From: Abditibacterium sp.
Lineage (GTDB): Bacteria > Armatimonadota > Abditibacteriia > Abditibacteriales > Abditibacteriaceae
Reading direction: 5' to 3'
Assembly (NCBI GenBank): GCA_965246885.1
Contig: OZ251992.1
Coordinates: 320,001 to 384,000 of the forward strand
Length of the DNA stretch: 64,000 nucleotides
Shown: piece by piece, positions 1 to 64,000 of the stretch
How positions within the stretch are numbered: position 1 is the first letter of the stretch
Layout: every line of letters starts with the position of its first letter
The notes under the pieces: generated by a model
Told to the model about the DNA's origin: nothing
The model's input: the letters and a program-made list of their open reading frames with translations, nothing else
Database searches by the model: none
Program-made: the position numbers and the translations under genes

Positions 1-2
1 CT

Positions 3-1589
3 TTTGGCGATGAAGCGCGCATTCACCAGTTCGGAATGCAGTTGGACGAAACGCAAATTTTTCAGGGCCAAGCGTGGCCGCGCGCCGCGTTCGTGCCCGA
101 AGTGGCAGCGATGAAAGCGTGCAAGTTCAAGCAGTTCACCGACAACTTTGTCCGCGTGAATTCGACGCCGGGCAACCTCGCATGGAACGACGACCGGGCG
201 TGGCAAAACGCGACGACCACGCTCGGTAACTTCGCGTGGTTCGCCAAGCAGGGCGGCTTGAAAGGGATATTCTTCGATCAAGAAACCTACGCTTCGCCAC
301 TTTACAAATACCAGCCGACTTCGGGCTTATCGTGGGAGGAAACGAATCGTTTGGCCCGCAAGCGCGGCGCTCAGGTGATGCGCGCCATCGGCAAAGAGTA
401 TCCCGACATCACGATGATGTATCTGTGGTTCATGACGCGCAACATGTCGACGGCGCGTGGCGGCAACGTGCAAGAAGCTCTCAAGACAGATAATTATGGC
501 CTATGGCCCGCCTTCGCTAACGGAATGCTCGAAGCTGCTCCCCCACAAGCGAAATTCGTGGACGCGACTGAAGAGGCTTACTACGCGCGCAACAAAAGCG
601 ATCTGCTCGACCTGTATAACGCGGTGCGCAACGACAACAGCCCGTTGCAGCGTTTGGTGTCGCCGGAACTGCGAGCCAAATACCGCGCTCAGGTGCAGGC
701 CGGTCAATCGGTTTATGCTGATGCGTATTATTCAAAGCCCGATTTCGAGTTCTATATCGGCCCCAAAGAGGGCGGCACGGAACTCGACAGATTGCGGGAG
801 ATGACCCATTTCGCGCTTGATGCGTCGGACGAATACGTGTGGTTTTACAACGAGAGCGCGAAGTGGTGGCCGGTTGATTATTACGTGGACTCGCCCGCCA
901 ACAAAACGTGGCGCGAGGGACTTTTGCCCAAAACCATCGGTCAAGGCCGCCCCATCGAACAGGTGCTACCGGGTATCACCCAATCGGTCGCGTGGGCCAT
1001 CAACCCGAACAAAGAATCGCTGCACATCGTAAGCGAAAAGATGGAAACCGGCGCGCTGCCGGGGAATCTGGTGGCGAACCCGACCTTTTCAGACCAAGCG
1101 CCAGCGACAGTTGCGGCAACGCAAGCCGATTGGAAAACCGGCGCGGTGCCGGGTTATGCCAGTTGGCAAGACGACAAGTCAAAGGGCATTTTCGAGCTAA
1201 GCAAAGAAATCTCGAACGGCGCGGACGGAAGTGCCCTCGTGCGCGGCGTGAGCGCGGGGTGCCTCATTCAGCGCGTCCCGGTTAAGGCCGGTCAGCAATA
1301 TGTGGTGTCGCTCGACGCACTGCAAAAAGGCAAAGGGATTCCGCGCTTGCTCGTCCGTTGGGGAACCGACGCGGCGAACATGATCTACCAAGACGAGCAG
1401 GTTTATTCCTTCGACACCAAAGCTGAGAACGGCTGGAAGCGCGCGGGCGGCGTGTTCACGGTTCCCGAAGGAAAGACCTACGCCGTCGCGCTGTTGTTGG
1501 TGGATGGCCAAAGCAACAAAGACGCCGACCGGATTCACTTCGACAACTTCAATATCGTTCCTCTGGAAACGCTCCTCAACCCGAAATGA
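3..1589 (+). CDS. 5'-truncated uncharacterised glycoside-hydrolase-like protein with C-terminal carbohydrate-binding (CBM4/9-like) domain
   Basis: Frame is open from base 3 to the ATG at 36, so the gene probably starts upstream of the window. Motifs GLKGIFFDQETY and SDEYVWFY; C-terminal NLVANPTF...HFDNFNI jelly-roll pattern. Confidence 0.6.
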   Translation, partial: FGDEARIHQFGMQLDETQIFQGQAWPRAAFVPEVAAMKACKFKQFTDNFVRVNSTPGNLAWNDDRAWQNATTTLGNFAWFAKQGGLKGIFFDQETYASPLYKYQPTSGLSWEETNRLARKRGAQVMRAIGKEYPDITMMYLWFMTRNMSTARGGNVQEALKTDNYGLWPAFANGMLEAAPPQAKFVDATEEAYYARNKSDLLDLYNAVRNDNSPLQRLVSPELRAKYRAQVQAGQSVYADAYYSKPDFEFYIGPKEGGTELDRLREMTHFALDASDEYVWFYNESAKWWPVDYYVDSPANKTWREGLLPKTIGQGRPIEQVLPGITQSVAWAINPNKESLHIVSEKMETGALPGNLVANPTFSDQAPATVAATQADWKTGAVPGYASWQDDKSKGIFELSKEISNGADGSALVRGVSAGCLIQRVPVKAGQQYVVSLDALQKGKGIPRLLVRWGTDAANMIYQDEQVYSFDTKAENGWKRAGGVFTVPEGKTYAVALLLVDGQSNKDADRIHFDNFNIVPLETLLNPK

Positions 1590-3301
1590 AGATGTTGCCT
1601 CTTGTTACATGGGGAGCGGCTGGACTGCTGTGGGTCGCTTCCTCTTGCGCTGTTGCCGCTCCCGCCTCGCCGCGAACGCCCGCGCCTCTTTCTGCGCTTA
1701 TCGAATATGGCGATGACGCGCCCACGCCCGCATGGGCGCGCGACCATGCCCGCGAGATGCAGTCGCGCCCTTTCGAGGGCGTGGCTTTGCGCTGCGAGGG
1801 TGGTGCGGCGCTTTTTACGCATCAACCGTTAAAAGCGGGCGCCTTCGCGTCCGACTCAAAGGCGTTGCGCGAGTTTCAAGGCGGAAAGTTGCGCGCCAAT
1901 TTCTTGATCGTCGAGATGGGCCGCGAGCGTGGGTGGAGCTTTGAGAACGCCTCCGATGTGCGCGCGATGGAAGAAAACGCGCGGCTTTATGGGCAACTAA
2001 TCCGCGCGGGACACCTGCGCGGTGTGCTATTTTCCGAGCGGCCTTGGGGCGTGGACGTGCCTTGGATAAAATCCGAACGGGACGGAGATTTGGGCGCGTT
2101 GCAGGGGGCGTCGCGTCAGGCTGGAATGCGGTTCTTTCGGGCGCTGCAAAGCGAGATGGTTCCAGTCGAGATGTTGCTGGTGACAGGCAAAAATCGCGGC
2201 GACGCCAACGACGTATTGCCCGATTTTCTGACTGGAGCGCTCGAAGTTGCGCGCTTGCAAGACACCATCATTGACGGTGACGGCTTGTCTTTCGACTACA
2301 CCTCAGGAGAAAGCCTTCTCCTATCTTACAACCGCCGTCGGAGTCGGGGATGGAAAGGTTTGCCGCCTGAACTGCGGCCCAAGTTTCAACTTGTGGCGCG
2401 CGCGGCGTCGGGCGCTTACGCCGAATGGAACTATCATGCGGGCGGCGATTCTCCCTGGCCAGCCGACAACCCGACGGCGTGGCTTGAACACAACCTTTAC
2501 TATGCCCTCAGCACCTCCGATGATTACGTGTGGCTGTGGAGTGGGGTCTACGACTGGTGGCACAAAGCGCCCGACCCGACCTTGACGGCGACCATCGAAC
2601 GCGCCCGCGCGAAAGTCGAGCAGGGGCAACCGTTGGGATTCGAGTTGGAGCCATATCTTCGCGCCGACCGCGACAAAAAGCGCGCGCAGTTCGCCGCTAA
2701 AGCCAGCATCACCCGCACCAAAGGCGCCGCGCTGCGCATAGGTGGCGAAAGGGATCCACTCTGGCAAACGCTTCCTTCGCTGGGCGCATTCCGCGCGCTG
2801 GGAAGCTCGGCGCCGCTTCAACCCCAAGAGCAAACTGAGGTGCGCGCCTGCTATGACGACACGTTCTTATATCTCTCCTTCACCTGCCACGAACCGGACA
2901 TTTCCCAGGTTACCATCGCGGGCACCAAACGCGGCGACGCTTTGTGGGAAGGCGATACGGTCGAGTTCTTTATTGACAACCCGGCGCGGGCGCACTCGAT
3001 GTTTCAGGTGATTTTAAACCCCAAAGGCGTTGTGTTCGACCAGATGTTCACGACGGGCACAGGCGGCGAAACCGCTTCCCTCGCGCTCCAAAGCGCGGGT
3101 AGAATCAATCGGGACGGCTGGGCGGGCGAACTGGCCATCCGCTGGGATTCCATAGGCGGCGCGCCCACTCCCGGCCAGACGCGCTATGTCAACATCGGGC
3201 GGGGCCGCACGCGCGCGGCGCAGAAAAGCTCGTGGTCACCCCTGAGCGGCGGCAGCTTCTTGGCGCCCGACCAAATGGGGGTTTGGGCGTTCGCGCCCTG
3301 A
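1586..3301 (+). CDS. Secreted paralog of the upstream protein with C-terminal CBM9/DOMON-like sugar-binding domain
   Basis: Signal-peptide-like N-terminus; ATGA overlap with upstream stop; shared motifs (PDFLTGALE, SDDYVWLW); TEVRACYDDTFLY...WEGDTVEFFID typical of CBM9-like domains. Confidence 0.65.
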   Translation: MKMLPLVTWGAAGLLWVASSCAVAAPASPRTPAPLSALIEYGDDAPTPAWARDHAREMQSRPFEGVALRCEGGAALFTHQPLKAGAFASDSKALREFQGGKLRANFLIVEMGRERGWSFENASDVRAMEENARLYGQLIRAGHLRGVLFSERPWGVDVPWIKSERDGDLGALQGASRQAGMRFFRALQSEMVPVEMLLVTGKNRGDANDVLPDFLTGALEVARLQDTIIDGDGLSFDYTSGESLLLSYNRRRSRGWKGLPPELRPKFQLVARAASGAYAEWNYHAGGDSPWPADNPTAWLEHNLYYALSTSDDYVWLWSGVYDWWHKAPDPTLTATIERARAKVEQGQPLGFELEPYLRADRDKKRAQFAAKASITRTKGAALRIGGERDPLWQTLPSLGAFRALGSSAPLQPQEQTEVRACYDDTFLYLSFTCHEPDISQVTIAGTKRGDALWEGDTVEFFIDNPARAHSMFQVILNPKGVVFDQMFTTGTGGETASLALQSAGRINRDGWAGELAIRWDSIGGAPTPGQTRYVNIGRGRTRAAQKSSWSPLSGGSFLAPDQMGVWAFAP

Positions 3302-3387
3302 GCCAGCGCGAGTTAGTCCGCATCAGGTGGCTGCTTTCGGGTAAATTGAAAGGTAGAACCTAATGCGATCAGGAGCAAGCCACCCCG

Positions 3388-5466
3388 ATGCCAACATTCA
3401 CTTCCACGCCTTCCTTGGAGGAAATTTCTCCTCCCACCCCAAGCAGCCCGGCGCCCGTTTCGCGCGAAGGGCGCGTGGTTTCGGCGCGGGCAGTCGCTTT
3501 GGGGCTAGTGCTGTCGGTGTTGGGCGCGGCACTCAATGCGTGGATGGTGACCATCGCCAACGTGGGTTCGATTGGCGGCGTGCAGTTGCCTTTGGGCGCT
3601 GTGTTCGCGCTCGCGGTTTTGATTTTGGGCATTAACTGGCCGCTTCATGCTTTGAACCAGCGCGGGTTTCGGCTGGTCGCACCGCTATCGCGGGCGGAAA
3701 TGGCGACCATTTACACGATGCTGCTGGCCGCGACGATTCTGTCCACGTCGGGCACGCTCGACTTCTTCGTGACGCTTGGGCCGGGGCTGTTCTATTTTTC
3801 GACGCGCGAGAACGGTTGGGCCGACACCTTCTATCGCTTTTTGCCGCGTCATTACGCGCCGGGGTGGGACGGGCACGTGTTTCAGCGTGAAGTCATTGAC
3901 GCTTTCTATGTCGGCGGCCTTTCTCGCTCACAGATTCCTTGGCACGCTTGGACGCTGATGTTGCTGTCTTGGGGGGTGCTACTGGGGTTGGTGACGGGCG
4001 CGTTTTTCTTCTTGTCGCTGCTGTTGCGCCGCCAATGGATCGAGAATGAGTCGCTCACCTTCCCCTTGCTCGAACTACCGCTTCAGATGGTGGACTCGTC
4101 GGATGAGCGGCCCACGCATTCGGCGTTTTGGACGAACCGCGCGCTGTGGATGGGCGTGGTGCTGGCTTTTGGCGTTCACTTTTTGCGGGGGATGAACCAC
4201 TATTTCCCCGATTGGCCCATTGTTCCGGGCTTTCACGGCCCCGGAGTGGATGTGGAGTTCACCGAGATGCCGTTTCTCGTGCTGGGAAAGATGGGCATTA
4301 ACATCCTGCTCGGCGCCGTCGGCGTGGCTTATCTGCTGTCGCGCGAAGTGTCGTTCTCGATGTGGTTCTGCTTCTTTCTGGTCAAAGCCCAACTCGTCTT
4401 GGCGCAGATGTCAGGGTATCCGCCAAGTAACCTGCCCAAGGATTTGTATTTGGGCCGCCCCACTTTCATTACCCATCAAAGCATCGGCGGCTGGGCAATG
4501 ATGGCCGCGATGCTGTTGTGGACGGCGCGCGGGCATGTGGGGAACATGGCGCGCGCTGCTCTTCGCCCGCGAAGCGCGTCGGCGCTCCTTTCCAACGAAC
4601 CATTTGCGCCGCGCGTTGTGATGGGCGGCCTCGCGCTCTGCGCGTTGGGGACGCTCGGCTGGTGCGTGTATGCGGGCATCAACCCGCTCTTGGCGCTTTT
4701 GTTCTTCGCGCTTTATGGCGCGATGAGCGTGGTGCTGGCGCGACTGGTTCTCGAAGCGGGGATGATTTTTCCGCAGTTCACGTTTTCCTCGTTCGACGTG
4801 CTGACGGGGCTGGCACCGGGCGCGGGCGCGATGGGCGGCGCGAACTTAACCCGCCTCAGCTTTTTGCAGACCTCTTTGTTCGGTGACGCGCGCTCGAACT
4901 CTTTGCCCGTGTTCCTCACGGCGCTCAAACTGGCGCACGCGCAGGGTCTGGACGGTCGCAACACCCGCCGCCTGATGGGAGCGGCTTTGCTCGCGGCATT
5001 GACGGCGATGGCGGTGTGCGTTTTGGTGGACATCTGCGCCCTTTACAGTCACGGCGCGCTCGCTTCCTATAGCTGGTTCACCAAAGACGGGCCGCAAAGC
5101 ACATTTTCGGGCGTCGCCAGTTTGCTGCGCGGCGACAGCGCGCCAAACGCGGGGAACTGGGCGTGGTTCGCCGTCGGCGCTTTCGTGGTGTGGGCGATGC
5201 TGTTCCTACGCACGCGCTTCCTGTGGTTCCCGCTCCATCCGCTCGGATATATTGTCGCATCCGGCTACGCCATTGGCCCGCTCTACACTTCGTTCTTCAT
5301 CGGCTGGCTACTCAAGGTCGTGATGGTCAAATACGGCGGACATGACCGCGCGCAGGCGCTCAAGCCGTTCATGATCGGCCTCATCCTCGGCAACGCCTGC
5401 GCCATGATGCTGTGGATCGCTATCGGCACCTTCGCCGGAAGCTACATCCAATACTTCCCGGCCTAA
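3388..5466 (+). CDS. Polytopic membrane protein, DUF6785/DUF6784-like putative transporter
   Basis: Many TM segments; motifs RRQWIENESLTFPL, WFPLHPLGY, KYGG...PFMIGLILG. Confidence 0.7.
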   Translation: MPTFTSTPSLEEISPPTPSSPAPVSREGRVVSARAVALGLVLSVLGAALNAWMVTIANVGSIGGVQLPLGAVFALAVLILGINWPLHALNQRGFRLVAPLSRAEMATIYTMLLAATILSTSGTLDFFVTLGPGLFYFSTRENGWADTFYRFLPRHYAPGWDGHVFQREVIDAFYVGGLSRSQIPWHAWTLMLLSWGVLLGLVTGAFFFLSLLLRRQWIENESLTFPLLELPLQMVDSSDERPTHSAFWTNRALWMGVVLAFGVHFLRGMNHYFPDWPIVPGFHGPGVDVEFTEMPFLVLGKMGINILLGAVGVAYLLSREVSFSMWFCFFLVKAQLVLAQMSGYPPSNLPKDLYLGRPTFITHQSIGGWAMMAAMLLWTARGHVGNMARAALRPRSASALLSNEPFAPRVVMGGLALCALGTLGWCVYAGINPLLALLFFALYGAMSVVLARLVLEAGMIFPQFTFSSFDVLTGLAPGAGAMGGANLTRLSFLQTSLFGDARSNSLPVFLTALKLAHAQGLDGRNTRRLMGAALLAALTAMAVCVLVDICALYSHGALASYSWFTKDGPQSTFSGVASLLRGDSAPNAGNWAWFAVGAFVVWAMLFLRTRFLWFPLHPLGYIVASGYAIGPLYTSFFIGWLLKVVMVKYGGHDRAQALKPFMIGLILGNACAMMLWIAIGTFAGSYIQYFPA

Positions 5467-5476
5467 CCCTTTCGTC

Positions 5477-6895
5477 ATGTCCTCTTATTCCACTTCCCAA
5501 TCGCTTTTTGAGCGCGCGCAGAACGTGCTCGCGGGCGGCGTGTCCAGCGAGTTCCGCAAGTTCTCCAGTCCGCATCCGCTCTTCTACACGCGCGGCGAGG
5601 GCGCGCGCTTGTGGGACGCCGACGGCAACGAGTATCTCGACTTCACGCTGTCCCAAGGGCCACTCATTCTGGGCCATTCCCACCCGCGCGTGTTGGAAGC
5701 GGTCGCCGCCTCATCCGCGCACGGGCAACTGTTCGCGGGGCAGCACTTGCAAGAGTTGGAACTCGCCGAGAAGCTGCAACGCCTCTTGCCATGCGCGGAG
5801 CTTTTGCGCTTTTCGCTGTCGGGCAGCGAGTGCGACCACATCGCGCTGCGTTTGGCGCGCGCGGCAACGGGGCGGCAAAGGTTCATCCGCTTCGAGGGGC
5901 ACTATCACGGCTGGTTCGATAACGTCGCGCTGGGCGTGACCGGGCCAAGCGTCGAAGCCCTCGGCGCGCGCGAGCACCCCACGCTCCACCCTTGGAGCCA
6001 AGGCTTGCCGCCGCGCCTCGACGAGGAGATGATCGTCTTGCCTTGGAACGACCTTGCCCTCTTGCAGCGCACCGTGCGCGAACACGCGGGGCAAATCGCC
6101 GCTATCATCACGGAACCGGTGATGTGCAACAACGGCTGCATCCCGCCCGCGCCGGGGTTCCTCGAAGGCATCCGCGCACTGTGCGACGAGGCGGGCATCG
6201 TGTTTATTCTCGACGAGGTCATCACCGGCTTCCGCTTGGGGCTGGGCGGCGCGAGCGCGTATTTTGGCGTTACGCCCGACCTTGGCATCTTTGGCAAAGC
6301 GATGGCGAGCGGCTACCCCATCGCTGTCATCGCGGGCCGCCGGTTCTTTGGCGAAGGGCACGCCCTCGCGGGCGCGCCGCTCATGGAACTGATGGCGCAG
6401 GGCAAAGTGGTGCACGCGGGAACGATGAACTCGTGCAATCCGTGCGTAGCGGCGGCTCTGGCGACGCTCGAAGTGCTGGAAGAGGGCGGCGACGTTCACG
6501 CGCGCTTGTTCGCCTTGGGGCGCCGCTTCATGGACGGACTATGCGAAGCGGCGCGCGCGGCGGGGCACGACGACTTTCTGGTGCAGGGGCTGGGGCCGAT
6601 GTTCAACGTGCAATGGACGCCGCTCCCCTCTGTGCGCGACTACCGCGACACACTTCTCTCCGACAAAGGGAAGCTGAACCAGTTCGTCGCGCTGATGGCG
6701 GCGCGCGGCGTGCGCGTCATCGGGCGCGGCCTCTTCTATATCTCCGCCGCGCACACCGAAGCGGACATCGAGCGCGGCATCGAGACGGCGCGCGCCGTGC
6801 TGAGCGACATGAAAAGCGGGCACGGCGGCACCAACGGGACGGCGCCCGCGCGTGATGAGACGGCGGACGTGCTGTCCAATGGGGACGCGCGATGA
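5477..6895 (+). CDS. Class III PLP aminotransferase (glutamate-1-semialdehyde aminomutase-like)
   Basis: GARLWDADGNEYLDF, FEGHYHGWFD, DEVITGFR and PDLGIFGKAMASG (PLP lysine). Confidence 0.85.
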   Translation: MSSYSTSQSLFERAQNVLAGGVSSEFRKFSSPHPLFYTRGEGARLWDADGNEYLDFTLSQGPLILGHSHPRVLEAVAASSAHGQLFAGQHLQELELAEKLQRLLPCAELLRFSLSGSECDHIALRLARAATGRQRFIRFEGHYHGWFDNVALGVTGPSVEALGAREHPTLHPWSQGLPPRLDEEMIVLPWNDLALLQRTVREHAGQIAAIITEPVMCNNGCIPPAPGFLEGIRALCDEAGIVFILDEVITGFRLGLGGASAYFGVTPDLGIFGKAMASGYPIAVIAGRRFFGEGHALAGAPLMELMAQGKVVHAGTMNSCNPCVAAALATLEVLEEGGDVHARLFALGRRFMDGLCEAARAAGHDDFLVQGLGPMFNVQWTPLPSVRDYRDTLLSDKGKLNQFVALMAARGVRVIGRGLFYISAAHTEADIERGIETARAVLSDMKSGHGGTNGTAPARDETADVLSNGDAR

Positions 6896-8517
6896 ACCGC
6901 TTTCTGAACCGCGCGCCGCGCGTCCTTGTCGGTGGCTTGCACCACGAAACCCATACCTTTTTGGCGGGCCGCACGACGGCGGGCGACATCGAATGGCAGC
7001 GCGCCCCGGAGATTTGGGGGCAGCAAGGCGCCGCGACGCCGCTCGCGGGTGCCTTGTCCGTCGCGCGCGGATGCGGTTGGGATGTCGTGCCCGTCCTCCA
7101 CGCCAACGGCGTTTCCGGGCCGTGCGTCGAAGACAGCGTCGTCGAGGCGTGGTGGAACGAGTGGGAGCGCGCCATTGTGCAGCAAAGCGGGCCAGTGGAC
7201 GCCATTTTTTTGGCTCTGCACGGCGCGATGGTGTCGGGGTCGCTGCCCGATGTCGAAGGCGAACTGCTCACGCGCTTGCGCGAGTTGGTCGGGCCGGACG
7301 TCTTCATCGGCGGCGTGCTCGATTTGCACGCCAACTACTCGCCCGCGATGGCCCGCGCCGCCGACGTGCTGGTTTGCTACCGCGAGAACCCGCACACCGA
7401 CGGTTGGACGTCCGGCGCGCGCGCGGCAAAGCTACTCGCGCGCTTGCTCGATGACCCCTCTGACCATGCGCACACGCTTTGCGCGCACGCGCCCCTCATC
7501 TGGGCGCCGCCCGATACGGGCACGGCTCAGGGGCCGATGCGCGCTTTGGAAGCCAAGGCGCGCGCCCTCGAAGCGGGGCACCCCGACTTCTGGGCGGTCA
7601 ACGTCTTTTCCGGCTACTCCTTTGCCGACACGCCTTGGACGGGCGTTTCGTTCTCGGTCGTCACCTCTGGTGACGACGACGAGGCGCGCGCGGCGTTGCA
7701 GGAGTTGTGCGACCAAGCAATGCAGGGCGCGCAGGACATGGAGGGTGACGAACTTTCCCTTGGCGCCGCCCTCTATGACGTGAGCGCCCTCCTGCGTGAC
7801 TCGGCGCGGCGCGGCCCGATTGTGTTGGCCGAACCAAGCGACAACATCGGCGCGGGCGCTCCCGGTGATGGCACCCATCTCCTGCGCGCCTTGCTCGCGC
7901 ATAACTTCGGGCGCCCGCACTCGGCACGCTTTGACGGCGCTCAAACCCCGCTTATCGGCGCCATCTTGTGCGATGCCCACGCCGTCGAACAGGCCCAGTC
8001 TTGGCAACCGGGCGAAGCGCGACGCGTGTGCGTGGGCGGTCAGGTGTCTCCTCTGAGCGGCCCACCCCTCGCGCTGATGGCGACGCGTCTGCACATGAGC
8101 AACGGCGAGTTTGCCCTGCAAGACCGCGACTCGCACATGGCGGCGGCGGGCGTGCGGTTGGTCGAGATGGGGCCAAGCGTTTTGCTGCGCGTCGAGCCAC
8201 AGCCGCGCTCCGGCATCCATAACCGCGCCCTCCTGTTGCTGACGAGCCGCCCGACGCCGCCTTGGGACTTGGGGCAGTGGCGGAGCATGGGCGTTGACCC
8301 GCGCGCCCTCGACATCTTCGTCGCCAAAGCTGCCGTTGCGCACCGGCGCACCTACGACCCCATCGCGTTCGCCTCGTTGCTGGTGAGGACGCCGGGGCCA
8401 TGCACCTCCGACCTGAGCGCGCTCCCGTATACCCACGTGCGCCGCCCGATTTGGCCCCTCGACCCGCTCGACGCCTTCGGCGCGGAAAGACTTTTGGAGG
8501 CGACTGCAACGTCATGA
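6892..8517 (+). CDS. M81-family metallopeptidase (MlrC-like)
   Basis: HETHTF, LALHGAM, DLHAN, YRENPHTD, DNIGAG and C-terminal YTHVRRPIWPLD. Confidence 0.85.
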   Translation: MNRFLNRAPRVLVGGLHHETHTFLAGRTTAGDIEWQRAPEIWGQQGAATPLAGALSVARGCGWDVVPVLHANGVSGPCVEDSVVEAWWNEWERAIVQQSGPVDAIFLALHGAMVSGSLPDVEGELLTRLRELVGPDVFIGGVLDLHANYSPAMARAADVLVCYRENPHTDGWTSGARAAKLLARLLDDPSDHAHTLCAHAPLIWAPPDTGTAQGPMRALEAKARALEAGHPDFWAVNVFSGYSFADTPWTGVSFSVVTSGDDDEARAALQELCDQAMQGAQDMEGDELSLGAALYDVSALLRDSARRGPIVLAEPSDNIGAGAPGDGTHLLRALLAHNFGRPHSARFDGAQTPLIGAILCDAHAVEQAQSWQPGEARRVCVGGQVSPLSGPPLALMATRLHMSNGEFALQDRDSHMAAAGVRLVEMGPSVLLRVEPQPRSGIHNRALLLLTSRPTPPWDLGQWRSMGVDPRALDIFVAKAAVAHRRTYDPIAFASLLVRTPGPCTSDLSALPYTHVRRPIWPLDPLDAFGAERLLEATATS

Positions 8518-9335
8518 ACCTCGGCGAACTTTCTTGGCGCGAAGCCGGACGGAACACCGGCAAGGTCGTCGTCGTGCCCCTTGCCGCCTGCGAGCAGCAC
8601 GGCCACCACCTGCCGCTCTTGACCGACGCCTTAATTGGCGAGGCCATCGTCCGGCGCGCCCAAGCCGAACTGGGCGACGAGGCGCTTTTTGCCCCCGTTT
8701 TGTGGCTGGGCCACTCGCCGCACCACTTGGCGTTCCCCGGCACGCTGTCCGTCTCAGGCGACACCTACGTCAAAGTCATTGAAGACCTCGCTGAGTCTCT
8801 TCTGCGCGGCGGTTTCGGGCGCATTTTGTTCTTCAACGCGCACGGCGGTAACGTCGCGCCCGCCAACCTCGCTTTGAGCAACGTCCAAATGCGCCACGCC
8901 CATGCGCGGCCCGACGCGTATCTGGCGTTTGCGTCGTGGTGGAGCCTCGCGGCGGGCGCCATTCGAGAGGAGATGCCCGAACTGAAGCAAAGCAAGATTT
9001 CCCACGCCTGCGAGTGGGAAACCAGCGTGTTGCTTCACACCCGCCCCGACCTCGTGGGGCAGGAGCGCCCCGCATCGCGCACGCTCCTCGAAGTGGAGGG
9101 GTACCCGTCGCGCTTCTGGGTGGCGGACTACTCCTCCATCAGCCCAGTTGACATCGCGCGCACCATTGACCAAAACTCCGCGTCGGGCGCTTTTGGCTGG
9201 CCCGAACTGGCGAGCGCCAACAAGGGCGAGGCCATCATCACCGTCGCCGCGCGCGAGTTAGCGGCCTTTGTGCGCGAGTTCGCGCGCTGGCCCGCGCATT
9301 TAAGCGCCGAGACCAAAGCAAACGAAGCTCGTTGA
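8514..9335 (+). CDS. Creatininase-family amidohydrolase
   Basis: EQHGHHLPLLTD, FPGTLS, NAHGGN, HACEWETS; ATG at 8514 overlaps the upstream stop (ATGA). Confidence 0.9.
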   Translation: MNLGELSWREAGRNTGKVVVVPLAACEQHGHHLPLLTDALIGEAIVRRAQAELGDEALFAPVLWLGHSPHHLAFPGTLSVSGDTYVKVIEDLAESLLRGGFGRILFFNAHGGNVAPANLALSNVQMRHAHARPDAYLAFASWWSLAAGAIREEMPELKQSKISHACEWETSVLLHTRPDLVGQERPASRTLLEVEGYPSRFWVADYSSISPVDIARTIDQNSASGAFGWPELASANKGEAIITVAARELAAFVREFARWPAHLSAETKANEAR

Positions 9336-9420
9336 CGCGCCCGCCGGTTGGCGTCGCTTTCCGTCGGCGACTGCATGAGAGACGCCCCGCAACCGATGAC
9401 AGAGGGCGGCGAGCGATTCT

Positions 9421-9525
9421 CAGACGTCTGTCACTGCGCCACCGACGTCTGCCATTGAGTCCCAGACGTCTGTCACTCGTTCGCCGCCGTCTGTCACTGC
9501 GCCACAGACGCCTGTCGTTGCATCA
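9421..9525. repeat. 21-bp-period tandem array, family A (core CAGACGTCTGTCAC), 5 units
   Basis: Units cagacgtctgtcactgcgcca / ccgacgtctgccattgagtcc / cagacgtctgtcactcgttcg / ccgccgtctgtcactgcgcca / cagacgcctgtcgttgcatca. Confidence 0.9.
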
Positions 9526-9768
9526 CCGGCGCCGGGGGTTGCGCGAGGGTTATCATTCCGTCTTTCACCCGCTTGCCGCTCTTTTTGAGCGACTTTTTGG
9601 CTTAAACCGTCACATAGATTTGTTGGGGGAGGTGTGGTAAAATAGCCGCGCCCCAATTCTTCTTCCTGTGGGGGTTTGACAACGGTTTTTTATTTTTATC
9701 CGGGAACAGTTGGGGGCGGATGACCACCCCCGAAACGGAGCGAGCGGCTTGAAGCGAGGCGCCTTATT

Positions 9769-10476
9769 ATGCACACCTTATTCTCAGCGCGCAAAGCGTT
9801 CACGCTGCAGGAGATTCTGATTGTCATCGCCATCATCGCCATTCTGGCGGCGCTGCTGTTCCCGGCTCTGTGGCGCTCCCGCGAAGGCGCGCGGCGCACC
9901 GCGTGCCAGTCGAACATGAAGCAGATCGGCCTCGCGCTCGTGCAATACGCCCGCGACTACGACGGCGTCAACCCGCCCCGCTATAGCGGCGCCACCCTCG
10001 AAGGCCCCGACAAAAACCCGCTCAACTGGCGCGTCATCCTTTTCCCCTACGTCAAAAGCGCCGGGGTGTATCAGTGCCCTTCCAACCCCGAAAACGGCGT
10101 GAGCGCCACCAACCTCACCACCGCCCCCGCCGGAACGCCCGACCTGCACGTCTCCTACGCTTGCAATTACAACTCCGGCACCGGCTTGGGCGTGTTCTCC
10201 GACGAAACCGGTACTTTCGACCGCACCACCGACGCCTCGTTCCAATACCCCGCCGAAACCATCGCCGTCGCGGAAACCACCTCGACCCGCCCCGACATAG
10301 ACATGGACGACATCGCCCTCTTCGGCAAGCTCTACGCCGGACACATGGACTTTACCAACTACCTGTTCACCGACGGCCACGTCAAAGCGCTGAGGCCCTT
10401 GCAAACCTACTTCGGCGCGAACGGCCAAATCGTCAACCTGTGGACGCGCGACCACTCCGAGTTTCTGCGCGAGTAG
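9769..10476 (+). CDS. Prepilin-type N-terminal methylation / DUF1559 protein with H-X9-DG motif
   Basis: [24 protein letters not shown]...[16 protein letters not shown] and [15 protein letters not shown]. Confidence 0.9.
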
Positions 10477-10516
10477 ACGCCCCCTGCCCCGCTTGTTTTC
10501 CAACCGTTTCACTGCC

Positions 10517-13500
10517 ATGCATCCCTTTTCTTCTGGTGTCATCCGACGCATCGCGCTCCTCTTGGTTCTGCTGGGCGTGATGGGCGCGGGCCGCGCGGCG
10601 CACGCGGCGACTTTTGCGGTGTCCAACTTGAACGATAGCGGCGCCGGGTCGCTGCGCGCGGCCATCACGAGCGCCAACTCCACCGGGGGCGCGAACACCA
10701 TTTCCTTCAACCCCGGCGTGACCGGCACCCTCACGCTGACGAGCGGCGAGTTGGGAATCAGCTCGAACATCAACATTCAGGGGCCGGGCGCCAACGAGTT
10801 GGCGGTAAGCGGCAACAACGTCAGTCGCGTGTTCAACATTTCGAGCGGCACCGTCGCCTTGGACGGTTTGACCATTAGCAATGGGAAGTCAGGCAGTGGT
10901 GGCGGAATCTACAATTTTACGGGCGCAGTCACCCTTTCCAATTGTCAAGTTTCGGGGAACTCTGCTACTGCTGCTGGTGGGGGTATTTATGACTATTTTG
11001 GCAGCTTCAAGCTGATGAACTCCAGCGTGTCGGGTAATTCAGCAACGAACCAAGGCGGGGGTATCTACAGCCTTTATAACACGCTCACTTTGTTGAACTC
11101 CACCGTGTCGGGGAACTCAGCCAATTACGGCGGCGGCCTTTACAACAACTTCAGCACCGTCACCACAGGTAACAGCACAGTAGCCAACAACTCATCTATT
11201 ATAGGCGGTGGATTCTACAATCACTACGGCTCACTCTCTGTTAACAACACCTTGCTGGCCAAAGGCACTTCCGGGGAGAATCTTGCTGTGGATGGCACGA
11301 CTGTCACCTCCAACGGCTACAACCTGAGCGACGACGCGACCGGCCCCACGACGGGAACGGGCGACAGGGTGAACGTGTCGAATTTGAACTTGGGCGCGCT
11401 GGGCAGCAATGGTGGCCCGACGCAAACCTGCGCCCTTCTCGCGGGAAGCGCCGCCATCAATGCGGGCGATCCGTCCGTTACGAGTGGCACTGACCAACGG
11501 GGAACCGGCTTTGCGCGCGTTATCGGTGGGCGCATGGATGTCGGCGCGTTCGAGTTCCATCCCCCAATTACCCCGTCGCTCGTCGTGACGACCCTTGCCG
11601 ATGAAGACGACGGTAACAGCGACCCTTCTGCCGGAAGCGGCACTTCGCTGCGTGAAGCGCTCAACTTCGCGGCGACCCTTGCGGGCACCCCCACCGTCAC
11701 CTTTCAAAGCGGCTTAAGCGGCACCATCACCCTGACGCTCGGCGAGTTGCCTATTGGTTCCAACGTCATCGTTCAAGGGCCGGGCGCGGGCGCGCTTAGC
11801 GTCTCAGGCAACAACGCCAGCCGCGTGTTCAACATCGCGGCGGGCACCGTCACCATTGACGCTTTGACCATCGCTGGCGGCAACGCAACCATTGGCGGAG
11901 GCATCTACTCGGCGGGCACGCTCACGCTGACGAACTGCGCGCTTTCCAACAACACCGCAAGCGCGTCGGGCGCCATCGAGAACAGGGGCACCCTCACGCT
12001 GACGGACTGCACCCTCTCGAACAACAGCGGCGGCTATTACGCCGGAGCCATTCACAACGGCGGCACGGTGTCGCTCAACAGTTGCACCTTGAGCGGCAAC
12101 ACCGCGCCCGGTGCCGATGGCGGCGCTATAGTGAACGAGTCGGGGAACACCCTTATCCTCAATAATTGCACCCTGAACGGCAACTCCTCCGGGCGCTACG
12201 GCGGAGCCATCGCCAACGCTGGTGGCACCGTCAACCTTTACGGCAGCACCCTGAGCGGCAACTCTTCGGCTTACGGCGCGGGCATTTACAACAACTCTTC
12301 CGGCGCCATCAACCTGACCAACTGCACCTTGGCAAACAACGCGGCCACCACCAACGGTGGCGGCATCCGCAACCTGTCCGGCTCGGTCTACATGTCGAAC
12401 TGCACCCTTTCGGGCAACTCGGCGGCGGCTGGCGTTGGTGGCGGCATCGCCAACGCCGATGGCATAGGCTTTTTCAACACCATCCTCGCGGGCAACACCG
12501 CCGCGACCGACCCCGATTTGTCCAACTCCGGCTGGATGTATGGCGACTACGACCTCGTGCAAACCCCCGGCGCGGCCACTGTTCCCGGCACCCACTCCAT
12601 TACCGGCAAAGACCCCAAGCTCGGCCCCTTGGCCAGCAACGGCGGCCCCACGCAGACCTGCGCCCTGCTCGCCGGAAGCCCCGCCATCAACAAGGCCGAC
12701 TCGTCCAACTCGTCGTTCCTCACCTATGACCAACGCGGCGCAGGCTTTGCGCGCGTCGTGGGAGGGGCGGAAGACATCGGCGCCTTCGAGTCTCAAGCCG
12801 TGCCCATCGAGTCGCTCGTCGTCACCACCATCGCCGACGAAGACGACGGCACCAGCGACCCCTCGTATGGAACTGGCACCTCCTTGCGCGAAGCCGTCAA
12901 CTACGCAAACACCCTCGGTGGCCCCTCCACCATCACCTTCGCGCCGAGCGTGACCGGCACCATCAGCCTTTCCAGCACCATCCCGGTTTCCTCGTCCGTT
13001 TCCATCGTCGGGCCGGGCACGAGCGTGCTGGCCGTGAGCGCCGGCACATCGGGCTTTTCGATGTTTTCCATCAACGGCGTTTTCACGGTCAACATGAGCG
13101 GACTTACTCTATCTGGCGTCAGTGGCGCCTTCAATGGCGGTGCCATCTACAACAACACGGGCGCCCTGTCCCTCACGGATTGCGTTTTGTCGAACAATCA
13201 GGCCGCGCGCGGCGCGGGCATTTATACCAACTCCGGCAATTTGAGCCTCGTGGACTGCACCCTATCGGGCGACAGCGCCAGTGATGGCGGCGCCGTGTAT
13301 TCTCAAGCCAGTCAGGTCAGAGCATGGTATTGCACCTTTTCGGGCAACACTAACAACATCGAAAGCCAGAACTCGACTTTCTCCTTTGTCGACTCCACCT
13401 TCGCTGGCAATACCAGCACCGGTAGTAGCGCATTCTATAACGTCAACGGCACCGGCAACTTTTCGAGTTGCACCCTCACGGGCAACAGCACCTCATCGTC

Positions 13501-15526
13501 CACTGCGGGCGCGCTCCGCAATTATGGTGGCACCGTCAACGTCAATAACTCCATCGTCGTGGGCAACAGTGGCGGCGCGGGCGATGTCGTGGGCGTCATC
13601 ACCAGTGGCGGCTATAACCTCATCGGCACCGGCGACGTCAGCCAGTTCGCGGGCACGGGCGACCAAACCGGCGTCACGAGCGCCCAAGTCAAGCTCGACG
13701 CCTTGGCCAACAACGGTGGCCCAACGCAAACCTGCAAGCTGCTTTCCGGAAGCATCGCCATTGACGCGGGCGACCCTTCAGTTACCGGCGGCACCGACCA
13801 GCGCGGCGCGGGCTTTGCGCGCGTCAAGAACAGGGCGATGGACGTCGGCGCGTTTGAAGTGCAAGACACCGCGCCCGTCGCCACCGCGCAGAGCGTCACC
13901 GTCGCCGAAAATTCCTCCGTTGCCATCACCCTTGCGGGCACCGACCCACAAGGCGACCCGCTCACCTTTCGCATCGTGAGTGGCCCCGCCAACGGCGCGC
14001 TGTCGGGCACGGCTCCCGGCGTCACCTACACACCGGGCGCCAACTATAACGGCGCCGACTCATTCACCTTCGTGGTCAACAACGGCTACTACGATAGCGC
14101 GCCCGCGACGGTCTCCATCACCGTCACCGAGGTCAACCAAAAGCCCATCGCCAACGATGTTTCCAAAAGCACGGATGAGAACACCGCGCTTTCCTTTCCC
14201 ACCAGCGACTTAACCGCTACGCCCAACGCGCCGGGGCCACCCAACGAGTCGGGCCAGACCCTCATTGTGTCCATAACCTCCGGTTCTACCTCGCACGGAA
14301 CGGTGAACTTGGCGGGCGGCACCATCACCTACACGCCCAACACGAACTACGTCGGTTCCGACTCGTTCGCTTACACCCTCACCGACAACGGCACGACAAA
14401 CGGCGTGCCTGATCCTAAGTCCTCCAACGCCCAAGTGAACATCACTGTTAACCGCGTCAACCAGCCGCCGGTTATCGCGCCTATCGCTGACCAAACCGCT
14501 CTCGTCACCGTGCCCTTCACGTTCACCGCCACCGCCACCGACCCCGAAAACAACGCCCTGACGTGGAGCCTCGACACCTTCCCCACCGGCATGACCATCG
14601 GCGCTTCCACTGGCGTTATTTCCTGGACTCCCGCCGCAGTTGGCGTTTACACGGTCAAGGTGCGCGTCACCGACAACGGCACCCCCATCAACGCTTTCGC
14701 TACCACCAGCTTCCAAATCACCGTTGCCACCGGCGGCGGAAGCACCACCGGGGGAACAACGGGAAGCACCACCGGTTCGACCACTGGAGGGACAACGGGA
14801 GGAACCACCGGCTCGACCACTGGGAGCACGACGGGTTCGACTACCGGGAGCACGACTGGCTCGACTACGGGAAGTACCACTGGCTCGACTACCGGGAGCA
14901 CGACTGGCGGAACAACCGGCTCCACCACTGGTGGCACAACCGGCTCCACCACTGGTGGCACGACGGGCAGCACCACTGGAAGCACGACGGGTTCGACTAC
15001 AGGTAGCACAACCGGAGGCACCACTGGGGGAACAACGGGTTCCACCACCGGGAGTACGACGGGTGGAACCACCGGCTCCACCACTGGCGGAACCACCGGC
15101 TCCACCACTGGTGGCACGACGGGTGGAACCACCGGGGGCACGACGGGTGGAATCACCGGCTCGACTACTGGCTCCACGACGGGGAGCACTACCGGCTCCA
15201 CTACGGGTGGCACAACGGGAAGCACTACCGGCTCCACTACGGGTGGCACAACGGGAAGCACGACCGGTTCTACAACCGGCTCGACGACAGGCGGAACCAC
15301 CGGGGGAACAACGGGTGGTACAACTGGAAGCACCACCGGAGGCACGACCGGTTCCACTACGGGGGGCACGACCGGCAGTACGACCGGAAGTACCACCGGG
15401 GGCACGACGGGAAGCACCACCGGCGGGACAACAGGGAGCACGACGGGCGGGACAACGCACGCGCCGCATCCCGGTGTGGGCCTTAAAATTCTCAAGGAAG
15501 CGCAGCGAATGTACGCTTCCTCCTGA
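10517..15526 (+). CDS. Large secreted/surface protein: three beta-helix choice-of-anchor-Q/CSLREA-like modules, Ig/cadherin-like domains, Gly/Thr/Ser stalk
   Basis: Signal peptide ending AAHA-A; three modules (S/T)LR(A/E)A...NGGPTQT...DQRG...D(V/I)GAFE; YTP..NY.G.DSF repeats; C-terminal G(S/G)TT tract. Confidence 0.85.
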   Translation: MHPFSSGVIRRIALLLVLLGVMGAGRAAHAATFAVSNLNDSGAGSLRAAITSANSTGGANTISFNPGVTGTLTLTSGELGISSNINIQGPGANELAVSGNNVSRVFNISSGTVALDGLTISNGKSGSGGGIYNFTGAVTLSNCQVSGNSATAAGGGIYDYFGSFKLMNSSVSGNSATNQGGGIYSLYNTLTLLNSTVSGNSANYGGGLYNNFSTVTTGNSTVANNSSIIGGGFYNHYGSLSVNNTLLAKGTSGENLAVDGTTVTSNGYNLSDDATGPTTGTGDRVNVSNLNLGALGSNGGPTQTCALLAGSAAINAGDPSVTSGTDQRGTGFARVIGGRMDVGAFEFHPPITPSLVVTTLADEDDGNSDPSAGSGTSLREALNFAATLAGTPTVTFQSGLSGTITLTLGELPIGSNVIVQGPGAGALSVSGNNASRVFNIAAGTVTIDALTIAGGNATIGGGIYSAGTLTLTNCALSNNTASASGAIENRGTLTLTDCTLSNNSGGYYAGAIHNGGTVSLNSCTLSGNTAPGADGGAIVNESGNTLILNNCTLNGNSSGRYGGAIANAGGTVNLYGSTLSGNSSAYGAGIYNNSSGAINLTNCTLANNAATTNGGGIRNLSGSVYMSNCTLSGNSAAAGVGGGIANADGIGFFNTILAGNTAATDPDLSNSGWMYGDYDLVQTPGAATVPGTHSITGKDPKLGPLASNGGPTQTCALLAGSPAINKADSSNSSFLTYDQRGAGFARVVGGAEDIGAFESQAVPIESLVVTTIADEDDGTSDPSYGTGTSLREAVNYANTLGGPSTITFAPSVTGTISLSSTIPVSSSVSIVGPGTSVLAVSAGTSGFSMFSINGVFTVNMSGLTLSGVSGAFNGGAIYNNTGALSLTDCVLSNNQAARGAGIYTNSGNLSLVDCTLSGDSASDGGAVYSQASQVRAWYCTFSGNTNNIESQNSTFSFVDSTFAGNTSTGSSAFYNVNGTGNFSSCTLTGNSTSSSTAGALRNYGGTVNVNNSIVVGNSGGAGDVVGVITSGGYNLIGTGDVSQFAGTGDQTGVTSAQVKLDALANNGGPTQTCKLLSGSIAIDAGDPSVTGGTDQRGAGFARVKNRAMDVGAFEVQDTAPVATAQSVTVAENSSVAITLAGTDPQGDPLTFRIVSGPANGALSGTAPGVTYTPGANYNGADSFTFVVNNGYYDSAPATVSITVTEVNQKPIANDVSKSTDENTALSFPTSDLTATPNAPGPPNESGQTLIVSITSGSTSHGTVNLAGGTITYTPNTNYVGSDSFAYTLTDNGTTNGVPDPKSSNAQVNITVNRVNQPPVIAPIADQTALVTVPFTFTATATDPENNALTWSLDTFPTGMTIGASTGVISWTPAAVGVYTVKVRVTDNGTPINAFATTSFQITVATGGGSTTGGTTGSTTGSTTGGTTGGTTGSTTGSTTGSTTGSTTGSTTGSTTGSTTGSTTGGTTGSTTGGTTGSTTGGTTGSTTGSTTGSTTGSTTGGTTGGTTGSTTGSTTGGTTGSTTGGTTGSTTGGTTGGTTGGTTGGITGSTTGSTTGSTTGSTTGGTTGSTTGSTTGGTTGSTTGSTTGSTTGGTTGGTTGGTTGSTTGGTTGSTTGGTTGSTTGSTTGGTTGSTTGGTTGSTTGGTTHAPHPGVGLKILKEAQRMYASS
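14738..15457 (+). repeat. Coding 12-bp-period repeat, 60 x G(S/G)TT
   Basis: 720 nt in frame encoding GSTT/GGTT (one GGIT) with extensive synonymous variation. Confidence 0.9.
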
Positions 15527-15550
15527 GCGGTTGCCGCGTCCTGCTGATCA

Positions 15551-17086
15551 ATGCCGACCGTTTCCCTTCGCTTCAACCCCGCGCAAATCTTTGGCATTGA
15601 CTTGCGCTCGCTCGCGCTGTTTCGCGTCTGCCTCGCGCTGGTGTTGCTGTTTGACCTGACGGTTCGCGCCTTGGATGCCGGGGCGTTCTACACCGACGCC
15701 GGGGTGTTGCCGCGCTCGGCGCAGATCGAAATCTATGCCGGCTTGCCCGCGCTCCTCAGCCTTCATTTGATGACTGGCACTTGGGGCGGGCAAATGGTGC
15801 TGTTTGCGTTGTCCTTCGCGGCGGCTCTGGCGCTACTGGCGGGATACCGCACCCGAACAGCCGTTTTGGTGTCTTGGGTGTTGCTCGTTTCGCTGCACAA
15901 TCGCAACCTGATGGTGCTCCAAGGCGGCGACGTGCTTTTGCGCTTGCTTTTGTTTTGGGGCCTATTCTTACCTCTGGGCGCCCGCGCTTCCTTAGACTCC
16001 TTACTCGCGTCGGGACGCGAGGCCGCCCCCAACGCGGGGTCGTCGCTCGTTTCCATCGCCACACTCGCCGCCCTGCTTCAAGTGTGTTTTGTCTACTGGT
16101 TCGCGTCGGCGATGAAGACCGATGCCTCTTGGCGCGTGGACGGAACGGCGCTGGGCTACGCGCTGTCCATTGACCAAATCTCCCGGCCCTTGGGCCACTT
16201 TCTGCTCGGCTTTCCCGGCCTGCTGCGCCCGCTCACGTTTGGCACGCTCGCCTTGGAGCGCTTCGGGCCGATGTTGGCTTTGCTCCCGTTCTGGCGGCTG
16301 CGCATGGCGATGGTCGTGGTTTTCATCGGCTTCCACTTAGTCATGGGGCTATGCCTCACGCTGGGCATTTTTACATGGATTGCGCCCGTCGCATGGCTCT
16401 TGTTCATTCCCGCGCCCGCGTGGGATTGGCTGGCGGGGCGACGCACTTCGCTCCGGCCCGCGCTGCAAAGCATGGTCGCGCGCGGGCAAAGCTCCGCCGA
16501 CCGAGCGCGCGCCCGACTCCTCGCCCAAAGTCAAGCGCTTGGCCTGCGCGCGCCCGCACCGCCCTCGCGCGGCAAGGGGTTGCTCACCGGGGGGAGTTGC
16601 GCGTTCTTCTTGCTGTACGTCTTCGCGTGGAATCTGCGCGTTTTGGACGTGGCGACGTATGGCCCGTTCTTTCCGCAAAGCTGGAACTGGATCGGCCATT
16701 CGCTCGGCCTCGACCAAGTGTGGGACATGTTCGCGCCTTTTCCCCTCAAGGATGACGGCTGGTTTGTCGCTCCCGCGCGCCTACGCGACGGCAGACAAGT
16801 CAACCTCTTGCGCGACGGCCAACCCGTGCGCTGGGACGAACCGGCTGACCTGCCCGCCACCTTCCGCGACCCCATCTGGCAAAAGTATCTGCTCAATTTG
16901 TGGTCGGCCTCCAACGCCGCGCACCGCGCCTACTTCGCCGCCTACTTGGTGCGCCGGTGGAACGACACCCACGACGCCAAAGAGCGCATCCAATCGCTGC
17001 AACTCATCTACATGCGGCAAAACACCCTCCCCAACTTCCGCAAAGACAAAGTTCAGCGCATCACCGTCTGGTCGCAAACTTTCTAA
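15551..17086 (+). CDS. HTTM-domain membrane protein (vitamin K-dependent carboxylase-like TM domain)
   Basis: IDLRSLALFR, SLHNRN...GGD.LLRLLLFW, QVCFVYWFASAMK...W..GTAL, DQVWDMFAP. Confidence 0.8.
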   Translation: MPTVSLRFNPAQIFGIDLRSLALFRVCLALVLLFDLTVRALDAGAFYTDAGVLPRSAQIEIYAGLPALLSLHLMTGTWGGQMVLFALSFAAALALLAGYRTRTAVLVSWVLLVSLHNRNLMVLQGGDVLLRLLLFWGLFLPLGARASLDSLLASGREAAPNAGSSLVSIATLAALLQVCFVYWFASAMKTDASWRVDGTALGYALSIDQISRPLGHFLLGFPGLLRPLTFGTLALERFGPMLALLPFWRLRMAMVVVFIGFHLVMGLCLTLGIFTWIAPVAWLLFIPAPAWDWLAGRRTSLRPALQSMVARGQSSADRARARLLAQSQALGLRAPAPPSRGKGLLTGGSCAFFLLYVFAWNLRVLDVATYGPFFPQSWNWIGHSLGLDQVWDMFAPFPLKDDGWFVAPARLRDGRQVNLLRDGQPVRWDEPADLPATFRDPIWQKYLLNLWSASNAAHRAYFAAYLVRRWNDTHDAKERIQSLQLIYMRQNTLPNFRKDKVQRITVWSQTF

Positions 17087-17135
17087 GACCAACGCTCGCG
17101 CAAGCGAGAGGGCAGGCACGACCTGTTCAGCCTGT

Positions 17136-17225
17136 GCCACTGCGCGACAGAGCCGCGCCACTGCGCGACAGAGCCGCGCCACTGCGCGACAGAGCCGCGC
17201 CACTGCGCGACAGAGCCGCGCCACT
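17136..17225. repeat. 21-bp perfect tandem repeat, family B (gccactgcgcgacagagccgc x4 plus partial)
   Basis: Four identical copies in the intergenic space. Confidence 0.95.
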
Positions 17226-17317
17226 CGGCGGTGAGGCGATGGCAGAAGGAGAAAGAAGCCATACACTGAACGCGAAGGCTCCGCTTTCCTTTCTTTCTTC
17301 ATTTGAAACCATCCGCC

Positions 17318-18355
17318 ATGACGACCGCATCCCATTTTTCCAACGGCGCTGAGGGTATAGACCCGCGCGCGGTTCCGTTTCGCTCGCTCGCATCGGGCGC
17401 GCGCATCCCCGCGATTGGGCTGGGCACTTTCGGCTCGGACTCCGTGACGGGCGAGCAAATCGCCGCCGCCGTCGGGGAAGCGGCACGCGTCGGGTATCGG
17501 CACTTCGACTGCGCGAGCGTGTATGGCAACGAGCACTTGATTGGCGCCGCGCTGCGCGAGATAATGGCGGGCGGCGTCGCGCGGGAAGAGTTGTGGATCA
17601 ACTCGAAGTTGTGGAACGACAAGCATGGCGAAGCCGATGTCGTGCCGTCCTGCGAGCAGTCGCTCGCGGACTTGGAGCTGGAATATCTCGACCTTTACTT
17701 TGTGCATTGGCCCTTCCCACACTTCCACGCGCGCGGGGTGGACGTCTCGTCGCGCGACTCGCACGCGCGGCCTTACAATCACGAGGCGTTTATGAAGACG
17801 TGGCGGCAAATGGAGCGCTTGGTGGACATGGGGCTGGTGCGGCACATCGGCACCTCGAACATGACGCGGCCCAAGCTGGAACTGCTGCTGCGCGATTGCC
17901 GTGTTCGTCCGGCGTGCAACGAGATGGAACTGCATCCGCACTTCCAGCAGACGGCATTCTTCGAGTGGGTGCAAGCGCAGGGTATCGTGCCCATTGGCTA
18001 CAGTCCCATCGGTAGCCCCGCGCGGCCCGACCGCGACCGCACGGACGCAGACACCGTAGACATCGAAGACCCGGTCATCGTCGAGATAGCGCGCGCGCAC
18101 GATTTGCATCCGGCCAGTTTGTGCGTGAAGTGGGGCCAGCAACGCGGGCAGATTCCCATCCCCTTCTCAACCAACCCCCGGAACATCCTCGCCAACCTGC
18201 GTGCCGTCGCGGGCGCGCCCCTGTCCGACGAGGAGATGCTTCGCCTCGCCGTGATAGACCGCAACTGCCGCCTGATAAAAGGGCAGGTCTTTTTGTGGGA
18301 AGGCAGCCGGGGTTGGGAAGACCTCTGGGACGAGGATGGGGTCATCACGGCTTAA
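17318..18355 (+). CDS. Aldo/keto reductase
   Basis: IPAIGLGTFG, GYRHFDCASVYGNE, SKLWN, DLYFVHWP, HIGTSN. Confidence 0.92.
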   Translation: MTTASHFSNGAEGIDPRAVPFRSLASGARIPAIGLGTFGSDSVTGEQIAAAVGEAARVGYRHFDCASVYGNEHLIGAALREIMAGGVAREELWINSKLWNDKHGEADVVPSCEQSLADLELEYLDLYFVHWPFPHFHARGVDVSSRDSHARPYNHEAFMKTWRQMERLVDMGLVRHIGTSNMTRPKLELLLRDCRVRPACNEMELHPHFQQTAFFEWVQAQGIVPIGYSPIGSPARPDRDRTDADTVDIEDPVIVEIARAHDLHPASLCVKWGQQRGQIPIPFSTNPRNILANLRAVAGAPLSDEEMLRLAVIDRNCRLIKGQVFLWEGSRGWEDLWDEDGVITA

Positions 18356-18371
18356 ACTGCACCCCATCGCC

Positions 18372-19430
18372 ATGACCCGCACCACTTCCAACACCATGAC
18401 CGGCGCCGTTTTGCCGGGAAACAGCACCGTCGAACTGCGCCCATTCCCGATTCCCGAACCGGGCGCGGGGCAGGTGCGCATCGCCATGAAAGCCAGTTCC
18501 ATTTGCGGCAGCGACATCCGCGCCATCTACCGCGCGCACTTAGGCAGTGGCCCGGAAGGGTATCAGCCCGGCACCGTCGCGGGGCACGAGCCGTGCGGCC
18601 AGATCGAGGCGGTCGGGCCGGACGTGACCCGCTTCCAAGTCGGCGACCGCGTGGTCGTTTACCACATCGGCGGATGCGGCCTGTGCGCCAACTGCCGCGC
18701 CGGATGGATGATCTCGTGCCACTCGCCCATGCGCGCGGCGTACGGCTGGCAGCGCAACGGCGGACATGCGCCGTTTCTGCTCGCGGATGAGCGCGTGTTG
18801 GTCGCCTTGCCCGACGCGCTGACGTTTGTAGACGGCGCGATGGTGGCGTGCGGCTTGGGCACGGCTTACGCCGCGTGTTTGCGGGCAGGCGTATCGGGGC
18901 GCGACCGAGTGCTAATTACCGGACTGGGGCCGGTGGGCTTGGGAGCGGCGCTTTTGTGCCGTGCGCTGGGCGCGCAGGTCGTCGGAGTGGAAAGCAACCC
19001 GGCGCGCGTGGAGTTCGCCGCCAGTTTGGGCTTTACGCACGTCGTCGCGCCGGGAGAGAGTGCCCTCGCGGAGCTAATGACGCTCGGCGAGGGGCACGGC
19101 TTCGAGGTCGGGATAGATTGTTCGGGCGCGGGCGCGGCGCGGCACTTGTTGTTGGAAGCGGCGCGCGAGTGGGGCCGCGTGGTGTTCGTGGGCGAGGGCG
19201 GGACGGTTACGTTCGAGCCGTCGCCGCTTCTGATTCACAAGCAACTGACACTGCACGGCTCGTGGGTGTGCTCCATCGGGCAGATGGAGGAGTTGGTCGA
19301 GCAGTTGGCGAAGTGGGGCTTGCATCCCGAAGTGTTGGTCACGCACCGCTTCGCCTTGGAACAGGCGGACGAGGCATACGAACTGTTTGCGTCGGGGCAG
19401 TCCGGCAAGGTCGCCTTCGTGTGGGAATAA
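18372..19430 (+). CDS. Zinc-binding alcohol/polyol dehydrogenase (MDR family)
   Basis: ICGSD, GHEPCG, CGLCANC...C structural Zn site, GLGPVG. Confidence 0.92.
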   Translation: MTRTTSNTMTGAVLPGNSTVELRPFPIPEPGAGQVRIAMKASSICGSDIRAIYRAHLGSGPEGYQPGTVAGHEPCGQIEAVGPDVTRFQVGDRVVVYHIGGCGLCANCRAGWMISCHSPMRAAYGWQRNGGHAPFLLADERVLVALPDALTFVDGAMVACGLGTAYAACLRAGVSGRDRVLITGLGPVGLGAALLCRALGAQVVGVESNPARVEFAASLGFTHVVAPGESALAELMTLGEGHGFEVGIDCSGAGAARHLLLEAAREWGRVVFVGEGGTVTFEPSPLLIHKQLTLHGSWVCSIGQMEELVEQLAKWGLHPEVLVTHRFALEQADEAYELFASGQSGKVAFVWE

Positions 19431-19450
19431 TCCCCACCCGCGTCGGGGCG

Positions 19451-20266
19451 TTACTGCGGTTCGGCTGCGACGGGGTTGGACAGGGCGCCGATGGATTCGA
19501 TTTCAACGGTCACGAGGTCGCCGGGCGCGAGCCAGACGGGGGGCTTGCGCGCCATGCCGACGCCGTGCGGGGTGCCGGTGAGTATCACGGTGCCGGGAAG
19601 GAGCGTGGTGGAGCCGCTCAAAAACTCGATGAGCGCCGGGACATCGAAGATCATATCGCGGGTGTTCCAGTCCTGCATGGTCTGCCCGTTGAGAACCGTC
19701 TTGATTTGGAGGGCGTTCGGGTCGGGAATGTCGTCGCGCGTGACTAAGCAGGGGCCAAGCGGCGCGAAGGTGTCGAAGGTCTTGCCCCGGCACCATTGCC
19801 CGCCGCCGCGCTTGATTTGCCAGTCGCGCGCGCTCACGTCGTTGGCCGCCGTATAGCCCAACACGTAATCGAGGGCGTTCTCGCGCCGCACGTTCTTGCA
19901 GGCTTTGCCGATGACGACGGCCAACTCGCACTCGTAATCTACCTCGTCGGAGCGCAGATAGGCGGGAAGCAGGATGGGGTCGTCGGGGTTCTGCACAGCA
20001 TTGATGCCCTTCAGGAAGAGGATGGGATATTCCGGGATGGCGGCGCCGCTTTCCGCCGCGTGGTGGCGGTAGTTGAGGCCGATGCAGAACAAACCCGTCG
20101 GCGCAACGGGTGCCAGCACTTTACGGACGTCCGCGATGCGCGCGGAAACGCGGAAGTCGCCGTAAAGGTCGCCTTCAAGCTCGGCGTATTCGGCCCCCTC
20201 GCGTTGCGGGACGTACGCGGCATACCCGATGCGCCCCTGCCCGTCTTGGTAGCGAATGATTTTCAT
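19451..20266 (-). CDS. Fumarylacetoacetate hydrolase family protein
   Basis: CIGLNY, DYECEL, ANDVSARDWQ, GKTFDTF, ILTGTP.GVG. Confidence 0.92.
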   Translation of the reverse strand: MKIIRYQDGQGRIGYAAYVPQREGAEYAELEGDLYGDFRVSARIADVRKVLAPVAPTGLFCIGLNYRHHAAESGAAIPEYPILFLKGINAVQNPDDPILLPAYLRSDEVDYECELAVVIGKACKNVRRENALDYVLGYTAANDVSARDWQIKRGGGQWCRGKTFDTFAPLGPCLVTRDDIPDPNALQIKTVLNGQTMQDWNTRDMIFDVPALIEFLSGSTTLLPGTVILTGTPHGVGMARKPPVWLAPGDLVTVEIESIGALSNPVAAEPQ

Positions 20267-20307
20267 GGGATATAAGATTACTCTGCTCCCACAGGATAGC
20301 CATCCGG

Positions 20308-23300
20308 CTACCCGGCCTTAGCCGCCGTAAGCGCGAGCAACGCCGGGACGCCGCGCCGGTCGGCGCCGTAGCCGAAGTCAATGGTCGTGATTTCCACGTC
20401 GGGACGCGGGTTGTTCCACTGCATCGAATACGCGACGGCGCTTTGGTCAGTTCCGGCATAGGGCGCCACCCACGCGACCTGCGCGCCCGGAAGCGCCGCA
20501 ACAGGCGCGCTCTGCTTGTACGAATCCACATTCACTTGCGAGTAGACCGGGATGTTGACCGTTTGGCCGTCGGCGTAGTGGACGGTGTAGCGCGCCATTT
20601 CAAAGCGGCGACCATTCTTGCGGTCGTCGTCGTTCATCGGGCTGTCAATGCGCGCGGCCTGCAAGAAGAACAGCGCGTCCGCCTTCTGGCCGACCGGAAT
20701 ACCGCTCACATGGTCGGCCAGATTGCCCGGAACGCCGCCCCCACCGAGGATGACCGCCGTCGGCACGGGCGAAGTCTTGAAGTCGTAAATGTTGTAGCGC
20801 ACCCCCGCGAAGGTCTGGGCGCCCGTTGGCAACGCCGCGAAAGAGAAAGCCCGGTCGCCGAACCACCCCCCTTCTCCCCGGTAAGCGTTCGCCGCTTTGC
20901 CCAAGTCAACCGGCGTATACGCGAGGTTCGCTCCCGCGATGATGGTTTTCCCGCCGCTAAAGGGCGCGTGCAGATTGCGCAACAGGGCCGCCAGAATCGC
21001 CCGCTTTTTGCCCATGTTCTCCGGCACCGCTTCCGTATCCTTGTACAACACATTGTTCAGCACGAGGCCGCCCGGCCCTTGCGGGTATTCGACGAGCGCC
21101 CCGATGTTGAGCAGGGGCCGCACCTTTTGCGCGAAGTCGGCGGGTCGTTGGGCGAAAAGGGAAATGTTGTCAATGCCCAAATTCGGCGTAACGCTGGGAC
21201 GGGTTTCCCAGCCCGCGAGTTGCAGCGTGATGTCTTTGGCGCGGCGCGGCGGGTTGATGTCGAAAGTCTGCGCTTCGCCGTTAGGCACCGTGTTGAACGT
21301 GACCGTCCCATCGGGGAACACGAGGTTCACCTTGGTCGAGGCGAAGTAGTTCGTGTTGCCAATCCACGTCCAACGGCGGATGGTCTCCTCCTTCGGCAGG
21401 GAGATGGGGATGTCGAACGGCTTGCCGTCCTTGGGCGCGTCGAAGTTGATGATAAGGGGCCAGCCGTCGGCGTTGGTGAAGTTGTTGACGATGTTGCCAT
21501 ACGCCCAAAACGGCGACTTGCCAAACGGCGCGACGTCCTCCAAGTCCACGACATACGAAAAGGCGTCCTCGGCGGGATACTCCCCGGCCTGCCAGTCGAA
21601 GATGCGCTTGCCGCTTCCCATCACGATGTCCGAGGTGGACAGCCCCGCCGTGATGGGGCTACGCACCGCCGGAAACGTGACCTTCTCGCGCCCAAAGGGG
21701 CGCAGAACGTGGTTGAAGCCGACCAGCGTGTTGTACGCGGCGAGGCCATCCGGCGTCAGGTTGTTGAACACAATCCAGCCGCCGCCCGAAGTAAACGCCT
21801 TGACTTTGACGGTGTTGGCGGCGAGCGCCTGCAAATTGGCGGGCGAAGCGTCCATCACGGCAACCGAGCCGGACTTATTCAAGGCGGCGAGGGCATCCCC
21901 GGCCTTCTCGTATTGCACGCCGAGCGCGTCCATCGCTTTGGCAAGCGGCGCGTTGTCGCTTGCCACGAGGGTGACGGGATGAAAGACCAGCTTGTAGCTC
22001 GCGCCGTAGCCAATCATGTTCGCCAGCAGTTGCGCCGCGACGGGATTAGTGCCGAGCTTTTCGCCCACTGTCAGTTGCGACAACAGCATTAACCCCTGCC
22101 CCGCCGGAACTTCCACCAAGGCCGTCGAGCGCAGTCCGTCCTCGACCTGCAACAACGAGCGCCCGCCACTCGTGGGTTTGTCGTAGGCGTTGCGATACAA
22201 GACCGAGTCCGGCCCCCACGTTTGGAAGTCGCGCGCCCTCAGGCCGCGAAACACCGGATTGTCCAAGTCTTCGGGAAAGCCGATGCGCCCCTCGTTGCTT
22301 CCCGTCGCCATTTGCGCGGGCGTCGCTTGATAATGGAGCGGGTTCTTTTGCTCCAACACAATCACCGTCCGTCCGCTCGCCGCCCACGCCGCGAGCGCGC
22401 TCGATGTGCTCTGCGCCGCATCGAGCGCGTCTTTGCCGACGACCAGCACCTTGCCCGCATCGGGCAAGCTGTCCAGCCCCGCCAGCGCGGTGAACGGCAC
22501 CGACCGGCTTTGCAAAAACGCTTTCACCGTTCCAAGCGGATCGAATACCAGCAGGCCAGTCGCCGCCGTCCGCGAGCCAGTGACAGACGTGCGGGAATGG
22601 ATGGCGGACGTCTGGGACGCGACGACAGACGTGCGGGAATGAATGGCGGACGTCTGAAACTCATTCCCGGACGTCTGTCGAGCAGTGACGGATGTCTGGG
22701 AATGGACGGCGGACGCCGCTACTCGCACCGGGGGAAGAACGGACAGGGGCTTTTCGTCGCGGAACACTTCGCGTCCGTCTTTGGATAGCGAAAGCAGCAG
22801 CGTCCCCTCTTGGCGGGCGGCAACCGTCGGCATCGGGAGGGTGTCGTCGAACTTGCGGTTGGAGCCGGGCGCAAGAGTGGCCAGCGTGGTCTTGGACGCG
22901 ACCTTCTTGCCGTCAAGGGTGAGCGTCCACGTGAAGGAAAGCGGCTGCGTTTCGTGCGTGTCGTTGAAGATGCCGTAGGTGCGCTTGACCTTTTGGCCGG
23001 AGCCGAAGGAGGAGTCCCACTGGCGTTGCAAAACGGCGATGGGTTGCCACGAGTTGTAATACGCGCCGTCGGCGCTGCCCCACAGATGGAAAGCGGCGAC
23101 GCCGCTCCAGCGCATGCCCTCGGTCAGCATTTTGGAAATCAGGCCAACAGCCGGGCGCGCTTCGGCTTTGCCGAGCATGGCGCTCTCGCCACCTGCCGCC
23201 GCGAGCGTGGACAGGTTGTAGCCGTTGGAGTAAAAGACCTCGCCGAAAAAGAGCGGCTTTTGTTTTGTGATGGGCCAGCCCTGCGCGTGCGCGATTTGGG

Positions 23301-25446
23301 CGGACGGGAAGCCGAGGTTGTAACCCCAGTCGGGCAGTTGGCCCATTCCCGGCTCGATGTAGTGGATGCCGTAAACGGGCAAGGACTCATCGCCCAGCGC
23401 GTTGCCGCCGTCTAGCATCTGGGGGCGCGTCGGGTCAACTTGAGCGACGAGGTCGGCGCCCGTCTTGATGAACGGCGCGCTTTGCGGGGTGGGGCCGCGC
23501 CCGCGCCCGTCGTTGTCGTTGATGTAGGTGACTTCGTTCTCGATGCTCCAGATAAAGATGGAGGGGTGGTTGCGCTGCCCCTTGGCCCAAGCCGCGAGTT
23601 GGGTGTGCCAGTTGGCGAACAGCGCGGGGGTCAGGGTGTAATTGACGCCCTCGCCATCGAAAATGCCGGTGCGCCGCACGTTCATGCCGTGCGCGTCGAA
23701 AAAGTCGAGCGCCGCTTCGGGCGAAGCCAGTTCGTGCCAGCCGCCTTCGCCCCACAAGCGCACCATGTTGATGCCGCGCTTTTTAAGGCCCGCCAAGTCG
23801 CTTTGGGCATCGCTTCCAAACGAGGCGGTGTCGGCGCGGCCATACCAGTTGACGCCGTTGAGCTTGAAATCCGTGCCGCTCCAATCCCACTCGCGGAAGC
23901 CGAACTTGGTGGCGCGCTCGTCTACAGGCTTGCCACCATCGGCGAGGGTGGTGACGACTTGGTACTGCTGCGGGTGCGCGTCGTCGGGCCACCATAGTTT
24001 CGGGTTGGCCCACGCTTCGCTGAGCTTGACGACCTGCTCGGAGTTGGGCGCGAGGGTGACGGTGCGCGGCGCAAAGGTCTTCTCGGCTTTGCCGCCGCCC
24101 AACGGCACGACTTCGTTGCCCACGCTCACGGTGAGCGGCGCATCGGTCGGGTTATTAAGCGTGACTTCCAAGCCGAGGGTCTTGTTTTTGACCGAGGGAA
24201 TGGCGAAGACGTCCGAAGCATAGGCGCGGCCCGCCACGACAAGGGTGGGGGTTTGCAGGATGCCGTTGTCGGCGTGGTTCCACACGGGAAAATCGAACGC
24301 TTGCGAGATAAAGTTCTTCGAGGTAATCCAGTCGGTGGGAATGACAAAGCGGGTGCGCGCGTTGTTACCGCCGTCGGGCGTCAGGCCATAGTAGGTGTCC
24401 TTGATGCCAACCCACACTTCGTTGGTCTGGCCGGGTTTAATCGCTTTAGTGACGTCGCAATCCCACACCGCCAAGGGCGCTTTCGTCGTGCCGCACAGTT
24501 GCCCGTTGACGAAAACGCTGCCCAACATGTTGACGGCGGGCAAGTGCAACACGAACGAGCGGCCCGCCGCTTCTGCGGGAACCGCGACGCGCGTCCGCAA
24601 AAAGTAGCGGTGCGCGAAGGTGAGATCGGGGCGCTCGCGGTTGCGGTCGCCCGGCACGGCCATCGCGCGCCAGTTCAAGGTATCGGCGGCGGGCGCGGTG
24701 CGGATCGGCTCCGTCCTGTCCTGAACGAGGCCCTCGTCCCAGCGCCCGATTTGCCATTGCCCCGCGAGCGAGGTCGCCGTTTGAGCCGCGCCATCGGGCG
24801 CCTTCAAGGAGAACACCTGCGCTCCCGCCGCGCGGTCGGCGTCGGTCTGCCAACCCTTATCGCCCGGCTTGAACTTGCCGTTGGGGTGCCAGTCGCCCTT
24901 CACGACGGCGAGGGCGTCACCCACGTAGTGAATCTTTTGTGGTTTGCCGTCGGCGCCGTGCGCGTTGATGCGAATACGGAGGGTGTGCTTGCCCGCCGTC
25001 AAGTCCGCCTCGCCCATCGAAAGCCACGAGATGTGCGTCCAAAACGCGAGTTCCGTCAGGTCAAAGGTGGGGGCGTCGCGCCCGACCGACTGCCACGCGC
25101 CGCCGTCTACTTGGAAATCGAACGGCGGGCGGTCTACCTCGAAACCCAAACGGTTCCAGAAATGATAGTGCCCCGCCGAGGGCGCGCTGAAATCGTAGTC
25201 GAGCAACACGCCCTCTTTGGGGACGGTCTTTTCGACATCCTTGTCTTCTATATTGACGTTTAGCCAAGCATCGCCCGACATCGCGCCGCCAAAAGCATCG
25301 GCCTTGACGGGAACGTTGGCGTGCGTGGGCGCTTCGCCCTCAATCCAAGCGAAATCGGCGGCGTTCGCCGCTTTGCTCGCGCCGATGCCAAGGAACAAAA
25401 CCAAAGCCGCCCATCGGCGCGCGGAAGAAGTGCGAGGAGTATTCAT
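20308..25446 (-). CDS. Large secreted glycoside hydrolase family 2-like (beta-galactosidase-like) multidomain protein
   Basis: Start MNTPR with signal peptide; VFVNGQ, PKLWWP, FGFRE, NHPSIFIWSIENE acid/base motif, PLFFGE. The track's upstream extension to 25587 is probably not coding. Confidence 0.8.
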   Translation of the reverse strand: MNTPRTSSARRWAALVLFLGIGASKAANAADFAWIEGEAPTHANVPVKADAFGGAMSGDAWLNVNIEDKDVEKTVPKEGVLLDYDFSAPSAGHYHFWNRLGFEVDRPPFDFQVDGGAWQSVGRDAPTFDLTELAFWTHISWLSMGEADLTAGKHTLRIRINAHGADGKPQKIHYVGDALAVVKGDWHPNGKFKPGDKGWQTDADRAAGAQVFSLKAPDGAAQTATSLAGQWQIGRWDEGLVQDRTEPIRTAPAADTLNWRAMAVPGDRNRERPDLTFAHRYFLRTRVAVPAEAAGRSFVLHLPAVNMLGSVFVNGQLCGTTKAPLAVWDCDVTKAIKPGQTNEVWVGIKDTYYGLTPDGGNNARTRFVIPTDWITSKNFISQAFDFPVWNHADNGILQTPTLVVAGRAYASDVFAIPSVKNKTLGLEVTLNNPTDAPLTVSVGNEVVPLGGGKAEKTFAPRTVTLAPNSEQVVKLSEAWANPKLWWPDDAHPQQYQVVTTLADGGKPVDERATKFGFREWDWSGTDFKLNGVNWYGRADTASFGSDAQSDLAGLKKRGINMVRLWGEGGWHELASPEAALDFFDAHGMNVRRTGIFDGEGVNYTLTPALFANWHTQLAAWAKGQRNHPSIFIWSIENEVTYINDNDGRGRGPTPQSAPFIKTGADLVAQVDPTRPQMLDGGNALGDESLPVYGIHYIEPGMGQLPDWGYNLGFPSAQIAHAQGWPITKQKPLFFGEVFYSNGYNLSTLAAAGGESAMLGKAEARPAVGLISKMLTEGMRWSGVAAFHLWGSADGAYYNSWQPIAVLQRQWDSSFGSGQKVKRTYGIFNDTHETQPLSFTWTLTLDGKKVASKTTLATLAPGSNRKFDDTLPMPTVAARQEGTLLLSLSKDGREVFRDEKPLSVLPPVRVAASAVHSQTSVTARQTSGNEFQTSAIHSRTSVVASQTSAIHSRTSVTGSRTAATGLLVFDPLGTVKAFLQSRSVPFTALAGLDSLPDAGKVLVVGKDALDAAQSTSSALAAWAASGRTVIVLEQKNPLHYQATPAQMATGSNEGRIGFPEDLDNPVFRGLRARDFQTWGPDSVLYRNAYDKPTSGGRSLLQVEDGLRSTALVEVPAGQGLMLLSQLTVGEKLGTNPVAAQLLANMIGYGASYKLVFHPVTLVASDNAPLAKAMDALGVQYEKAGDALAALNKSGSVAVMDASPANLQALAANTVKVKAFTSGGGWIVFNNLTPDGLAAYNTLVGFNHVLRPFGREKVTFPAVRSPITAGLSTSDIVMGSGKRIFDWQAGEYPAEDAFSYVVDLEDVAPFGKSPFWAYGNIVNNFTNADGWPLIINFDAPKDGKPFDIPISLPKEETIRRWTWIGNTNYFASTKVNLVFPDGTVTFNTVPNGEAQTFDINPPRRAKDITLQLAGWETRPSVTPNLGIDNISLFAQRPADFAQKVRPLLNIGALVEYPQGPGGLVLNNVLYKDTEAVPENMGKKRAILAALLRNLHAPFSGGKTIIAGANLAYTPVDLGKAANAYRGEGGWFGDRAFSFAALPTGAQTFAGVRYNIYDFKTSPVPTAVILGGGGVPGNLADHVSGIPVGQKADALFFLQAARIDSPMNDDDRKNGRRFEMARYTVHYADGQTVNIPVYSQVNVDSYKQSAPVAALPGAQVAWVAPYAGTDQSAVAYSMQWNNPRPDVEITTIDFGYGADRRGVPALLALTAAKAG
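22580..22720. repeat. 21-bp-period tandem array, family A, located in-frame inside the GH2-like gene
   Basis: Units gtgacagacgtgcgggaatgg / atggcggacgtctgggacgcg / acgacagacgtgcgggaatga / atggcggacgtctgaaactca / ttcccggacgtctgtcgagca / gtgacggatgtctgggaatgg; encodes heptads such as QTSVTAR, QTSAIHS, RTSVVAS. Confidence 0.88.
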
Positions 25447-25569
25447 TACGGGTGTTGAAACGGCCCACCAAACGGAGCACCGCGAACTGTTAGACCCAGC
25501 GCGCTCGCTTCCGGTTCGCCGATAAACGTAGTGTTTCAGAATTGCGAATACGGTGCGAGCGCAAGCGCC

Positions 25570-25598
25570 ACCCGCGACGAAGAACACGACTTCCCGCC
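25570..25598 (+). repeat. FN3-like gene-end remnant, copy A (short)
   Basis: acccgcgacgaagaacacgacttcccgcc (TRDEEHDFPP), matching copies at 26244, 26516 and 27197. Confidence 0.8.
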
Positions 25599-25600
25599 GA

Positions 25601-25981
25601 TTAGGGGTAGGGCAACAGGTTCAAGCCGCCAATGAATTTGTAGTCGCGCTGGTTTTTGGAGATGAGCGGTTCGCCGTGAATGAGAGCCGTTGCTGCGATG
25701 AGGCTGTCGGCGATGAGTAAGCCGTGACTAAGGCGGTAAAGACGCAGCAACTCGACCGACTTGTCCGAGACCGCTTCGTCCAACGGCAGAATTTGGAACT
25801 GCTTCAGGAACCCGTCGAGGGCGCCGAGTTCGCCCTTGTTGCGGACGCCGACCAAAAGTTCCATCTGCGTCACAACACTGATGGCGGGGGAGGAGTTCTG
25901 CTGGATGCCCTTCAAACAATCGAGCGCCTCTGGGCCGCCGCGTCCGGCATCAATGAGAATGTCGGTGTCAATGAGGGTCAC
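25601..25981 (-). CDS. vapC: PIN-domain toxin (VapC family)
   Basis: GTG start overlapping antitoxin stop; LIDTDILID, S..TQMELL.G, IADSLIAATAL, SKNQRDY. Confidence 0.9.
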   Translation of the reverse strand: MTLIDTDILIDAGRGGPEALDCLKGIQQNSSPAISVVTQMELLVGVRNKGELGALDGFLKQFQILPLDEAVSDKSVELLRLYRLSHGLLIADSLIAATALIHGEPLISKNQRDYKFIGGLNLLPYP

Positions 25982-26208
25982 GATTCGCCCCACTCCGAGC
26001 GGCGCAACTCGCGCACGAACCCGGTGCTGTCTTCCATCTCGCCCCGGTCGCGCCACATTCCGATGAACGGCTCGTCTTCCAGAGGTGCGGACGGTGCCAC
26101 CGCCGCCCGCGCGTGTTTGAAGCGCAAAAACGCGACGAACTCATCCACTTGGCGCCGCGCTTCGGGCGGCAACGCGCCATATTCTTCCGTGATACTCTGG
26201 GCTGTCAT
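25978..26208 (-). CDS. Putative antitoxin (DUF2281-like)
   Basis: 76 aa; LPPEARRQVDEFVAFL and FIGMWRDR; coupled to the PIN gene. Confidence 0.8.
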   Translation of the reverse strand: MTAQSITEEYGALPPEARRQVDEFVAFLRFKHARAAVAPSAPLEDEPFIGMWRDRGEMEDSTGFVRELRRSEWGES

Positions 26209-26243
26209 GCCTTCCAGTGTGGCCCAAACAAAACCGAACTTCA

Positions 26244-26280
26244 ACCCGCGCCGAAGAACACCCCCTCCCGCCCGGAACAG
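26244..26280 (+). repeat. FN3-like gene-end remnant, copy B
   Basis: acccgcgccgaagaacaccccctcccgcccggaacag (TRAEEHPLPPGT). Confidence 0.75.
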
Positions 26281-26287
26281 CGCGCAA

Positions 26288-26471
26288 CTTGCCTTGGCCA
26301 ACTGTCAGTTGGCCTTGGCCGATTGTCGTTTGGCCTTGGCCAACCCACTTAATTACTTGGCCAGTTGGCAATTGGCCAACTCATGTCGCCAGTTGACCAA
26401 GGTGCGCCCGCAGTTGGCCAAGGCCAAACGAGACAATCGGCCAAGGCGAACTGACAGTTGGCCAAGGCAAG
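26288..26471. repeat. Long inverted repeat built from 21-bp-period TTGGCCAA units (family C), MITE-like
   Basis: Arm 26288-26344 is the reverse complement of 26413-26471 except for one mismatch and a 2-bp insertion; internal units gccttggccaactgtcagttg / gccttggccgattgtcgtttg. Confidence 0.9.
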
Positions 26472-26515
26472 ATTTGACCTCCTCAGTCGTCGGAGCATGG
26501 CTCCGGGCCAATGGA

Positions 26516-26614
26516 GAAGAACACCCTTTCCCGCCCGGCCAATGGGAAGTCGTCGTTTCCGCCACCAACGCCGCCGGAGATGGCCCGATGTCCAACACCG
26601 TCACCGTCACGTGA
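26516..26614 (+). pseudogene. FN3-like C-terminal remnant, copy C (EEHPFPPGQWEVVVSATNAAGDGPMSNTVTVT*)
   Basis: V.ATNAAG.GP.S resembles the last two strands of a fibronectin type III domain; no plausible start; paralogous to 27197-27310. Confidence 0.7.
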
Positions 26615-26626
26615 ACCACGAAACAA

Positions 26627-26656
26627 AACGGCCCGCCAAGAAATTGGCGGGCTGTT
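26627..26656. terminator. Hairpin, probable bidirectional terminator
   Basis: aacggcccgccaa-gaaa-ttggcgggctgtt between convergent 3' ends. Confidence 0.75.
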
Positions 26657-26662
26657 GTTGGG

Positions 26663-26959
26663 TCAAAAGCGCCAACTCGTCGGGTCGCTCCGGTCGTGGT
26701 AACAGGCGATGATCGTGACTGTGTTTCGCGCCGCGTCGAAGACGGAAAACAGCGAGTAGGGCGCGCGTCGCAGCACCAATCGGCGCACATCGTCAGCCCA
26801 CATTACGCCCGATTCGGGGAATTGTGCGAGTTGCTCGACCTTGACATCCACCGCGTCCCAAAAATCGCGCACCGAATTGGACGACCGCTCGGCCAACTCT
26901 TGCGTGATGTCCTCAATTTGCTTTTCGGCGCGGCGCAAGAACAAGACGGTGGCGCTCAT
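26663..26959 (-). CDS. RelE/ParE-family toxin
   Basis: 98 aa; LAQFPESG, VRRLVLRRAPYSLF, IIACYHDR; overlaps the antitoxin stop. Confidence 0.85.
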   Translation of the reverse strand: MSATVLFLRRAEKQIEDITQELAERSSNSVRDFWDAVDVKVEQLAQFPESGVMWADDVRRLVLRRAPYSLFSVFDAARNTVTIIACYHDRSDPTSWRF

Positions 26960-27174
26960 ATTCGGGCCAGCAACTGCGCTTTGATGTCGCTCCAAGGCCG
27001 CGCGTCGTGCGGGTTCTCGCGGTATTCGCGGATGGCCTCGCGCAAGTCGGCTTCCTGTTCGGGCGACAAGGGCGGCACTTCTTCTGTGGTCAGTCGCTCG
27101 ATAACCTCGACACGCGCGGCGTCATCCAATTCCATCACGGCTTCAAAGACTTGCTCTTTGGTCAAAACAGGCAT
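26956..27174 (-). CDS. Putative addiction-module antitoxin
   Basis: 72 aa acidic protein; LSPEQEADL...YRENP...RPWSDIKAQL; directly upstream of the toxin. Confidence 0.8.
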   Translation of the reverse strand: MPVLTKEQVFEAVMELDDAARVEVIERLTTEEVPPLSPEQEADLREAIREYRENPHDARPWSDIKAQLLARI

Positions 27175-27196
27175 ACCTTTATTTTACCCCGCCCAA

Positions 27197-27310
27197 ACCC
27201 GCGACGAAGAACCCGACTTGCCGCCAGGAACAGGGGAAGTCGTCGTCCTCGCCACCAACGCGGCGGGCGATGGCCCCTATTCCAACAGCGTCATCGTGAC
27301 GGTTGGGTGA
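27197..27310 (+). pseudogene. FN3-like C-terminal remnant, copy D (TRDEEPDLPPGTGEVVVLATNAAGDGPYSNSVIVTVG*)
   Basis: Diverged direct repeat of copy C, including the downstream gtgaaccacgaaac and hairpin. Confidence 0.7.
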
Positions 27311-27322
27311 ACCACGAAACGA

Positions 27323-27352
27323 AACAGCCCGCCGAGAAATTGGCGGGTTGTT
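27323..27352. terminator. Hairpin paralogous to 26627-26656
   Basis: aacagcccgccga-gaaa-ttggcgggttgtt. Confidence 0.7.
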
Positions 27353-27563
27353 GTGGTTGCTACCCCGTCGCAAAGTTTCGTAAATTAATCAAGCATGAAA
27401 AAGCACGTCCCTTTGCCTCGCCTCGCTCTTGCCTTGATTTTGGTGCCGCTCTTGACCTCGCTTGCATCCTCTCAAGAAACGATGAGCAGAAAAGACCGCT
27501 TGGCGCTGGAATCGGCCAAACGTCAAGACGCCTCATCTGCCCGAAAGATGATGAAGATTATTA

Positions 27564-28418
27564 ACCAGTGGTGCGGGTAGTTCAGAGGGCGAAGTCGGCA
27601 AGTTGGAGTTTGACTTTGCCCGTCCAGTTGATGCAGATGTTGAAGGCGGCGACCACATAGGCGAGGCGCGCACGTAGGGCGGGCCATGTGCGGTTGCTCA
27701 TCCTCTTGAGTCCAAGCACCCGGGTGAAGAGCGAGAAGATGGTCTCAATGAGCATCCGCTCGTTCCACTTGCCGCGCTTGCACACCAGCAAGTTGTCCGG
27801 GTCGCCTTCGTGGGCGTGAAAGCCTTGGTCGCTCAACACGATCATCTCCTCGCGCACGCGGTCAATCATCGCGTGGAAGGCGCTGTCATGGCACGCGGCA
27901 CCGGCACAAAGCCACCTCACGATCTGACCTTGGCTGTTGCAAAGCACAACGAACTTGGCGCCCACGATCCATCGGTGGTTGGAGAGGGTCTTGCGCCCGA
28001 TCTGGCGGGGGCTACGTCCTTGGCGGCGCGGGTGCAACAGTTCGATACCTAAGCTGTCGCACACGCCAAACAAGGTGGGGTCGGCGAGAAAATGCTGGGT
28101 TTGCTCTGCGTGTTGCTCGAACAAGCGGAACAAGCGCGTGCGCTCTGGCAAGCGGGGGAAAAGCTCCTTCAACTCGCGTTTAGCCCAGCGATAAAAGGCG
28201 CGATTGCCCCCGCCCTTCAAAGCGTGAAGCAGGCCCAAGGTCACCACTTCGCTGGGATGAAGATGGGCTAAGGGGTGTTTGAGGGCAGCCAAGGCGTCGT
28301 CCACACGGCAAAACAGAGACACGGTAAAATCTTGAAGGGTCACAGGTCGCTCCTTGAGGTTTGGTCACCATCAAGATTACGCTGACCTGTGGCCTCACCG
28401 CAAACCCGCACCACTGGT
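27564..28418 (-). mobile_element. IS982-family insertion sequence, 855 bp
   Basis: 15-bp terminal inverted repeats ACCAGTGGTGCGGGT (27564-27578; 28404-28418); 5-bp target duplication TATTA (27559-27563; 28419-28423). Confidence 0.88.
27582..28343 (-). CDS. DDE transposase, IS982-like
   Basis: FCRVDD, SEVVTL, FP.LPERTR, CDS, SDQGF and ERMLIETIFS. Confidence 0.85.
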   Translation of the reverse strand: MTLQDFTVSLFCRVDDALAALKHPLAHLHPSEVVTLGLLHALKGGGNRAFYRWAKRELKELFPRLPERTRLFRLFEQHAEQTQHFLADPTLFGVCDSLGIELLHPRRQGRSPRQIGRKTLSNHRWIVGAKFVVLCNSQGQIVRWLCAGAACHDSAFHAMIDRVREEMIVLSDQGFHAHEGDPDNLLVCKRGKWNERMLIETIFSLFTRVLGLKRMSNRTWPALRARLAYVVAAFNICINWTGKVKLQLADFAL

Positions 28419-28693
28419 TATTAGGCTGAATGGCGATTACCCCTATGTTTCATCTATACGCCCAGTTGTCTTGGAGGTCTGGGAGCCATCTATTATCCTC
28501 CACATAAAGATGAAGCCTTCGTGGACAAAGCTGTCTCCTTCCAAGAAGAGGAAAGCTACTCAGTCATTGCTCAAACTGTGGGATTCTTTTTGCTCGATGC
28601 AAAGTCCGCCGAGTTATGCTTGGATTAGAATCTACGACTCAGGAGGGCAACAGGTGGGCGAGGCAAGTAAAGGGAGTGAGTAAGCCACTCATC

Positions 28694-28727
28694 AACAGCC
28701 CGCCGTTCTCTCGAACGGCGGGCTGTT
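28694..28727. terminator. Bidirectional terminator-like hairpin
   Basis: aacagcccgccgttc-tctc-gaacggcgggctgtt between convergent genes. Confidence 0.85.
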
Positions 28728-28749
28728 TGTTCTTATTATCAGTTGACCC

Positions 28750-29229
28750 TTAGAAAATTGTTCTGTGTGTTCTATAAAAGGCGTGGGCCTTTTCGGATTG
28801 ATCTTTCCAAAACGCAACTTTGGCTGCATCATTTTTAGTCTCGTCATCAAACTTAGTCAAAGCGCCTATTTTATACATGAGATTGTAAAACCCGTCAGTT
28901 GGCATCCCATTTTGTTTACCAACACCAAAACAGCTTGCAAAAAATTGGTGTTCTATGTAGCTATGACGCGAGATAAACCCCATATAATCTCCCAATAAAT
29001 CTTGATCGAATCCATTCCAGCTTCGAGTGTCTATCTGGAATGGCACACCGAGCCTGATGTTGGGCAGACAAAAATCGACACCTTGCACTAAATTGGAATA
29101 GTTAATCCAGTTCTCTTTGTGTGACCTTGCTGCACTGGCGATTCGTGCTTCCAAAGCGGTCACAGCATTCCAGTCTTTAGGCGCATATTTCCATTCTATG
29201 CTCAGCAATTTCTCAGCGATTGGGTTCAT
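28750..29229 (-). CDS. Hypothetical protein, low GC (likely horizontally acquired)
   Basis: 159-aa ORF with upstream GGAGG; visibly AT-rich relative to the flanks. Confidence 0.7.
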   Translation of the reverse strand: MNPIAEKLLSIEWKYAPKDWNAVTALEARIASAARSHKENWINYSNLVQGVDFCLPNIRLGVPFQIDTRSWNGFDQDLLGDYMGFISRHSYIEHQFFASCFGVGKQNGMPTDGFYNLMYKIGALTKFDDETKNDAAKVAFWKDQSEKAHAFYRTHRTIF

Positions 29230-29306
29230 TGTTCTTCCTCCATAAATTATCCAGCACGTTCATTAGGCTAACTGAAACCATACATCCAAGCAAGACAAGA
29301 AATGAA

Positions 29307-29338
29307 AGGCGCGCCGCTTTCTCGAACGGCGCGCTCCT
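29307..29338. terminator. Hairpin downstream of pafA, related to the 28694 hairpin
   Basis: gcgcgccg-ctttctcgaa-cggcgcgc; shares tcgaacggcg with the 28694 hairpin. Confidence 0.65.
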
Positions 29339-29342
29339 GAAG

Positions 29343-30830
29343 CTACCAACTCAGCGACTTTGTAAACGCGGTCGCTTCGGTTTCGTAGGTGTGGAAGGGG
29401 TTGCGGAGTTCGAGGTGGCGGTCTTTGTCGACGCGCACCCAGTCCCAGTCAATGAGGTAGCGGCCCCATTTGTGGGCGATGAGTTGAGAAATCACTTCGG
29501 CGCGGCCTTTGGCGCGGGTGTTTTGCGGCGGGAGTTTGGTGGCGTTTTCGATTTGCTCGTCGGTCAGCATCCGGTGGGCGTCGCCCAACTCTTCGAGGCC
29601 GAAATAGAGGCCCGTCGCGGGGTTGATGTTGTGGTATTCGAGGTCGAGCGAATGGAGAACGTCGTCGCCCCAGCCGACTTTCTCGGAGTCCATATATTCG
29701 AGCAGCATCTTCTTTTTTGCCACCCAGTCGAGCTTGTCGGCTAAACGCATCGGGTCGCTTTCCAAGAGGGCGAGGGTGGATTCCCACTCGTAAATCGCCT
29801 CGTCGGTCTGGGCGTCTTTGCCTTTGAGATGCTTTTGCGCGGCTTCGAGATAGAAGCGTTGCAGGTCTACCGCGCTCATGGTTTTGCCGCCCGTTCCGCG
29901 CACGGGCCACTTCTGGGTTTGGTCGCGCGAGACGGATTTGAGGGCCGACAGCGCGTCTTCGAGGCGCACGTCTTGGGGCACGACTTTCATGTCGAGCAGG
30001 TCGAGGACGAGGCACGTCGTCGCCACTTTGAGCCACGTCGCGTATTCCATCATGTTCGGCTCGCCATACAGGACGTGCAAGCGGTGCAAGTCAGAGTAGT
30101 CGTAATACGAATCGCGCTTGGGGTTGATGATGGCGCGGTTGAAGCGCACGCGCGACGACACGGTGTTGACGATGTGATCGGCGCGCTGCGACAGTTGGAA
30201 ATCAACGGTGTCGTCTATCTCGACGCCATAGAAATCGGCGACCCACATCGTGTCCACCTCGTGTTCGCCCACGCTCATAATGTTGCGCCGGAAGTCGTGG
30301 CGGTTCAGCTTGTGCCCGCCGACGCGCCCGACACCCGCGAAAATCTGCCGCGTCACCAGAAACGGCATTAGCAAACTCAGCGAGCCGCGAAACGCCGACG
30401 CGGAAATATCTACCAGATAGTTCTCGTGGCAACCGAAGGTGTGCCCGCCGAAGTGGTCAATCGAGTTGGCGTAGAACGCCACATCCTCGGACAGTTCCAA
30501 ATCTTCGAGGAGGGATTGTAAAATGACGCGCCCCGCGCGGTCAAAGGCCACCACATCGCGCCAGTTGGTGCATTCGGGCGTGGCGTATTCCTCGTGCGAG
30601 CCGACGGCATCCACATACAAACGCCCGCCGTTGATCAAAAACCCGCCCGAACGCGCCGGTTCAAACGCATAATCGCGCGCGTGCATATCGAGCAGCCCGA
30701 TCTTTTTCCGCAGAAAAGCGTGGTCTTTGACCGCCTCGACAATGCGCTCACTCCCGCCGCGCCCGCCAATGCGGTCGTTGCGAACCATACAGCCAAACTC
30801 GGTTTCAATCCCGACGATGCGTTGTTCCAT
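29343..30830 (-). CDS. pafA: Pup/UBact-protein ligase (PafA family)
   Basis: MEQRIVGIETEFG, FLINGGRLYVD.VGSH.EYATPEC, GCHENYL, QLSQRADH, RLHV, LDWVAKK, LDLEYH. Confidence 0.85.
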   Translation of the reverse strand: MEQRIVGIETEFGCMVRNDRIGGRGGSERIVEAVKDHAFLRKKIGLLDMHARDYAFEPARSGGFLINGGRLYVDAVGSHEEYATPECTNWRDVVAFDRAGRVILQSLLEDLELSEDVAFYANSIDHFGGHTFGCHENYLVDISASAFRGSLSLLMPFLVTRQIFAGVGRVGGHKLNRHDFRRNIMSVGEHEVDTMWVADFYGVEIDDTVDFQLSQRADHIVNTVSSRVRFNRAIINPKRDSYYDYSDLHRLHVLYGEPNMMEYATWLKVATTCLVLDLLDMKVVPQDVRLEDALSALKSVSRDQTQKWPVRGTGGKTMSAVDLQRFYLEAAQKHLKGKDAQTDEAIYEWESTLALLESDPMRLADKLDWVAKKKMLLEYMDSEKVGWGDDVLHSLDLEYHNINPATGLYFGLEELGDAHRMLTDEQIENATKLPPQNTRAKGRAEVISQLIAHKWGRYLIDWDWVRVDKDRHLELRNPFHTYETEATAFTKSLSW

Positions 30831-30886
30831 GATGTGGGGTCTGCTCCCTGCAAATTGAGGGGCGAAGAGGAGTTTAAGAGGGTGCG

Positions 30887-31168
30887 TTACTTGCCGCGTT
30901 TGAGGAGGCGCCAGCCACCACGGATCAGCAAAATTCCGAAATAACAAAAGACCAAGCCCATCAATGCTGAGCCACTCACCGCAGAAAGACTCGCAGGACG
31001 CGGCGTAGGAATTCCGGCAAAACGGAACGCGATTCCGGTCATGCAAATACCACCCAGAACAAAAAGTGAGAAGCCCTGAAATACATGAGTCAGCCCCTTC
31101 CAGTTAGTCCAAAAAGTGCGAGACGGTTTTGAACGCGGGTCGGCGATGGGGGGCGGTTCGGGGTTCAT
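30887..31168 (-). CDS. Small membrane protein (PPPIA-leader family, copy 1)
   Basis: MNPEPPPIADP followed by two hydrophobic segments. Confidence 0.65.
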   Translation of the reverse strand: MNPEPPPIADPRSKPSRTFWTNWKGLTHVFQGFSLFVLGGICMTGIAFRFAGIPTPRPASLSAVSGSALMGLVFCYFGILLIRGGWRLLKRGK

Positions 31169-31195
31169 GGCGAGGCGTCGGAGTTTATGGGCAGC

Positions 31196-31312
31196 GCGTC
31201 CGGGAGGACGCTTGGCGAAGCCGGATGCCGGGGATTTCATATCCCCGAACACCAACGGGGGTATAAAACCCCCGGCATCCGGGCGCAAGCGCCCAAGCGT
31301 CCTGCCGGACGC
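31196..31312. repeat. REPIN-like nested palindrome
   Basis: Outer arms 31196-31215/31293-31312 (1 mismatch) and inner arms 31221-31247/31256-31282 (3 mismatches); each arm is itself a small hairpin. Confidence 0.8.
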
Positions 31313-31323
31313 GGCGCCGCGAT

Positions 31324-31608
31324 TCACCGCCCGTACTTCCAGATTCGCAGCCCATGCCGGATGAGCAGGAAGCCCAACGCGCACAGAACCAGCGAGAACA
31401 CACCCACTACGGCGTAGCCAAAAGTGTTGCCGAGCGTCATTCGTGGCATGAGGTCGCCGGGTATGAAAAACCCCAACAACAACGTCGGCACGCCAAAGCA
31501 AATGTGAACCAGCCCCAACAACCAAGTCCAAACCGTGCGCGGCGCCGTTTCGATGGGTAGGGGCGGCGCCCCTTGCGCGTCGGCAATGGGCGGCGGGTCG
31601 GGGTTCAT
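31324..31608 (-). CDS. Small membrane protein (PPPIA-leader family, copy 2)
   Basis: MNPDPPPIADAQGAPP, two TM segments, LLIRHG end resembling copy 1 (LLIRGG). Confidence 0.65.
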   Translation of the reverse strand: MNPDPPPIADAQGAPPLPIETAPRTVWTWLLGLVHICFGVPTLLLGFFIPGDLMPRMTLGNTFGYAVVGVFSLVLCALGFLLIRHGLRIWKYGR

Positions 31609-31623
31609 GGGATAGCACGCGGG

Positions 31624-31788
31624 CTAATAACCTTGGGTGCACATCGCGTAAATGAAGCAGCCAGCCCCGATAATATAGGCCAGAAAGAAGGCGGCAAGGA
31701 GAATCACTGCGCGGCTCACTGGCGGTCGTTGCGGCGGGTCGGGCGGCGCCCCATGCGGGTTGGCAATGGGCGGCGGTTCGGCGGGCAC
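31624..31788 (-). CDS. Small membrane protein (PPPIA-leader family, copy 3; 54 aa, not in the ORF track)
   Basis: GTG start, VPAEPPPIANPHGAPP followed by one TM segment. Confidence 0.5.
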   Translation of the reverse strand: MPAEPPPIANPHGAPPDPPQRPPVSRAVILLAAFFLAYIIGAGCFIYAMCTQGY

Positions 31789-31840
31789 CGCCGAAGTATA
31801 CGGACGAAAAAGGCGCGCACCAAGCGGTGCGCGCCTTTCC

Positions 31841-32506
31841 CTACTTCAACTTCCCCGCGAACTTCGCGCGGAATTCGGCGATTTCGGGGGCGATGACGCC
31901 CGCGCAGTAGGGTTGCTGCGGGTGCAGGTTGTAGTAGTCGAGGTGGTAGTCTTCGGCGCGATAGAAAGTCTTGAGCGGTGCGACTTCGGTCACGATGGGC
32001 GCGTCCCAAACGTGCTGCGCGCCGATTTGCTTGATGGCCGCGAGCGCCTCTTGCTTTTGCTCCGCGCTACGGGCGAAGATGACGGAGCGGTATTGCGTGC
32101 CCTCGTCTGGACCTTGCTTGTTGAGCGTGGTGGGGTTGCGGACGGTGAGTAGCACGTCGAGCAAGTCGCGGTAGGAGATGACTTTGGGGTCGAAGATGAT
32201 GTTGACCGTTTCGGCGTGGCCGGTGTCGCCTTCCTCGACTTGGGCGTAGGTCGGGTTCTTGGTTTTGCCGCCCGCGAAGCCGGGTTCAACGGACGCGACG
32301 CCCTTGAGTTGCTTGAAAATCGCTTCCATGCTCCAAAAGCATCCGGCGGCGAAGGTGGCGGTTTGTTGGCCGGGCTTGGCGACTTTCGGGGCGCCGATGT
32401 GCATGGACTCGGACGCCGACGCAACTGCGCCTTGCGGGAGAGTATGCAACGCGACGGCGCCCAAACTGAGCGCGGCGACGAGCAAGAGGGCTTTGATGGG
32501 TTTCAT
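31841..32506 (-). CDS. msrA: Peptide methionine sulfoxide reductase A with signal peptide
   Basis: AAGCFW, TGHAE, QG.D.GTQYRS, FYRAEDYH. Confidence 0.93.
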   Translation of the reverse strand: MKPIKALLLVAALSLGAVALHTLPQGAVASASESMHIGAPKVAKPGQQTATFAAGCFWSMEAIFKQLKGVASVEPGFAGGKTKNPTYAQVEEGDTGHAETVNIIFDPKVISYRDLLDVLLTVRNPTTLNKQGPDEGTQYRSVIFARSAEQKQEALAAIKQIGAQHVWDAPIVTEVAPLKTFYRAEDYHLDYYNLHPQQPYCAGVIAPEIAEFRAKFAGKLK

Positions 32507-32554
32507 GTGTCCTTATAAGGTGCAAGGCGCGGCGGAAAGTTCCCGAATGAGTTT

Positions 32555-32601
32555 GGAGTGCGCCCGTTAGGGCGAGACAAACGCCCTGACGGGCGCACTC
32601 C
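32555..32601. terminator. Hairpin downstream of the proteasome alpha gene
   Basis: ggagtgcgcccgttagggcg...cgccctgacgggcgcactcc. Confidence 0.7.
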
Positions 32602-32605
32602 AAAC

Positions 32606-33349
32606 TTAGTTCACATCCGCGCTCGTCAGCAGCCGGAATTTGGACTCGCGGGGCGTGTTGCGCTCCAAGATGCCGCCTTCAAAGGTGGCGTTTTCAAGGG
32701 CCTTGGCGAGCGGGTCAACCGTCGCGCCGAGGTCGTCGGTTTGCTCTTTGTCGTCCTCGTCGGTTCCCTTGCGGTAGGCGAGTCCAGCGCGGATGGCGTC
32801 CTTGGCGCGGGCGATTGCGTTCGGGAGATCGGGCGTCGAGGAAAAGCCTTTAAGGGTTTCGTTCATGGCGTCTTCGGCGCCGTCGGTGCCGCCCGCGACG
32901 GCAAACGCGGAGTGCGTCGAGAACTCGCCGTCGTAGTTGAGCACGAAGAACTGGTCAGTCTCCGGCGTGCGGCCAAGCTCGGCAAAAGCGGCGCGCAGAA
33001 CGTTGGGCGAAGTCATCGGGTCGCCGAAAGCGCGCTTGAGCGGCGGGCTGAGAGTGAATCCGACGAGCCGTTGAATGGACACGTCGTCCGGCGAGCGGCT
33101 AAAGCCCTCTTGGTGACAGAAGTCAATGGACGCGAGGCGCACAGCTTCGACATCGGCTTGGTTGCCCAAGGCGCAGTACATTAGCTGGTCGTAGATCTCA
33201 AAGACCTTGCGCTGCGTCTTTTTGAGCGTCAGGAGCAACACGCCTTGATCGAAAGAAATGGCGACGACGGGCATGCCCGACTTGAGCCGCTCTTCGACAT
33301 ACTCAGCGCGGTTGGCGATGGATTGATTGAAATCGTAGGGACTATACAT
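32606..33349 (-). CDS. prcA: 20S proteasome alpha subunit
   Basis: MYSPYD...RAEYVEERL, RKVFEIYD, GNQADVE, SPDDVS; position between the beta gene and pafA. Confidence 0.85.
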   Translation of the reverse strand: MYSPYDFNQSIANRAEYVEERLKSGMPVVAISFDQGVLLLTLKKTQRKVFEIYDQLMYCALGNQADVEAVRLASIDFCHQEGFSRSPDDVSIQRLVGFTLSPPLKRAFGDPMTSPNVLRAAFAELGRTPETDQFFVLNYDGEFSTHSAFAVAGGTDGAEDAMNETLKGFSSTPDLPNAIARAKDAIRAGLAYRKGTDEDDKEQTDDLGATVDPLAKALENATFEGGILERNTPRESKFRLLTSADVN

Positions 33350-33361
33350 AAGGATGGGCGC

Positions 33362-34177
33362 TTAAAGCGCGTCGGCTTCGACGCGCTGGGCGGACACGTT
33401 CAACGACTGAGGCGCTTGGCCGGATTGCATGTCGTCCAAGACGCGCTGGAGTTCGCCCTCGTTGAGGTTGAGAATCCCGTCGCGCGTGACGGCCTTGGCG
33501 GAAGGGGCGATTTTGGCGTAGCCGCCGGTTGCGGCGTCGTTGTCGGCGGCGATGTCAAGCAGAATCAGGCACTCGCGCAAAGCGGTTTGTAAGTCCATCT
33601 CGGCGAAGGGGCCTTTGGTGCGGGTGATGTAATCGAAACTGCCGCGTATCGGCGCGCTGCCACTTCCGGCGGCGCCGAAGTCGGTGCTTTCAAAGCGCGC
33701 GCCCATCGGGTCGAAGAAGAAAATCTTGCCCTCGTTCGTCTGGACATCCCACGCGGAAAGCACCGGAACGAAGGTGCCGACACCTTGCAAAGCCATCGGC
33801 AAGTTCTGAACGAGGGCTTTGGTCATTTCGGCTAACTTGCCCTCCAGACTCATCGGCTGCAACTGCGAGCGGGTGTAGTACTTGAAGGAATGACGCAGGA
33901 AGCGGGCGATCTCGACGGCTTTGGCGAAGCTGCCGGAAATGGACACGAGCGTGTGGTCGTCGAGCGGAAGAATCTTCTCGCTCTTGTCGTACATGATGCT
34001 CATGCCCGCCGTCGCGCGGCGGTCGGCGACGTTGAGCACGCCGTCGCGGTATTTGACGGCAATCACCGTCGTGCCGTGCGTATCGAACGAGGCATCCGGG
34101 ATGGGTGCGGCAATGGGAATGGTAACGGGTGAAACGAGACGGCCAAAGTCGCCGTTCGTGTTGAAAGAAAGACTCAT
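33362..34177 (-). CDS. prcB: 20S proteasome beta subunit (propeptide plus N-terminal Thr)
   Basis: HG|TTVIAVKYRDGV..VADRRAT, GSGS, DAATGG. Confidence 0.9.
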   Translation of the reverse strand: MSLSFNTNGDFGRLVSPVTIPIAAPIPDASFDTHGTTVIAVKYRDGVLNVADRRATAGMSIMYDKSEKILPLDDHTLVSISGSFAKAVEIARFLRHSFKYYTRSQLQPMSLEGKLAEMTKALVQNLPMALQGVGTFVPVLSAWDVQTNEGKIFFFDPMGARFESTDFGAAGSGSAPIRGSFDYITRTKGPFAEMDLQTALRECLILLDIAADNDAATGGYAKIAPSAKAVTRDGILNLNEGELQRVLDDMQSGQAPQSLNVSAQRVEADAL

Positions 34178-34186
34178 AAAAATCAA

Positions 34187-34267
34187 AGCCACAGATGGAC
34201 ACGGAAAACACGGTTAGGCATCAGGCAACCCTGCTCGCATCCGTGCCTTCCGTGTCCATCTGTGGCT
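34187..34267. repeat. Intergenic long inverted repeat
   Basis: agccacagatggacacggaa...ttccgtgtccatctgtggct. Confidence 0.85.
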
Positions 34268-34273
34268 CCTAAA

Positions 34274-34468
34274 CTACTGGCCGCTACGTTGGCGGTAGCG
34301 TTTGGCTTGATCGGGGTCAACGCGCTTCATGCGGTCGAGGATGTTCTTGGAGTCGGGGCGCTTGACCGAAGGCTTGCTCGGCCCGGTCTCGTCGCCGCCG
34401 GGACGGGGCGACGGGTCACTTGGCAACTGGCGACGACCGGTTTCGTCGGCCCGAAATTCGTGTTTCAT
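34274..34468 (-). CDS. ubact: Ubiquitin-like protein UBact (64 aa)
   Basis: Low-complexity N-terminus and LDRMKRVDPDQAKRYRQRSGQ C-terminus, directly upstream of the proteasome beta gene. Confidence 0.9.
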   Translation of the reverse strand: MKHEFRADETGRRQLPSDPSPRPGGDETGPSKPSVKRPDSKNILDRMKRVDPDQAKRYRQRSGQ

Positions 34469-34628
34469 AGTGGAATTACCTCGCGGGGACTCGAAGGCGC
34501 CGGACGTGCAAGAGGGGCCTTCACCGCTTCCAGACGCGCGGCAAATGGCGCGGGTTTCCGGTGCGGCGGCGGCATTTGCGGGAAGTCCGATAGCTTTAGC
34601 GGCGAAGTCGGTGCAAAAGGGGGCGCCA

Positions 34629-35675
34629 GTGACTTCTTCGCCGCTTGCATCGCCGTCTAAACTGGGCCTATCGCCGGGTTTTTGGGCGATGCTATGGCGG
34701 GCCGCCGTGTGGCTGGGCGCGCTGCATCTGGCGCTGCAATTCGCCTTGATGGTGCCCGCGCTGTGGGGACGCACGGACAGGATGCGCGATGTCGCGGTGT
34801 ATTACGACGCGCTGCAACGCTTCTCTCGCGGAGCGAGAGTGTACCAGCCTTGGCCGGGCTACGGCGTGCAAATGACGCCGTTTCGCTTCTTCTATGCGCC
34901 GCCGTTTCTGCTTTTTCTGCGACCCTTTGCGGGGCTGGACTTCCTGACGTTCGCCCGCGTGTGGTCGTGCCTGCTGCTTGTTCCGTTTTGGGTGTACGCC
35001 TTTTGCCTCAGCCGCTTGGCAACGGGCCGATGGGATGCCAAAGTCGCGCTGGTGTTCGGCTTGGCCATCGAGTTTGGGCGCGGCTACGCTTCAATTTCGC
35101 TGGGCCAAGCGGAGCCTTGGATGTGGATGCTGTTCGGTCTGGCCCTCACGACGCGCACGCGGGCCGGTTGGCTGGCGCTCGCCACCCTCGTCAAGATTCA
35201 TCCCTTGTGGTCGCTGTGTTTGGCCTTGGGGCAATCCAAGGGCGCGTGGAAGTCGGCGCTGCTGTTCGCTCTGCCGGTATTGGCGGCGTCGCTGTGGTTA
35301 GTGGGCACGCGCAACTGGGCGATGTGGTGGCCCGCCACGCAACCCGTTGCCTCGCAGGGCACCTTCAACTCCGACAACTGGTCGCTGTCGTTCTTCGCGC
35401 TCCGACTGCTCCATTGGATTGGGTTGCTGAAAGCGTCTGGCACGCTCCCCGCGTGGGCGAAAGCGTGGCTGTCGGTGTGCGCGGTCGGCGGGCCGTTGGG
35501 CGTGATGTGGGCGGCGCGCCGTCAGTCGCCAAATTTGCGCCTCGCTTTGGTGGCATGCGCGGGGGTGTTGTGCGCGCCGTTGTGCTGGACTTTGTATTTT
35601 CCGCTCTTTTTGCTGCCGCTCGCGGTTTGGTTGGGAGAACGCTCGCTGTCAATGGCTCCGGAGGCGGCGCGATGA
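34629..35675 (+). CDS. GT87/DUF2029-like membrane glycosyltransferase, copy 1 (start uncertain)
   Basis: RD..VYYDA, FFYAPPFL, LGQAEP, LATLVKIHP. Confidence 0.75.
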   Translation: MTSSPLASPSKLGLSPGFWAMLWRAAVWLGALHLALQFALMVPALWGRTDRMRDVAVYYDALQRFSRGARVYQPWPGYGVQMTPFRFFYAPPFLLFLRPFAGLDFLTFARVWSCLLLVPFWVYAFCLSRLATGRWDAKVALVFGLAIEFGRGYASISLGQAEPWMWMLFGLALTTRTRAGWLALATLVKIHPLWSLCLALGQSKGAWKSALLFALPVLAASLWLVGTRNWAMWWPATQPVASQGTFNSDNWSLSFFALRLLHWIGLLKASGTLPAWAKAWLSVCAVGGPLGVMWAARRQSPNLRLALVACAGVLCAPLCWTLYFPLFLLPLAVWLGERSLSMAPEAAR

Positions 35676-36706
35676 AGGCGGTTTCCTCACGGGTGCCCGC
35701 GCGCCGCGCGCCCTTCTCGCCCGCGTTTGGCGCGCTTCTGTGGAAATGCCTCGTGGCGTTGGGGGCGTTTCACGCCCTCGCGCAGTTGCTATATTCTCTG
35801 CCGTTGGAACTATCGCGCACCGACACGGCGCGCGATACCCTCGTGTATTACGACGCCCTGCAACGACTGATGCGCGGCGCGGCGGTGTATCAGCCTTGGC
35901 CCGACTACAACGTGCAAATGACGCCGGGGCGCTTCTTTTACTCGCCCGCGTTTTTGCTACTCCTGCGGCCCCTCGCGGGGCTGGACTTCGTAGGGTTCGC
36001 GCGCGCGTGGACACTGTTGATGCATGGCGCGTTTTGGGCGTACGCCTTTTGCCTTGGTCGCTTGGCGACGGGCAAATGGAACTTCCCCGTCGCCTCCTTA
36101 TATGCGATGGTGGCCAACCTCGTGTTCCAAGGCCACACGGCGCTGTCCATTGGCCAAGCGGAGCCGCTCATGTGGATGCTGTTTGGCTTCGCGCTCGTAT
36201 CGGCGCGCACGCGGGCGGGGTGGCTGGCGTTGGCGACCCTTGTCAAGATTCATCCCTTGTGGTCGCTGTGTTTGGCCTTGGGGCAATCCAAGGGCGCGTG
36301 GAAGTCGGCGCTGCTGTTCGCTCTGCCGGTATTGGCGGCGTCGCTGTGGTTAGTGGGCGCGCGCAACTGGGCGATGTGGTGGCCCGCCACTGCGCCCGTT
36401 GCCTCGCAAGGGACAATGAATCCGGGCAACGTCTCGCTGTCGTTTTTGGTGCTACGGGCGCTGAGTTGGGCCGGGTTATGGAAGGCGAGCGGAACATTGC
36501 CGTTGTGGGCCAAAGCGTGGCTGTCGGCGGGCGCGGTCGGCGGGCCGCTTGGCATGGCTTATGGGTTGCGCCGCCAGTCGCCGGAGTTACGCCTCGCGCT
36601 GGTGGCGTGTGTGGGCGTACTGCTGGCGCCTCTTTGTTGGACGGCGTATCTCCCGCTGCTGTTATTGCCGTGCGCCGTGTGGCAAGGAGCGCGCGTCACG
36701 CGGTGA
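35672..36706 (+). CDS. GT87/DUF2029-like membrane glycosyltransferase, copy 2
   Basis: Same motifs; ATGA overlap with copy 1. Confidence 0.75.
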   Translation: MKAVSSRVPARRAPFSPAFGALLWKCLVALGAFHALAQLLYSLPLELSRTDTARDTLVYYDALQRLMRGAAVYQPWPDYNVQMTPGRFFYSPAFLLLLRPLAGLDFVGFARAWTLLMHGAFWAYAFCLGRLATGKWNFPVASLYAMVANLVFQGHTALSIGQAEPLMWMLFGFALVSARTRAGWLALATLVKIHPLWSLCLALGQSKGAWKSALLFALPVLAASLWLVGARNWAMWWPATAPVASQGTMNPGNVSLSFLVLRALSWAGLWKASGTLPLWAKAWLSAGAVGGPLGMAYGLRRQSPELRLALVACVGVLLAPLCWTAYLPLLLLPCAVWQGARVTR

Positions 36707-36828
36707 CAGACGTACGCCGACGAGTGACAGACATACGCCGACGAGCGACAGACGTCGGCGGAGCAGTGACAGACGTCCCGGACTGAGGCAGAGACGACAG
36801 CGCAAACGTGACAGACGTCTTTATTTGG
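36703..36828. repeat. 21-bp-period tandem array, family A, 6 units
   Basis: gtgacagacgtacgccgacga / gtgacagacatacgccgacga / gcgacagacgtcggcggagca / gtgacagacgtcccggactga / ggcagagacgacagcgcaaac / gtgacagacgtctttatttgg; the first unit supplies the TGA stop of the upstream gene. Confidence 0.9.
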
Positions 36829-36839
36829 AAAACCGGAGT

Positions 36840-37898
36840 ATGATTTTCTTACCGAGACAACGGGCATCGTCTGACCGAGCGCGGCCCTTCTCTCCCGCGT
36901 TTCTGGCGCTCTTGCACCGGACGCTGGTGGGGCTGGGCATCTTTCATTTGGTGGCGCAACTGCTATTGTGGTTCCCCATCGAGTTCGCGCGCACCGACCA
37001 CTGGCGCGATATCGCAGTTTATTACGACGCTTTGCAGCGTTTCACGCATGGGGGGAGCCTCTACCAACCTTGGCCGCAGTATGGCGTGCAAATGACGCCT
37101 TCGCGCTTCTTTTACTCGCCGGTATTCCTGCTACTGTTGCGTCCCCTCGCGGGGCTGTCGTATCAGGGGTTTTCGCACGTGTGGCTGGTCATGGTATTCT
37201 CGGCGTTTTGGGGATATTGCGCGTGTTTGGGGCGGCTGACCTCGAACCGGTGGGACTGGCACGCAACGCTCTTGTATGGTCTGGTCATTGACACCCTGAT
37301 GGAGGGCTACACCGCGCTATGTTTGGGGCAATTCGAGCCGTTCATGTGGCTGCTGTTCGGCCTCGCACTCACTTCAAAGCGCAGCCGCGCGGGGTGGCTG
37401 GCGCTCGCGGCTCTGGTGAAGATTCATCCGGTCTGGTCACTACTGCTCGCTTTGACCCAAGACAAACGCGCGTGGAAAGAGGCGCTTTTGTTCGCGCTGC
37501 CCGTCGTGGCGGTGAGTTGGTGGGTGGTGGGCACGCGGACGTGGCTGATGTGGTGGCCCGCAACGCAACCGGTCGCGTCGCAGGGCACTTTTTACGTGGG
37601 GAACTGGTCGTGGCCGTTCACGGTCTTGCGCTTGCTCGCGTGGAGGGGATGGTTGGAAGCGAGCGGGACGCTCCCCGTGTGGGCGAAGACGTGGCTGTCG
37701 GCGTGGGCGGTGGGCGGGCCGTGTGGGATGGCGTATCTCGCGCGCCGCCAGTCGCCCGAACTTCGTTTGGCGCTGGTCGCGGGTGCGGGCGCCCTGTTCG
37801 CACCGCTCTGCTGGGGGTTCTATTACCCGCTTCTTTTGTTGCCATACGCAGTATGGCAAGGGGAACGCCGCTTGGGAAGTGGGCGCGAGAACTCCTGA
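36840..37898 (+). CDS. GT87/DUF2029-like membrane glycosyltransferase, copy 3
   Basis: Same motifs; GGAG just before the ATG. Confidence 0.75.
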   Translation: MIFLPRQRASSDRARPFSPAFLALLHRTLVGLGIFHLVAQLLLWFPIEFARTDHWRDIAVYYDALQRFTHGGSLYQPWPQYGVQMTPSRFFYSPVFLLLLRPLAGLSYQGFSHVWLVMVFSAFWGYCACLGRLTSNRWDWHATLLYGLVIDTLMEGYTALCLGQFEPFMWLLFGLALTSKRSRAGWLALAALVKIHPVWSLLLALTQDKRAWKEALLFALPVVAVSWWVVGTRTWLMWWPATQPVASQGTFYVGNWSWPFTVLRLLAWRGWLEASGTLPVWAKTWLSAWAVGGPCGMAYLARRQSPELRLALVAGAGALFAPLCWGFYYPLLLLPYAVWQGERRLGSGRENS

Positions 37899-37966
37899 AA
37901 AACACGAAACCCGCCGCTCGTTCGCGCATATAGTTAGGCGGCTTATTATTTGCAAGGAGAATCTCC

Positions 37967-38524
37967 GTGCCCGAATTGTTGTTGCTACGCGACCTGCCGC
38001 GCTATGAGATGTTGCAGGAGAAAGCGAAGCGGTATCCCGACTTAGACGCCGGAGCCGTCGAAGCGACGCTGGTCTTGCTGCGGGTGGCGTCCGACGTTTT
38101 GGAAGGGTTCGGCGCGCACTTCACCCGCAACCGCACCTCGCAAGGGCGCTATATGGTGATGATGATGCTCGACCGCCCTTGCGCGTCGGAGGGTATGTCG
38201 CCTTCCGAGATCGCCGAGAAGTTAGGCGTGTCGCGCGCGACAGTGACGGGTTTGGTGGACGGACTGGAGCGCGACGGGTTCATCTCGCGCCACGCCCATC
38301 CCGAAGACCGCCGCGCTTTCTGCATCCAGCTAACTGCCAAAGGCCAGACCTTTTTAGCCGAGCTTTTGCCCGATCACTACCGCCGCGTGGCGGGGTTAAT
38401 GGCGCACCTCGACGAGGACGAGCGCCGCCAGCTTATCTCGCTCCTTGCCAAAGTCGCGCAAGGGCAAGGCGCCATGCGCGACGAAAACTGGGTTCCTGCC
38501 CCCGATTCCTCTTTACTCCGATGA
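37967..38524 (+). CDS. MarR-family regulator
   Basis: SPSEIAEKLGVSRATVTGLVDGLERDG, DRR...LT.KG. Confidence 0.92.
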   Translation: MPELLLLRDLPRYEMLQEKAKRYPDLDAGAVEATLVLLRVASDVLEGFGAHFTRNRTSQGRYMVMMMLDRPCASEGMSPSEIAEKLGVSRATVTGLVDGLERDGFISRHAHPEDRRAFCIQLTAKGQTFLAELLPDHYRRVAGLMAHLDEDERRQLISLLAKVAQGQGAMRDENWVPAPDSSLLR

Positions 38525-40443
38525 AAACCGTTGATCGCCCCGCACCCGTCCCCGATGGCGCGTCCGAAACACCCGCCCCCACCCCGGCGCCGCCCCAAGC
38601 GACGGCCCCCAAAGACCCGGCCCCTAAAAAAGCCGACCCGAAGAAGCGGCGTTTGGCACTTTTGATTGGCATCCCCGTCGCGCTGGTCGTGGGACTGTAT
38701 GCGCTCAAGCAGGTTCGCTGGGCGCAGTGGCATGTTTCGACAGATGATGCGTACATCACGTCCGATGTGGTGCAAATTACCCCGCAGGTGAACGGGCGCA
38801 TCGAAAAACTGCTGGTTTCCGATAATCAGCTGGTTCACAAAGGGCAAGTGCTGGCTGTTCTCGATGCCGCGAGCTACCAGACCGCCCTCGAAAGCGCGCG
38901 GGCGAACTTGGCGGTCGCGGTCGCCGCCCAAAACGCCGCCGCAGAGCAAGTGCGTTTGACGGGCGCAACAGGAGATGCGCAAGTATCGCAAGCGCAAGGC
39001 GGCATCGAACAAGCGCAAAGCGGCATCGGCCAAGCCCAAGCGGGCGCGCTGCAAGGCGCGGCGGGCGTCGAGAACGCGCGCGCGTCCATTGTGGCCGCCC
39101 GCGACAACGCCTTGGCCGCGCAGACTTTAATTGGTTCGGCGCAGGCTACGCGCGAGCGTTCAATTCAAGCCGCGCGCGCCGCCCAAACTCAAATCGCCGC
39201 CGCCCAAGCCCAATTTGGCGGCGCGCAACAGAACGTGCAAGTCGCCGCCGCGCAACTACGCGCCGCCATTGCCGCCCGCGCCCGCGCCGTGCAAGCGCTC
39301 GCCGCCGCCCGCGCCAACGTTGTCACCGCCACGAGCGGCATCGCGTCGGCCCAAGCCCAAATCCGCGTGGCACAGGGCAACATAGACGCCGCCAACGCCC
39401 AGTTGGAGCGCGCCAACCGCGACTATGCCCGCGCGCAGGAACTCTTCGCCGGGGGCGCGGCGCCGCGCTCCAGTGTGGACGCCGCCGAAGCCGCGCAAAA
39501 ATCCGCGCGCGCCGCGCAGGACAGCGCAACCGCCCAACTCCAAGCCGCAGGCCAGACGCTCCAGCAAGCGCAGTCGGCGGTCGTGGCACGCGAGTCCGAT
39601 GTCGAGTCGGCGCGCGAAGGCATCAACGCCGCCGACGCGCAAATCGCCGCGACTCGCGCCGGGGTCGCCGCCGCGCGCGAGTCAGTCGCGGGCACACAAG
39701 CGCAAATCGCCAACGCGCGCGCCCAATATGGTGCCGCGCAAGGCGCCGTCGCGGAAGCGCAAGCGGGCATCGCGTCCAACCGCGCCAAAACCGTCGCCGC
39801 CGCCGATGCCATCGCGCAGGCCCAAGCCGCCCTCGCCAACGCCCGCGCTTCCCAAGCGGGCGCCGAGCAAAACGTCGGCATCGCGCGCGGCAAAGCCACC
39901 CAAGCGCGCGGCCAACTCCAGCAAGCGCGCACCGGAGGTCAGCAAGTTTCGGTCGCCGTCGCCAATCTGAAGTCCGCCATCGCCCGCGTCGGCCAAGCGC
40001 GTGCCGCCCTCGCCCAAGCGCAAATTGACGTGGGCCGCACCCGCTTGGTCGCGCCCGTTGACGGCACCGTTTCGCGCCGCACCGGTCAAACCGGCCAGCA
40101 AGTCGCCCCCGGCCAAGCGATCATGGCGCTCGTGCCCCAGAACGACCTCTGGCTGGTCGCCAACTATAAGGAAACGCAACTGGGCCACGTCCGCGAAGGC
40201 CAGCGCGCCGACATCGAGATAGATTCCCTGCCCGATTACAAATTCAAGGGCCACGTCCAAAGCATCTCGGCGGGCACGGGCAACATCTTCGCGCTTCTGC
40301 CCGCCGAGAACGCGACCGGCAACTTCACCAAAGTCGTCCAACGCGTGCCGGTCAAAATCACTTTCGACCCGAACCAACCCGGCTTAGACCGCTTGCGCGC
40401 CGGTTTAAGTGCCGCGCCCACGATTGAAACGGACAAGAAGTAG
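38521..40443 (+). CDS. HlyD/EmrA-family membrane fusion protein with greatly extended Ala/Gln coiled coil
   Basis: STDDAY, ITPQVNG, APVDG, ANYKETQL, PAENATGNFTKVVQRVPV. Confidence 0.9.
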   Translation: MKTVDRPAPVPDGASETPAPTPAPPQATAPKDPAPKKADPKKRRLALLIGIPVALVVGLYALKQVRWAQWHVSTDDAYITSDVVQITPQVNGRIEKLLVSDNQLVHKGQVLAVLDAASYQTALESARANLAVAVAAQNAAAEQVRLTGATGDAQVSQAQGGIEQAQSGIGQAQAGALQGAAGVENARASIVAARDNALAAQTLIGSAQATRERSIQAARAAQTQIAAAQAQFGGAQQNVQVAAAQLRAAIAARARAVQALAAARANVVTATSGIASAQAQIRVAQGNIDAANAQLERANRDYARAQELFAGGAAPRSSVDAAEAAQKSARAAQDSATAQLQAAGQTLQQAQSAVVARESDVESAREGINAADAQIAATRAGVAAARESVAGTQAQIANARAQYGAAQGAVAEAQAGIASNRAKTVAAADAIAQAQAALANARASQAGAEQNVGIARGKATQARGQLQQARTGGQQVSVAVANLKSAIARVGQARAALAQAQIDVGRTRLVAPVDGTVSRRTGQTGQQVAPGQAIMALVPQNDLWLVANYKETQLGHVREGQRADIEIDSLPDYKFKGHVQSISAGTGNIFALLPAENATGNFTKVVQRVPVKITFDPNQPGLDRLRAGLSAAPTIETDKK

Positions 40444-40458
40444 GGGGCGTAACCCACC

Positions 40459-42036
40459 ATGCAACACCCACGCGGCGCCGCGCGCCCCGACTACGAAAAC
40501 TACACCGTCTTCACGCGCTGGATAGTGCTGGCGGCGGTCGTGTTGGGCGCCGTCTTGGAGATTCTCGATACCACCATCGTGTCGACCGCTATTCCCCAGA
40601 TGCAGGGAAACTTGGGCGCGACGCTGGACGAGATCGGCTGGGTTTCGACGGGGTATATCGTGGCGAACGTGATTGTGCTTCCGCTCACGGGGTGGTTTTC
40701 GGCGCGCTTTGGGCGGCGGCAATACCTCGCGGCTTCGATGGCGTTTTTTACGTTCGCGTCCTTTATGTGCGGGATGTCGGGGAGTTTGTGGGGGCTGGTG
40801 TTTTGGCGCATCATGCAGGGGGCGGGCGGGGCGGCGCTGATTTCGACGGCGCAAGCGACGATCCTTTCCATCTTCCCGCCCAAGCAGCACAACATGGTGC
40901 AGGGCATCTTCGGCTTGGGCATCATGGTGGCGCCCACACTGGGGCCAACCATTGGCGGCTACATTACGGACTACTACTCGTGGCCTTGGGCGTTCTTTGT
41001 CAATATCCCGCTCGGCTCCTTGGCGGTGTTTCTGGTGTTGTCGTTTCTCAAGGACGACCAGAACCAGCGCGCGCCGGGCAAGGTGGACGCTCTCGGCATC
41101 GCGCTGTTGGCGCTCGGCTTGGGCTGCTTGCAGACGGTGTTGGAGAAAGGCAACCGCGAGGACTGGTTCGATTCGAGCCTCATCATTACTCTGACCATCC
41201 TCGCGCTCGTCGGGTTGGGCGGCTTTATCTGGTGGGAACTGCGCACCGAAGCGCCCGCCGTGAACCTGCGCATCCTGAAGAACCGCGCGTTCCTCGCGGG
41301 GTGGGCGCTCAACTTCGTGGTGGGCATCGGGCTGTACACGTCGGTGTTCATCTTTCCGGTGTTTATGCAGTCGCTGCGCGGTTACACGGCGCAAGAGACG
41401 GGGATGCAACTCATCCCGCGCGGGTTGACGACGGCCATTGTGACCATCGTCACCATCCGCATCACGGCGAAAATCCAGCCGCGCTATATGCTGGCGCTTG
41501 GCTCGGTTCTGTTTGCCATAGCGATGCTGTATTTCCACTCCATCACCTTGCAAACCGGCCCAGACCAATTGCTGTGGCCGATGATTATTACCGGCGCCTC
41601 CTTTGGGATGCTGATTGTGCCCTTGTCCGCCGCGACACTCGGCTCGCTGAAGCCGCAGGAAATCCCGGCGGGCGCGGGGCTGTTCAACCTGATGCGGCAA
41701 CTGGGCGGCAGCGTCGGGATAGCCAGCGCCGCGACGGTGCTCGACCGGTGGAGCGAGCAGGCGCGCGGCCCCTTGATAGAAGTCATCAACCCGCTCAACC
41801 CGACGTGGACAGACCGCCTAACCGCCATGACGCGCGCCTTCCAGTCGAGCGGCCTCGACGCCACCGTCGCCAACGCGCGCGCTTACGCCCTGATGGAGCG
41901 CCTGATTCAAGCGCAAGCCTCCGCCATTGCCTTCGAGAAAGCCTACTTCGCCCTCGCCATGCTCTTTTTGGCGACCATCCCCCTGCTGTTCCTGTTCAAG
42001 GACGTAAAGGGCAAGCCAAGCGCCGAAGCGCATTGA
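40459..42036 (+). CDS. EmrB/QacA (DHA2) MFS efflux transporter
   Basis: LDTTIVSTAIP, WVSTGYIVA, APTLGP.IGG, NLMRQLGGS. Confidence 0.92.
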   Translation: MQHPRGAARPDYENYTVFTRWIVLAAVVLGAVLEILDTTIVSTAIPQMQGNLGATLDEIGWVSTGYIVANVIVLPLTGWFSARFGRRQYLAASMAFFTFASFMCGMSGSLWGLVFWRIMQGAGGAALISTAQATILSIFPPKQHNMVQGIFGLGIMVAPTLGPTIGGYITDYYSWPWAFFVNIPLGSLAVFLVLSFLKDDQNQRAPGKVDALGIALLALGLGCLQTVLEKGNREDWFDSSLIITLTILALVGLGGFIWWELRTEAPAVNLRILKNRAFLAGWALNFVVGIGLYTSVFIFPVFMQSLRGYTAQETGMQLIPRGLTTAIVTIVTIRITAKIQPRYMLALGSVLFAIAMLYFHSITLQTGPDQLLWPMIITGASFGMLIVPLSAATLGSLKPQEIPAGAGLFNLMRQLGGSVGIASAATVLDRWSEQARGPLIEVINPLNPTWTDRLTAMTRAFQSSGLDATVANARAYALMERLIQAQASAIAFEKAYFALAMLFLATIPLLFLFKDVKGKPSAEAH

Positions 42037-42473
42037 AGCGGCAGGCCGGTGTACTGGATGCGCCAGTTGCCCGCTTTTACGGTTTGGAAGCCGATTTGTT
42101 TGTCCGCAGGCGCGTCGCCGGGCGCGAAGGCAACCCGCAGGTTGCCCGCGCTTGTCCAAAGCAGTCGCGGGTGGAAGTCGCCGTTTGTTTGGAACACGAT
42201 CTCTTCCCGCTTCAAGTCCGCCGCCAAGTCCAGCTTGCTCCCCGCGTCGCGGACAATGACGAAGGAGGCGAACCCGGTCGTCGCGCCGCAATCGCGCTCA
42301 AAAGCGTAGGCGACCCACTTTTTGCCGGGAGAGATAGCTGTTGAGTAGACCTTGCCGCCACACCCGAATAACTTGAACCCCTCCCCCGCGCGGTCTAACG
42401 CCCACGCCCCCACTACAAGCAGCAAAAGCGCGCCCTCAAAGATGGCAACGGCGACGGCGACCTTGTGTTTCAT
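41943..42473 (-). CDS. Hypothetical membrane-anchored protein
   Basis: N-terminal TM segment; SPGKK..A..F.RDCGATT motif; 3' end overlaps the emrB-like gene, so the end may be degenerate. Confidence 0.5.
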   Translation of the reverse strand: MKHKVAVAVAIFEGALLLLVVGAWALDRAGEGFKLFGCGGKVYSTAISPGKKWVAYAFERDCGATTGFASFVIVRDAGSKLDLAADLKREEIVFQTNGDFHPRLLWTSAGNLRVAFAPGDAPADKQIGFQTVKAGNWRIQYTGLPLQCASALGLPFTSLNRNSRGMVAKKSMARAK

Positions 42474-42524
42474 GGCGCGCGAGTTTCGGGAACATGCGAG
42501 GACGCCCGCAAGCACTCAGGTGTC

Positions 42525-43229
42525 CTACAGCAAAGATAGTTGCTCCGGCCCGCTCTGTTGGGCGCGCTCGATTAAACTGGCGTCGTCGTTGACGACGTTG
42601 CCGACGCGCTTGCCAATGGGGAAGGCTTCCATGTCGGTGTCGGGGTATGTTTGCAAGAGGTTTAACGCTTCTTCGGCGCCGATTTGGGGGTCGAGCCAGA
42701 CGTTTTCCCAGTCGGGGCGCAGGATGATCGCCATGCGGTGATGAAGGGTGGAAAGGAGGGGATTGGGTGGCCCGGTGATGATCGTGCAGGAGCGAAGCGG
42801 GGCGTCGCCGGGGCCGTTCCACTCTTCCCATAGGCCCGCGAAAGCGTAAATGCGGTTGTCGCGGAAGTGGATGTAGTGCGGCGTCTTATTCTTATCCTCC
42901 TGCTTCCACTCGAAGAAGCCATCGGCGGGAATGAGGCACCGGCGGCGCCCCAAGGCGTGCTTGAAGCTCGGCTTCTCTTGGAGGGTTTCGACGCGGGCGT
43001 TGATGAGCTTGGTGCCGATGGACTCGTCCTTGGCCCAACTGGGCACAAGCCCCCAACGATAGCCTTCGAGCGCACGCACACCATCGCCGTGCGCGTTTTG
43101 GGTGATGACGGCGACGGGTTGGGTGGGCGCGATGTTGTAGCGAGCGGGGAACTCGAAGAGGGTCTGCTGGGTGTCAAAGCGCGCCGCGACTTCTTCGACG
43201 GAGTGGCGCAGGGTGAATCGTCCGCACAT
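42525..43229 (-). CDS. SRAP family abasic-site crosslinking protein (YedK/HMCES-like)
   Basis: MCGRF start, YNIAPTQ, WGLVP.W, INAR.ET, RRCLIPADGFFEW, HHRM. Confidence 0.93.
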   Translation of the reverse strand: MCGRFTLRHSVEEVAARFDTQQTLFEFPARYNIAPTQPVAVITQNAHGDGVRALEGYRWGLVPSWAKDESIGTKLINARVETLQEKPSFKHALGRRRCLIPADGFFEWKQEDKNKTPHYIHFRDNRIYAFAGLWEEWNGPGDAPLRSCTIITGPPNPLLSTLHHRMAIILRPDWENVWLDPQIGAEEALNLLQTYPDTDMEAFPIGKRVGNVVNDDASLIERAQQSGPEQLSLL

Positions 43230-43294
43230 GACGGGGGTGTGGGGCGAGTTGGGGGCCAACGGCTCCCCGCCGCGCCGTTCATACTTCCCCCGCC

Positions 43295-44047
43295 ATGAGC
43301 CAATCCAATCCTGTCCGCGTCCTCGTGTGGGACGAGAACCCGCACCACGCGCCCAAAGAACTCTACCCCACCAGCATCCGGGGCGCCGTCGCCGACGCCC
43401 TCAACGCCCTTGGTGGCGGCCAAATCCAAGCCGACACCGCGCACCTCGACGAAGAAAGCCAAGGCATCACCGCCGACAAGTTGGCGGGTTACGACGTGCT
43501 GATGTGGTGGGGGCACGGGCGCCACAACGAAGTCGAGGATGGCATCGCCGCCACCATCAAAGCTGCCGTGCACGACAACGGACTCGGCTTCATCCCGCTC
43601 CATTCGGGGCACTACTCCAAGCCCTACGCCGCCGTTTTGAACGCGAACGGGCACCTATACGGCGGCTGGCGCGAAATCGAGGGCTTCGAGCCGGAAGAGA
43701 TCACCGTCTGCGCGCCCAAGCACCCCATCGCGGCGGGCATCGGGGACTTTACGCTCGACGCCGAGGAGATGTATGGCTCGCCGTTTGGCGCCCCGCCCTT
43801 CGAGACCCTCGTGTTTCAGTCCTTCTTCCCGCACGGCGGGGAGTATTTCCCCTGCGGCTTCACCGTGACGGTCGGCAAGGGCATTGACCCCGCCTTCACG
43901 TCGGGCGAAGGCAATGGCGCCAATCAAGGCAAAGGCGCGGGCCGCGTTTTCTACTTCCGCCCCGGCCACGAAACCGTGCCCACCTACCACAACCCCACCG
44001 TCCAAACCATCCTGAAGAACGCCGCAATGTGGTGCGCAGGGCGGTAA
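43295..44047 (+). CDS. ThuA-like (trehalose utilisation) domain protein
   Basis: DVLMWWGH, LHSGHYSK, EEMYG, GRVFYFRPGHET.PTY. Confidence 0.88.
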   Translation: MSQSNPVRVLVWDENPHHAPKELYPTSIRGAVADALNALGGGQIQADTAHLDEESQGITADKLAGYDVLMWWGHGRHNEVEDGIAATIKAAVHDNGLGFIPLHSGHYSKPYAAVLNANGHLYGGWREIEGFEPEEITVCAPKHPIAAGIGDFTLDAEEMYGSPFGAPPFETLVFQSFFPHGGEYFPCGFTVTVGKGIDPAFTSGEGNGANQGKGAGRVFYFRPGHETVPTYHNPTVQTILKNAAMWCAGR

Positions 44048-44062
44048 GGGTTCGCCACCAAC

Positions 44063-44092
44063 CGTAGGGACGGAGCAAGCTCCGTCTCTACG
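44063..44092. repeat. GTAG-type REP-like hairpin between convergent genes
   Basis: cgtagggacggagc-aa-gctccgtctctacg. Confidence 0.7.
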
Positions 44093-45608
44093 ATGCAGGC
44101 TTGCGCCGAAAGCGCGACAGGACATCCAGCCACAGCGCGGGGGCGAGGGTGCGGAGCAAACCGAAGTAAATCGCCGTTCCCATCACGCCGGGCAACGCCA
44201 CCGCCGCCACGTGCGAAAAGGGGAACAGCGTCCGCGCCAACAGCAGAGGCACGACCTGCGACAGCGCGAATAAGCCGAACGCGCCGCCGAACACGCCCAA
44301 CACCTGCGTTAGCTTGCCGCCCAGTGGCCGCACGCCCAAATACACCCGCAATGGCCCAAAGAGCGCGATGCACGCTCCCACCGCGCACGCCATCCCTAAG
44401 GCGCCTCGCGCGTGCGCCGCGAACAACCCCACTATGAGGAACGTGAGGGCGTGCGCGATGCTGGACAACGTGAGGACTTGAAAGCGGCCCTGCGCTTTGA
44501 GGAGCGCCTCGCTGGTCGCGTCGGCCACGCGAATCGCCATACCGACGGAAAGCACCACCAATATCGGCGCGGCGCCCGCCCACTTCGCATTGAAGAACAG
44601 CGCCAAAAGCGCGGGCGCAATCACCGCCGGAAGCAAGCACAGCAGCCCGCCCGCCACCGCCAAAGCGCGCGTCGCCCGCAGATAGACACTCAGTTGGCGC
44701 TCCCTGTCGAGGTTGAGGCGCGACAGCGACGGCAACAAGACGGAGTTAATGTTGTTCGACAGCAGAAACAGCGTTTGCTGCGAGAGGTTGTACGCGAACG
44801 CGTACAGCCCCACTTCCCCCGGCGACACCACGCGGCCCAAAATGATGTTGTCCCCCTGCCACAGTGCGAAGTTGCATAACCCCGTTACGATGAGTAGCCC
44901 GATGCCATGCAAGAGATATTTCCACTTGCGCGTTTCCAGATGAAGCCGAATGGGGGGCCGCGTCACGGCGTAGAGATACAAGCAACGCGCGCCGTGCGCG
45001 AGCGCGAGCGGCAACACGAATGATACGGCGCCCAAGTGGAGCGCCGCAAACGTAACCGTGAGCGCCGCCATCGCGATCATCGTCACCAAGTTGGCGCGCG
45101 CCAACAGCGAGAAGCGCATTTCGAGTTCCAGCTTGGCCTGCGCCACGTTGGTGAGGGCGATAAAAGTCGGCGACAGCGACGCGATGCGCACCAAGAGCGC
45201 CAAATGGGGCCGCTCGTAAAAGCGTTCCAAGAGCGGCGCGAACCCCCACACAAGCGCATAACCGCCCAGCGCGATGAGCACCGACAGCCAAAACGCCGAG
45301 TTCGCGCGGCGCTCAAAGTGCTTGGGGCGCCGCACCAGCACTTCGCGCGTCCCGGCCTCTTGCATCCAGCCCACGCCGAGCGTGATGGCATACGAAATGG
45401 TGAACAAGCCGAAATCGGACGGCGAAAGCAACCGCGTCCACAACAGTTGCCCGACCAGCCCGACGACCTTGGATAAGACGGTTTGGGCCAGTAGCCACAC
45501 GAACCCCGACGTTGTGCGCCGTCCCAACTCCCCTGCTGATGGGCGCGGCGTTTCTGGCGCGGGCGAGTCGGATGAGGGGCGCGCAAGTGGCGGCGGGGTT
45601 GGGGTCAT
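44088..45608 (-). CDS. Polysaccharide/oligosaccharide flippase (Wzx-like)
   Basis: RLLSPSDFG, DNIILGR, VGLYAFAY, LLPSLSR, KW..AAP.L; many TM segments. Confidence 0.85.
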   Translation of the reverse strand: MTPTPPPLARPSSDSPAPETPRPSAGELGRRTTSGFVWLLAQTVLSKVVGLVGQLLWTRLLSPSDFGLFTISYAITLGVGWMQEAGTREVLVRRPKHFERRANSAFWLSVLIALGGYALVWGFAPLLERFYERPHLALLVRIASLSPTFIALTNVAQAKLELEMRFSLLARANLVTMIAMAALTVTFAALHLGAVSFVLPLALAHGARCLYLYAVTRPPIRLHLETRKWKYLLHGIGLLIVTGLCNFALWQGDNIILGRVVSPGEVGLYAFAYNLSQQTLFLLSNNINSVLLPSLSRLNLDRERQLSVYLRATRALAVAGGLLCLLPAVIAPALLALFFNAKWAGAAPILVVLSVGMAIRVADATSEALLKAQGRFQVLTLSSIAHALTFLIVGLFAAHARGALGMACAVGACIALFGPLRVYLGVRPLGGKLTQVLGVFGGAFGLFALSQVVPLLLARTLFPFSHVAAVALPGVMGTAIYFGLLRTLAPALWLDVLSRFRRKPAS

Positions 45609-45690
45609 GAAAGGCGCGCCAGTTTAACGCGCGCTTTTTCGCTTCTGGATACACCGCACCGCGCGCCGTTTTCTCAAACTGTGCCCCTCA

Positions 45691-47172
45691 ATGTTGCAAA
45701 CCTATTTAGCCGTTGACTTGGGCGCCGAGTCGGGCCGCGTCATGGCGGGTCGCTTCGACGGCAGCACGCTGGAACTGTCCGAACTGCACCGCTTCCCCAA
45801 CCGCTTCGCCAACGTGAACGGCACGCTCCACTGGGATGCCCTGCGCTTATGGAACGACATCTGCGACGGCCTCGCCAAAGCCGCCGCCTTGGGCGAGGTC
45901 GCGGGCATCGGCGCTGACACGTGGGGCGTTGATTTCGCCCTCTTGGACGAGCGCGGCGCCATGCTGGGCAACCCCGTCTGCTACCGCGACGCGCGCCACG
46001 ACGGATACATCGAGCGCGCCGCGCGCACTGTCCCCAAGCGCGACATCTACGAGCGCACCGGCCTCCAGTTTCTGGGCTTCAACACGCTCTACCAACTCCT
46101 TGCCGTCTGCGCTCAATCCCCGCGCGACTTGGAGCGCGCCGCCACCCTGCTCTTCATGCCCGACCTGCTTCACTTCTGGCTATCCGGCGAGCGGCGCAGC
46201 GAATACTCTATCGCCTCGACCTCGCAAATGCTCGACGCCCGCGCGCGCAGTTGGGACACGGAGTTACTCGCCCGTTTCGGCTTGCCGACGGGCATCCTCG
46301 CGCCGCTTGTCGCGCCCGGCGACGCCATCGGGAGCTTGCGCCCCGACCTCGCCGCACGCTTGGGACTTTCCGCTTCCACCCCGGTCGTCGCGCCCGCGAG
46401 TCACGACACCGCCAGCGCGGTCGCGGCGGTGCCCTTTGCGCACCCCGGCGAACGCGCCGCCTTTTTATCGAGCGGCACGTGGAGCTTGATGGGCCTCGAA
46501 CTGGCCGAGCCGCTCATCAGCGACGACAGTTACAACCTCGGCTTTACCAACGAGGGCGGCGCTTTTGGCACCATCCGCTTACTCAAGAACATCGCGGGCT
46601 TGTGGCTGCTTCAAGAGTGCCGCCGCGACTGGCAAGCGCGCGGGCAAGAGTGGTCATACGCGCAATTAGCGCACTTGGCGGGCGAAGCGGGCGATGGCGG
46701 GAGCTTCGTCGAACCCGACGAAGCGCGCTTCGCCAGTCCCGGCGACATGCCGCGCAAAATCGCCGACTTCTGCCGCGAAACCGGCCAGACCGCGCCCGCG
46801 ACCGAAGCCGAGTTCGCGCGCTGTTGCCTCGACTCTCTCGCCCTCAAGTATCGCTGGACGTTCGAGAAATTGGAACACTTGGGCGGCCAAAGCCTTGACG
46901 CGCTCTACGTCGTGGGCGGCGGCAGTCAAAACGAACTGCTCAACCAACTCACCGCCGACTGCATCGGCAAGCCTGTCATTGCGGGGCCGGTCGAGGCGAC
47001 GGCGGCGGGCAACATCCTTGTCCAAGCCGTCGCGCGCGGCGCCATCAACGACGCCGCCCAAGTGCGCGCCGTCGTGCGAGGCTCCTTCGCGTCCAAACGC
47101 TTCGCCCCGCGCCCCGCAGAACGCGCGCGATGGGACGAGAAATTCGGACGCTTCGGGGGGTTGATGGGTTAG
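45691..47172 (+). CDS. rhaB: Rhamnulokinase-family sugar kinase
   Basis: AVDLGAESGR, DTWGVDF, HDTASAV, SSGTWSL, FTNEGG, VVGGGSQN, GPVEATA.GN. Confidence 0.88.
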   Translation: MLQTYLAVDLGAESGRVMAGRFDGSTLELSELHRFPNRFANVNGTLHWDALRLWNDICDGLAKAAALGEVAGIGADTWGVDFALLDERGAMLGNPVCYRDARHDGYIERAARTVPKRDIYERTGLQFLGFNTLYQLLAVCAQSPRDLERAATLLFMPDLLHFWLSGERRSEYSIASTSQMLDARARSWDTELLARFGLPTGILAPLVAPGDAIGSLRPDLAARLGLSASTPVVAPASHDTASAVAAVPFAHPGERAAFLSSGTWSLMGLELAEPLISDDSYNLGFTNEGGAFGTIRLLKNIAGLWLLQECRRDWQARGQEWSYAQLAHLAGEAGDGGSFVEPDEARFASPGDMPRKIADFCRETGQTAPATEAEFARCCLDSLALKYRWTFEKLEHLGGQSLDALYVVGGGSQNELLNQLTADCIGKPVIAGPVEATAAGNILVQAVARGAINDAAQVRAVVRGSFASKRFAPRPAERARWDEKFGRFGGLMG

Positions 47173-47176
47173 CGCG

Positions 47177-47255
47177 TGGGATTTGGGGTTTAGGACTTGG
47201 GGTTTGGGAGTAGTCCTTACAACCCCGAACCTTACATTCCACACCCAACACCCCC
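47177..47255. repeat. Heptamer tandem repeats in inverted arrangement
   Basis: tgggatt/tggggtt/taggact/tggggtt/tgggagt followed by aaccccg/aacctta/cattcca/cacccaa. Confidence 0.7.
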
Positions 47256-47260
47256 TCCCC

Positions 47261-48148
47261 ATGCAACTCTGGCTCAAGCGCGACCATTTCAACCTCTCCG
47301 ACCCTTGGGAACACGTGGATTTCCAAGTGCGCTCGGCGTTCGATGTCGTGGGCGGCGCGGGATGGCACATCGGGCCGGAGCGCCAACTATGGAACGAACT
47401 GTGGCTGGTGCGCGAGGGGAGCGTGCGCATCGCTTTGGATGAGCGCGTGCAAACGGTGAGCGCGCCCGCTCTGGCGCTGCTGTCGGTGTGCGGGCGGCGC
47501 GATACGCGGCACGTCGCGGGCAGTCGGCTGTCCATCTTGGGCTTTTCGTTTGACGCGACGCTGTGGGGGGCGCTGGACTTTGCGGCGATGCTCGATTTGC
47601 CGATTTCGTGGCCCCTTGAAACGGCGTCCTGCGAGCCGCTTTTGGGGCGTATGGTCGAGGAAACGCGGGCGCGGCGGGCGGGATATTCGCTCGCGGTATC
47701 GGGGTTGGGGGCGCTGGCGTTTGTGGAAGTGCTGCGCTCGCGGCCCCCGGCGGAAGCGGTGCGCGAAGTGGAGCTTCTGGCGCGTCACCCGGAACTGTCG
47801 GGCGCGTTGGAATTTATCGCGGCGCGCTGGGCGGAACCGCTCGACGTGCCGCAACTCGCGCGCGCGGCGCATTTATCGCCCAAGCATTTTGGCAGCAAAT
47901 TCCGCGCGGCGCTGGGGGCGACGCCAATGGAGTTCGTGCGCCGCTTTCGCCTCAACCGCGCGCGCAACCTGCTCGCAGCGGGCGATGAAACCGCAGCGAC
48001 CATCGCGCTGCGGTGCGGCTTCGACGACGCGGCGCACTTCTCGCGGGCGTTCAAGCGCGAGTTCGGCGCCACGCCCGGCGAGTTCCGGCGGTCGGTGAGG
48101 CGGGGACAGGCCCCGGCGCCCGCTTCGCGCGCCTTTATGACTGACTGA
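47261..48148 (+). CDS. AraC-family transcriptional regulator
   Basis: LARAAHLSPKHF..KF and IALRCGF.D..HFSRAFKR.FG.TP. Confidence 0.9.
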   Translation: MQLWLKRDHFNLSDPWEHVDFQVRSAFDVVGGAGWHIGPERQLWNELWLVREGSVRIALDERVQTVSAPALALLSVCGRRDTRHVAGSRLSILGFSFDATLWGALDFAAMLDLPISWPLETASCEPLLGRMVEETRARRAGYSLAVSGLGALAFVEVLRSRPPAEAVREVELLARHPELSGALEFIAARWAEPLDVPQLARAAHLSPKHFGSKFRAALGATPMEFVRRFRLNRARNLLAAGDETAATIALRCGFDDAAHFSRAFKREFGATPGEFRRSVRRGQAPAPASRAFMTD

Positions 48149-48150
48149 CA

Positions 48151-48223
48151 CACGTGCGCCGACAATTCCCGCAGTCGCGCCGACAATTCCCGCACGTGCG
48201 CCGACGATTCCCGCAGTCGCGCC
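48151..48223. repeat. 21-bp-period tandem array, family D
   Basis: gcgccgacaattcccgcagtc / gcgccgacaattcccgcacgt / gcgccgacgattcccgcagtc, with partial flanking units. Confidence 0.88.
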
Positions 48224-48337
48224 AGCGACCGCCCGACGACGGCGCAGGCTTGAATCGGGAGAATCATCCTTTGGCGCCAGAAAATCGTCCTTTCGGTCAA
48301 GACGGCGGGCGAGGGAATGGGGAAATTGAAAGGCGCA

Positions 48338-49165
48338 ATGAACGAACCACTTACCCACGCGCCGACAGTCTCGCTGTCGCCCTCGCAAATCGCCTTTTTC
48401 AAGAGCAACGGCTTCTTGTCACTGCCCGTGCTGACCACTCCCGACGAAGTCGCCATGATGCGCGACGCCTACGACGACATCTTCAACCGCAAAGCGGGCC
48501 GCGAAGTCGGCGACCAGTTCGACCTCGCGGGCACCGACGAAGAAGGCAAGGAAGCGGCGCTTCCGCAGATTCTGACGCCCGAAAAGTATGCGCCGCAACT
48601 GTGGGACACGCAGGCCCGCGCCAACGCGCTTCATGTCGTGCGCCAACTGCTGGGCGAAGATATGCAAGCAACCGGCACGCACGCCATCTTCAAACCTGCC
48701 CAGCACGGCGCCACGACGCCTTGGCACCAAGACGAAGCGTATTGGGGTAGCGAGTGGGAGTATCGCTCGGTGAGTGTGTGGGTGCCCTTGCAAGACGTGG
48801 ACGAGGAGAACGGCTGCATGCAGTTCGTCGCCGGAAGCCACAAGGAAGAAGTGCAGCCGCACCGCCCCATCAACAACGACCCACGCGTGCATGGCCTCGA
48901 ACTGACCGAGGAAGCCCCAATTGACCTCAAGCACGCCGTCGTGTGCCCGCTCGAAGCGGGCGGCGCCACGATTCACCCCTCGCGCACCCTGCATTTCACC
49001 GCCGCCAACCATTCCAATCGCCCGCGCCGTGCGCTGATTATGATGTTCGGCGGCAACGCGCGCAAGCGGAGCGAGTTGGGCCTGCCGGAGCGCAACTTCG
49101 CATGGCAGAAGGTGCAGAACACGGCGCGCGCCGCGCGGAGCGCGGGGGCGGACGCGGCGAAGTAA
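48338..49165 (+). CDS. Phytanoyl-CoA dioxygenase (PhyH) family Fe/2OG oxygenase
   Basis: TPWHQDEAYW, WVPL.D...ENGCM.F..GSH, TLH...N.S..PRRA. Confidence 0.9.
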   Translation: MNEPLTHAPTVSLSPSQIAFFKSNGFLSLPVLTTPDEVAMMRDAYDDIFNRKAGREVGDQFDLAGTDEEGKEAALPQILTPEKYAPQLWDTQARANALHVVRQLLGEDMQATGTHAIFKPAQHGATTPWHQDEAYWGSEWEYRSVSVWVPLQDVDEENGCMQFVAGSHKEEVQPHRPINNDPRVHGLELTEEAPIDLKHAVVCPLEAGGATIHPSRTLHFTAANHSNRPRRALIMMFGGNARKRSELGLPERNFAWQKVQNTARAARSAGADAAK

Positions 49166-49187
49166 GCAGGATTGAGTTATCGTGCGG

Positions 49188-49220
49188 CGTGAAGGGCAAC
49201 CACATGGGCTGCCCTTCACG
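49188..49220. repeat. REP-like hairpin (AAGGGCAACC family)
   Basis: cgtgaagggcaacc...ggctgcccttcacg; related to 62676-62700. Confidence 0.6.
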
Positions 49221-49239
49221 TTTAACATCTCGACAAACC

Positions 49240-49269
49240 AACTCCCGCGCTCGAAGAGCGCGGGAGTTT
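49240..49269. terminator. Terminator-like hairpin between convergent genes
   Basis: aactcccgcgctc-gaa-gagcgcgggagttt. Confidence 0.8.
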
Positions 49270-49275
49270 ACTGTT

Positions 49276-49788
49276 TCACTCGCCTTCGGACATCGCTTGC
49301 ATTTGGGCGGTAAGGCTCGACCAAGGCAGTAGTTCAAGGCGCGATTTGGGGATGGGTTCTCCCGAAACGTCGCAGATGCCGTAGGTGCCGTCTTGGATTT
49401 TCTGGAGGGCGTGCTCGATGGCGGTCATCGTTTCCTCGATCTCCTCTTCGACGCCCATGTCCATTTCTTTGTCCATCAGGCTGGAGGCGAGGTCGGCGGT
49501 GTCCTCTTCGCCCTCGGCGTCTTCGGGCAAGTTGCCGTCCATATCGCCCGCGCTGCGGCGCACGTAGTCGCGCTCTTCCTCGAACTTGTTCATTTCCTCG
49601 AACAAGCGGTCGCGGAAGTGGACGATGTCGAGGTCTTTGCGTTGTTGTTCGGGGATGTCGCCCGCAAGGGCGGCGTTGAGGACTTCGGGGGAAGAGTTGT
49701 CGCCGCCTGTTCCCATAAGCGAAGCGGAGGACGCCTGTGACTTGCGCTTGCGCGGTGCGGGCGAGTCGTTTTGATCTTTGATTGCCAT
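49276..49788 (-). CDS. TraR/DksA-family protein
   Basis: DTAD coiled-coil tip; IEHAL.KI..GTYGIC...GEPIP..RL...PW. Confidence 0.85.
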   Translation of the reverse strand: MAIKDQNDSPAPRKRKSQASSASLMGTGGDNSSPEVLNAALAGDIPEQQRKDLDIVHFRDRLFEEMNKFEEERDYVRRSAGDMDGNLPEDAEGEEDTADLASSLMDKEMDMGVEEEIEETMTAIEHALQKIQDGTYGICDVSGEPIPKSRLELLPWSSLTAQMQAMSEGE

Positions 49789-49827
49789 GTGCTAAATAAA
49801 CCTTTCCCTCGCACGCTCCTGCCGATG

Positions 49828-51111
49828 TCAGTGGTCGTCGGGCGAAGCGGCGAGCGAATCTATCAACTGCTTTTTCCACGCGGCGCGCTGGCTTTGATAA
49901 GCCGCTTCGTCCACTTGGCCCGCCTCGAAAGCGTCGTCGAGATCGGCCAAGTGTTGCACCAACTCGCGGCTGTCGGGCGTAAGAGTCGGTGCGACCGCGA
50001 AGCCGTTGAGCGGGGCAAAGCCCGCGTTTTCGGCGCCGCGCGCGGAAGTGTGCGAAGAAACGCTTGCACCCGTGCGGCGTTCCGCCCGTTTTGGTTTGAG
50101 TAGCGCAACGGGCAAGAACAAACACAGCGCGCCGACCAACCCCGCGAAGCCCCAGAACAGCCCCGACACGGGCCGCGACACCTTCACGTCGAGCATCTCG
50201 CCCGCCGGAACCCCCGCCGCGTCGCCGTTGGGCGCGCCAACCGCGTTCACCAAGCGCGTTTCGGTTTTGCCGTCAACGGGCAGGTTCATCGGCGCTTCGG
50301 CGCCCAGTTGCGGAGCCGAGACTTGCAACTCCTTGTCGTCGGTCTGGCGGGCCACAAAGAAGAACTTGGTCGGGTTGGTCGCTTCGCGCGACAAATCTAC
50401 CGTCTTGCCCCAAGGCAATTTAGAAGGCCAGTCCATATCGTAGGAGAAGATGACGGCGTTGAACTGCCTCGGCTCTCCGTAGGCGCTGGGCACGATGGGC
50501 TTGACAATGCCCCAACCATCGTTAGTTTGCACCATCTGGGCGTTGACCTTGGGGTCAATCTTGACGTTGCGGGCGCCCTTGGGCACGTTGAGCATCACGG
50601 AGACATGGCGCGGGCCAAAGCCAAGGTAGGTGAGGTTAGAGGGGTTCTCGACGACGATGCGCTCGATGACGTGCAAGCCGGTCGGGGTGGACTTGATGGC
50701 CAAGTGGTGCACTTGGAAATCAAGGGGAGCGGCGTTGGGCTGCGTGGTGGTGTCGAAGACGAGCAACTCCACCTTTTGCGGGTTGACGTTGAGGCCGAGT
50801 TGCTTGAGGTTGCCCGCGCCGTCGTAAGCGACGGTAGTGTAATCGTAGCCGCCGTGCGGAATGTTGGCGAACAGCAGATCGCTTTTGCCCAGTTCGCGCG
50901 GCGCAAAGCGGAAGCGCCCCCCCGCGTCGGTGGTGGTGGTGTCCACGACGGTTTTGGCTTTCCCGTCGGGCGTTTGGATAAGCTGCACCGGCGCACCGGG
51001 CAGCAGGGCGTTTTTATGCGAGCCGTCGCGCGCAATGCCGGAAATTGCGACCGGCGCGGCAGAGGCGATGGAGACGCTTAATAGAAGGGCGGTGAGAAGT
51101 TGGAATTTCAT
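49828..51111 (-). CDS. Exported membrane-anchored protein in the ccm cluster (carboxypeptidase-regulatory-like N-terminal domain)
   Basis: Signal peptide, TTTDAGGRFRF, C-terminal TM and LADLDDAFEAGQVDEAAY helical tail. Confidence 0.6.
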   Translation of the reverse strand: MKFQLLTALLLSVSIASAAPVAISGIARDGSHKNALLPGAPVQLIQTPDGKAKTVVDTTTTDAGGRFRFAPRELGKSDLLFANIPHGGYDYTTVAYDGAGNLKQLGLNVNPQKVELLVFDTTTQPNAAPLDFQVHHLAIKSTPTGLHVIERIVVENPSNLTYLGFGPRHVSVMLNVPKGARNVKIDPKVNAQMVQTNDGWGIVKPIVPSAYGEPRQFNAVIFSYDMDWPSKLPWGKTVDLSREATNPTKFFFVARQTDDKELQVSAPQLGAEAPMNLPVDGKTETRLVNAVGAPNGDAAGVPAGEMLDVKVSRPVSGLFWGFAGLVGALCLFLPVALLKPKRAERRTGASVSSHTSARGAENAGFAPLNGFAVAPTLTPDSRELVQHLADLDDAFEAGQVDEAAYQSQRAAWKKQLIDSLAASPDDH

Positions 51112-51112
51112 A

Positions 51113-51451
51113 TCAATCAGGGGAGGCCCCCCGTTTGCGCCGCTCCCGCGCGACCCAAATCTCCGCTTCCGCCGCCAAGTCAGCGCGGCGCGCGCGGCGG
51201 AAGTTCCAGATGAGGCGCTCGACGTTGAGGAGCGGCGGAAGTGCGGACGGCGCGGCTTGTTCGAGGAGCAAGCGGCGCCCTTGCCATTCGGCGTCGTCTA
51301 TTTTTTCGAGGTCGCGGTCGAGGTCGAGTTCCTCGACGCCGGGAACATAATCGGTTGAGCGCAGTTCGCGCTTGGATTCACCCGCCCACAAGGGCATGAG
51401 GATATACGCGAGCGCGGCGAGGCCGAGCAATAGGGGAAGCAGAACGGTCAC
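51113..51451 (-). CDS. Small CcmI/CycH-N-terminus-like membrane protein
   Basis: GTG start overlapping the ccmF stop; TM then ELDLDRDLEKIDDAEW. Confidence 0.55.
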   Translation of the reverse strand: MTVLLPLLLGLAALAYILMPLWAGESKRELRSTDYVPGVEELDLDRDLEKIDDAEWQGRRLLLEQAAPSALPPLLNVERLIWNFRRARRADLAAEAEIWVARERRKRGASPD

Positions 51452-53571
51452 GCGACCAACTCCCGTTCGCGCTCGGCTTTGGGCGCGGAGATGGCGGCGC
51501 GGCGGGCCGGGTCGCGGCGCGGCGGGATGAAAGCGACGAGGGTGCCGATGATGAAGAACGCTTGCGAGACCCAAATCCACATCACGAGCGGGTTCATATA
51601 CGCCTTGATGGACGCGGTGTTGTCTTTGGTATCGAAGCCGTCCAAGACGAGATATAGGTCGTTGGCGGGCGTCGAGCGGATGGCGGGGCGCCGCGCCGAC
51701 TGGCCTGCTTCGTCCTGCGTTTGTGGGTTGGCCGCCGTTGCCGCCGCGAAGAAGTCAATCTTGGGGCGCATCGGCGCGTCGTTGGCCGTCACTTGGCCGT
51801 TCGCGTCGAAGACGGTCACGCGCGCAGTGATTTGGTCGCGCAGGTGCTCCTCCAACTTGGCGGGCCGCTCCAAGCCGTCGAAGCGCAAGACGTATTCCGA
51901 GTCGCGGTTAGAATCCTTAACGCGCATCTGCTCGCCTTTGTGGAGCAAGATGGAGGGCGTCTCGACTTTGAACATGGAGCTGCCGGTGAGTCCAACGAAC
52001 ATGACGGCGACGCCCAAGTGCACGATGTAGCCGCCGTAGCGCGCGGGATTAAATGAGATAAGGTCGGCTCCGGCATCCACGACAGAGGAGCCGCGCTTTT
52101 GGCGCAGAACGCGGACACCGCGCGCGAACTCCCAGCCAATCGCCAGAAACACGAAGAACGCGAGGGTAAACGCCGTCGCCGCTCCCGTCCGCCAGCGCCC
52201 TAAGTACCACAAGACCGGAGAGAACGCAATCGCCCACAGAACGGGGAACTTGAGCACGCGCCACGCCCCGGCCAGCGTCGTCTTCTTCCAAGCGAGAAGC
52301 GGGCCTACCCCGGTGAGCGCCAGAAGTGCCAAGCCCATCGGTGCAACGGTCGCGTTGAAGTAGTCCTTTGACACGTTTACCCGCACGTTGCCGAAAGACT
52401 GGGAAAGCGTCGGATACAGCGTGCCCAGCAACACCGCGAGCGTGCAGCCAAGCAGCAGGTAGTTGTTGAGCATGAACGCGCCCTCGCGCGAGAGCGCCGA
52501 TTCGATGCGCGCGTCGCTCGTAAGTTCCGCGCGGCGCCAGTAAATCAGCGCCATCGCCGCCACGAGCATGAAGCCCAAGAACCACAGGAAGTAGGTGCCG
52601 ATGTTCGACTCGGCGAAAGCGTGCACGCTTTGCACGACGCCCGACCGCGTGAGGAAGGTGCCGAACACCGACAGCAAAAAGGTCAGCGTCACGAGCGCGA
52701 TGTTCCAGTTCTTGAGCAGGCCGCGCCGCCCTTGCAGCATGATGGAGTGCAAAAACGCCGTCGCGCACAGCCAAGGCATCAGGCTCGCGTTTTCGACGGG
52801 ATCCCACGCCCAGTAACCGCCCCAACCCAGCGTCTCATACGCCCACACGCCGCCCAACACGATGCCGACGGTCAGCACAATCCAAGTGAACAGCACCCAG
52901 CGCCGGATAAGAGTTACCCAAATCTCATCGAACTTGCGGTGAAACAGCGCCGCGACCGCAAAAGCGAACGGCACGGTGCAACCGACATAGCCCGTATACA
53001 GCGTGGGTGGGTGAATCTGCATCCAATAGTTTTGAAGCAGGGGATTCATGCCGCGCCCATCGGCGGGGATTTGCTCCATAACCACCCAAGGCGACGCCGC
53101 GAACGCGACCAACCCCGCGAAAAAGAGCGTCACGAGCGCGATAACCGAAGTGGCGATGGGTGAGAGTTCCTGCCCCGACCGCCGCCCGCCCTTGGACACC
53201 AAGATGCCATACGTCGCTAAGACAAACGTCCACAAAAGGAGGGAGCCGCCCTGCCCGCCCCACAGCGCGGAGATTTTAAAGGGGAGCGGTTGTGCCTTGG
53301 AGGAATTCTCGGCGACATAGGCGAGCGCGAAGTTGTTCGTCAGAAACGCAAATATCAACAAGGCGCACGCCGACGCGATAAAGGCCCACGTCACGAACGA
53401 AGCGTTGTGCGCCGCTTCGAGCCACGCCGCCCGCTTGGGAGCGGCGCGCGGGTGATACGACCACGCCGTCGCGCCGATGTTCAGCGCGCAACCGAGCATC
53501 GCCAGCAGAATGAGCCAATGCCCCAAGGAAGCTAAAAGCATGAGAAAAAGGATTGATAGAAGAAACGCCAA
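51448..53571 (-). CDS. ccmF: Cytochrome c maturation heme lyase CcmF (start uncertain)
   Basis: WGGQGGSLLLW, NPLLQ...IHPP, WAYETLGWGGYWAWDPVENAS, RSG...SVHAF. Confidence 0.95.
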   Translation of the reverse strand: MAFLLSILFLMLLASLGHWLILLAMLGCALNIGATAWSYHPRAAPKRAAWLEAAHNASFVTWAFIASACALLIFAFLTNNFALAYVAENSSKAQPLPFKISALWGGQGGSLLLWTFVLATYGILVSKGGRRSGQELSPIATSVIALVTLFFAGLVAFAASPWVVMEQIPADGRGMNPLLQNYWMQIHPPTLYTGYVGCTVPFAFAVAALFHRKFDEIWVTLIRRWVLFTWIVLTVGIVLGGVWAYETLGWGGYWAWDPVENASLMPWLCATAFLHSIMLQGRRGLLKNWNIALVTLTFLLSVFGTFLTRSGVVQSVHAFAESNIGTYFLWFLGFMLVAAMALIYWRRAELTSDARIESALSREGAFMLNNYLLLGCTLAVLLGTLYPTLSQSFGNVRVNVSKDYFNATVAPMGLALLALTGVGPLLAWKKTTLAGAWRVLKFPVLWAIAFSPVLWYLGRWRTGAATAFTLAFFVFLAIGWEFARGVRVLRQKRGSSVVDAGADLISFNPARYGGYIVHLGVAVMFVGLTGSSMFKVETPSILLHKGEQMRVKDSNRDSEYVLRFDGLERPAKLEEHLRDQITARVTVFDANGQVTANDAPMRPKIDFFAAATAANPQTQDEAGQSARRPAIRSTPANDLYLVLDGFDTKDNTASIKAYMNPLVMWIWVSQAFFIIGTLVAFIPPRRDPARRAAISAPKAERERELVA

Positions 53572-53632
53572 AGGAGCGACGCCGCGCCGCTCCTCTTCTT
53601 ATGGGTTCAAACCGGGCGGTCACATCGCCCGC

Positions 53633-54088
53633 TCACGACGACGGCGCGCTCACCATCTTCCCTTGCACCGCCCCGCCGCCCTCGCCCGCTTTGTATTTGG
53701 AGGGGCACTTGGTGAGCACGTGCTCTGCCCGCAGCACTCCGGGCGCGATGTAAGTGCCGTCTATTTGCACCGGCCCACCCGCGCGGAACGAATCGGGGAG
53801 CGCGTCGGTATACGACACGGCGACGGCAACCTTGCCTTCAACGACCTGAAAGTGCGACTCGCGCACCACACCGTCGGGCGTTTGGCGCGGCACGAACTGG
53901 ACGGGCGCCTTCCCGACGAAGCCCACCACGCGCAAATGGCGCCCGACGAACGAATCGCCCCCGCCATCCTTGGCGCGTAGCTGCGCGACCGGCACGTTTT
54001 GCGACGTGCCGCTCTGGAGCGACGACACCACCAAAAACCCCATCGCCGCCAAGATGAGCGCGCCACCCGCGAAAAGCCGTGTTTGCAT
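53633..54088 (-). CDS. ccmE: Heme chaperone CcmE (CxxxY variant)
   Basis: N-terminal TM, LRVVG.V, LPD.F..G, VLTKCPSKY; upstream of ccmF. Confidence 0.88.
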   Translation of the reverse strand: MQTRLFAGGALILAAMGFLVVSSLQSGTSQNVPVAQLRAKDGGGDSFVGRHLRVVGFVGKAPVQFVPRQTPDGVVRESHFQVVEGKVAVAVSYTDALPDSFRAGGPVQIDGTYIAPGVLRAEHVLTKCPSKYKAGEGGGAVQGKMVSAPSS

Positions 54089-54208
54089 AGGAAGTTGGAC
54101 GCTTAGTTTAAGGCGCCATTGCGCGCGAAATCGAAAAGATTGCCAAGCGCAGCGCAGTTGATTCGCGCCCCGGTGCGCACAGTCGCGGGATGGGGCACAC
54201 TTCCCTCC

Positions 54209-54817
54209 ATGACAACGACTTTAGCGAGCGCCCCCACTTTCGAGGAGACGCACCGCCTGAAATGGACGCGCGACACGTTCCACCGCGCGTGGGAGATGGG
54301 GCTGTTTGGCGAGGGCCGCGTTGAACTGGTCTACGGGGAAGTCATCGAAATCATGTCAATGAGTCCACCACACGCGCTTGTCCTTCGGCTCTTGCGCGGC
54401 GCTCTTTTGCAAATCTACGGCATCGGCCCCAGCTACATCGTGGACAGCCAGATGCCGTTTTTGGCCGCTAACGAATCCCAACCGGAGCCGGACTTGGCGG
54501 TTTACGTTGGCTCGCCCTTCAACTACGAGGGCACCCACCCCGGCGAAGCGCTACTTTTGGTCGAAGTCTCCGACGCTACGCTCACCTACGACTTGGGCAC
54601 CAAGGCGCGCTTATATGCCCAAAGCGGCGTGCCGGAATACTGGGTCGCCGACCTGAGCGCGGGGCTACTCCACGTCCATCGTTCTCCACTCGCCTCGCCC
54701 GCCTTCGAGGGCGGCTACAGATACCAAAGCATCACCCGCCTGACGCGCGCCGATTCCGTCCCACTCCCCGGCACCGCCGCATCTTTGCTTGTAGGCGACG
54801 TGCTACCCGCCCTTTGA
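54209..54817 (+). CDS. Uma2-family putative endonuclease
   Basis: RVELVYGE, PEPDLAV, LVEVSD.TL.YD...K..LYA..GVPEYWV. Confidence 0.9.
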   Translation: MTTTLASAPTFEETHRLKWTRDTFHRAWEMGLFGEGRVELVYGEVIEIMSMSPPHALVLRLLRGALLQIYGIGPSYIVDSQMPFLAANESQPEPDLAVYVGSPFNYEGTHPGEALLLVEVSDATLTYDLGTKARLYAQSGVPEYWVADLSAGLLHVHRSPLASPAFEGGYRYQSITRLTRADSVPLPGTAASLLVGDVLPAL

Positions 54818-54819
54818 GG

Positions 54820-56700
54820 CTACATCCCTACCAAGCGCGAGGGGCGGATGCGAAAGAACAGTTGAAACCCGGTATGCCGCGTGCCGCCGTAGATGCCGCT
54901 TAAAGAAGCGGGGTTCTGGTCGAAGGTTGCTTGCGCGCCGATGCCGACATCTAAGCCTTGGCCGTGCTTCACGTCATGGACGAAGCCCACCGCGAGCGAG
55001 TTGACCGGGAACAGCTGGTCTTGGAAGTTGGCAGGGGGCAACACTAACTCCCCACCCGACTTCTGGACGCGCTCGAAGCGCCCGTAGACCGTGTCCGCGC
55101 CGCGCTGCACGTTCGACTCGAACAGGAACGAGTTGGACGCGCCCCCGCCGAATAGAGCGCGCGAGTCGTTGTTGCGCCCGAAAACGAAGGAGTTCGCCCA
55201 GTTCGCGTCGCGTCCCAACGGGCGGTTGTAGATAAGCGAAGCCGTCGTCCGCCCGCGCCTCGTGACTTCCGGGTCGGCGGGTTCGGGGCGGCGGAGCGAG
55301 CCATACGAGACTTGCAGCGCCAGATCGCGCGTCGGGTTCCACGAGGCGCGGCCCGCAAAGGAGTCGAGGCGCGGCGTGTCGAAGGAATAACGGTTCTCGT
55401 TCGGCTCTTCGCCTTTGAAGGCGCTGCCTTCCAGCTTAAACTTGCCCGTCGAAAAGCCCGCCGTCAGCACGCCAAAGGTGATGTGCGTCGAGTCCTGCCA
55501 ATGATGGCCGAGCGGCGCGTCGGGGTTGTCCATCGCTGACAGGCGGTGCATAAACGCGGGCGGGCCAAGCGCCGGTTCGCCGGGGTAGCCGACATATAAG
55601 GAGAGCGAGTTGGTCTTCCCCACGCGCCGTGAGTAGGTCGCCGACAGTTCGGACACGAGGTCGTGCGGGTGCTGGCGGTCGTGAATCGGGCGGTTGCGAT
55701 ACGACTCGCCGCTTTGATAAAGGAGCGGATAGCCGCTTCCGCCTTCCAAGATGGGGTCGAGCGACAGCATGACGTGAGCGCCGACCTGCCCATTCTTGCC
55801 GAAGGGTTTCGACGCCATGCCCATGAACATCGAGGGCGCATCGAAGCGGGAGCGCGTGTCGAACGAGGGCTGGCGCCCGCTCCCAATACGGGTGTAACGC
55901 GGAAAGATGTCGCCGTGCAGCATCAGCATGGTGTCCCCGCGCATCTTCATCGCCGCATAAAGCGGCGACGAATCGGGAACCCAAGAAGTGCCCGAACTTT
56001 CGCGCGCCATCGGGTCATTCAAGTCCACCGAGGAGCGCATATTCATCGCGCCCATCTTCATACCGCGCATATCCATCGCGCCCATCTTCATACCGCCCAT
56101 GTCGCCGTCTGGCGCGGGCGAAGCGGGGGGCGAAGCGGGCGCGGCGCCGACGGCAACCGTGCCAACCATGCCGCCTTTGGCGTGGCCGCGCACGGAGCAA
56201 AAATAGGTGAAGGAGCCAACAGCCGAAGCGTGCAGGGTTATCTCTTCGGCGTTATATTTCCCCTCGTCGCCGTGCGCGATTTTGGCGGTGCCGGGCGCGT
56301 CCTTCACATCGGGCGCGATGGGGAAGGGCAACTTCGGGGAACCGAAGTGGATGTCGTGGAACATGTCGCCGTCGGTGTTGACGAACAGAACGGTCAGCGT
56401 CGCGTCTTTGGGCACGACGAGCGCCGGGTTGCGAAGTCCCGCGATACGGTAGGACAGCATGTCGTCTTCCGGCCCGGTCGTCACCACGAGGCGAACTCTG
56501 GCGGTTTGAAAGGTGAGGGTCTTGCCATCGGCGGAAGCGTCGCCGGGGGTAGCTTCGCCTTGCAAGCGGGCGAGATCGGTGGCGGCGATAGTTTTGGCCG
56601 TGCGGTCTTGGAGTTGAAAAGGAGCCGTCGCGCCGTTTTGGGCGAAGGCAGGGATGGAACAAAGGGTCGCGGCGAGGGCGACAAACGGGAGTTTTTGCAT
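54820..56700 (-). CDS. Secreted rusticyanin/sulfocyanin-like cupredoxin fused via a Met-rich linker to a His-rich putative outer-membrane beta-barrel
   Basis: Type-1 Cu ligand pattern H...YFCSVRGHAKGGM; linker MGGMKMGAMDMRGMKMGAMNM; SGTSW, RQHPHD, FMHR, HHWQDSTH. Confidence 0.7.
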   Translation of the reverse strand: MQKLPFVALAATLCSIPAFAQNGATAPFQLQDRTAKTIAATDLARLQGEATPGDASADGKTLTFQTARVRLVVTTGPEDDMLSYRIAGLRNPALVVPKDATLTVLFVNTDGDMFHDIHFGSPKLPFPIAPDVKDAPGTAKIAHGDEGKYNAEEITLHASAVGSFTYFCSVRGHAKGGMVGTVAVGAAPASPPASPAPDGDMGGMKMGAMDMRGMKMGAMNMRSSVDLNDPMARESSGTSWVPDSSPLYAAMKMRGDTMLMLHGDIFPRYTRIGSGRQPSFDTRSRFDAPSMFMGMASKPFGKNGQVGAHVMLSLDPILEGGSGYPLLYQSGESYRNRPIHDRQHPHDLVSELSATYSRRVGKTNSLSLYVGYPGEPALGPPAFMHRLSAMDNPDAPLGHHWQDSTHITFGVLTAGFSTGKFKLEGSAFKGEEPNENRYSFDTPRLDSFAGRASWNPTRDLALQVSYGSLRRPEPADPEVTRRGRTTASLIYNRPLGRDANWANSFVFGRNNDSRALFGGGASNSFLFESNVQRGADTVYGRFERVQKSGGELVLPPANFQDQLFPVNSLAVGFVHDVKHGQGLDVGIGAQATFDQNPASLSGIYGGTRHTGFQLFFRIRPSRLVGM

Positions 56701-56786
56701 GGTAACTGGGTTTGGGAAGCGCGCAAAAGGCACGCGGACGCCCGCTCAAGGGAAGCCCAGAGCGGAAAGGTCATCGGGACAAACAG

Positions 56787-57233
56787 TTACAATGCGGGTG
56801 GGCCGCGCGGAGGGGTCTGAGAATCGAAGAGTAACGGCGGCGGTCGCTTGGGTGCGGTCGCGTACATGACGCGCGACGTCGGGAACTGCCGCGCCGTCCA
56901 AACCGGCGCCGCGACGGGCAAAGCGAGGTGGAACGACGACGTCCCCGCCGCTTCTTTAACCGGCACAAATGGGGCGGGATGCGAGCGCAAGCAACCGCAC
57001 GTCGCGCCCGCGACTTTGCCCTTGAACGCCGCTCTGTGAGCGCACATCGGGCACGCCGGTTCTTTGACAACTCGGACGCAACGCGGACAATGCGCCGCCA
57101 AAGCGTGGGCTGTTGGCGATAGAGCCGCACCCCCGCCGAAGACGAGCGATGGTAGCACCATCATCCAGATGGAAAGCAACGCGAGTAGCGCGTCCACTCG
57201 CAGGCGGCGCGGCGGCGGGGGCATATCGAACAC
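56787..57233 (-). CDS. DUF2946-like Cys-rich leader protein ending in RGPP
   Basis: Hydrophobic N-terminus, CPRC, CPMC, CGC, C-terminal PPRGPPAL; directly upstream of the cupredoxin fusion. Confidence 0.65.
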   Translation of the reverse strand: MFDMPPPPRRLRVDALLALLSIWMMVLPSLVFGGGAALSPTAHALAAHCPRCVRVVKEPACPMCAHRAAFKGKVAGATCGCLRSHPAPFVPVKEAAGTSSFHLALPVAAPVWTARQFPTSRVMYATAPKRPPPLLFDSQTPPRGPPAL

Positions 57234-57366
57234 CTTTCAAACGCGCATGGGGGCGCTCTGTTCCCTGTCCGGGGTTATCCCTCTTCATCGCGGCGCCGAA
57301 GTTGCAATTTCTCTGACACCCGCGCCGCACGGCTAAACTCGGCGCTCTTGGGCTTGGCCCTTCTTT

Positions 57367-57747
57367 ATGGACAACAACATTCCCCACTGGGTTGCGGTGG
57401 CCGTCGGCCTCGCCAGCGTCATTCAGATCTTTACGGCGCTTGTGGCGCTTGTTTTGGGTGTCATCGTCATCGTGATTCTGCTTCAAATCAAGAATCAACT
57501 GACGCAGGACATCGTGCCGACGGTCGCCTCGACGCTTCGCAACGTCGAGAAAATCAGCGTGGACGCCGCCGCCACCACCCACAACGTGACCGGCGCGGCC
57601 AACCGCGTCTCGAACCTCATCGGCAACGCCGCCAACCGCATGGAATCGCCCATCATCCGCATCGTCGGCGTCGCCAGTGGCCTCATCGCGGCGGGCCGCT
57701 CCGTGAGCGGGAAAAAGAACGACAAAAAGCGGAAGAAACTCTTTTAG
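57367..57747 (+). CDS. DUF948-like membrane protein
   Basis: N-terminal TM followed by amphipathic helix; paired with a YtxH-like gene. Confidence 0.6.
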   Translation: MDNNIPHWVAVAVGLASVIQIFTALVALVLGVIVIVILLQIKNQLTQDIVPTVASTLRNVEKISVDAAATTHNVTGAANRVSNLIGNAANRMESPIIRIVGVASGLIAAGRSVSGKKNDKKRKKLF

Positions 57748-57809
57748 GGTTTGGGATGCGGGGTTTGGGTTCTAAACCCTCAATCCTAAACCCGAAATCC
57801 CACACCCGC
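57745..57809. repeat. Heptamer tandem repeats in inverted arrangement
   Basis: tagggtt/tgggatg/cggggtt/tgggttc then aaccctc/aatccta/aacccga/aatccca/cacccgc. Confidence 0.7.
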
Positions 57810-57816
57810 AGCTACT

Positions 57817-58365
57817 ATGGCACAAATCATTGAAACGCCCGACAAAATCGTGGTCGTCACGGGAACGCCGTTCAGTTCGGGCGTGCGCTTGCTCGTTGTC
57901 GGCGCGCTCATGGGCGCGGGCGGGATGTATTATTTCCTGACGAAAGGGCAACCGCAAAAGAAGTTCAAACCGGCGCGCGCCCTGCTGGTGAACCCCGTCA
58001 AGCGCCGGGGTCAGGCGGTTTTAGATGCGGGGCAAGCGAAGTTAGACGACGTGACGGACACCGTTTCGGGCGCCGCTTCGGACGTTCAAGACCGCATGGA
58101 GGACGCGGGCGAAGCGCTCGAAGAACGGGCCAAGAAGTTGCTCGGTCGCATCAAAACGCTCGCCGTCAAAGCCAAAGATTTGGCGCAAACGACGGGCACG
58201 GCGCTCAAGCCGCACCTGCAAGAGGCCATCGAAGAAGGCAAACGTGCCGCCGCCGAAGCACAAGCGCGCCTCAAGCAAGACGTGACGCGCGCCGGAGACC
58301 GCCCCGCCTTGGCCGAGGAAGACGGAGAACTCCCGTCGCAAAAGCCCGATAAACACATCGAATAG
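57817..58365 (+). CDS. YtxH-like helical protein
   Basis: Gly-rich hydrophobic segment then charged helix; AIEEGKRAA. Confidence 0.55.
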   Translation: MAQIIETPDKIVVVTGTPFSSGVRLLVVGALMGAGGMYYFLTKGQPQKKFKPARALLVNPVKRRGQAVLDAGQAKLDDVTDTVSGAASDVQDRMEDAGEALEERAKKLLGRIKTLAVKAKDLAQTTGTALKPHLQEAIEEGKRAAAEAQARLKQDVTRAGDRPALAEEDGELPSQKPDKHIE

Positions 58366-58403
58366 ACGGCGTTCGTCCGCCCACCGCCTCCCCACACCGA
58401 AAT

Positions 58404-58529
58404 CGGGGAGGAAATTACGCCATGCGGGGAGGCGGTAGTGCCGTGCGGGGAGGAATTCTTCCCGTGCGGGGAGGAAATCACGGGACGAGGGGAGGAAATC
58501 ATCGCGTGCGGGGAGGTATTTATCCCACG
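58404..58529. repeat. 21-bp-period tandem array, family E (core GGGGAGG), 6 units
   Basis: cggggaggaaattacgccatg / cggggaggcggtagtgccgtg / cggggaggaattcttcccgtg / cggggaggaaatcacgggacg / aggggaggaaatcatcgcgtg / cggggaggtatttatcccacg. Confidence 0.9.
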
Positions 58530-58571
58530 ACGGACGGCGGCAGTCAGAGCACCGCCCTCGGTTGAGGATGG

Positions 58572-58778
58572 TCAGACCAACTTATCGTATTGCGCTTGGT
58601 AATCGGAGCCGACGCGCGCTGACCAGAGATTCAGCGTCTTGTTCACGCACTTGAAGTGCAAGGGGGCGTGGTAGGGGTCTTACCGAAGTAGGGCGAAATT
58701 CTTGTCGCCGAGCTTTTGCACTTCTTGCGGAAGCCTGCGATACAAGAACCAGAAGCGAGGCAGGGCGAAGTGTTTCAC
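58572..58778 (-). pseudogene. RelE/ParE-like toxin pseudogene
   Basis: VKHFALPRFWFLYRRLPQEVQKLGDKNFALLR*DPYHAPLHFK...WSARVG...YDKLV*: internal TAA and apparently shortened C-terminal half. Confidence 0.75.
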
Positions 58779-58972
58779 AATGGGCGGCTCAACCCGGATT
58801 TTATTTCCGCGTCCACCTCTGCCAGTAACGCGTCCAACTTCCCGCTTTGCGTGTCGCGGGCGATTTGCTTGTCCCACTCGCGCGCCCGTAGCTCTTCGAG
58901 GTGCAGGGCAAGCGCGTCGCGCTCTTCTGGCGACAACGCTTCTATCAGCGATTCGATTTCTTTAACGCTCAT
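58775..58972 (-). CDS. Putative antitoxin (65 aa)
   Basis: MSVKEIE...WDKQIARD..SGKLD.L; stop overlaps the toxin GTG. Confidence 0.75.
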   Translation of the reverse strand: MSVKEIESLIEALSPEERDALALHLEELRAREWDKQIARDTQSGKLDALLAEVDAEIKSGLSRPL

Positions 58973-59055
58973 ACCCGTCAGTGTGCCACGCCGATAAATG
59001 CGGAGATACGTCGCTGGAGGGGAACGAAGCGGCGGCGGCGGGTTCTGAATGGGGC

Positions 59056-60933
59056 ATGACTTCCGGTTGGCGCGTGTTGGGACTCTTGTTGCTCCTCTGC
59101 TTTGCGGGGGGGCCGCGCGGCGCGTTCGCTCAGTCGCCGGTGACGTGGAGCGCGAGCGCACGAACGAAAGATGCGCGTGCCGGGGAAGTGGCGGTGGTGG
59201 CCTTGCGCGCCCAGATGCAAGCGGGCTGGCACATTTACGCGCCGACGACTCCGGCGGGGGGGCCAATCGTCACCACCATCGAAGTTGCGCCGGGCGCGAA
59301 GTTAGCACGCGCGGGCAAGACCACGCAGCCCTTGCCACTGCGCAAGTTCGACAAAGGCTTTGGCATCGAGGTCGAGACGTTCGAGAAGGACGTGACTTTC
59401 GGGGTGCCGCTTAAGCTGGCAAGCGACGCGAAGGGGAGCGTCAAAGCGGCGCTCCGGGTGCGTTTTCAAGCGTGCAACGCGCGGGTATGCTTGCCGCCCA
59501 AGACGGTGACGGTGCCGTTTACAGTTCAGGTGGCGCCGGGCCAAGCGCGCCCGGAGCGCCAGAAAGTCGCGCTCCCGCCCGTCTTTCCCCCGACTGCGGC
59601 GGCCAAGCCCGTCGCTATCAACAAGGGCGGCGGCAGTCCGCTCGCGTTTCTGCTGACGGCGTTTAGCGCGGGGTTTTTGGCGCTTTTGACGCCGTGCGTG
59701 TTTCCGATGATTCCCATCACGGTCTCGCTCTTCACGCCCAAGAACGGCGAGAAGCGCTCTCTGGCGGGGCCGCTTGTTTATTGCTTGGGCATCATCAGCA
59801 CGTTCACGCTTGTGGGCGTGCTCGTGTCCCTCTTGTTTGGGGCGGCGGGGCTGACGTTGTTCGCGGCGAACCCGTTTGTCAACCTTGCGCTCGCGGCGCT
59901 CTTCATTACGCTCGCACTGAATCTGTTCGGGGCATTCGAGATTTTCGTGCCCGCATCGGTGTTGAACCGCGTGTCGCCGCGCGGCAAAGAAGGGCTGCTC
60001 GCGCCTTTTCTGATGGGGCTGGCGTTCACGCTCACGTCGTTCACCTGCACCGTCCCGTTTGTGGGCAACACCCTTGTTTCCGCCGCGACGCAGGGCGTGT
60101 GGCTTCCGGCGTTAGGGATGCTCGCGTTTTCGACGGCTTTCGCCCTGCCGTTCTTCGGTCTCGCACTGTTTCCGGGCGCCCTCGCCAAGTTGCCGCGTTC
60201 GGGCGAGTGGCTGGTGTCGGTCAAAGCGTTCATGGGCTTCTTGGAGTTGGCGGCAGCGCTCAAGTTCTTGCAAGTCGCCGATCAAACGCTGGGCTTGGGG
60301 TTGATTACGCGTCCGGTGTTTCTGGCGATTTGGTTTGCGCTCGCGCTTGTGGCGGGGCTGTATTTGTTGCGCGTCTTGCGCTTGGCGAAGGATTCGCCGG
60401 AGCAGAAAATCGGCCCCTTGCGGCGCGTCTTGGGAGCCGCGACACTTTGTGTCGCGGCATGGATTCTGTCCGCTTTTAATGGCGGCTCGCTCCACGACCT
60501 GAACGCGTATCTGCCGCCGCGCGATTATGGGATGCGCACGGAGGCCAAGTCGCAGTGGGTCAAGAACGACTTGGACGGTGCCCTCGCGCTGGCAAAAGCG
60601 CAGAACAAGCCGCTTCTCATCAACTTCACCGGCAACGCTTGCACGAACTGCCGCTTGATGGAAAGCGACGTGCTGCCCACACCGGAGGTAACGCGCGAGT
60701 TGGGCGCGTTCGTGGCGGTGGAACTGATTACCGACGGGAGCGACCCGAAGTCGCGCGCGTTTTCGGAGTATCAGCAGCAGCATTTCGGCACCATTGCCAT
60801 TCCACTATACGCGGTGCTGGCGCCCGATGGACAGATACGCGGGCAATTGGCGGGCTTGGAGCGCGACCCCGACAAGTTCGCGGCCTTTCTGCGGGAAGCG
60901 CGCCCCGCGACGAGGGTGGCACAAGCGAATTAA
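59056..60933 (+). CDS. dsbD: DsbD-family thiol:disulfide interchange protein
   Basis: GWHIY, QACNARVCLPP, LTPCVFPMIP, SFTCTVP, FTG.ACTNC. Confidence 0.88.
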   Translation: MTSGWRVLGLLLLLCFAGGPRGAFAQSPVTWSASARTKDARAGEVAVVALRAQMQAGWHIYAPTTPAGGPIVTTIEVAPGAKLARAGKTTQPLPLRKFDKGFGIEVETFEKDVTFGVPLKLASDAKGSVKAALRVRFQACNARVCLPPKTVTVPFTVQVAPGQARPERQKVALPPVFPPTAAAKPVAINKGGGSPLAFLLTAFSAGFLALLTPCVFPMIPITVSLFTPKNGEKRSLAGPLVYCLGIISTFTLVGVLVSLLFGAAGLTLFAANPFVNLALAALFITLALNLFGAFEIFVPASVLNRVSPRGKEGLLAPFLMGLAFTLTSFTCTVPFVGNTLVSAATQGVWLPALGMLAFSTAFALPFFGLALFPGALAKLPRSGEWLVSVKAFMGFLELAAALKFLQVADQTLGLGLITRPVFLAIWFALALVAGLYLLRVLRLAKDSPEQKIGPLRRVLGAATLCVAAWILSAFNGGSLHDLNAYLPPRDYGMRTEAKSQWVKNDLDGALALAKAQNKPLLINFTGNACTNCRLMESDVLPTPEVTRELGAFVAVELITDGSDPKSRAFSEYQQQHFGTIAIPLYAVLAPDGQIRGQLAGLERDPDKFAAFLREARPATRVAQAN

Positions 60934-61028
60934 GCGCGGCGAGTGATTTGCTAAAGCATCCTCCAATTGCATCGGGGTCAGGCGCCGTTTGGCTTGGCCT
61001 TAGTTTAGTTTGCAAGGCGGAACCCTTT

Positions 61029-61739
61029 ATGCTCAATCCCAAGGAAGACGCGGCGCTCGACATGGGCGCAGAAGGCGTCAAATCTCCGGCGCGGCGCCAA
61101 TTTTTTGCCCTCGCCACTGCCGTTGGCGGCGTCGCCCTCGCAGGCGCCATTTATAAACCGGCGCAGGCCGACATCGTTGCCACCCTCGGCAAGATATTCT
61201 ACCTCGACCCAACCGTCCTCAACTTCGCGTTCGCCATTGAGGAACTCCAAACCGACTTCTTCTCCCGCGTGTCCCGCGCTTACGGCTACTCGCAGTTGTC
61301 CGGCGAAGAGCGCGCGGCGTTCTCGCTTATGGGCAGTCAAGATATGGCGCACAAGGACATCTTGTATGCCCTCCGCGACGCCATCGGCGCCAAGGATGCT
61401 GGCTCGTTCGAGACGCTCAACGCGAGCGAGTCGCGCCGTCCGCGCATCTTTACCTATCCGCAGTTGAATTCGCGCGAGCAACTACTGGCCGCCGCGCTCG
61501 ACATCAAGGAGAACACGCTGTTCACGTATCACGGCGCCGTCGGTCTGCTCGGCAACAAGAAGCTGCTTTCGACAGCGGTCGCCATCGCGGGCATCGAAGG
61601 GCGTCACGTCGCCATTCTCTCGCAGTTCGTGGGCCAATCGCCCGTGCCCGCACCGTTCGAGGGCGCCATCAATGCCACCGTCGCGGGCAACCGCTTCGCC
61701 AAGTATGGCCTGAAAGGAGGCTCTCCCCAACAGTCATGA
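61029..61739 (+). CDS. Ferritin-like domain protein with Tat signal
   Basis: ARRQFF signal; VLNFAFAIEEL, IAGIEGRH. Confidence 0.8.
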   Translation: MLNPKEDAALDMGAEGVKSPARRQFFALATAVGGVALAGAIYKPAQADIVATLGKIFYLDPTVLNFAFAIEELQTDFFSRVSRAYGYSQLSGEERAAFSLMGSQDMAHKDILYALRDAIGAKDAGSFETLNASESRRPRIFTYPQLNSREQLLAAALDIKENTLFTYHGAVGLLGNKKLLSTAVAIAGIEGRHVAILSQFVGQSPVPAPFEGAINATVAGNRFAKYGLKGGSPQQS

Positions 61740-62602
61740 AACCCGAAATCATTACCCCGAACCGCGACATCGTTACGCCCGGAAATGTCCCTGCGCAGCC
61801 CGTTGCCGCACCGAGCGATTGGTCGCGCCATGCGGCACTACTCGTTGGCGTCGCAGGTCTGGCCGGAATCGCTTCCGCGCAGGACGCTACGCCCGCAACA
61901 CCAACGACTGGCACTCCCGCCACGCCAACTACCGGCGCCGATACGACAATGCCGATGTCTAACGGTGGCATTATGCACGGCGGTATAATGCCCGTAGTGC
62001 CCGCGCCCACCGACAGCCAAGCCGTTGAGGGCAACTCCGCCGTGCCCAGCACGTCGAAGAACCCGAACAACCCCGCGCTCACCATTCCCAAGAGCGGCAA
62101 GAGCGCCAAGAAGAGCGACATAGACATCCTCAACTTCGCGCTGGGCTTGGAGTATCTCGAAGCCGAGTTCTACGCCCGCGTCGTCGCCGCCCAAGGACGC
62201 CGCGCGTATCTCAATCCGCGCGTGTTTGAGGCCGCGCAGCGTTTGGCGGCGGATGAAGCCGCGCACGTCACGGCCATCACCGACATCTTGACCCGCGCGG
62301 GCGCTACCCCCGTCACCAAACCGACGTTCAAGTTCCCCGACGCCGCCTTTTACTCTCCCGTCGCGTTTCTCGACATCGCAACCAGCATGGAAGAAACGGG
62401 TGTCGGCGCTTACTCCGACGCCGCGCCGAAAGTCGTCTCGAAAGACGTCTTGCGCTTCGCCGCGTCGGTGTATGGCATCGAGTGCCGCCATACCGCGCTG
62501 ATCCGCCACCTCGCAGGCCGCTCCTTCGCCCCCACCGACACGGAAATCCCGCTTTCGATGGAAGAAGTTCAGCGCCGCGTGGCGCCCTTCATCGCAGCGT
62601 AA
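61736..62602 (+). CDS. Ferritin-like domain protein
   Basis: DIDILNFALGLEYLEAEFY, DEAAH, EETGVGAY, IECRH. Confidence 0.85.
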   Translation: MKPEIITPNRDIVTPGNVPAQPVAAPSDWSRHAALLVGVAGLAGIASAQDATPATPTTGTPATPTTGADTTMPMSNGGIMHGGIMPVVPAPTDSQAVEGNSAVPSTSKNPNNPALTIPKSGKSAKKSDIDILNFALGLEYLEAEFYARVVAAQGRRAYLNPRVFEAAQRLAADEAAHVTAITDILTRAGATPVTKPTFKFPDAAFYSPVAFLDIATSMEETGVGAYSDAAPKVVSKDVLRFAASVYGIECRHTALIRHLAGRSFAPTDTEIPLSMEEVQRRVAPFIAA

Positions 62603-62620
62603 AGCCAAAGCAAAAGGAAC

Positions 62621-62648
62621 CAAGGCCGCGACACATGTCGCGGCCTTG
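62621..62648. terminator. Terminator-like hairpin
   Basis: caaggccgcgaca...tgtcgcggccttg between convergent genes. Confidence 0.75.
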
Positions 62649-62675
62649 ATTGCCTTTAGGGACTAATTCAGTCGC

Positions 62676-62700
62676 AAGGGCAACCCCTGTGGTTGCCCTT
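62676..62700. repeat. REP-like hairpin (AAGGGCAACC family)
   Basis: aagggcaacc-cctgt-ggttgccctt. Confidence 0.6.
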
Positions 62701-63181
62701 ACATGCCAGAAGCGAGCGTCCGGATATGCCCCGCCAACTCCTCCACGCTCCCGACTATCTCCACTTCGGGGCGCGCCAGTTCCAGTTGGATGAACAAGTC
62801 AGCGCGTCGCATGTACTCGGGGTGCGCGCCGACGAGGATGGGTTTGGGGTTGCCGCTCGCGTCGCGCCAGTTCGCCCACGCGCCGAGTTCGTAGAGGGTG
62901 ATGGGGCAAAGCGTTTCCCTCACGAACCAGAACGAGACGGCGCGGGCGGACTTTAAATGATGGTGTTCCCAAGCAATTTGCTCGCGGAGCGCGTTCGGGT
63001 CGTGGGCGGGGTAGTCGTTGCGGCGCGGGTTGAGGAGGGTGAGATCGGTGTCGGCCAAGCGCTCGACGAGGTCGCTTTGCCAGTCGGGAACGACGGCGCC
63101 CACCCCAATGCCACCCGCCAGAAAGACGCTCTTTCCCAGCAGTTCGGGCGGGACGGTGGCGGGCGCGCGGAAGAGGTGCAT
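62699..63181 (-). CDS. Nucleoside 2-deoxyribosyltransferase-like domain protein
   Basis: SVFLAGGI, DWQ, NPRR, QIAWE, PITLYELG. Confidence 0.8.
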   Translation of the reverse strand: MHLFRAPATVPPELLGKSVFLAGGIGVGAVVPDWQSDLVERLADTDLTLLNPRRNDYPAHDPNALREQIAWEHHHLKSARAVSFWFVRETLCPITLYELGAWANWRDASGNPKPILVGAHPEYMRRADLFIQLELARPEVEIVGSVEELAGHIRTLASGM

Positions 63182-63184
63182 CGG

Positions 63185-63910
63185 TTAGGGGCGCGGGTTA
63201 AGCTGCGAGGCGGCGGCCTCGTCGAGGAACCAGACGAGTTCGCCGTCGGTGGGCGCGACGCCGGTCGCGGGCAGAGTGTGCACGTCGCGCGGGCCGTTGA
63301 TGATCTGCTGGATGCGCGCGGCTTTGGCGCCTTCGGTGACGAGGAAGTAGACCTTGCGCGAGGCGTTGATTTCGGGAAAAGTGAAGGTAACGCGGCGCAC
63401 GAACGGCTCCAACGTCGAAACGGGCGTCGCCGTCACACGCTTGGCGACTTCGTCGAGTTGAGGCGAATGCGGGAACAGCGAGGCGGTGTGCCCATCGGGG
63501 CCAAGGCCGAGCAGGTTAACATCCACGCGCGGCCCGAACTGGCGGATGCGGCGCTCATAGTTCGCGGCGGCGAGGTCGGGGTCGCTCTCCTCGCCTTCGA
63601 TGCGCACGAGGCACTGTGAGATTTCGTAACCGAGCGTTTGCTGCGCCATGAGGAAGTTCGAGTTCGGGTCGTCGGGCGCGACGGCGCGGTCGTCGCCAAA
63701 GAGGAGGACGATGTTTTCCCATGCAAAGCGCCCAAACCAGTCGTCGGAGCCAAGCCGTTGATACAGCGCCTTGGGCGTGGAGCCGCCGGACAGCGCGAAG
63801 ATGAACACGCCGCGCGCGGCGATGGCTTCGCGTGCGTCATCCGCGAGGGCGGCTGCGAGGTCTTCGACTAACTGCGCCGCGTCGGGGGCGATGTGGATGT
63901 GAGTGGACAT
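63185..63910 (-). CDS. pgl: 6-phosphogluconolactonase
   Basis: ALSGGSTP, GDDRAV...SN, LGLGPDGHTASLFP, WFLDEAAA. Confidence 0.93.
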   Translation of the reverse strand: MSTHIHIAPDAAQLVEDLAAALADDAREAIAARGVFIFALSGGSTPKALYQRLGSDDWFGRFAWENIVLLFGDDRAVAPDDPNSNFLMAQQTLGYEISQCLVRIEGEESDPDLAAANYERRIRQFGPRVDVNLLGLGPDGHTASLFPHSPQLDEVAKRVTATPVSTLEPFVRRVTFTFPEINASRKVYFLVTEGAKAARIQQIINGPRDVHTLPATGVAPTDGELVWFLDEAAASQLNPRP

Positions 63911-63919
63911 GATGTTGGC

Positions 63920-64000
63920 TTAGTTGACCGGTTTGTGCCAGCGCCTGCCGTCTCGGTTGATGAACTCGTCGGCTTCGGTTGGCCCCCAACTTTGCGGGGC
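63920..64000 (-). CDS. zwf: 3' end of probable glucose-6-phosphate dehydrogenase (truncated by window edge)
   Basis: APQSWGPTEADEFINRDGRRWHKPVN* resembles the G6PDH C-terminus; adjacent to pgl. Confidence 0.7.
   Translation of the reverse strand, partial: APQSWGPTEADEFINRDGRRWHKPVN

Follow-up and report, generated by a model that had tools for sequence, protein, structure and literature searches.

Plasmids carry centromere and iteron arrays, among them parC, which is bound by ParR, sopC and the Rep iterons, while the chromosome-wide marks that are read by one protein (DNA uptake sequences, Chi, and the parS, Noc and SlmA sites) are single short motifs. The REP/BIME elements of E. coli are described as hundreds of intergenic palindromic repeats in which BIME-2 are gyrase sites, and the gyrase motif as having a GC period of 10.75 bp (PMC6379681). 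BrickBuilt, a minisatellite MITE of Porphyromonas gingivalis, is described as a dispersed, intergenic and species-restricted element with a 23-nt unit, one unit sequence, a leader and tail, terminal inverted repeats and target duplications, present in 19 copies (PMC4596501). The E. coli chromosome is described as having 400–500 supercoiled domains of ~10 kb (PMC3820752, PMC3420936). Here we report a family of 21-bp repeat arrays from Abditibacterium sp. whose even spacing along the chromosome is the new element of these findings. A full-text literature search, with most subscription journals outside it, found no description of these arrays or of the gene module to which they are related.

An earlier note on the window, the 64,000-nucleotide stretch analysed here, had reported seven arrays starting at 9,421, 17,136, 22,580, 26,291, 36,703, 48,156 and 58,404 that hold an exact 21-bp period with almost no indels. 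We found all seven at these starts and in 21-bp register, and autocorrelation widens them to ~80–200 bp (Table 1); the near absence of indels did not stand for the 26,291 array, which has register slips. As the note had said of most of them, they tend to lie just downstream of a stop codon (5/7 within ~90 bp of an upstream stop), the exceptions being the 22,580 array, inside a GH2 gene, and the 26,291 array, upstream of an antitoxin start. Five of the seven match one shared consensus (scores 6.6–9.1), and only the 26,291 array has a private sequence. The 9,421, 22,580 and 26,291 arrays are letter-identical in short-read contigs of two runs, one of which may be the source sample.

Table 1. Arrays and associated features of the window, with the extents given by Tandem Repeats Finder (TRF)
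Feature	Position	Strand	TRF extent	Context
21-bp array, main family, core CAGACGTCTG	9375..9546		9421-9516	intergenic, after creatininase-family gene; consensus score 7.9
21-bp array, four identical units	17132..17230		17136-17225	intergenic, after HTTM-domain gene; shared consensus, score 9.1
GH2 gene	20308-25404	minus		holds 21-bp array 22549..22717
21-bp array, main family	22549..22717		22586-22654	in frame inside GH2 gene; score 8.3
Remnant A, short third piece of same FN3 stretch	25570..25611	+		29 nt match remnant C at 93%
21-bp array, private sequence, core TTGGCCAA	26285..26470		26291-26344; 26411-26470 (second part)	directly upstream of FN3 remnant B; score -1.4
FN3 C-terminal remnant B	26516..26614	+		27 aa align with remnant C at 74% identity
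FN3 C-terminal remnant C	27158..27310	+		nearest collected protein L099, 58% over 38 aa
21-bp array, main family	36703..36819		36703-36776	at stop codon of GT87-family gene; score 8.4
21-bp array, GCCGAC/AATT variant of shared consensus	48149..48228		48156-48223	after AraC-family gene; score 6.6
21-bp array, GGGGAGG subfamily	58404..58537		58404-58516	score 2.3

The seven-array observation is confirmed, and the phenomenon is much larger than the window. A genome-wide spike at period 21 had been expected, and both the TRF histogram and lag windows show it. The best TRF period was 21 at 218 of 481 tandem-repeat loci, with 42 at 51 loci and 63 at 20, and the nearest competing periods were 18 (34 loci), 15 (33) and 24 (19). 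In the lag windows, lag 21 had 260 loci, compared to 26 for lag 18, 21 for lag 24 and 0–1 for each of lags 19, 20, 22 and 23. This excess goes far beyond chance. We catalogued 256 arrays of this type on the 3.48-Mb contig.

Along the chromosome there is about one array per 13 kb, with a median gap of 12 kb, and the gaps are far more uniform than random placement would give. Their CV is 0.526 over all 255 gaps; only 5 are shorter than 4 kb (65 expected under a Poisson model) and 0 exceed 40 kb (13 expected). The intergenic arrays by themselves have a CV of 0.539, compared to 0.969 ± 0.063 in a permutation of 5000 rounds over 1925 intergenic regions, in which the lowest CV reached was 0.794. REP-like loci of the same genome have a CV of 1.14 and array-free long intergenic regions one of 0.98. 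The 22 in-gene arrays fill holes between the intergenic ones, lying farther from them than random positions do (median 7.7 vs 3.9 kb, p 1.6e-5). Array density is flat, with no empty 200-kb bin and no nucleoid-occlusion-like gap at the terminus; it is level across GC classes (0.60–0.76 per 10 kb), low-GC DNA included, and on contig C2. Gap size is unrelated to the similarity of neighbouring arrays (rho -0.01) and array length to the size of the flanking gap (rho 0.02). Recombination between close look-alike arrays was rejected as the cause of the spacing, neighbours being as alike as random pairs. In two other genomes the array spacing has CVs of 0.43 and 0.49, but each value comes from 8 gaps, some of the repeats are probably coding, and one of the two genomes (G180) has 165 kb without arrays, so these values are too thin to count.

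Even spacing could also arise without benefit to the host. If the arrays were a selfish non-autonomous element, a coated array would likely block insertions within ~5–8 kb, and even spacing would follow; target immunity of this kind is known for Mu, Tn3 and Tn7. Simulated soft exclusion over a radius of 7 kb comes near to the real gap distribution (CV 0.57 ± 0.03 vs 0.53 observed), and with 2.7 ± 1.3 gaps above 40 kb it is also close to the 0 observed. All four exclusion models that were run nevertheless have a longer tail of long gaps than the chromosome does. A ~7-kb insertion exclusion matches the spacing nearly as well as a lattice kept by selection. The relatives of this genome are in agreement with a lineage-specific expansion, as such an element would undergo: the main pattern has at most one match in each of 60 related genomes, close relatives hold 2 plausible arrays in ~431 kb, and one of them, G010, has no arrays in 160 kb. 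Close relatives without the lattice live without it. Viral contigs gave no match to the main pattern. Further points for a selfish element are that some arrays were copied together with their flanks and that arrays avoid intergenic regions with REP-like repeats (5/216 vs 96/664); carriage of the arrays by REP elements was rejected on the same avoidance. Against it, no common flanking family marks the arrays, repeated intergenic 18-mers outside arrays occur near only 5 of them, and exact stretches of at least 30 nt are shared by only 14/256, so most arrays are not simple copies. We regard a selfish element as possible but on the unlikely side.

The in-gene arrays bear on the same question. They use differing reading frames and strands, and in the four genes compared they occupy variable loops. 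In three of the four they add 17–53 aa relative to orthologues, as an inserted element would. In contrast, the GH2 array of the window sits in a linker that is variable and without repeats in 9/9 orthologues, and it replaced this linker without gain in length (240 vs 246 nt in the closest orthologue). The orthologues used to compare filled and empty sites have 45–79% protein identity, too distant for DNA boundaries.

The arrays do not fall into the five unrelated sequence families proposed in the earlier note. One network of exact 16-mers joins 188/256 arrays, compared to 8–19 in controls, and the arrays are a mosaic of dyad-symmetric units. The main-family core is the palindrome CAGACGTCTG, the ideal main unit is TGACAGACGTCTGTCA, and the GGGGAGG core occurs in 16 catalogued arrays, 12 of which also hold the GACGTC core. 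The arrays do not have the make-up of CRISPR or other repeat-spacer arrays, in which a constant repeat alternates with unique ~30-nt spacers beside cas or effector genes: the variable positions are recombined variants common to several arrays, the whole unit is 21 bp, and Rfam has no match in the window. The 21-bp unit is without a dominant 10.5-bp GC or AT signal, and a nucleosome- or gyrase-like 10.5-bp bending code was rejected on this ground; the median array length of 168 bp with margins would suit a ~130-bp gyrase strong site, but the 10.5-bp harmonic is not dominant. Twenty-one base pairs are also seven codons, and several units translate to heptad-like strings, some within genes and in frame, which is what remnants of heptad (coiled-coil) peptide genes would give. 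Column conservation by codon phase (0.80/0.71/0.71) is nevertheless that of the shuffled control, stops are frequent, frames and strands differ among in-gene arrays, and in homologous arrays elsewhere the period is 41 or 22 bp. On these features the heptad-peptide origin is largely refuted, and we give it hardly any credence.

Most arrays (234/256) are intergenic, with a median distance of 24 bp to stops and of 101 bp to starts. This would fit an array that regulates its neighbour genes, as an operator, enhancer or terminator-side element, or that gives rise to a small RNA, either structured or phased; strong predicted RNA folding is indeed common (median z -1.6 in 40 sampled arrays), as it must be for palindromes. 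However, all orientations of the neighbouring genes are used (33 convergent, 52 divergent and 149 tandem sites), an asymmetric core has no orientation bias relative to genes (18 vs 15), no neighbour function common to the arrays was found genome-wide, and the spacing would be left unexplained. Such a role across the genome seems to us quite improbable. The tie to TA modules suggested by two of the window arrays fails genome-wide, with small neighbouring genes at 20% of the 234 intergenic arrays and 30% of comparable intergenic regions, and a search for a conserved neighbouring ORF gave no common family beyond large widespread ones.

A link between the arrays and FN3 remnants had been suspected, and it is supported. 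The 26,291 array precedes remnant B, behind which stands a terminator-like inverted repeat, and the gene here lacks its rod-coding part. L099, the protein nearest to remnant C, is encoded by a helical+FN3 gene of another genome (G019) with its own 21-bp array upstream. The 26,291 array and remnant B probably represent a decayed gene-plus-array cassette. Among full-length homologous loci for helical-rod proteins with or without FN3, drawn from several phyla, 72/85 have an upstream array, compared to 0/11 controls, and 6/84 have a downstream one. In a second rod family an array is found at 10/12 loci examined, and in a third at 11/20. At 4/31 metagenome loci, all of one protein lineage, the core CAGACGTCTG itself makes up the array that precedes a rod+FN3 gene by ~40 bp. 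Periods of 41 bp and 22/44 bp also occur at homologous genes, supporting the reading of 21 bp as about two helical turns; the period in this genome is among the whole-pair-of-turns periods of this array type (21, 22, 41–44 bp), and the units here, like those of the gene-linked arrays, are non-coding and dyad-symmetric (dyad z>2 in 41% of 185 arrays here and 63% of 57 gene-linked arrays). Judged by these sequence features, the 21-bp arrays of this genome are of the type found upstream of helical-rod(+FN3) genes in many bacteria.

In this genome, besides the window remnant, arrays lie directly upstream of rod(+FN3) genes at C1:526358 and C1:1336548, and the array at C1:2848896 is ~650 bp off its rod gene. 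The other ~250 are orphans, and at least three rod genes have no array. Six rod genes are placed in this genome, at C1:525622-526317, 1335829-1336473, 2849921-2851027, 1664364-1665503, 1564568-1565419 and 2317180-2318106. No main-family array was seen upstream of any rod gene found here. Gene-linked arrays have detached relatives, one of them 90% over 398 bp. The rod genes sit among restriction-modification, TA, RAYT-like and RHS genes (labels read by eye), company that would also suit a selfish element. The arrays could instead be left-overs of repeated cassette insertions, in which the gene decays while slippage and gene conversion maintain an array that has no present role. The decayed cassette of the window fits this, as do at least 20 rod genes together with private-sequence orphan arrays in G019 and further orphans in G299 and G180. 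But left-overs predict random or clumped positions, as for the REP-like repeats (CV 1.14), and not the CV of 0.53 seen here, and in profile searches most arrays had no remnant of a gene next to them. We consider this origin improbable.

The structures of two rod proteins were modelled as a helical rod plus FN3 (pLDDT 94.6 and 88.2). The predicted rod has a 53–56-residue helix of ~80 Å, close to the 71 Å of 21 bp of B-DNA; some families are predicted to have one such rod, and others two in the same chain. The median net charge of the rod domain over 127 sequences is -1, so that it is not basic, and a few of its Lys/Arg positions are conserved at 48–67%. The family is large, with 508 cluster representatives at E<=0.001 from one query, and Pfam and NCBIfam gave no family match for the 127 members beyond fn3-like domains. 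The Atlas gave unnamed clusters, with DUF6261 a lead only, at 0.80; a word-based protein search returned the query alone for P0001 and 3 proteins for the long family. A fold search with the doubled rod gave a best Z of 8.9, unspecific for helical bundles, and the two rod modules show weak homology (probability 47.7, E 1.9e-4). A rule that the period doubles with the rod held in four G019 loci and one truncated G029 locus and failed in a 320-aa family; doubled-rod families have no single period rule, with 41 bp in one and 21 bp in another.

We hypothesize, with a probability of roughly 0.4, that rod-protein dimers dock on the arrays as phased platforms and that selection likely keeps these as a lattice over the whole chromosome, with about one site per 13 kb. 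Of the functions suggested in the earlier note, phased protein-binding sites is thus the one we favour. This reading starts from the period, number, even spacing, dyad symmetry and absent codon phase of the arrays, from the array copies detached from the gene, and from the link that this type of array has with rod genes in several phyla. Against it speak the non-basic rod domain, the absence of the main family upstream of any rod gene found here, the close relatives that live without the lattice, the near fit of soft exclusion, the array lengths that do not follow gap size, and the lack of a single period rule among doubled-rod families. A two-fold rod dimer would lie along each palindromic two-turn unit and so coat the array. 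Most bacteria would have the module as a small cassette, probably one that controls the gene it contains; here the arrays would have multiplied without the gene, and the rod genes without an array could act on them in trans. With ~7 kb to each side served by one coated array, redundant neighbours would decay and holes would be filled even inside protein linkers. The likeliest use might be to anchor or insulate supercoiled loops of ~10 kb. It is a tentative and rather doubtful extension that a mobile protein-plus-array cassette was domesticated as a sequence-encoded scaffold, in which ~250 coated two-turn arrays fix loop anchors ~13 kb apart as hard-wired domain boundaries.

Even spacing and a ceiling on gap length (0 gaps >40 kb) would also be produced if the arrays were self-marks or uptake signals, with one bound array per transferable or scanned stretch that protects from a defence nuclease or promotes uptake of own DNA. 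DNA uptake sequences do favour own-DNA uptake, by molecular drive, and the arrays occur in low-GC DNA. On the other hand, 6/6 rod proteins are without a PADLOC match, and the cassettes elsewhere, each with its own sequence beside a single gene, fit local regulation better. A marking role is unlikely, at long odds.

It is unusual for a repeat family to be so strongly under-dispersed along the entire chromosome of a bacterium. Either selection for coverage or some mechanism of exclusion over long distances is needed for this, and each would be new for such an element. If the arrays are docking sites for rod proteins, they would be a new way to mark out a bacterial chromosome. If they anchor loops, the question of what bounds 10-kb supercoiled domains would become directly testable, because each candidate site is located to single-base precision. 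A large unnamed family of proteins serves as putative partners, each beside an array of differing sequence and fixed period, and together they could represent a way of recognising DNA that is retargetable and has so far been overlooked.

Among described systems, the E. coli domains share the length scale (256 arrays, median gap 12 kb), a match that is no evidence of function; the domain papers, in the portions available, name no fixed sequence array as a boundary (PMC3820752, PMC3420936). Like REP/BIME, as described for E. coli, the arrays are hundreds of intergenic palindromic repeats for which chromosome organisation is proposed. Unlike them, they are head-to-tail mosaics and not a family of single or paired 20–40-bp hairpins, and the separate REP-like families of this genome are randomly spaced and avoid them. 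Their 21-bp unit also differs from the 10.75-bp GC period described for the gyrase motif. BrickBuilt resembles them as a dispersed tandem repeat of about two helical turns with changing copy number, and the available text on it reports no even spacing (PMC4596501). In contrast to BrickBuilt as described there, the 21-bp arrays are sequence mosaics, some in frame in genes, and no common leader, tail or terminal inverted repeats were found, with shared 18-mers near 5 arrays and 30-mers in 14/256. The parS and Noc sites are 16-bp palindromes, similar in size to the ideal main unit, and a separate parS-like cluster is present in this genome near C1:477-482 kb; unlike these, SlmA, Chi and uptake-sequence sites, all single short motifs, the arrays leave no gap in any 200-kb bin. 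Plasmid centromeres and iterons differ in their partners, which here are predicted helical rods with or without FN3 and include no RHH, HTH or winged-helix binder family among 127 members. They differ also in setting: a partition NTPase or replication gene is not a fixed neighbour here, and the arrays stand at ~256 places in this genome. Yet, as in plasmid centromeres and iterons, tandem helically phased repeats lie beside the gene for a small, putatively coating protein, and the period is kept while the sequence differs between systems.

All seven arrays described in the earlier note are present in the window, and the spike at period 21 that it proposed checking for is found throughout the source genome (3.56 Mb, two contigs). 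A 21-bp period was the best at 218 of 481 TRF loci, with 51 loci at 42, 20 at 63, 34 at 18 and 19 at 24, and an independent lag test gave 260 loci at lag 21 versus 26 at 18 and 21 at 24. As evidence against assembly error, three of the window arrays recur unchanged in contigs from two public runs, one of them possibly the source sample itself.

We catalogued arrays by motif and period filter, merging those ≤600 bp apart and using gene calls made in this analysis. The larger contig, C1, carries 256 arrays, with gaps averaging 13.6 kb (median 12.1 kb; CV 0.526), and the period test alone, with no motif filter, returned 233 loci at 21 versus 11 at 24 and 18 at 18. Five gaps are shorter than 4 kb and none exceeds 40 kb, compared to Poisson expectations of 65 and 13. 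For the 234 intergenic arrays the CV is 0.539; permuting them 5000 times among the available intergenic regions gave 0.969 ± 0.063. The corresponding values for this genome's 168 REP-like loci, which fall into several families, and for 334 long intergenic regions lacking arrays were 1.14 and 0.98. Array density stays level along the chromosome, between GC classes and on the second contig. This genome-wide regularity is striking, and the even spacing is what is new in this work. The 22 arrays inside genes lie a median 7.7 kb from the nearest intergenic array, versus 3.9 kb for random positions (p 1.6e-5). Comparison with orthologues, made for four genes, places the array in a variable loop each time. 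It adds 17–53 aa in three of them; the GH2 array stands in for a linker and has the same length as the linker of the closest orthologue.

The seven window arrays had been assigned to five unrelated sequence families, an assignment our comparisons overturn. An exact 16-mer is shared with another array by 206 of the 256 catalogued arrays, and 188 are joined in a single network, versus 40–56 and 8–19 when intergenic DNA without arrays was sampled ten times. Supposedly unrelated cores occur together within one array, as they do in the only such array observed in the relative G010. Exact stretches of ≥30 nt are common to only 14 arrays, so the majority of arrays are mosaics, not copies. Aligning 217 intergenic arrays by EM yielded one degenerate consensus (mean score 5.65 versus 1.99 with shuffled columns), ideally the palindrome TGACAGACGTCTGTCA plus five bases, which five of the seven window arrays fit. 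Dyad symmetry of the units reached z>2 in 41% of 185 arrays. The units show no codon-phase conservation, contrary to the suggested seven-codon or heptad-peptide origin; the period keeps step with the helical turn of DNA rather than with codons, and the units have two-fold symmetry.

The evenly spaced lattice is lineage-specific. Among the compared genomes, which are samples and partly incomplete, the commonest array pattern has 131 matches in the source genome and no more than one in any of 60 others; a second has 34 in the source genome, seven in genome G019 and at most two in the other 29. We found two plausible arrays in ~431 kb of relatives' DNA and no array in 160 kb of G010. G019 departs from this, with nine long arrays in 254 kb, most of them next to ordinary genes. 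Such recent, lineage-specific spread agrees with a model in which each insertion excludes others over ~7 kb, and a simulation of this comes close to the observed spacing (CV 0.57 ± 0.03; observed 0.526). However, the observed long-gap tail is shorter than the simulated one and neither a mobilising enzyme nor an element end turned up, so we slightly prefer selection for coverage (probability roughly 0.4) and rate exclusion as only somewhat less likely; coverage selection would account for the missing short gaps, the missing long gaps and the hole-filling arrays inside genes.

Arrays lie 40–75 bp upstream of two source-genome genes, with products of 214 and 231 aa. The 214-aa protein has 508 relatives at E ≤ 0.001 and is modelled (pLDDT 94.6) as a 56-residue helix with a short one on either side, followed by an FN3 domain (Z 14.7, rmsd 1.6, 90 aligned). 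In homologous loci from its phylum and from records whose titles name Verrucomicrobiota, Bacteroidota, Planctomycetota and other groups, 72 of 85 full-length rod genes have an upstream array, although these loci are not independent, several coming from one genome. The script scored 73 for an upstream 21/42-bp array, from which we dropped L093, an N-run artefact; among the 72, the true period is 41 bp in five, and 22/44-bp arrays are present at two loci that the script counted as negative. Downstream arrays occur at 6 of 84 rod-gene loci. Controls, FN3 domains belonging to long proteins, scored 0 of 11. Relatives of the 231-aa protein have the upstream array at 10 of 12 loci (four weak matches fall outside that count), and a third family, with a doubled rod, at 11 of 20 (one false match dropped). 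Some doubled-rod members (~215 aa; L213, L216, L218, L224, L226, L227, L229, L232, L233) contain no FN3; a 21-bp array is nevertheless present at four of these, making the rod the invariant component. Repeat sequence differs locus by locus, and away from the gene arrays are rare (47 module loci, 788 kb).

The source genome contains six or more rod genes, of which three lack an array, and its gene-linked arrays have detached relatives at 70–90% identity. Among 31 metagenome loci, four, which belong to a single lineage, have an array built of the source genome's main core, CAGACGTCTG, ~40 bp ahead of a rod+FN3 gene; the remaining 27 hold coding repeats, two-copy palindromes or arrays with no detected rod gene. 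The 26,291 array is followed by an FN3 remnant; a twin of this remnant matches a protein of the rod+FN3 module at 58% identity over 38 aa.

Features noted in the window (C1:320001-384000) and elsewhere
Location	Feature	Remarks
window 14744-15456	Long Gly/Thr/Ser coding repeat, 12-bp period	End of 1670-aa Ig/beta-helix surface protein; ordinary low-complexity linker
window 25601-27174	Three FN3 remnants and, interleaved with them, two pairs of small genes	PIN toxin + antitoxin; second pair ParE/addiction-module-like by eye
window 27582-28343	DDE transposase	After the FN3 remnants; another copy lies next to a different array at C1:2652888
window 29343-34177	Cluster of msrA, a Pup-ligase gene and two genes for proteasome subunits (Pfam)	Pup/UBact-type proteasome system outside Actinobacteria
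window 38989-39946	HlyD-family gene	21-bp-period signals are coiled-coil heptads; misfit to array consensus
C1 477468-481778	parS-like palindrome cluster	Near GC-skew minimum ~489 kb; likely origin
C1:1335092	IS200/RAYT-like gene (by eye)	Directly downstream of a rod gene
C1 1123297, 1371008, 1507051, 1569502, 2289983, 2308913	AT-richer array subfamily, GGAAGT core, 200-260 bp	No rod gene detected at the six sites; some wrongly called ORFs by the gene caller
G019 L033:1230, L254, L272:12010	Three more protein types, unnamed and apparently helical, each preceded by a 21-bp array	For one, two source-genome homologues without arrays, next to RHS-like or low-GC genes
L354, L357, L363, L365 (metagenome contigs)	Two-copy palindrome pair, 21-bp spacing, divergent promoter	Flanked by amidohydrolase-like and ABC substrate-binding-like genes; probably an ordinary operator

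The partner of the arrays is a predicted rod with a long helix of 53–56 residues. A helix of this size spans ~80 Å, close to the 71 Å of one 21-bp unit. Given the two-fold units, the rod partner and the matching lengths, rod dimers might coat the arrays. Against this, rod charge is neutral, no source-genome rod gene has the main family upstream, and the period rule for doubled rods is inconsistent. The arrays could also anchor loops, the sole basis being a match in scale with the 10-kb domains of E. coli, as given in excerpts of PMC3820752 and PMC3420936.

A full-text literature search found no description of these arrays or their module. We conclude that the arrays are real and part of an undescribed protein-plus-array system, whose protein would bind the array. 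In their working the arrays would most resemble those of plasmid centromeres and iterons, but they fall outside that group on its membership tests. Like REP/BIME (as far as the excerpt of PMC6379681 describes them) and BrickBuilt (likewise from part of PMC4596501), the arrays are dispersed, yet the membership tests of each place them apart from both.

Follow-up and report, generated by a model that had tools for sequence, protein, structure and literature searches.

The window, a stretch of 64,000 nucleotides of an Abditibacterium sp. genome, contains two type II toxin–antitoxin (TA) operons set among four direct copies, A–D, of a repeated motif (Table 1). The window sequence and a repeat search placed all four copies on the forward strand, and both TA operons are antisense to them, as an earlier note on this DNA had stated. 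In line with the same note, copies A and B bracket the VapC/DUF2281-like pair, with the end of A (25598) lying 2 nt ahead of the VapC stop codon (25601–25603), and copies C and D stand around the ParE pair. The parE stop codon abuts the terminator of C, a hairpin with its T tract on the reverse strand, behind parE. At the left, the upstream region of a gene resembling glycoside hydrolase family 2 (GH2) abuts copy A.

Table 1. Features of the repeat and TA locus and of its neighbours (positions within the window).
Feature	Position	Strand	Remarks
Large GH2-like gene	20308–25446	−	Left neighbour; PF00703, E = 3.4e-14
Copy A	25570–25598	+	29-nt internal piece of helix-FN3 gene, codons TRDEEHDFP; no gene end or terminator
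VapC toxin (PIN)	25601–25981	−	PF01850, E = 5.9e-14, above cut-off
VapB/DUF2281-like antitoxin	25978–26208	−	DUF2281, E = 0.13, below cut-off
Possible vapBC promoter	26216–26244	−	TTGAAG, 17 nt, CACACT; putative, read by eye
Copy B	26243–26275	+	33-nt piece, 88% identical to parent L057
Palindrome, 184 bp	26288–26471	.	21-bp periodicity; between B and C; z = −13.6
Partial extra repeat	26503–26519	+	PGQWE codons again, just ahead of C
Copy C	26516–26658	+	3' end of helix-FN3 gene: final 32 codons, stop and terminator hairpin
ParE toxin	26663–26959	−	PF05016, E = 9.8e-7, above cut-off
Unstab_antitox-like antitoxin	26956–27174	−	E = 7e-4, below cut-off
Copy D	27190–27354	+	3' end of second helix-FN3 gene: final ~39 codons, stop and terminator; start put at 27197 in the earlier note
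5' part of a gene	27395–27562	+	Right neighbour; signal-peptide-like start; cut by insertion sequence
Insertion sequence	27563–28421	−	DDE_Tnp_1 transposase; 3-bp target duplication

The four direct copies at 25570, 26243/4, 26516 and 27197 are real. Against the 3.56-Mb genome they exceeded chance, with blastn E-values of 8e-6 for A–D, 0.004 for A–B and 1e-28 for C–D, the last pair being 77.9% identical over 149 nt. The distance from repeat to repeat was 674 nt from A to B and 690 nt from C to D. Genome-wide blastn, tblastn and HMM searches of the 3.56-Mb assembly recovered no further copy of the motif apart from one terminator-like hairpin; the many copies, each beside a different cargo gene, that had been anticipated were found neither elsewhere in this genome nor in 26 genomes of the family. 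Copy B has derived bases in common with C, and these, together with the partial extra repeat at 26503–26519, suggest that B and C are a single remnant that underwent a local duplication of about 30 nt and was split by the palindrome, which would give three remnants in all (A, B/C, and D). An Rfam search returned nothing at gathering score. A CRISPR reading of the repeats was rejected because their spacing is 260–690 nt and is occupied by genes, and the long forward-strand frames that terminate within C (296 aa) and within D (204 aa), being antisense to the TA genes and having no credible homologue in the genome, were treated as chance.

When 1.84 billion proteins were searched with a profile of C and D, 223 scored E ≤ 0.001, most of them with multiple FN3 domains; 13 of the 150 matches listed were examined. 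The single-stretch matches led to a family of 200–207-aa proteins with intact members in other genomes and metagenomes, so that the intact FN3-ending parents sought elsewhere do exist. The copies were homologous to the C-terminus of intact members with E-values of 2.9e-13 and 3.3e-11. Judged by this homology, copies A–D are 3' ends of genes whose ∼205-aa products combine a helical hairpin with an FN3 domain (the helix-FN3 family); HEX8465194.1 (Abditibacterium sp.) is an uncharacterised example of about 200 aa. In the AlphaFold model of a parent (pLDDT 86.6, pTM 0.47) a long helical hairpin precedes a beta-sandwich, and the sandwich matched FN3 domains in Foldseek (E = 3e-8). All 16 parent proteins matched Pfam fn3 weakly, the best at E = 6.9e-5 and the first member below the cut-off; the C and D peptides alone matched no Pfam family. 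The original description of C and D as an FN3 gene end plus a shared hairpin is thus confirmed through the Pfam and Foldseek results on their parents.

The sole close parent with downstream DNA was found on a metagenome contig (L057), which carries its 3' 150 codons in one frame and the same terminator as the copies. Convergent behind this terminator lie genes for Vsr and an EcoRII-like endonuclease. Copy A is identical to L057 at 29/29 nt, C is 79% identical over 146 nt and D 75% over 163 nt, and both C and D contain the parent's stop codon and terminator. Of the 26 family genomes only G019 had a strong full-length member of the subfamily, and sampling of other genomes in the phylum added none. 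The genome under study, which is 92.7% complete, yielded neither an intact subfamily gene nor a 5' piece of one by blastn, tblastn or HMM, its only relative being a distant helix-FN3 paralogue 990 kb away. Short proteins of 57–119 aa made up 7/17 subfamily members, a biased sample in which six had been in the query profile and two lay on contigs of about 560 nt; a helix-FN3 copy in a further genome (G008) carries an internal stop. Of the members examined, the broken P0017 and P0018 are interrupted further upstream than the copies at the locus, and P0026 has an internal gap ending at the same codons as the copies' left edge. Degenerate patterns of the motif matched no metagenome, genome or viral contig, and a plasmid search likewise gave no match. 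Profile scans confirmed 1/41 candidate stretches in metagenomes, 0/35 in genomes and 0/55 in viral contigs, none of 41 candidates was confirmed when a 40-aa query was compared with longer proteins, and an Atlas search with D returned only unnamed short clusters.

Several observations concern helix-FN3 genes outside the locus. Most family genomes have zero or one such gene, and G019 has at least 11, dispersed and diverged, at unrelated intergenic sites (L101–L111). The distant intact paralogue in the genome under study (C1:1334344–1337961, L017) is followed by a Y1 transposase gene flanked by REP-like palindromes, and similar palindromes occur in the window (31190–31318). Arrays with a 21-bp period were seen by eye ahead of four intact helix-FN3 genes.

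Copies C and D differ at 23/96 coding nucleotides, with no stop or frameshift. Eleven of the 23 differences fall at third positions, which bears out the third-position divergence described earlier in number, although the excess alone is not significant (p about 0.11, dN/dS 0.47). The pattern across conserved residues was more informative: at 13 codons invariant in the family, as defined from 16 intact proteins, C and D differ at 1/26 first and second positions and at 5/13 third positions (p = 0.011), and in a neutral simulation of 23 random changes at most one invariant residue was altered in 0.15% of trials (P = 0.0015). Since the differences spare invariant codons, most of the divergence arose while both sequences belonged to working genes; on this codon evidence, C and D stem from different once-functional genes rather than from one dead fragment, in agreement with the separate donors proposed in the earlier note. 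The near-identity of their 3' UTRs (84%) indicates that the donors were close kin; the NAAGD residues are also common to both.

The left edges of the copies coincide. On L057 the homology begins near position 339 for A, 337 for B and 331 for D, all within 9 nt of one another in a 618-nt parent, consistent with the common site that had been proposed. Three uniform, independent breaks would fall within 9 nt with a probability of 0.0008 under a simple null in which independence is assumed. The spot corresponds to the end of the least conserved loop of the family. It is also where the TA operons begin: by eye, a −10-like hexamer lies 0–4 nt from GCCCAAAC both ahead of B and where D starts. The putative vapBC promoter overlaps the left edge of B and the upstream GCCCAAAC, and the parDE −10-like TAAAAT (27181–27186) also occurs ahead of the parDE orthologue in a congener (G002). 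A consensus promoter scan did not flag these by-eye elements near B and D.

VapC orthologues with 63–64% identity were present in two congeners (G004 and G006) and a ParE orthologue with 61% identity in G002, in each case with the antitoxin co-conserved; among the 26 family genomes, VapC relatives occurred in nine and ParE relatives in three. In the congeners the orthologous operons are minimal units at unrelated places. Eight of the 14 non-self TA loci were examined, among them the three close orthologues, and none of the eight has an FN3 end. The idea that each cargo arrived together with an FN3 end is supported by the defence cargo behind the same terminator in L057, but a coupling of these TA pairs to FN3 ends in relatives is not supported. 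Long flanking repeats were found at 0/8 other TA loci, and the idea that TA modules habitually make long target duplications was rejected on this ground. The DNA of copy C gave 19–50-nt matches in 8 of 60 other genomes, and the seven loci examined from these were hairpins, chance matches or, in G019, another helix-FN3 gene; a search of relatives with the C peptide was negative (0/30). The 11 helix-FN3 paralogues of G019 stand singly, none in tandem, and none of nine scanned neighbours downstream were TA genes, two loci stopping at contig ends.

Integron arrays consist of minimal gene units between direct repeats, and TA pairs in them are inverted and have their own promoter. The locus is similar in having minimal units between direct repeats and inverted, promoter-bearing TA pairs. 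It differs in that the best match to IntI (TIGR02249) in the 92.7% complete genome scored 42 bits against a cut-off of 265, and in that the repeats are coding DNA that does not fold as attC hairpins (z of −1.1 and −1.2 for the coding parts of D, 0.8 for A and 1.3 for B), only terminator-containing stretches folding better than shuffles. An integron cassette array was rejected on these two grounds, and the analogy drawn in the earlier note lapses with it. Orphan C-terminal modules of Rhs/CDI loci are repeats of 3' gene fragments, each beginning at a conserved motif, a trait shared by the copies here. In contrast to them, the locus has no full-length upstream gene, its gene tips are homologous to one another and are not toxins, and its neighbours are independent TA operons on the opposite strand. 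The Rhs/CDI layout suggested earlier was given up because no intact upstream parent exists and no variable toxin C-terminus is paired with an immunity gene on the same strand. Diversity-generating retroelements were rejected since the adenine bias is absent (4/23 C–D differences at A in C, 5/23 at A in D) and the single reverse transcriptase gene lies about 967 kb away. That enzyme (511 aa) is possibly defence-associated or retron-like; its gene adjoins one for a product of 584 aa that has a Cys/His motif at its C-terminus, the region spanning C1:1313168–1316355.

Tandem genomic islands with displaced fragments of their target gene have been reported in the available text of work on Islander (PMC4383910) and on SXT/R391 arrays (PMC5812530), and they share with the locus direct repeats of target-gene 3' ends and a common left edge. 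The units here differ in being only 0.7 kb long without an integrase, with no intact target and with a target that is patchy and non-essential; lacking an integrase in each unit and an intact target gene, the locus is not counted among tandem integrative islands. A layout of this geometry is also modelled for the displacement arrays of type VI secretion system (T6SS) effector–immunity genes in Vibrio cholerae, which the available part of the source attributes to homology-facilitated illegitimate recombination, as it does Rhs orphans (Kirchberger et al., 2017; PMC5361080). As described there, a module anchored by homology shifts the old 3' end downstream, so that gene ends alternate with cargo, and no dedicated recombinase is involved. 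The present locus departs from this in that its cargo is antisense type II TA operons instead of cognate immunity genes, its gene end is a conserved set of FN3 strands instead of a variable toxin, and its front gene is missing. Overall, the locus works like a displacement or accretion array and is not an integron, Rhs/CDI locus, diversity-generating retroelement or integrative island, as each of these four fails at a defining feature tested here. No published description of this arrangement was found in a literature search that covered largely main texts available without subscription.

Tentatively, the best explanation of the locus is a displacement array that host recombination built and that has since decayed, its intact front gene being lost. 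A helix-FN3 gene would formerly have stood here, and two or more times a relative's DNA, containing that relative's form of the gene, the terminator and a convergent downstream TA operon, would have recombined in. The incoming DNA would have paired by homology on the gene side; the other joint would have been non-homologous, lying immediately 5' to the TA −10 box, where the resident gene's conserved final block begins. Every such event would shift the old gene end rightward and so produce repeats of end, terminator and cargo, D being the oldest, followed by B/C with parDE and then by A with vapBC. Later loss of the front gene would leave A, and the TA operons, which persist, would use the leftover terminator. 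The observed geometry, a repeated order of gene end, terminator and cargo with different donors, is what successive displacement produces, the convergent Vsr and EcoRII-like genes of L057 have the layout required of a donor, and A matches L057 exactly whereas B and C share other bases. Also in favour are the sparing of invariant codons in C and D, the coincident left edges, and a search of the 92.7% complete genome in which no IntI, serine recombinase or IS110 turned up. On the other hand, the genome contains neither an intact front gene nor any 5' fragment from the subfamily, and A, lacking gene end and terminator, requires an extra deletion. Illegitimate joints would not have to fall at the same site each time, and the process itself is described as rare in the available text of PMC5361080. 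Also against displacement are the TA orthologues of G004, G006 and G002 without an FN3 end, the lack of TA genes among the nine downstream neighbours scanned beside the G019 paralogues, the different break points of P0017 and P0018, an overall dN/dS not significantly below 1, the near-identical 3' UTRs of C and D, which make their donors close kin, the lack of a joint skipping a TA module among the 15 joints listed, out of 26, for two sequencing runs (X1 and X2), and the occurrence in one genome only. A somewhat unlikely origin of the locus is a group of intact helix-FN3 paralogues, two or three in number, struck by independent insertions of minimal TA units with adjacent deletions. Cargo and gene ends would then be uncoupled, and the ends would survive by supplying terminator and promoter DNA. 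Such a history agrees with the minimal TA units at unrelated places in congeners, with a family that is patchy and often broken (within the biased sample of 17 and in G008), with a region behind pafA that differs in 12/12 congeners, and with the coding-type divergence of C and D, but no tandem paralogues occur at the 11 G019 loci, and three left edges within 9 nt would be left unexplained.

It is unlikely that small integrative elements accreted in tandem at an attachment site within the helix-FN3 gene, each bringing a replacement 3' end and displacing the old one, with the recombinase since lost or acting in trans. The fixed left edge, the displaced 3' fragments and the selected divergence would fit target-restoring islands as described in the available text of PMC4383910, and the similar unit lengths of 674 and 690 nt, together with three tyrosine recombinases of unassigned role encoded in the genome, speak in the same direction. 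These recombinases, encoded at C1:212927–213982, 1968900–1969940 and 2249699–2250730, however, lie each more than 130 kb from the locus; no integrase is found in or near the units, no serine recombinase or IS110 was found in a search of the 92.7% complete genome, and no intact target is present. A target family carried by 1/26 family genomes makes a poor attachment site, the motif has no dyad structure, and its left edges vary by up to 9 nt. Runs X1 and X2, which belong to a single study, contain the stretch, and one of them is possibly its source, while no RNA run was listed as containing it; the assembled contigs of X1 and X2 showed no excision joint among the 15 joints listed, out of 26. 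It is improbable that the conserved last block of a dispersed helix-FN3 gene is a fixed recombination site for stacking promoter-carrying TA and restriction modules of about 0.7 kb as cassettes, each with a working replacement end and terminator; such a system would be integron-like but with coding DNA as the site and an unassigned recombinase in trans. That a single dead fragment was duplicated locally and then decayed neutrally, the alternative which the earlier note had set against its own proposal, is highly improbable. The motif does occur only at this locus in the genome, C and D share their 3' UTR and NAAGD, B and C look like a small local duplication, and duplication would yield a common left edge; yet the sparing of invariant codons disfavours simple duplication and largely refutes it for C and D, A is identical to a foreign parent whereas B and C are not, and no long target duplication was seen at the eight other TA loci.

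If the displacement reading is true, such arrays occur outside polymorphic toxin loci too, a landing pad could be provided by any multi-copy gene that is patchily distributed and has a conserved tail, and TA clusters, or addiction and defence modules, would have a route for piling up without an integrase. A fixed cassette site, if true, would be a new class of such sites. The structure is real and non-trivial, yet it is a single decayed locus with no enzyme, strain series or second example, and one such locus in one genome limits the reach of these conclusions.

No synteny was found across 25.5–29.3 kb in 13 regions from 12 congeners, some of them on short contigs, and the genes that follow pafA differ from one congener to the next. 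At 28750–29229, between two terminator hairpins behind pafA, an AT-rich ORF of 159 aa (GC 42%, GC3 43%) had no Pfam or PADLOC match. Between pafA and an MsrA-like gene (31086–31800) lie short repeated ORFs with similar proline-rich leaders, the leader repeats forming a family (D5) of three 41-nt copies. The insertion sequence at the right has two genome copies with identical transposase, the second near C1:2652.8 kb. Arrays with a 21- or 42-bp period number about 249 in the genome (223 at lag 21, against one at lag 20 and none at lag 22); they form a large dispersed population of several sequence classes, many palindromic, with examples in the window at 22535–22720 and 26288–26471, and one lies in frame within the GH2-like gene. 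A role of the palindrome between B and C as the promoter array of C's parent is not supported, since such arrays are scattered over the genome in this number and include no similar copy of it.

In run X2, contig depth fell from 60 (22000–25985) to 10–17 at the vapB/vapC junction (25956–25986), whereas depth in X1 was flat; the step possibly reflects a second strain or an extra copy having only the part from the GH2-like gene through A to vapC. Run X1 contained a contig of depth 3.7 with a 3-nt gap in D (27239), and a contig there broke at a 30-mer that covers the end of D (27304–27333); both hint that the sample held a further D-like sequence.
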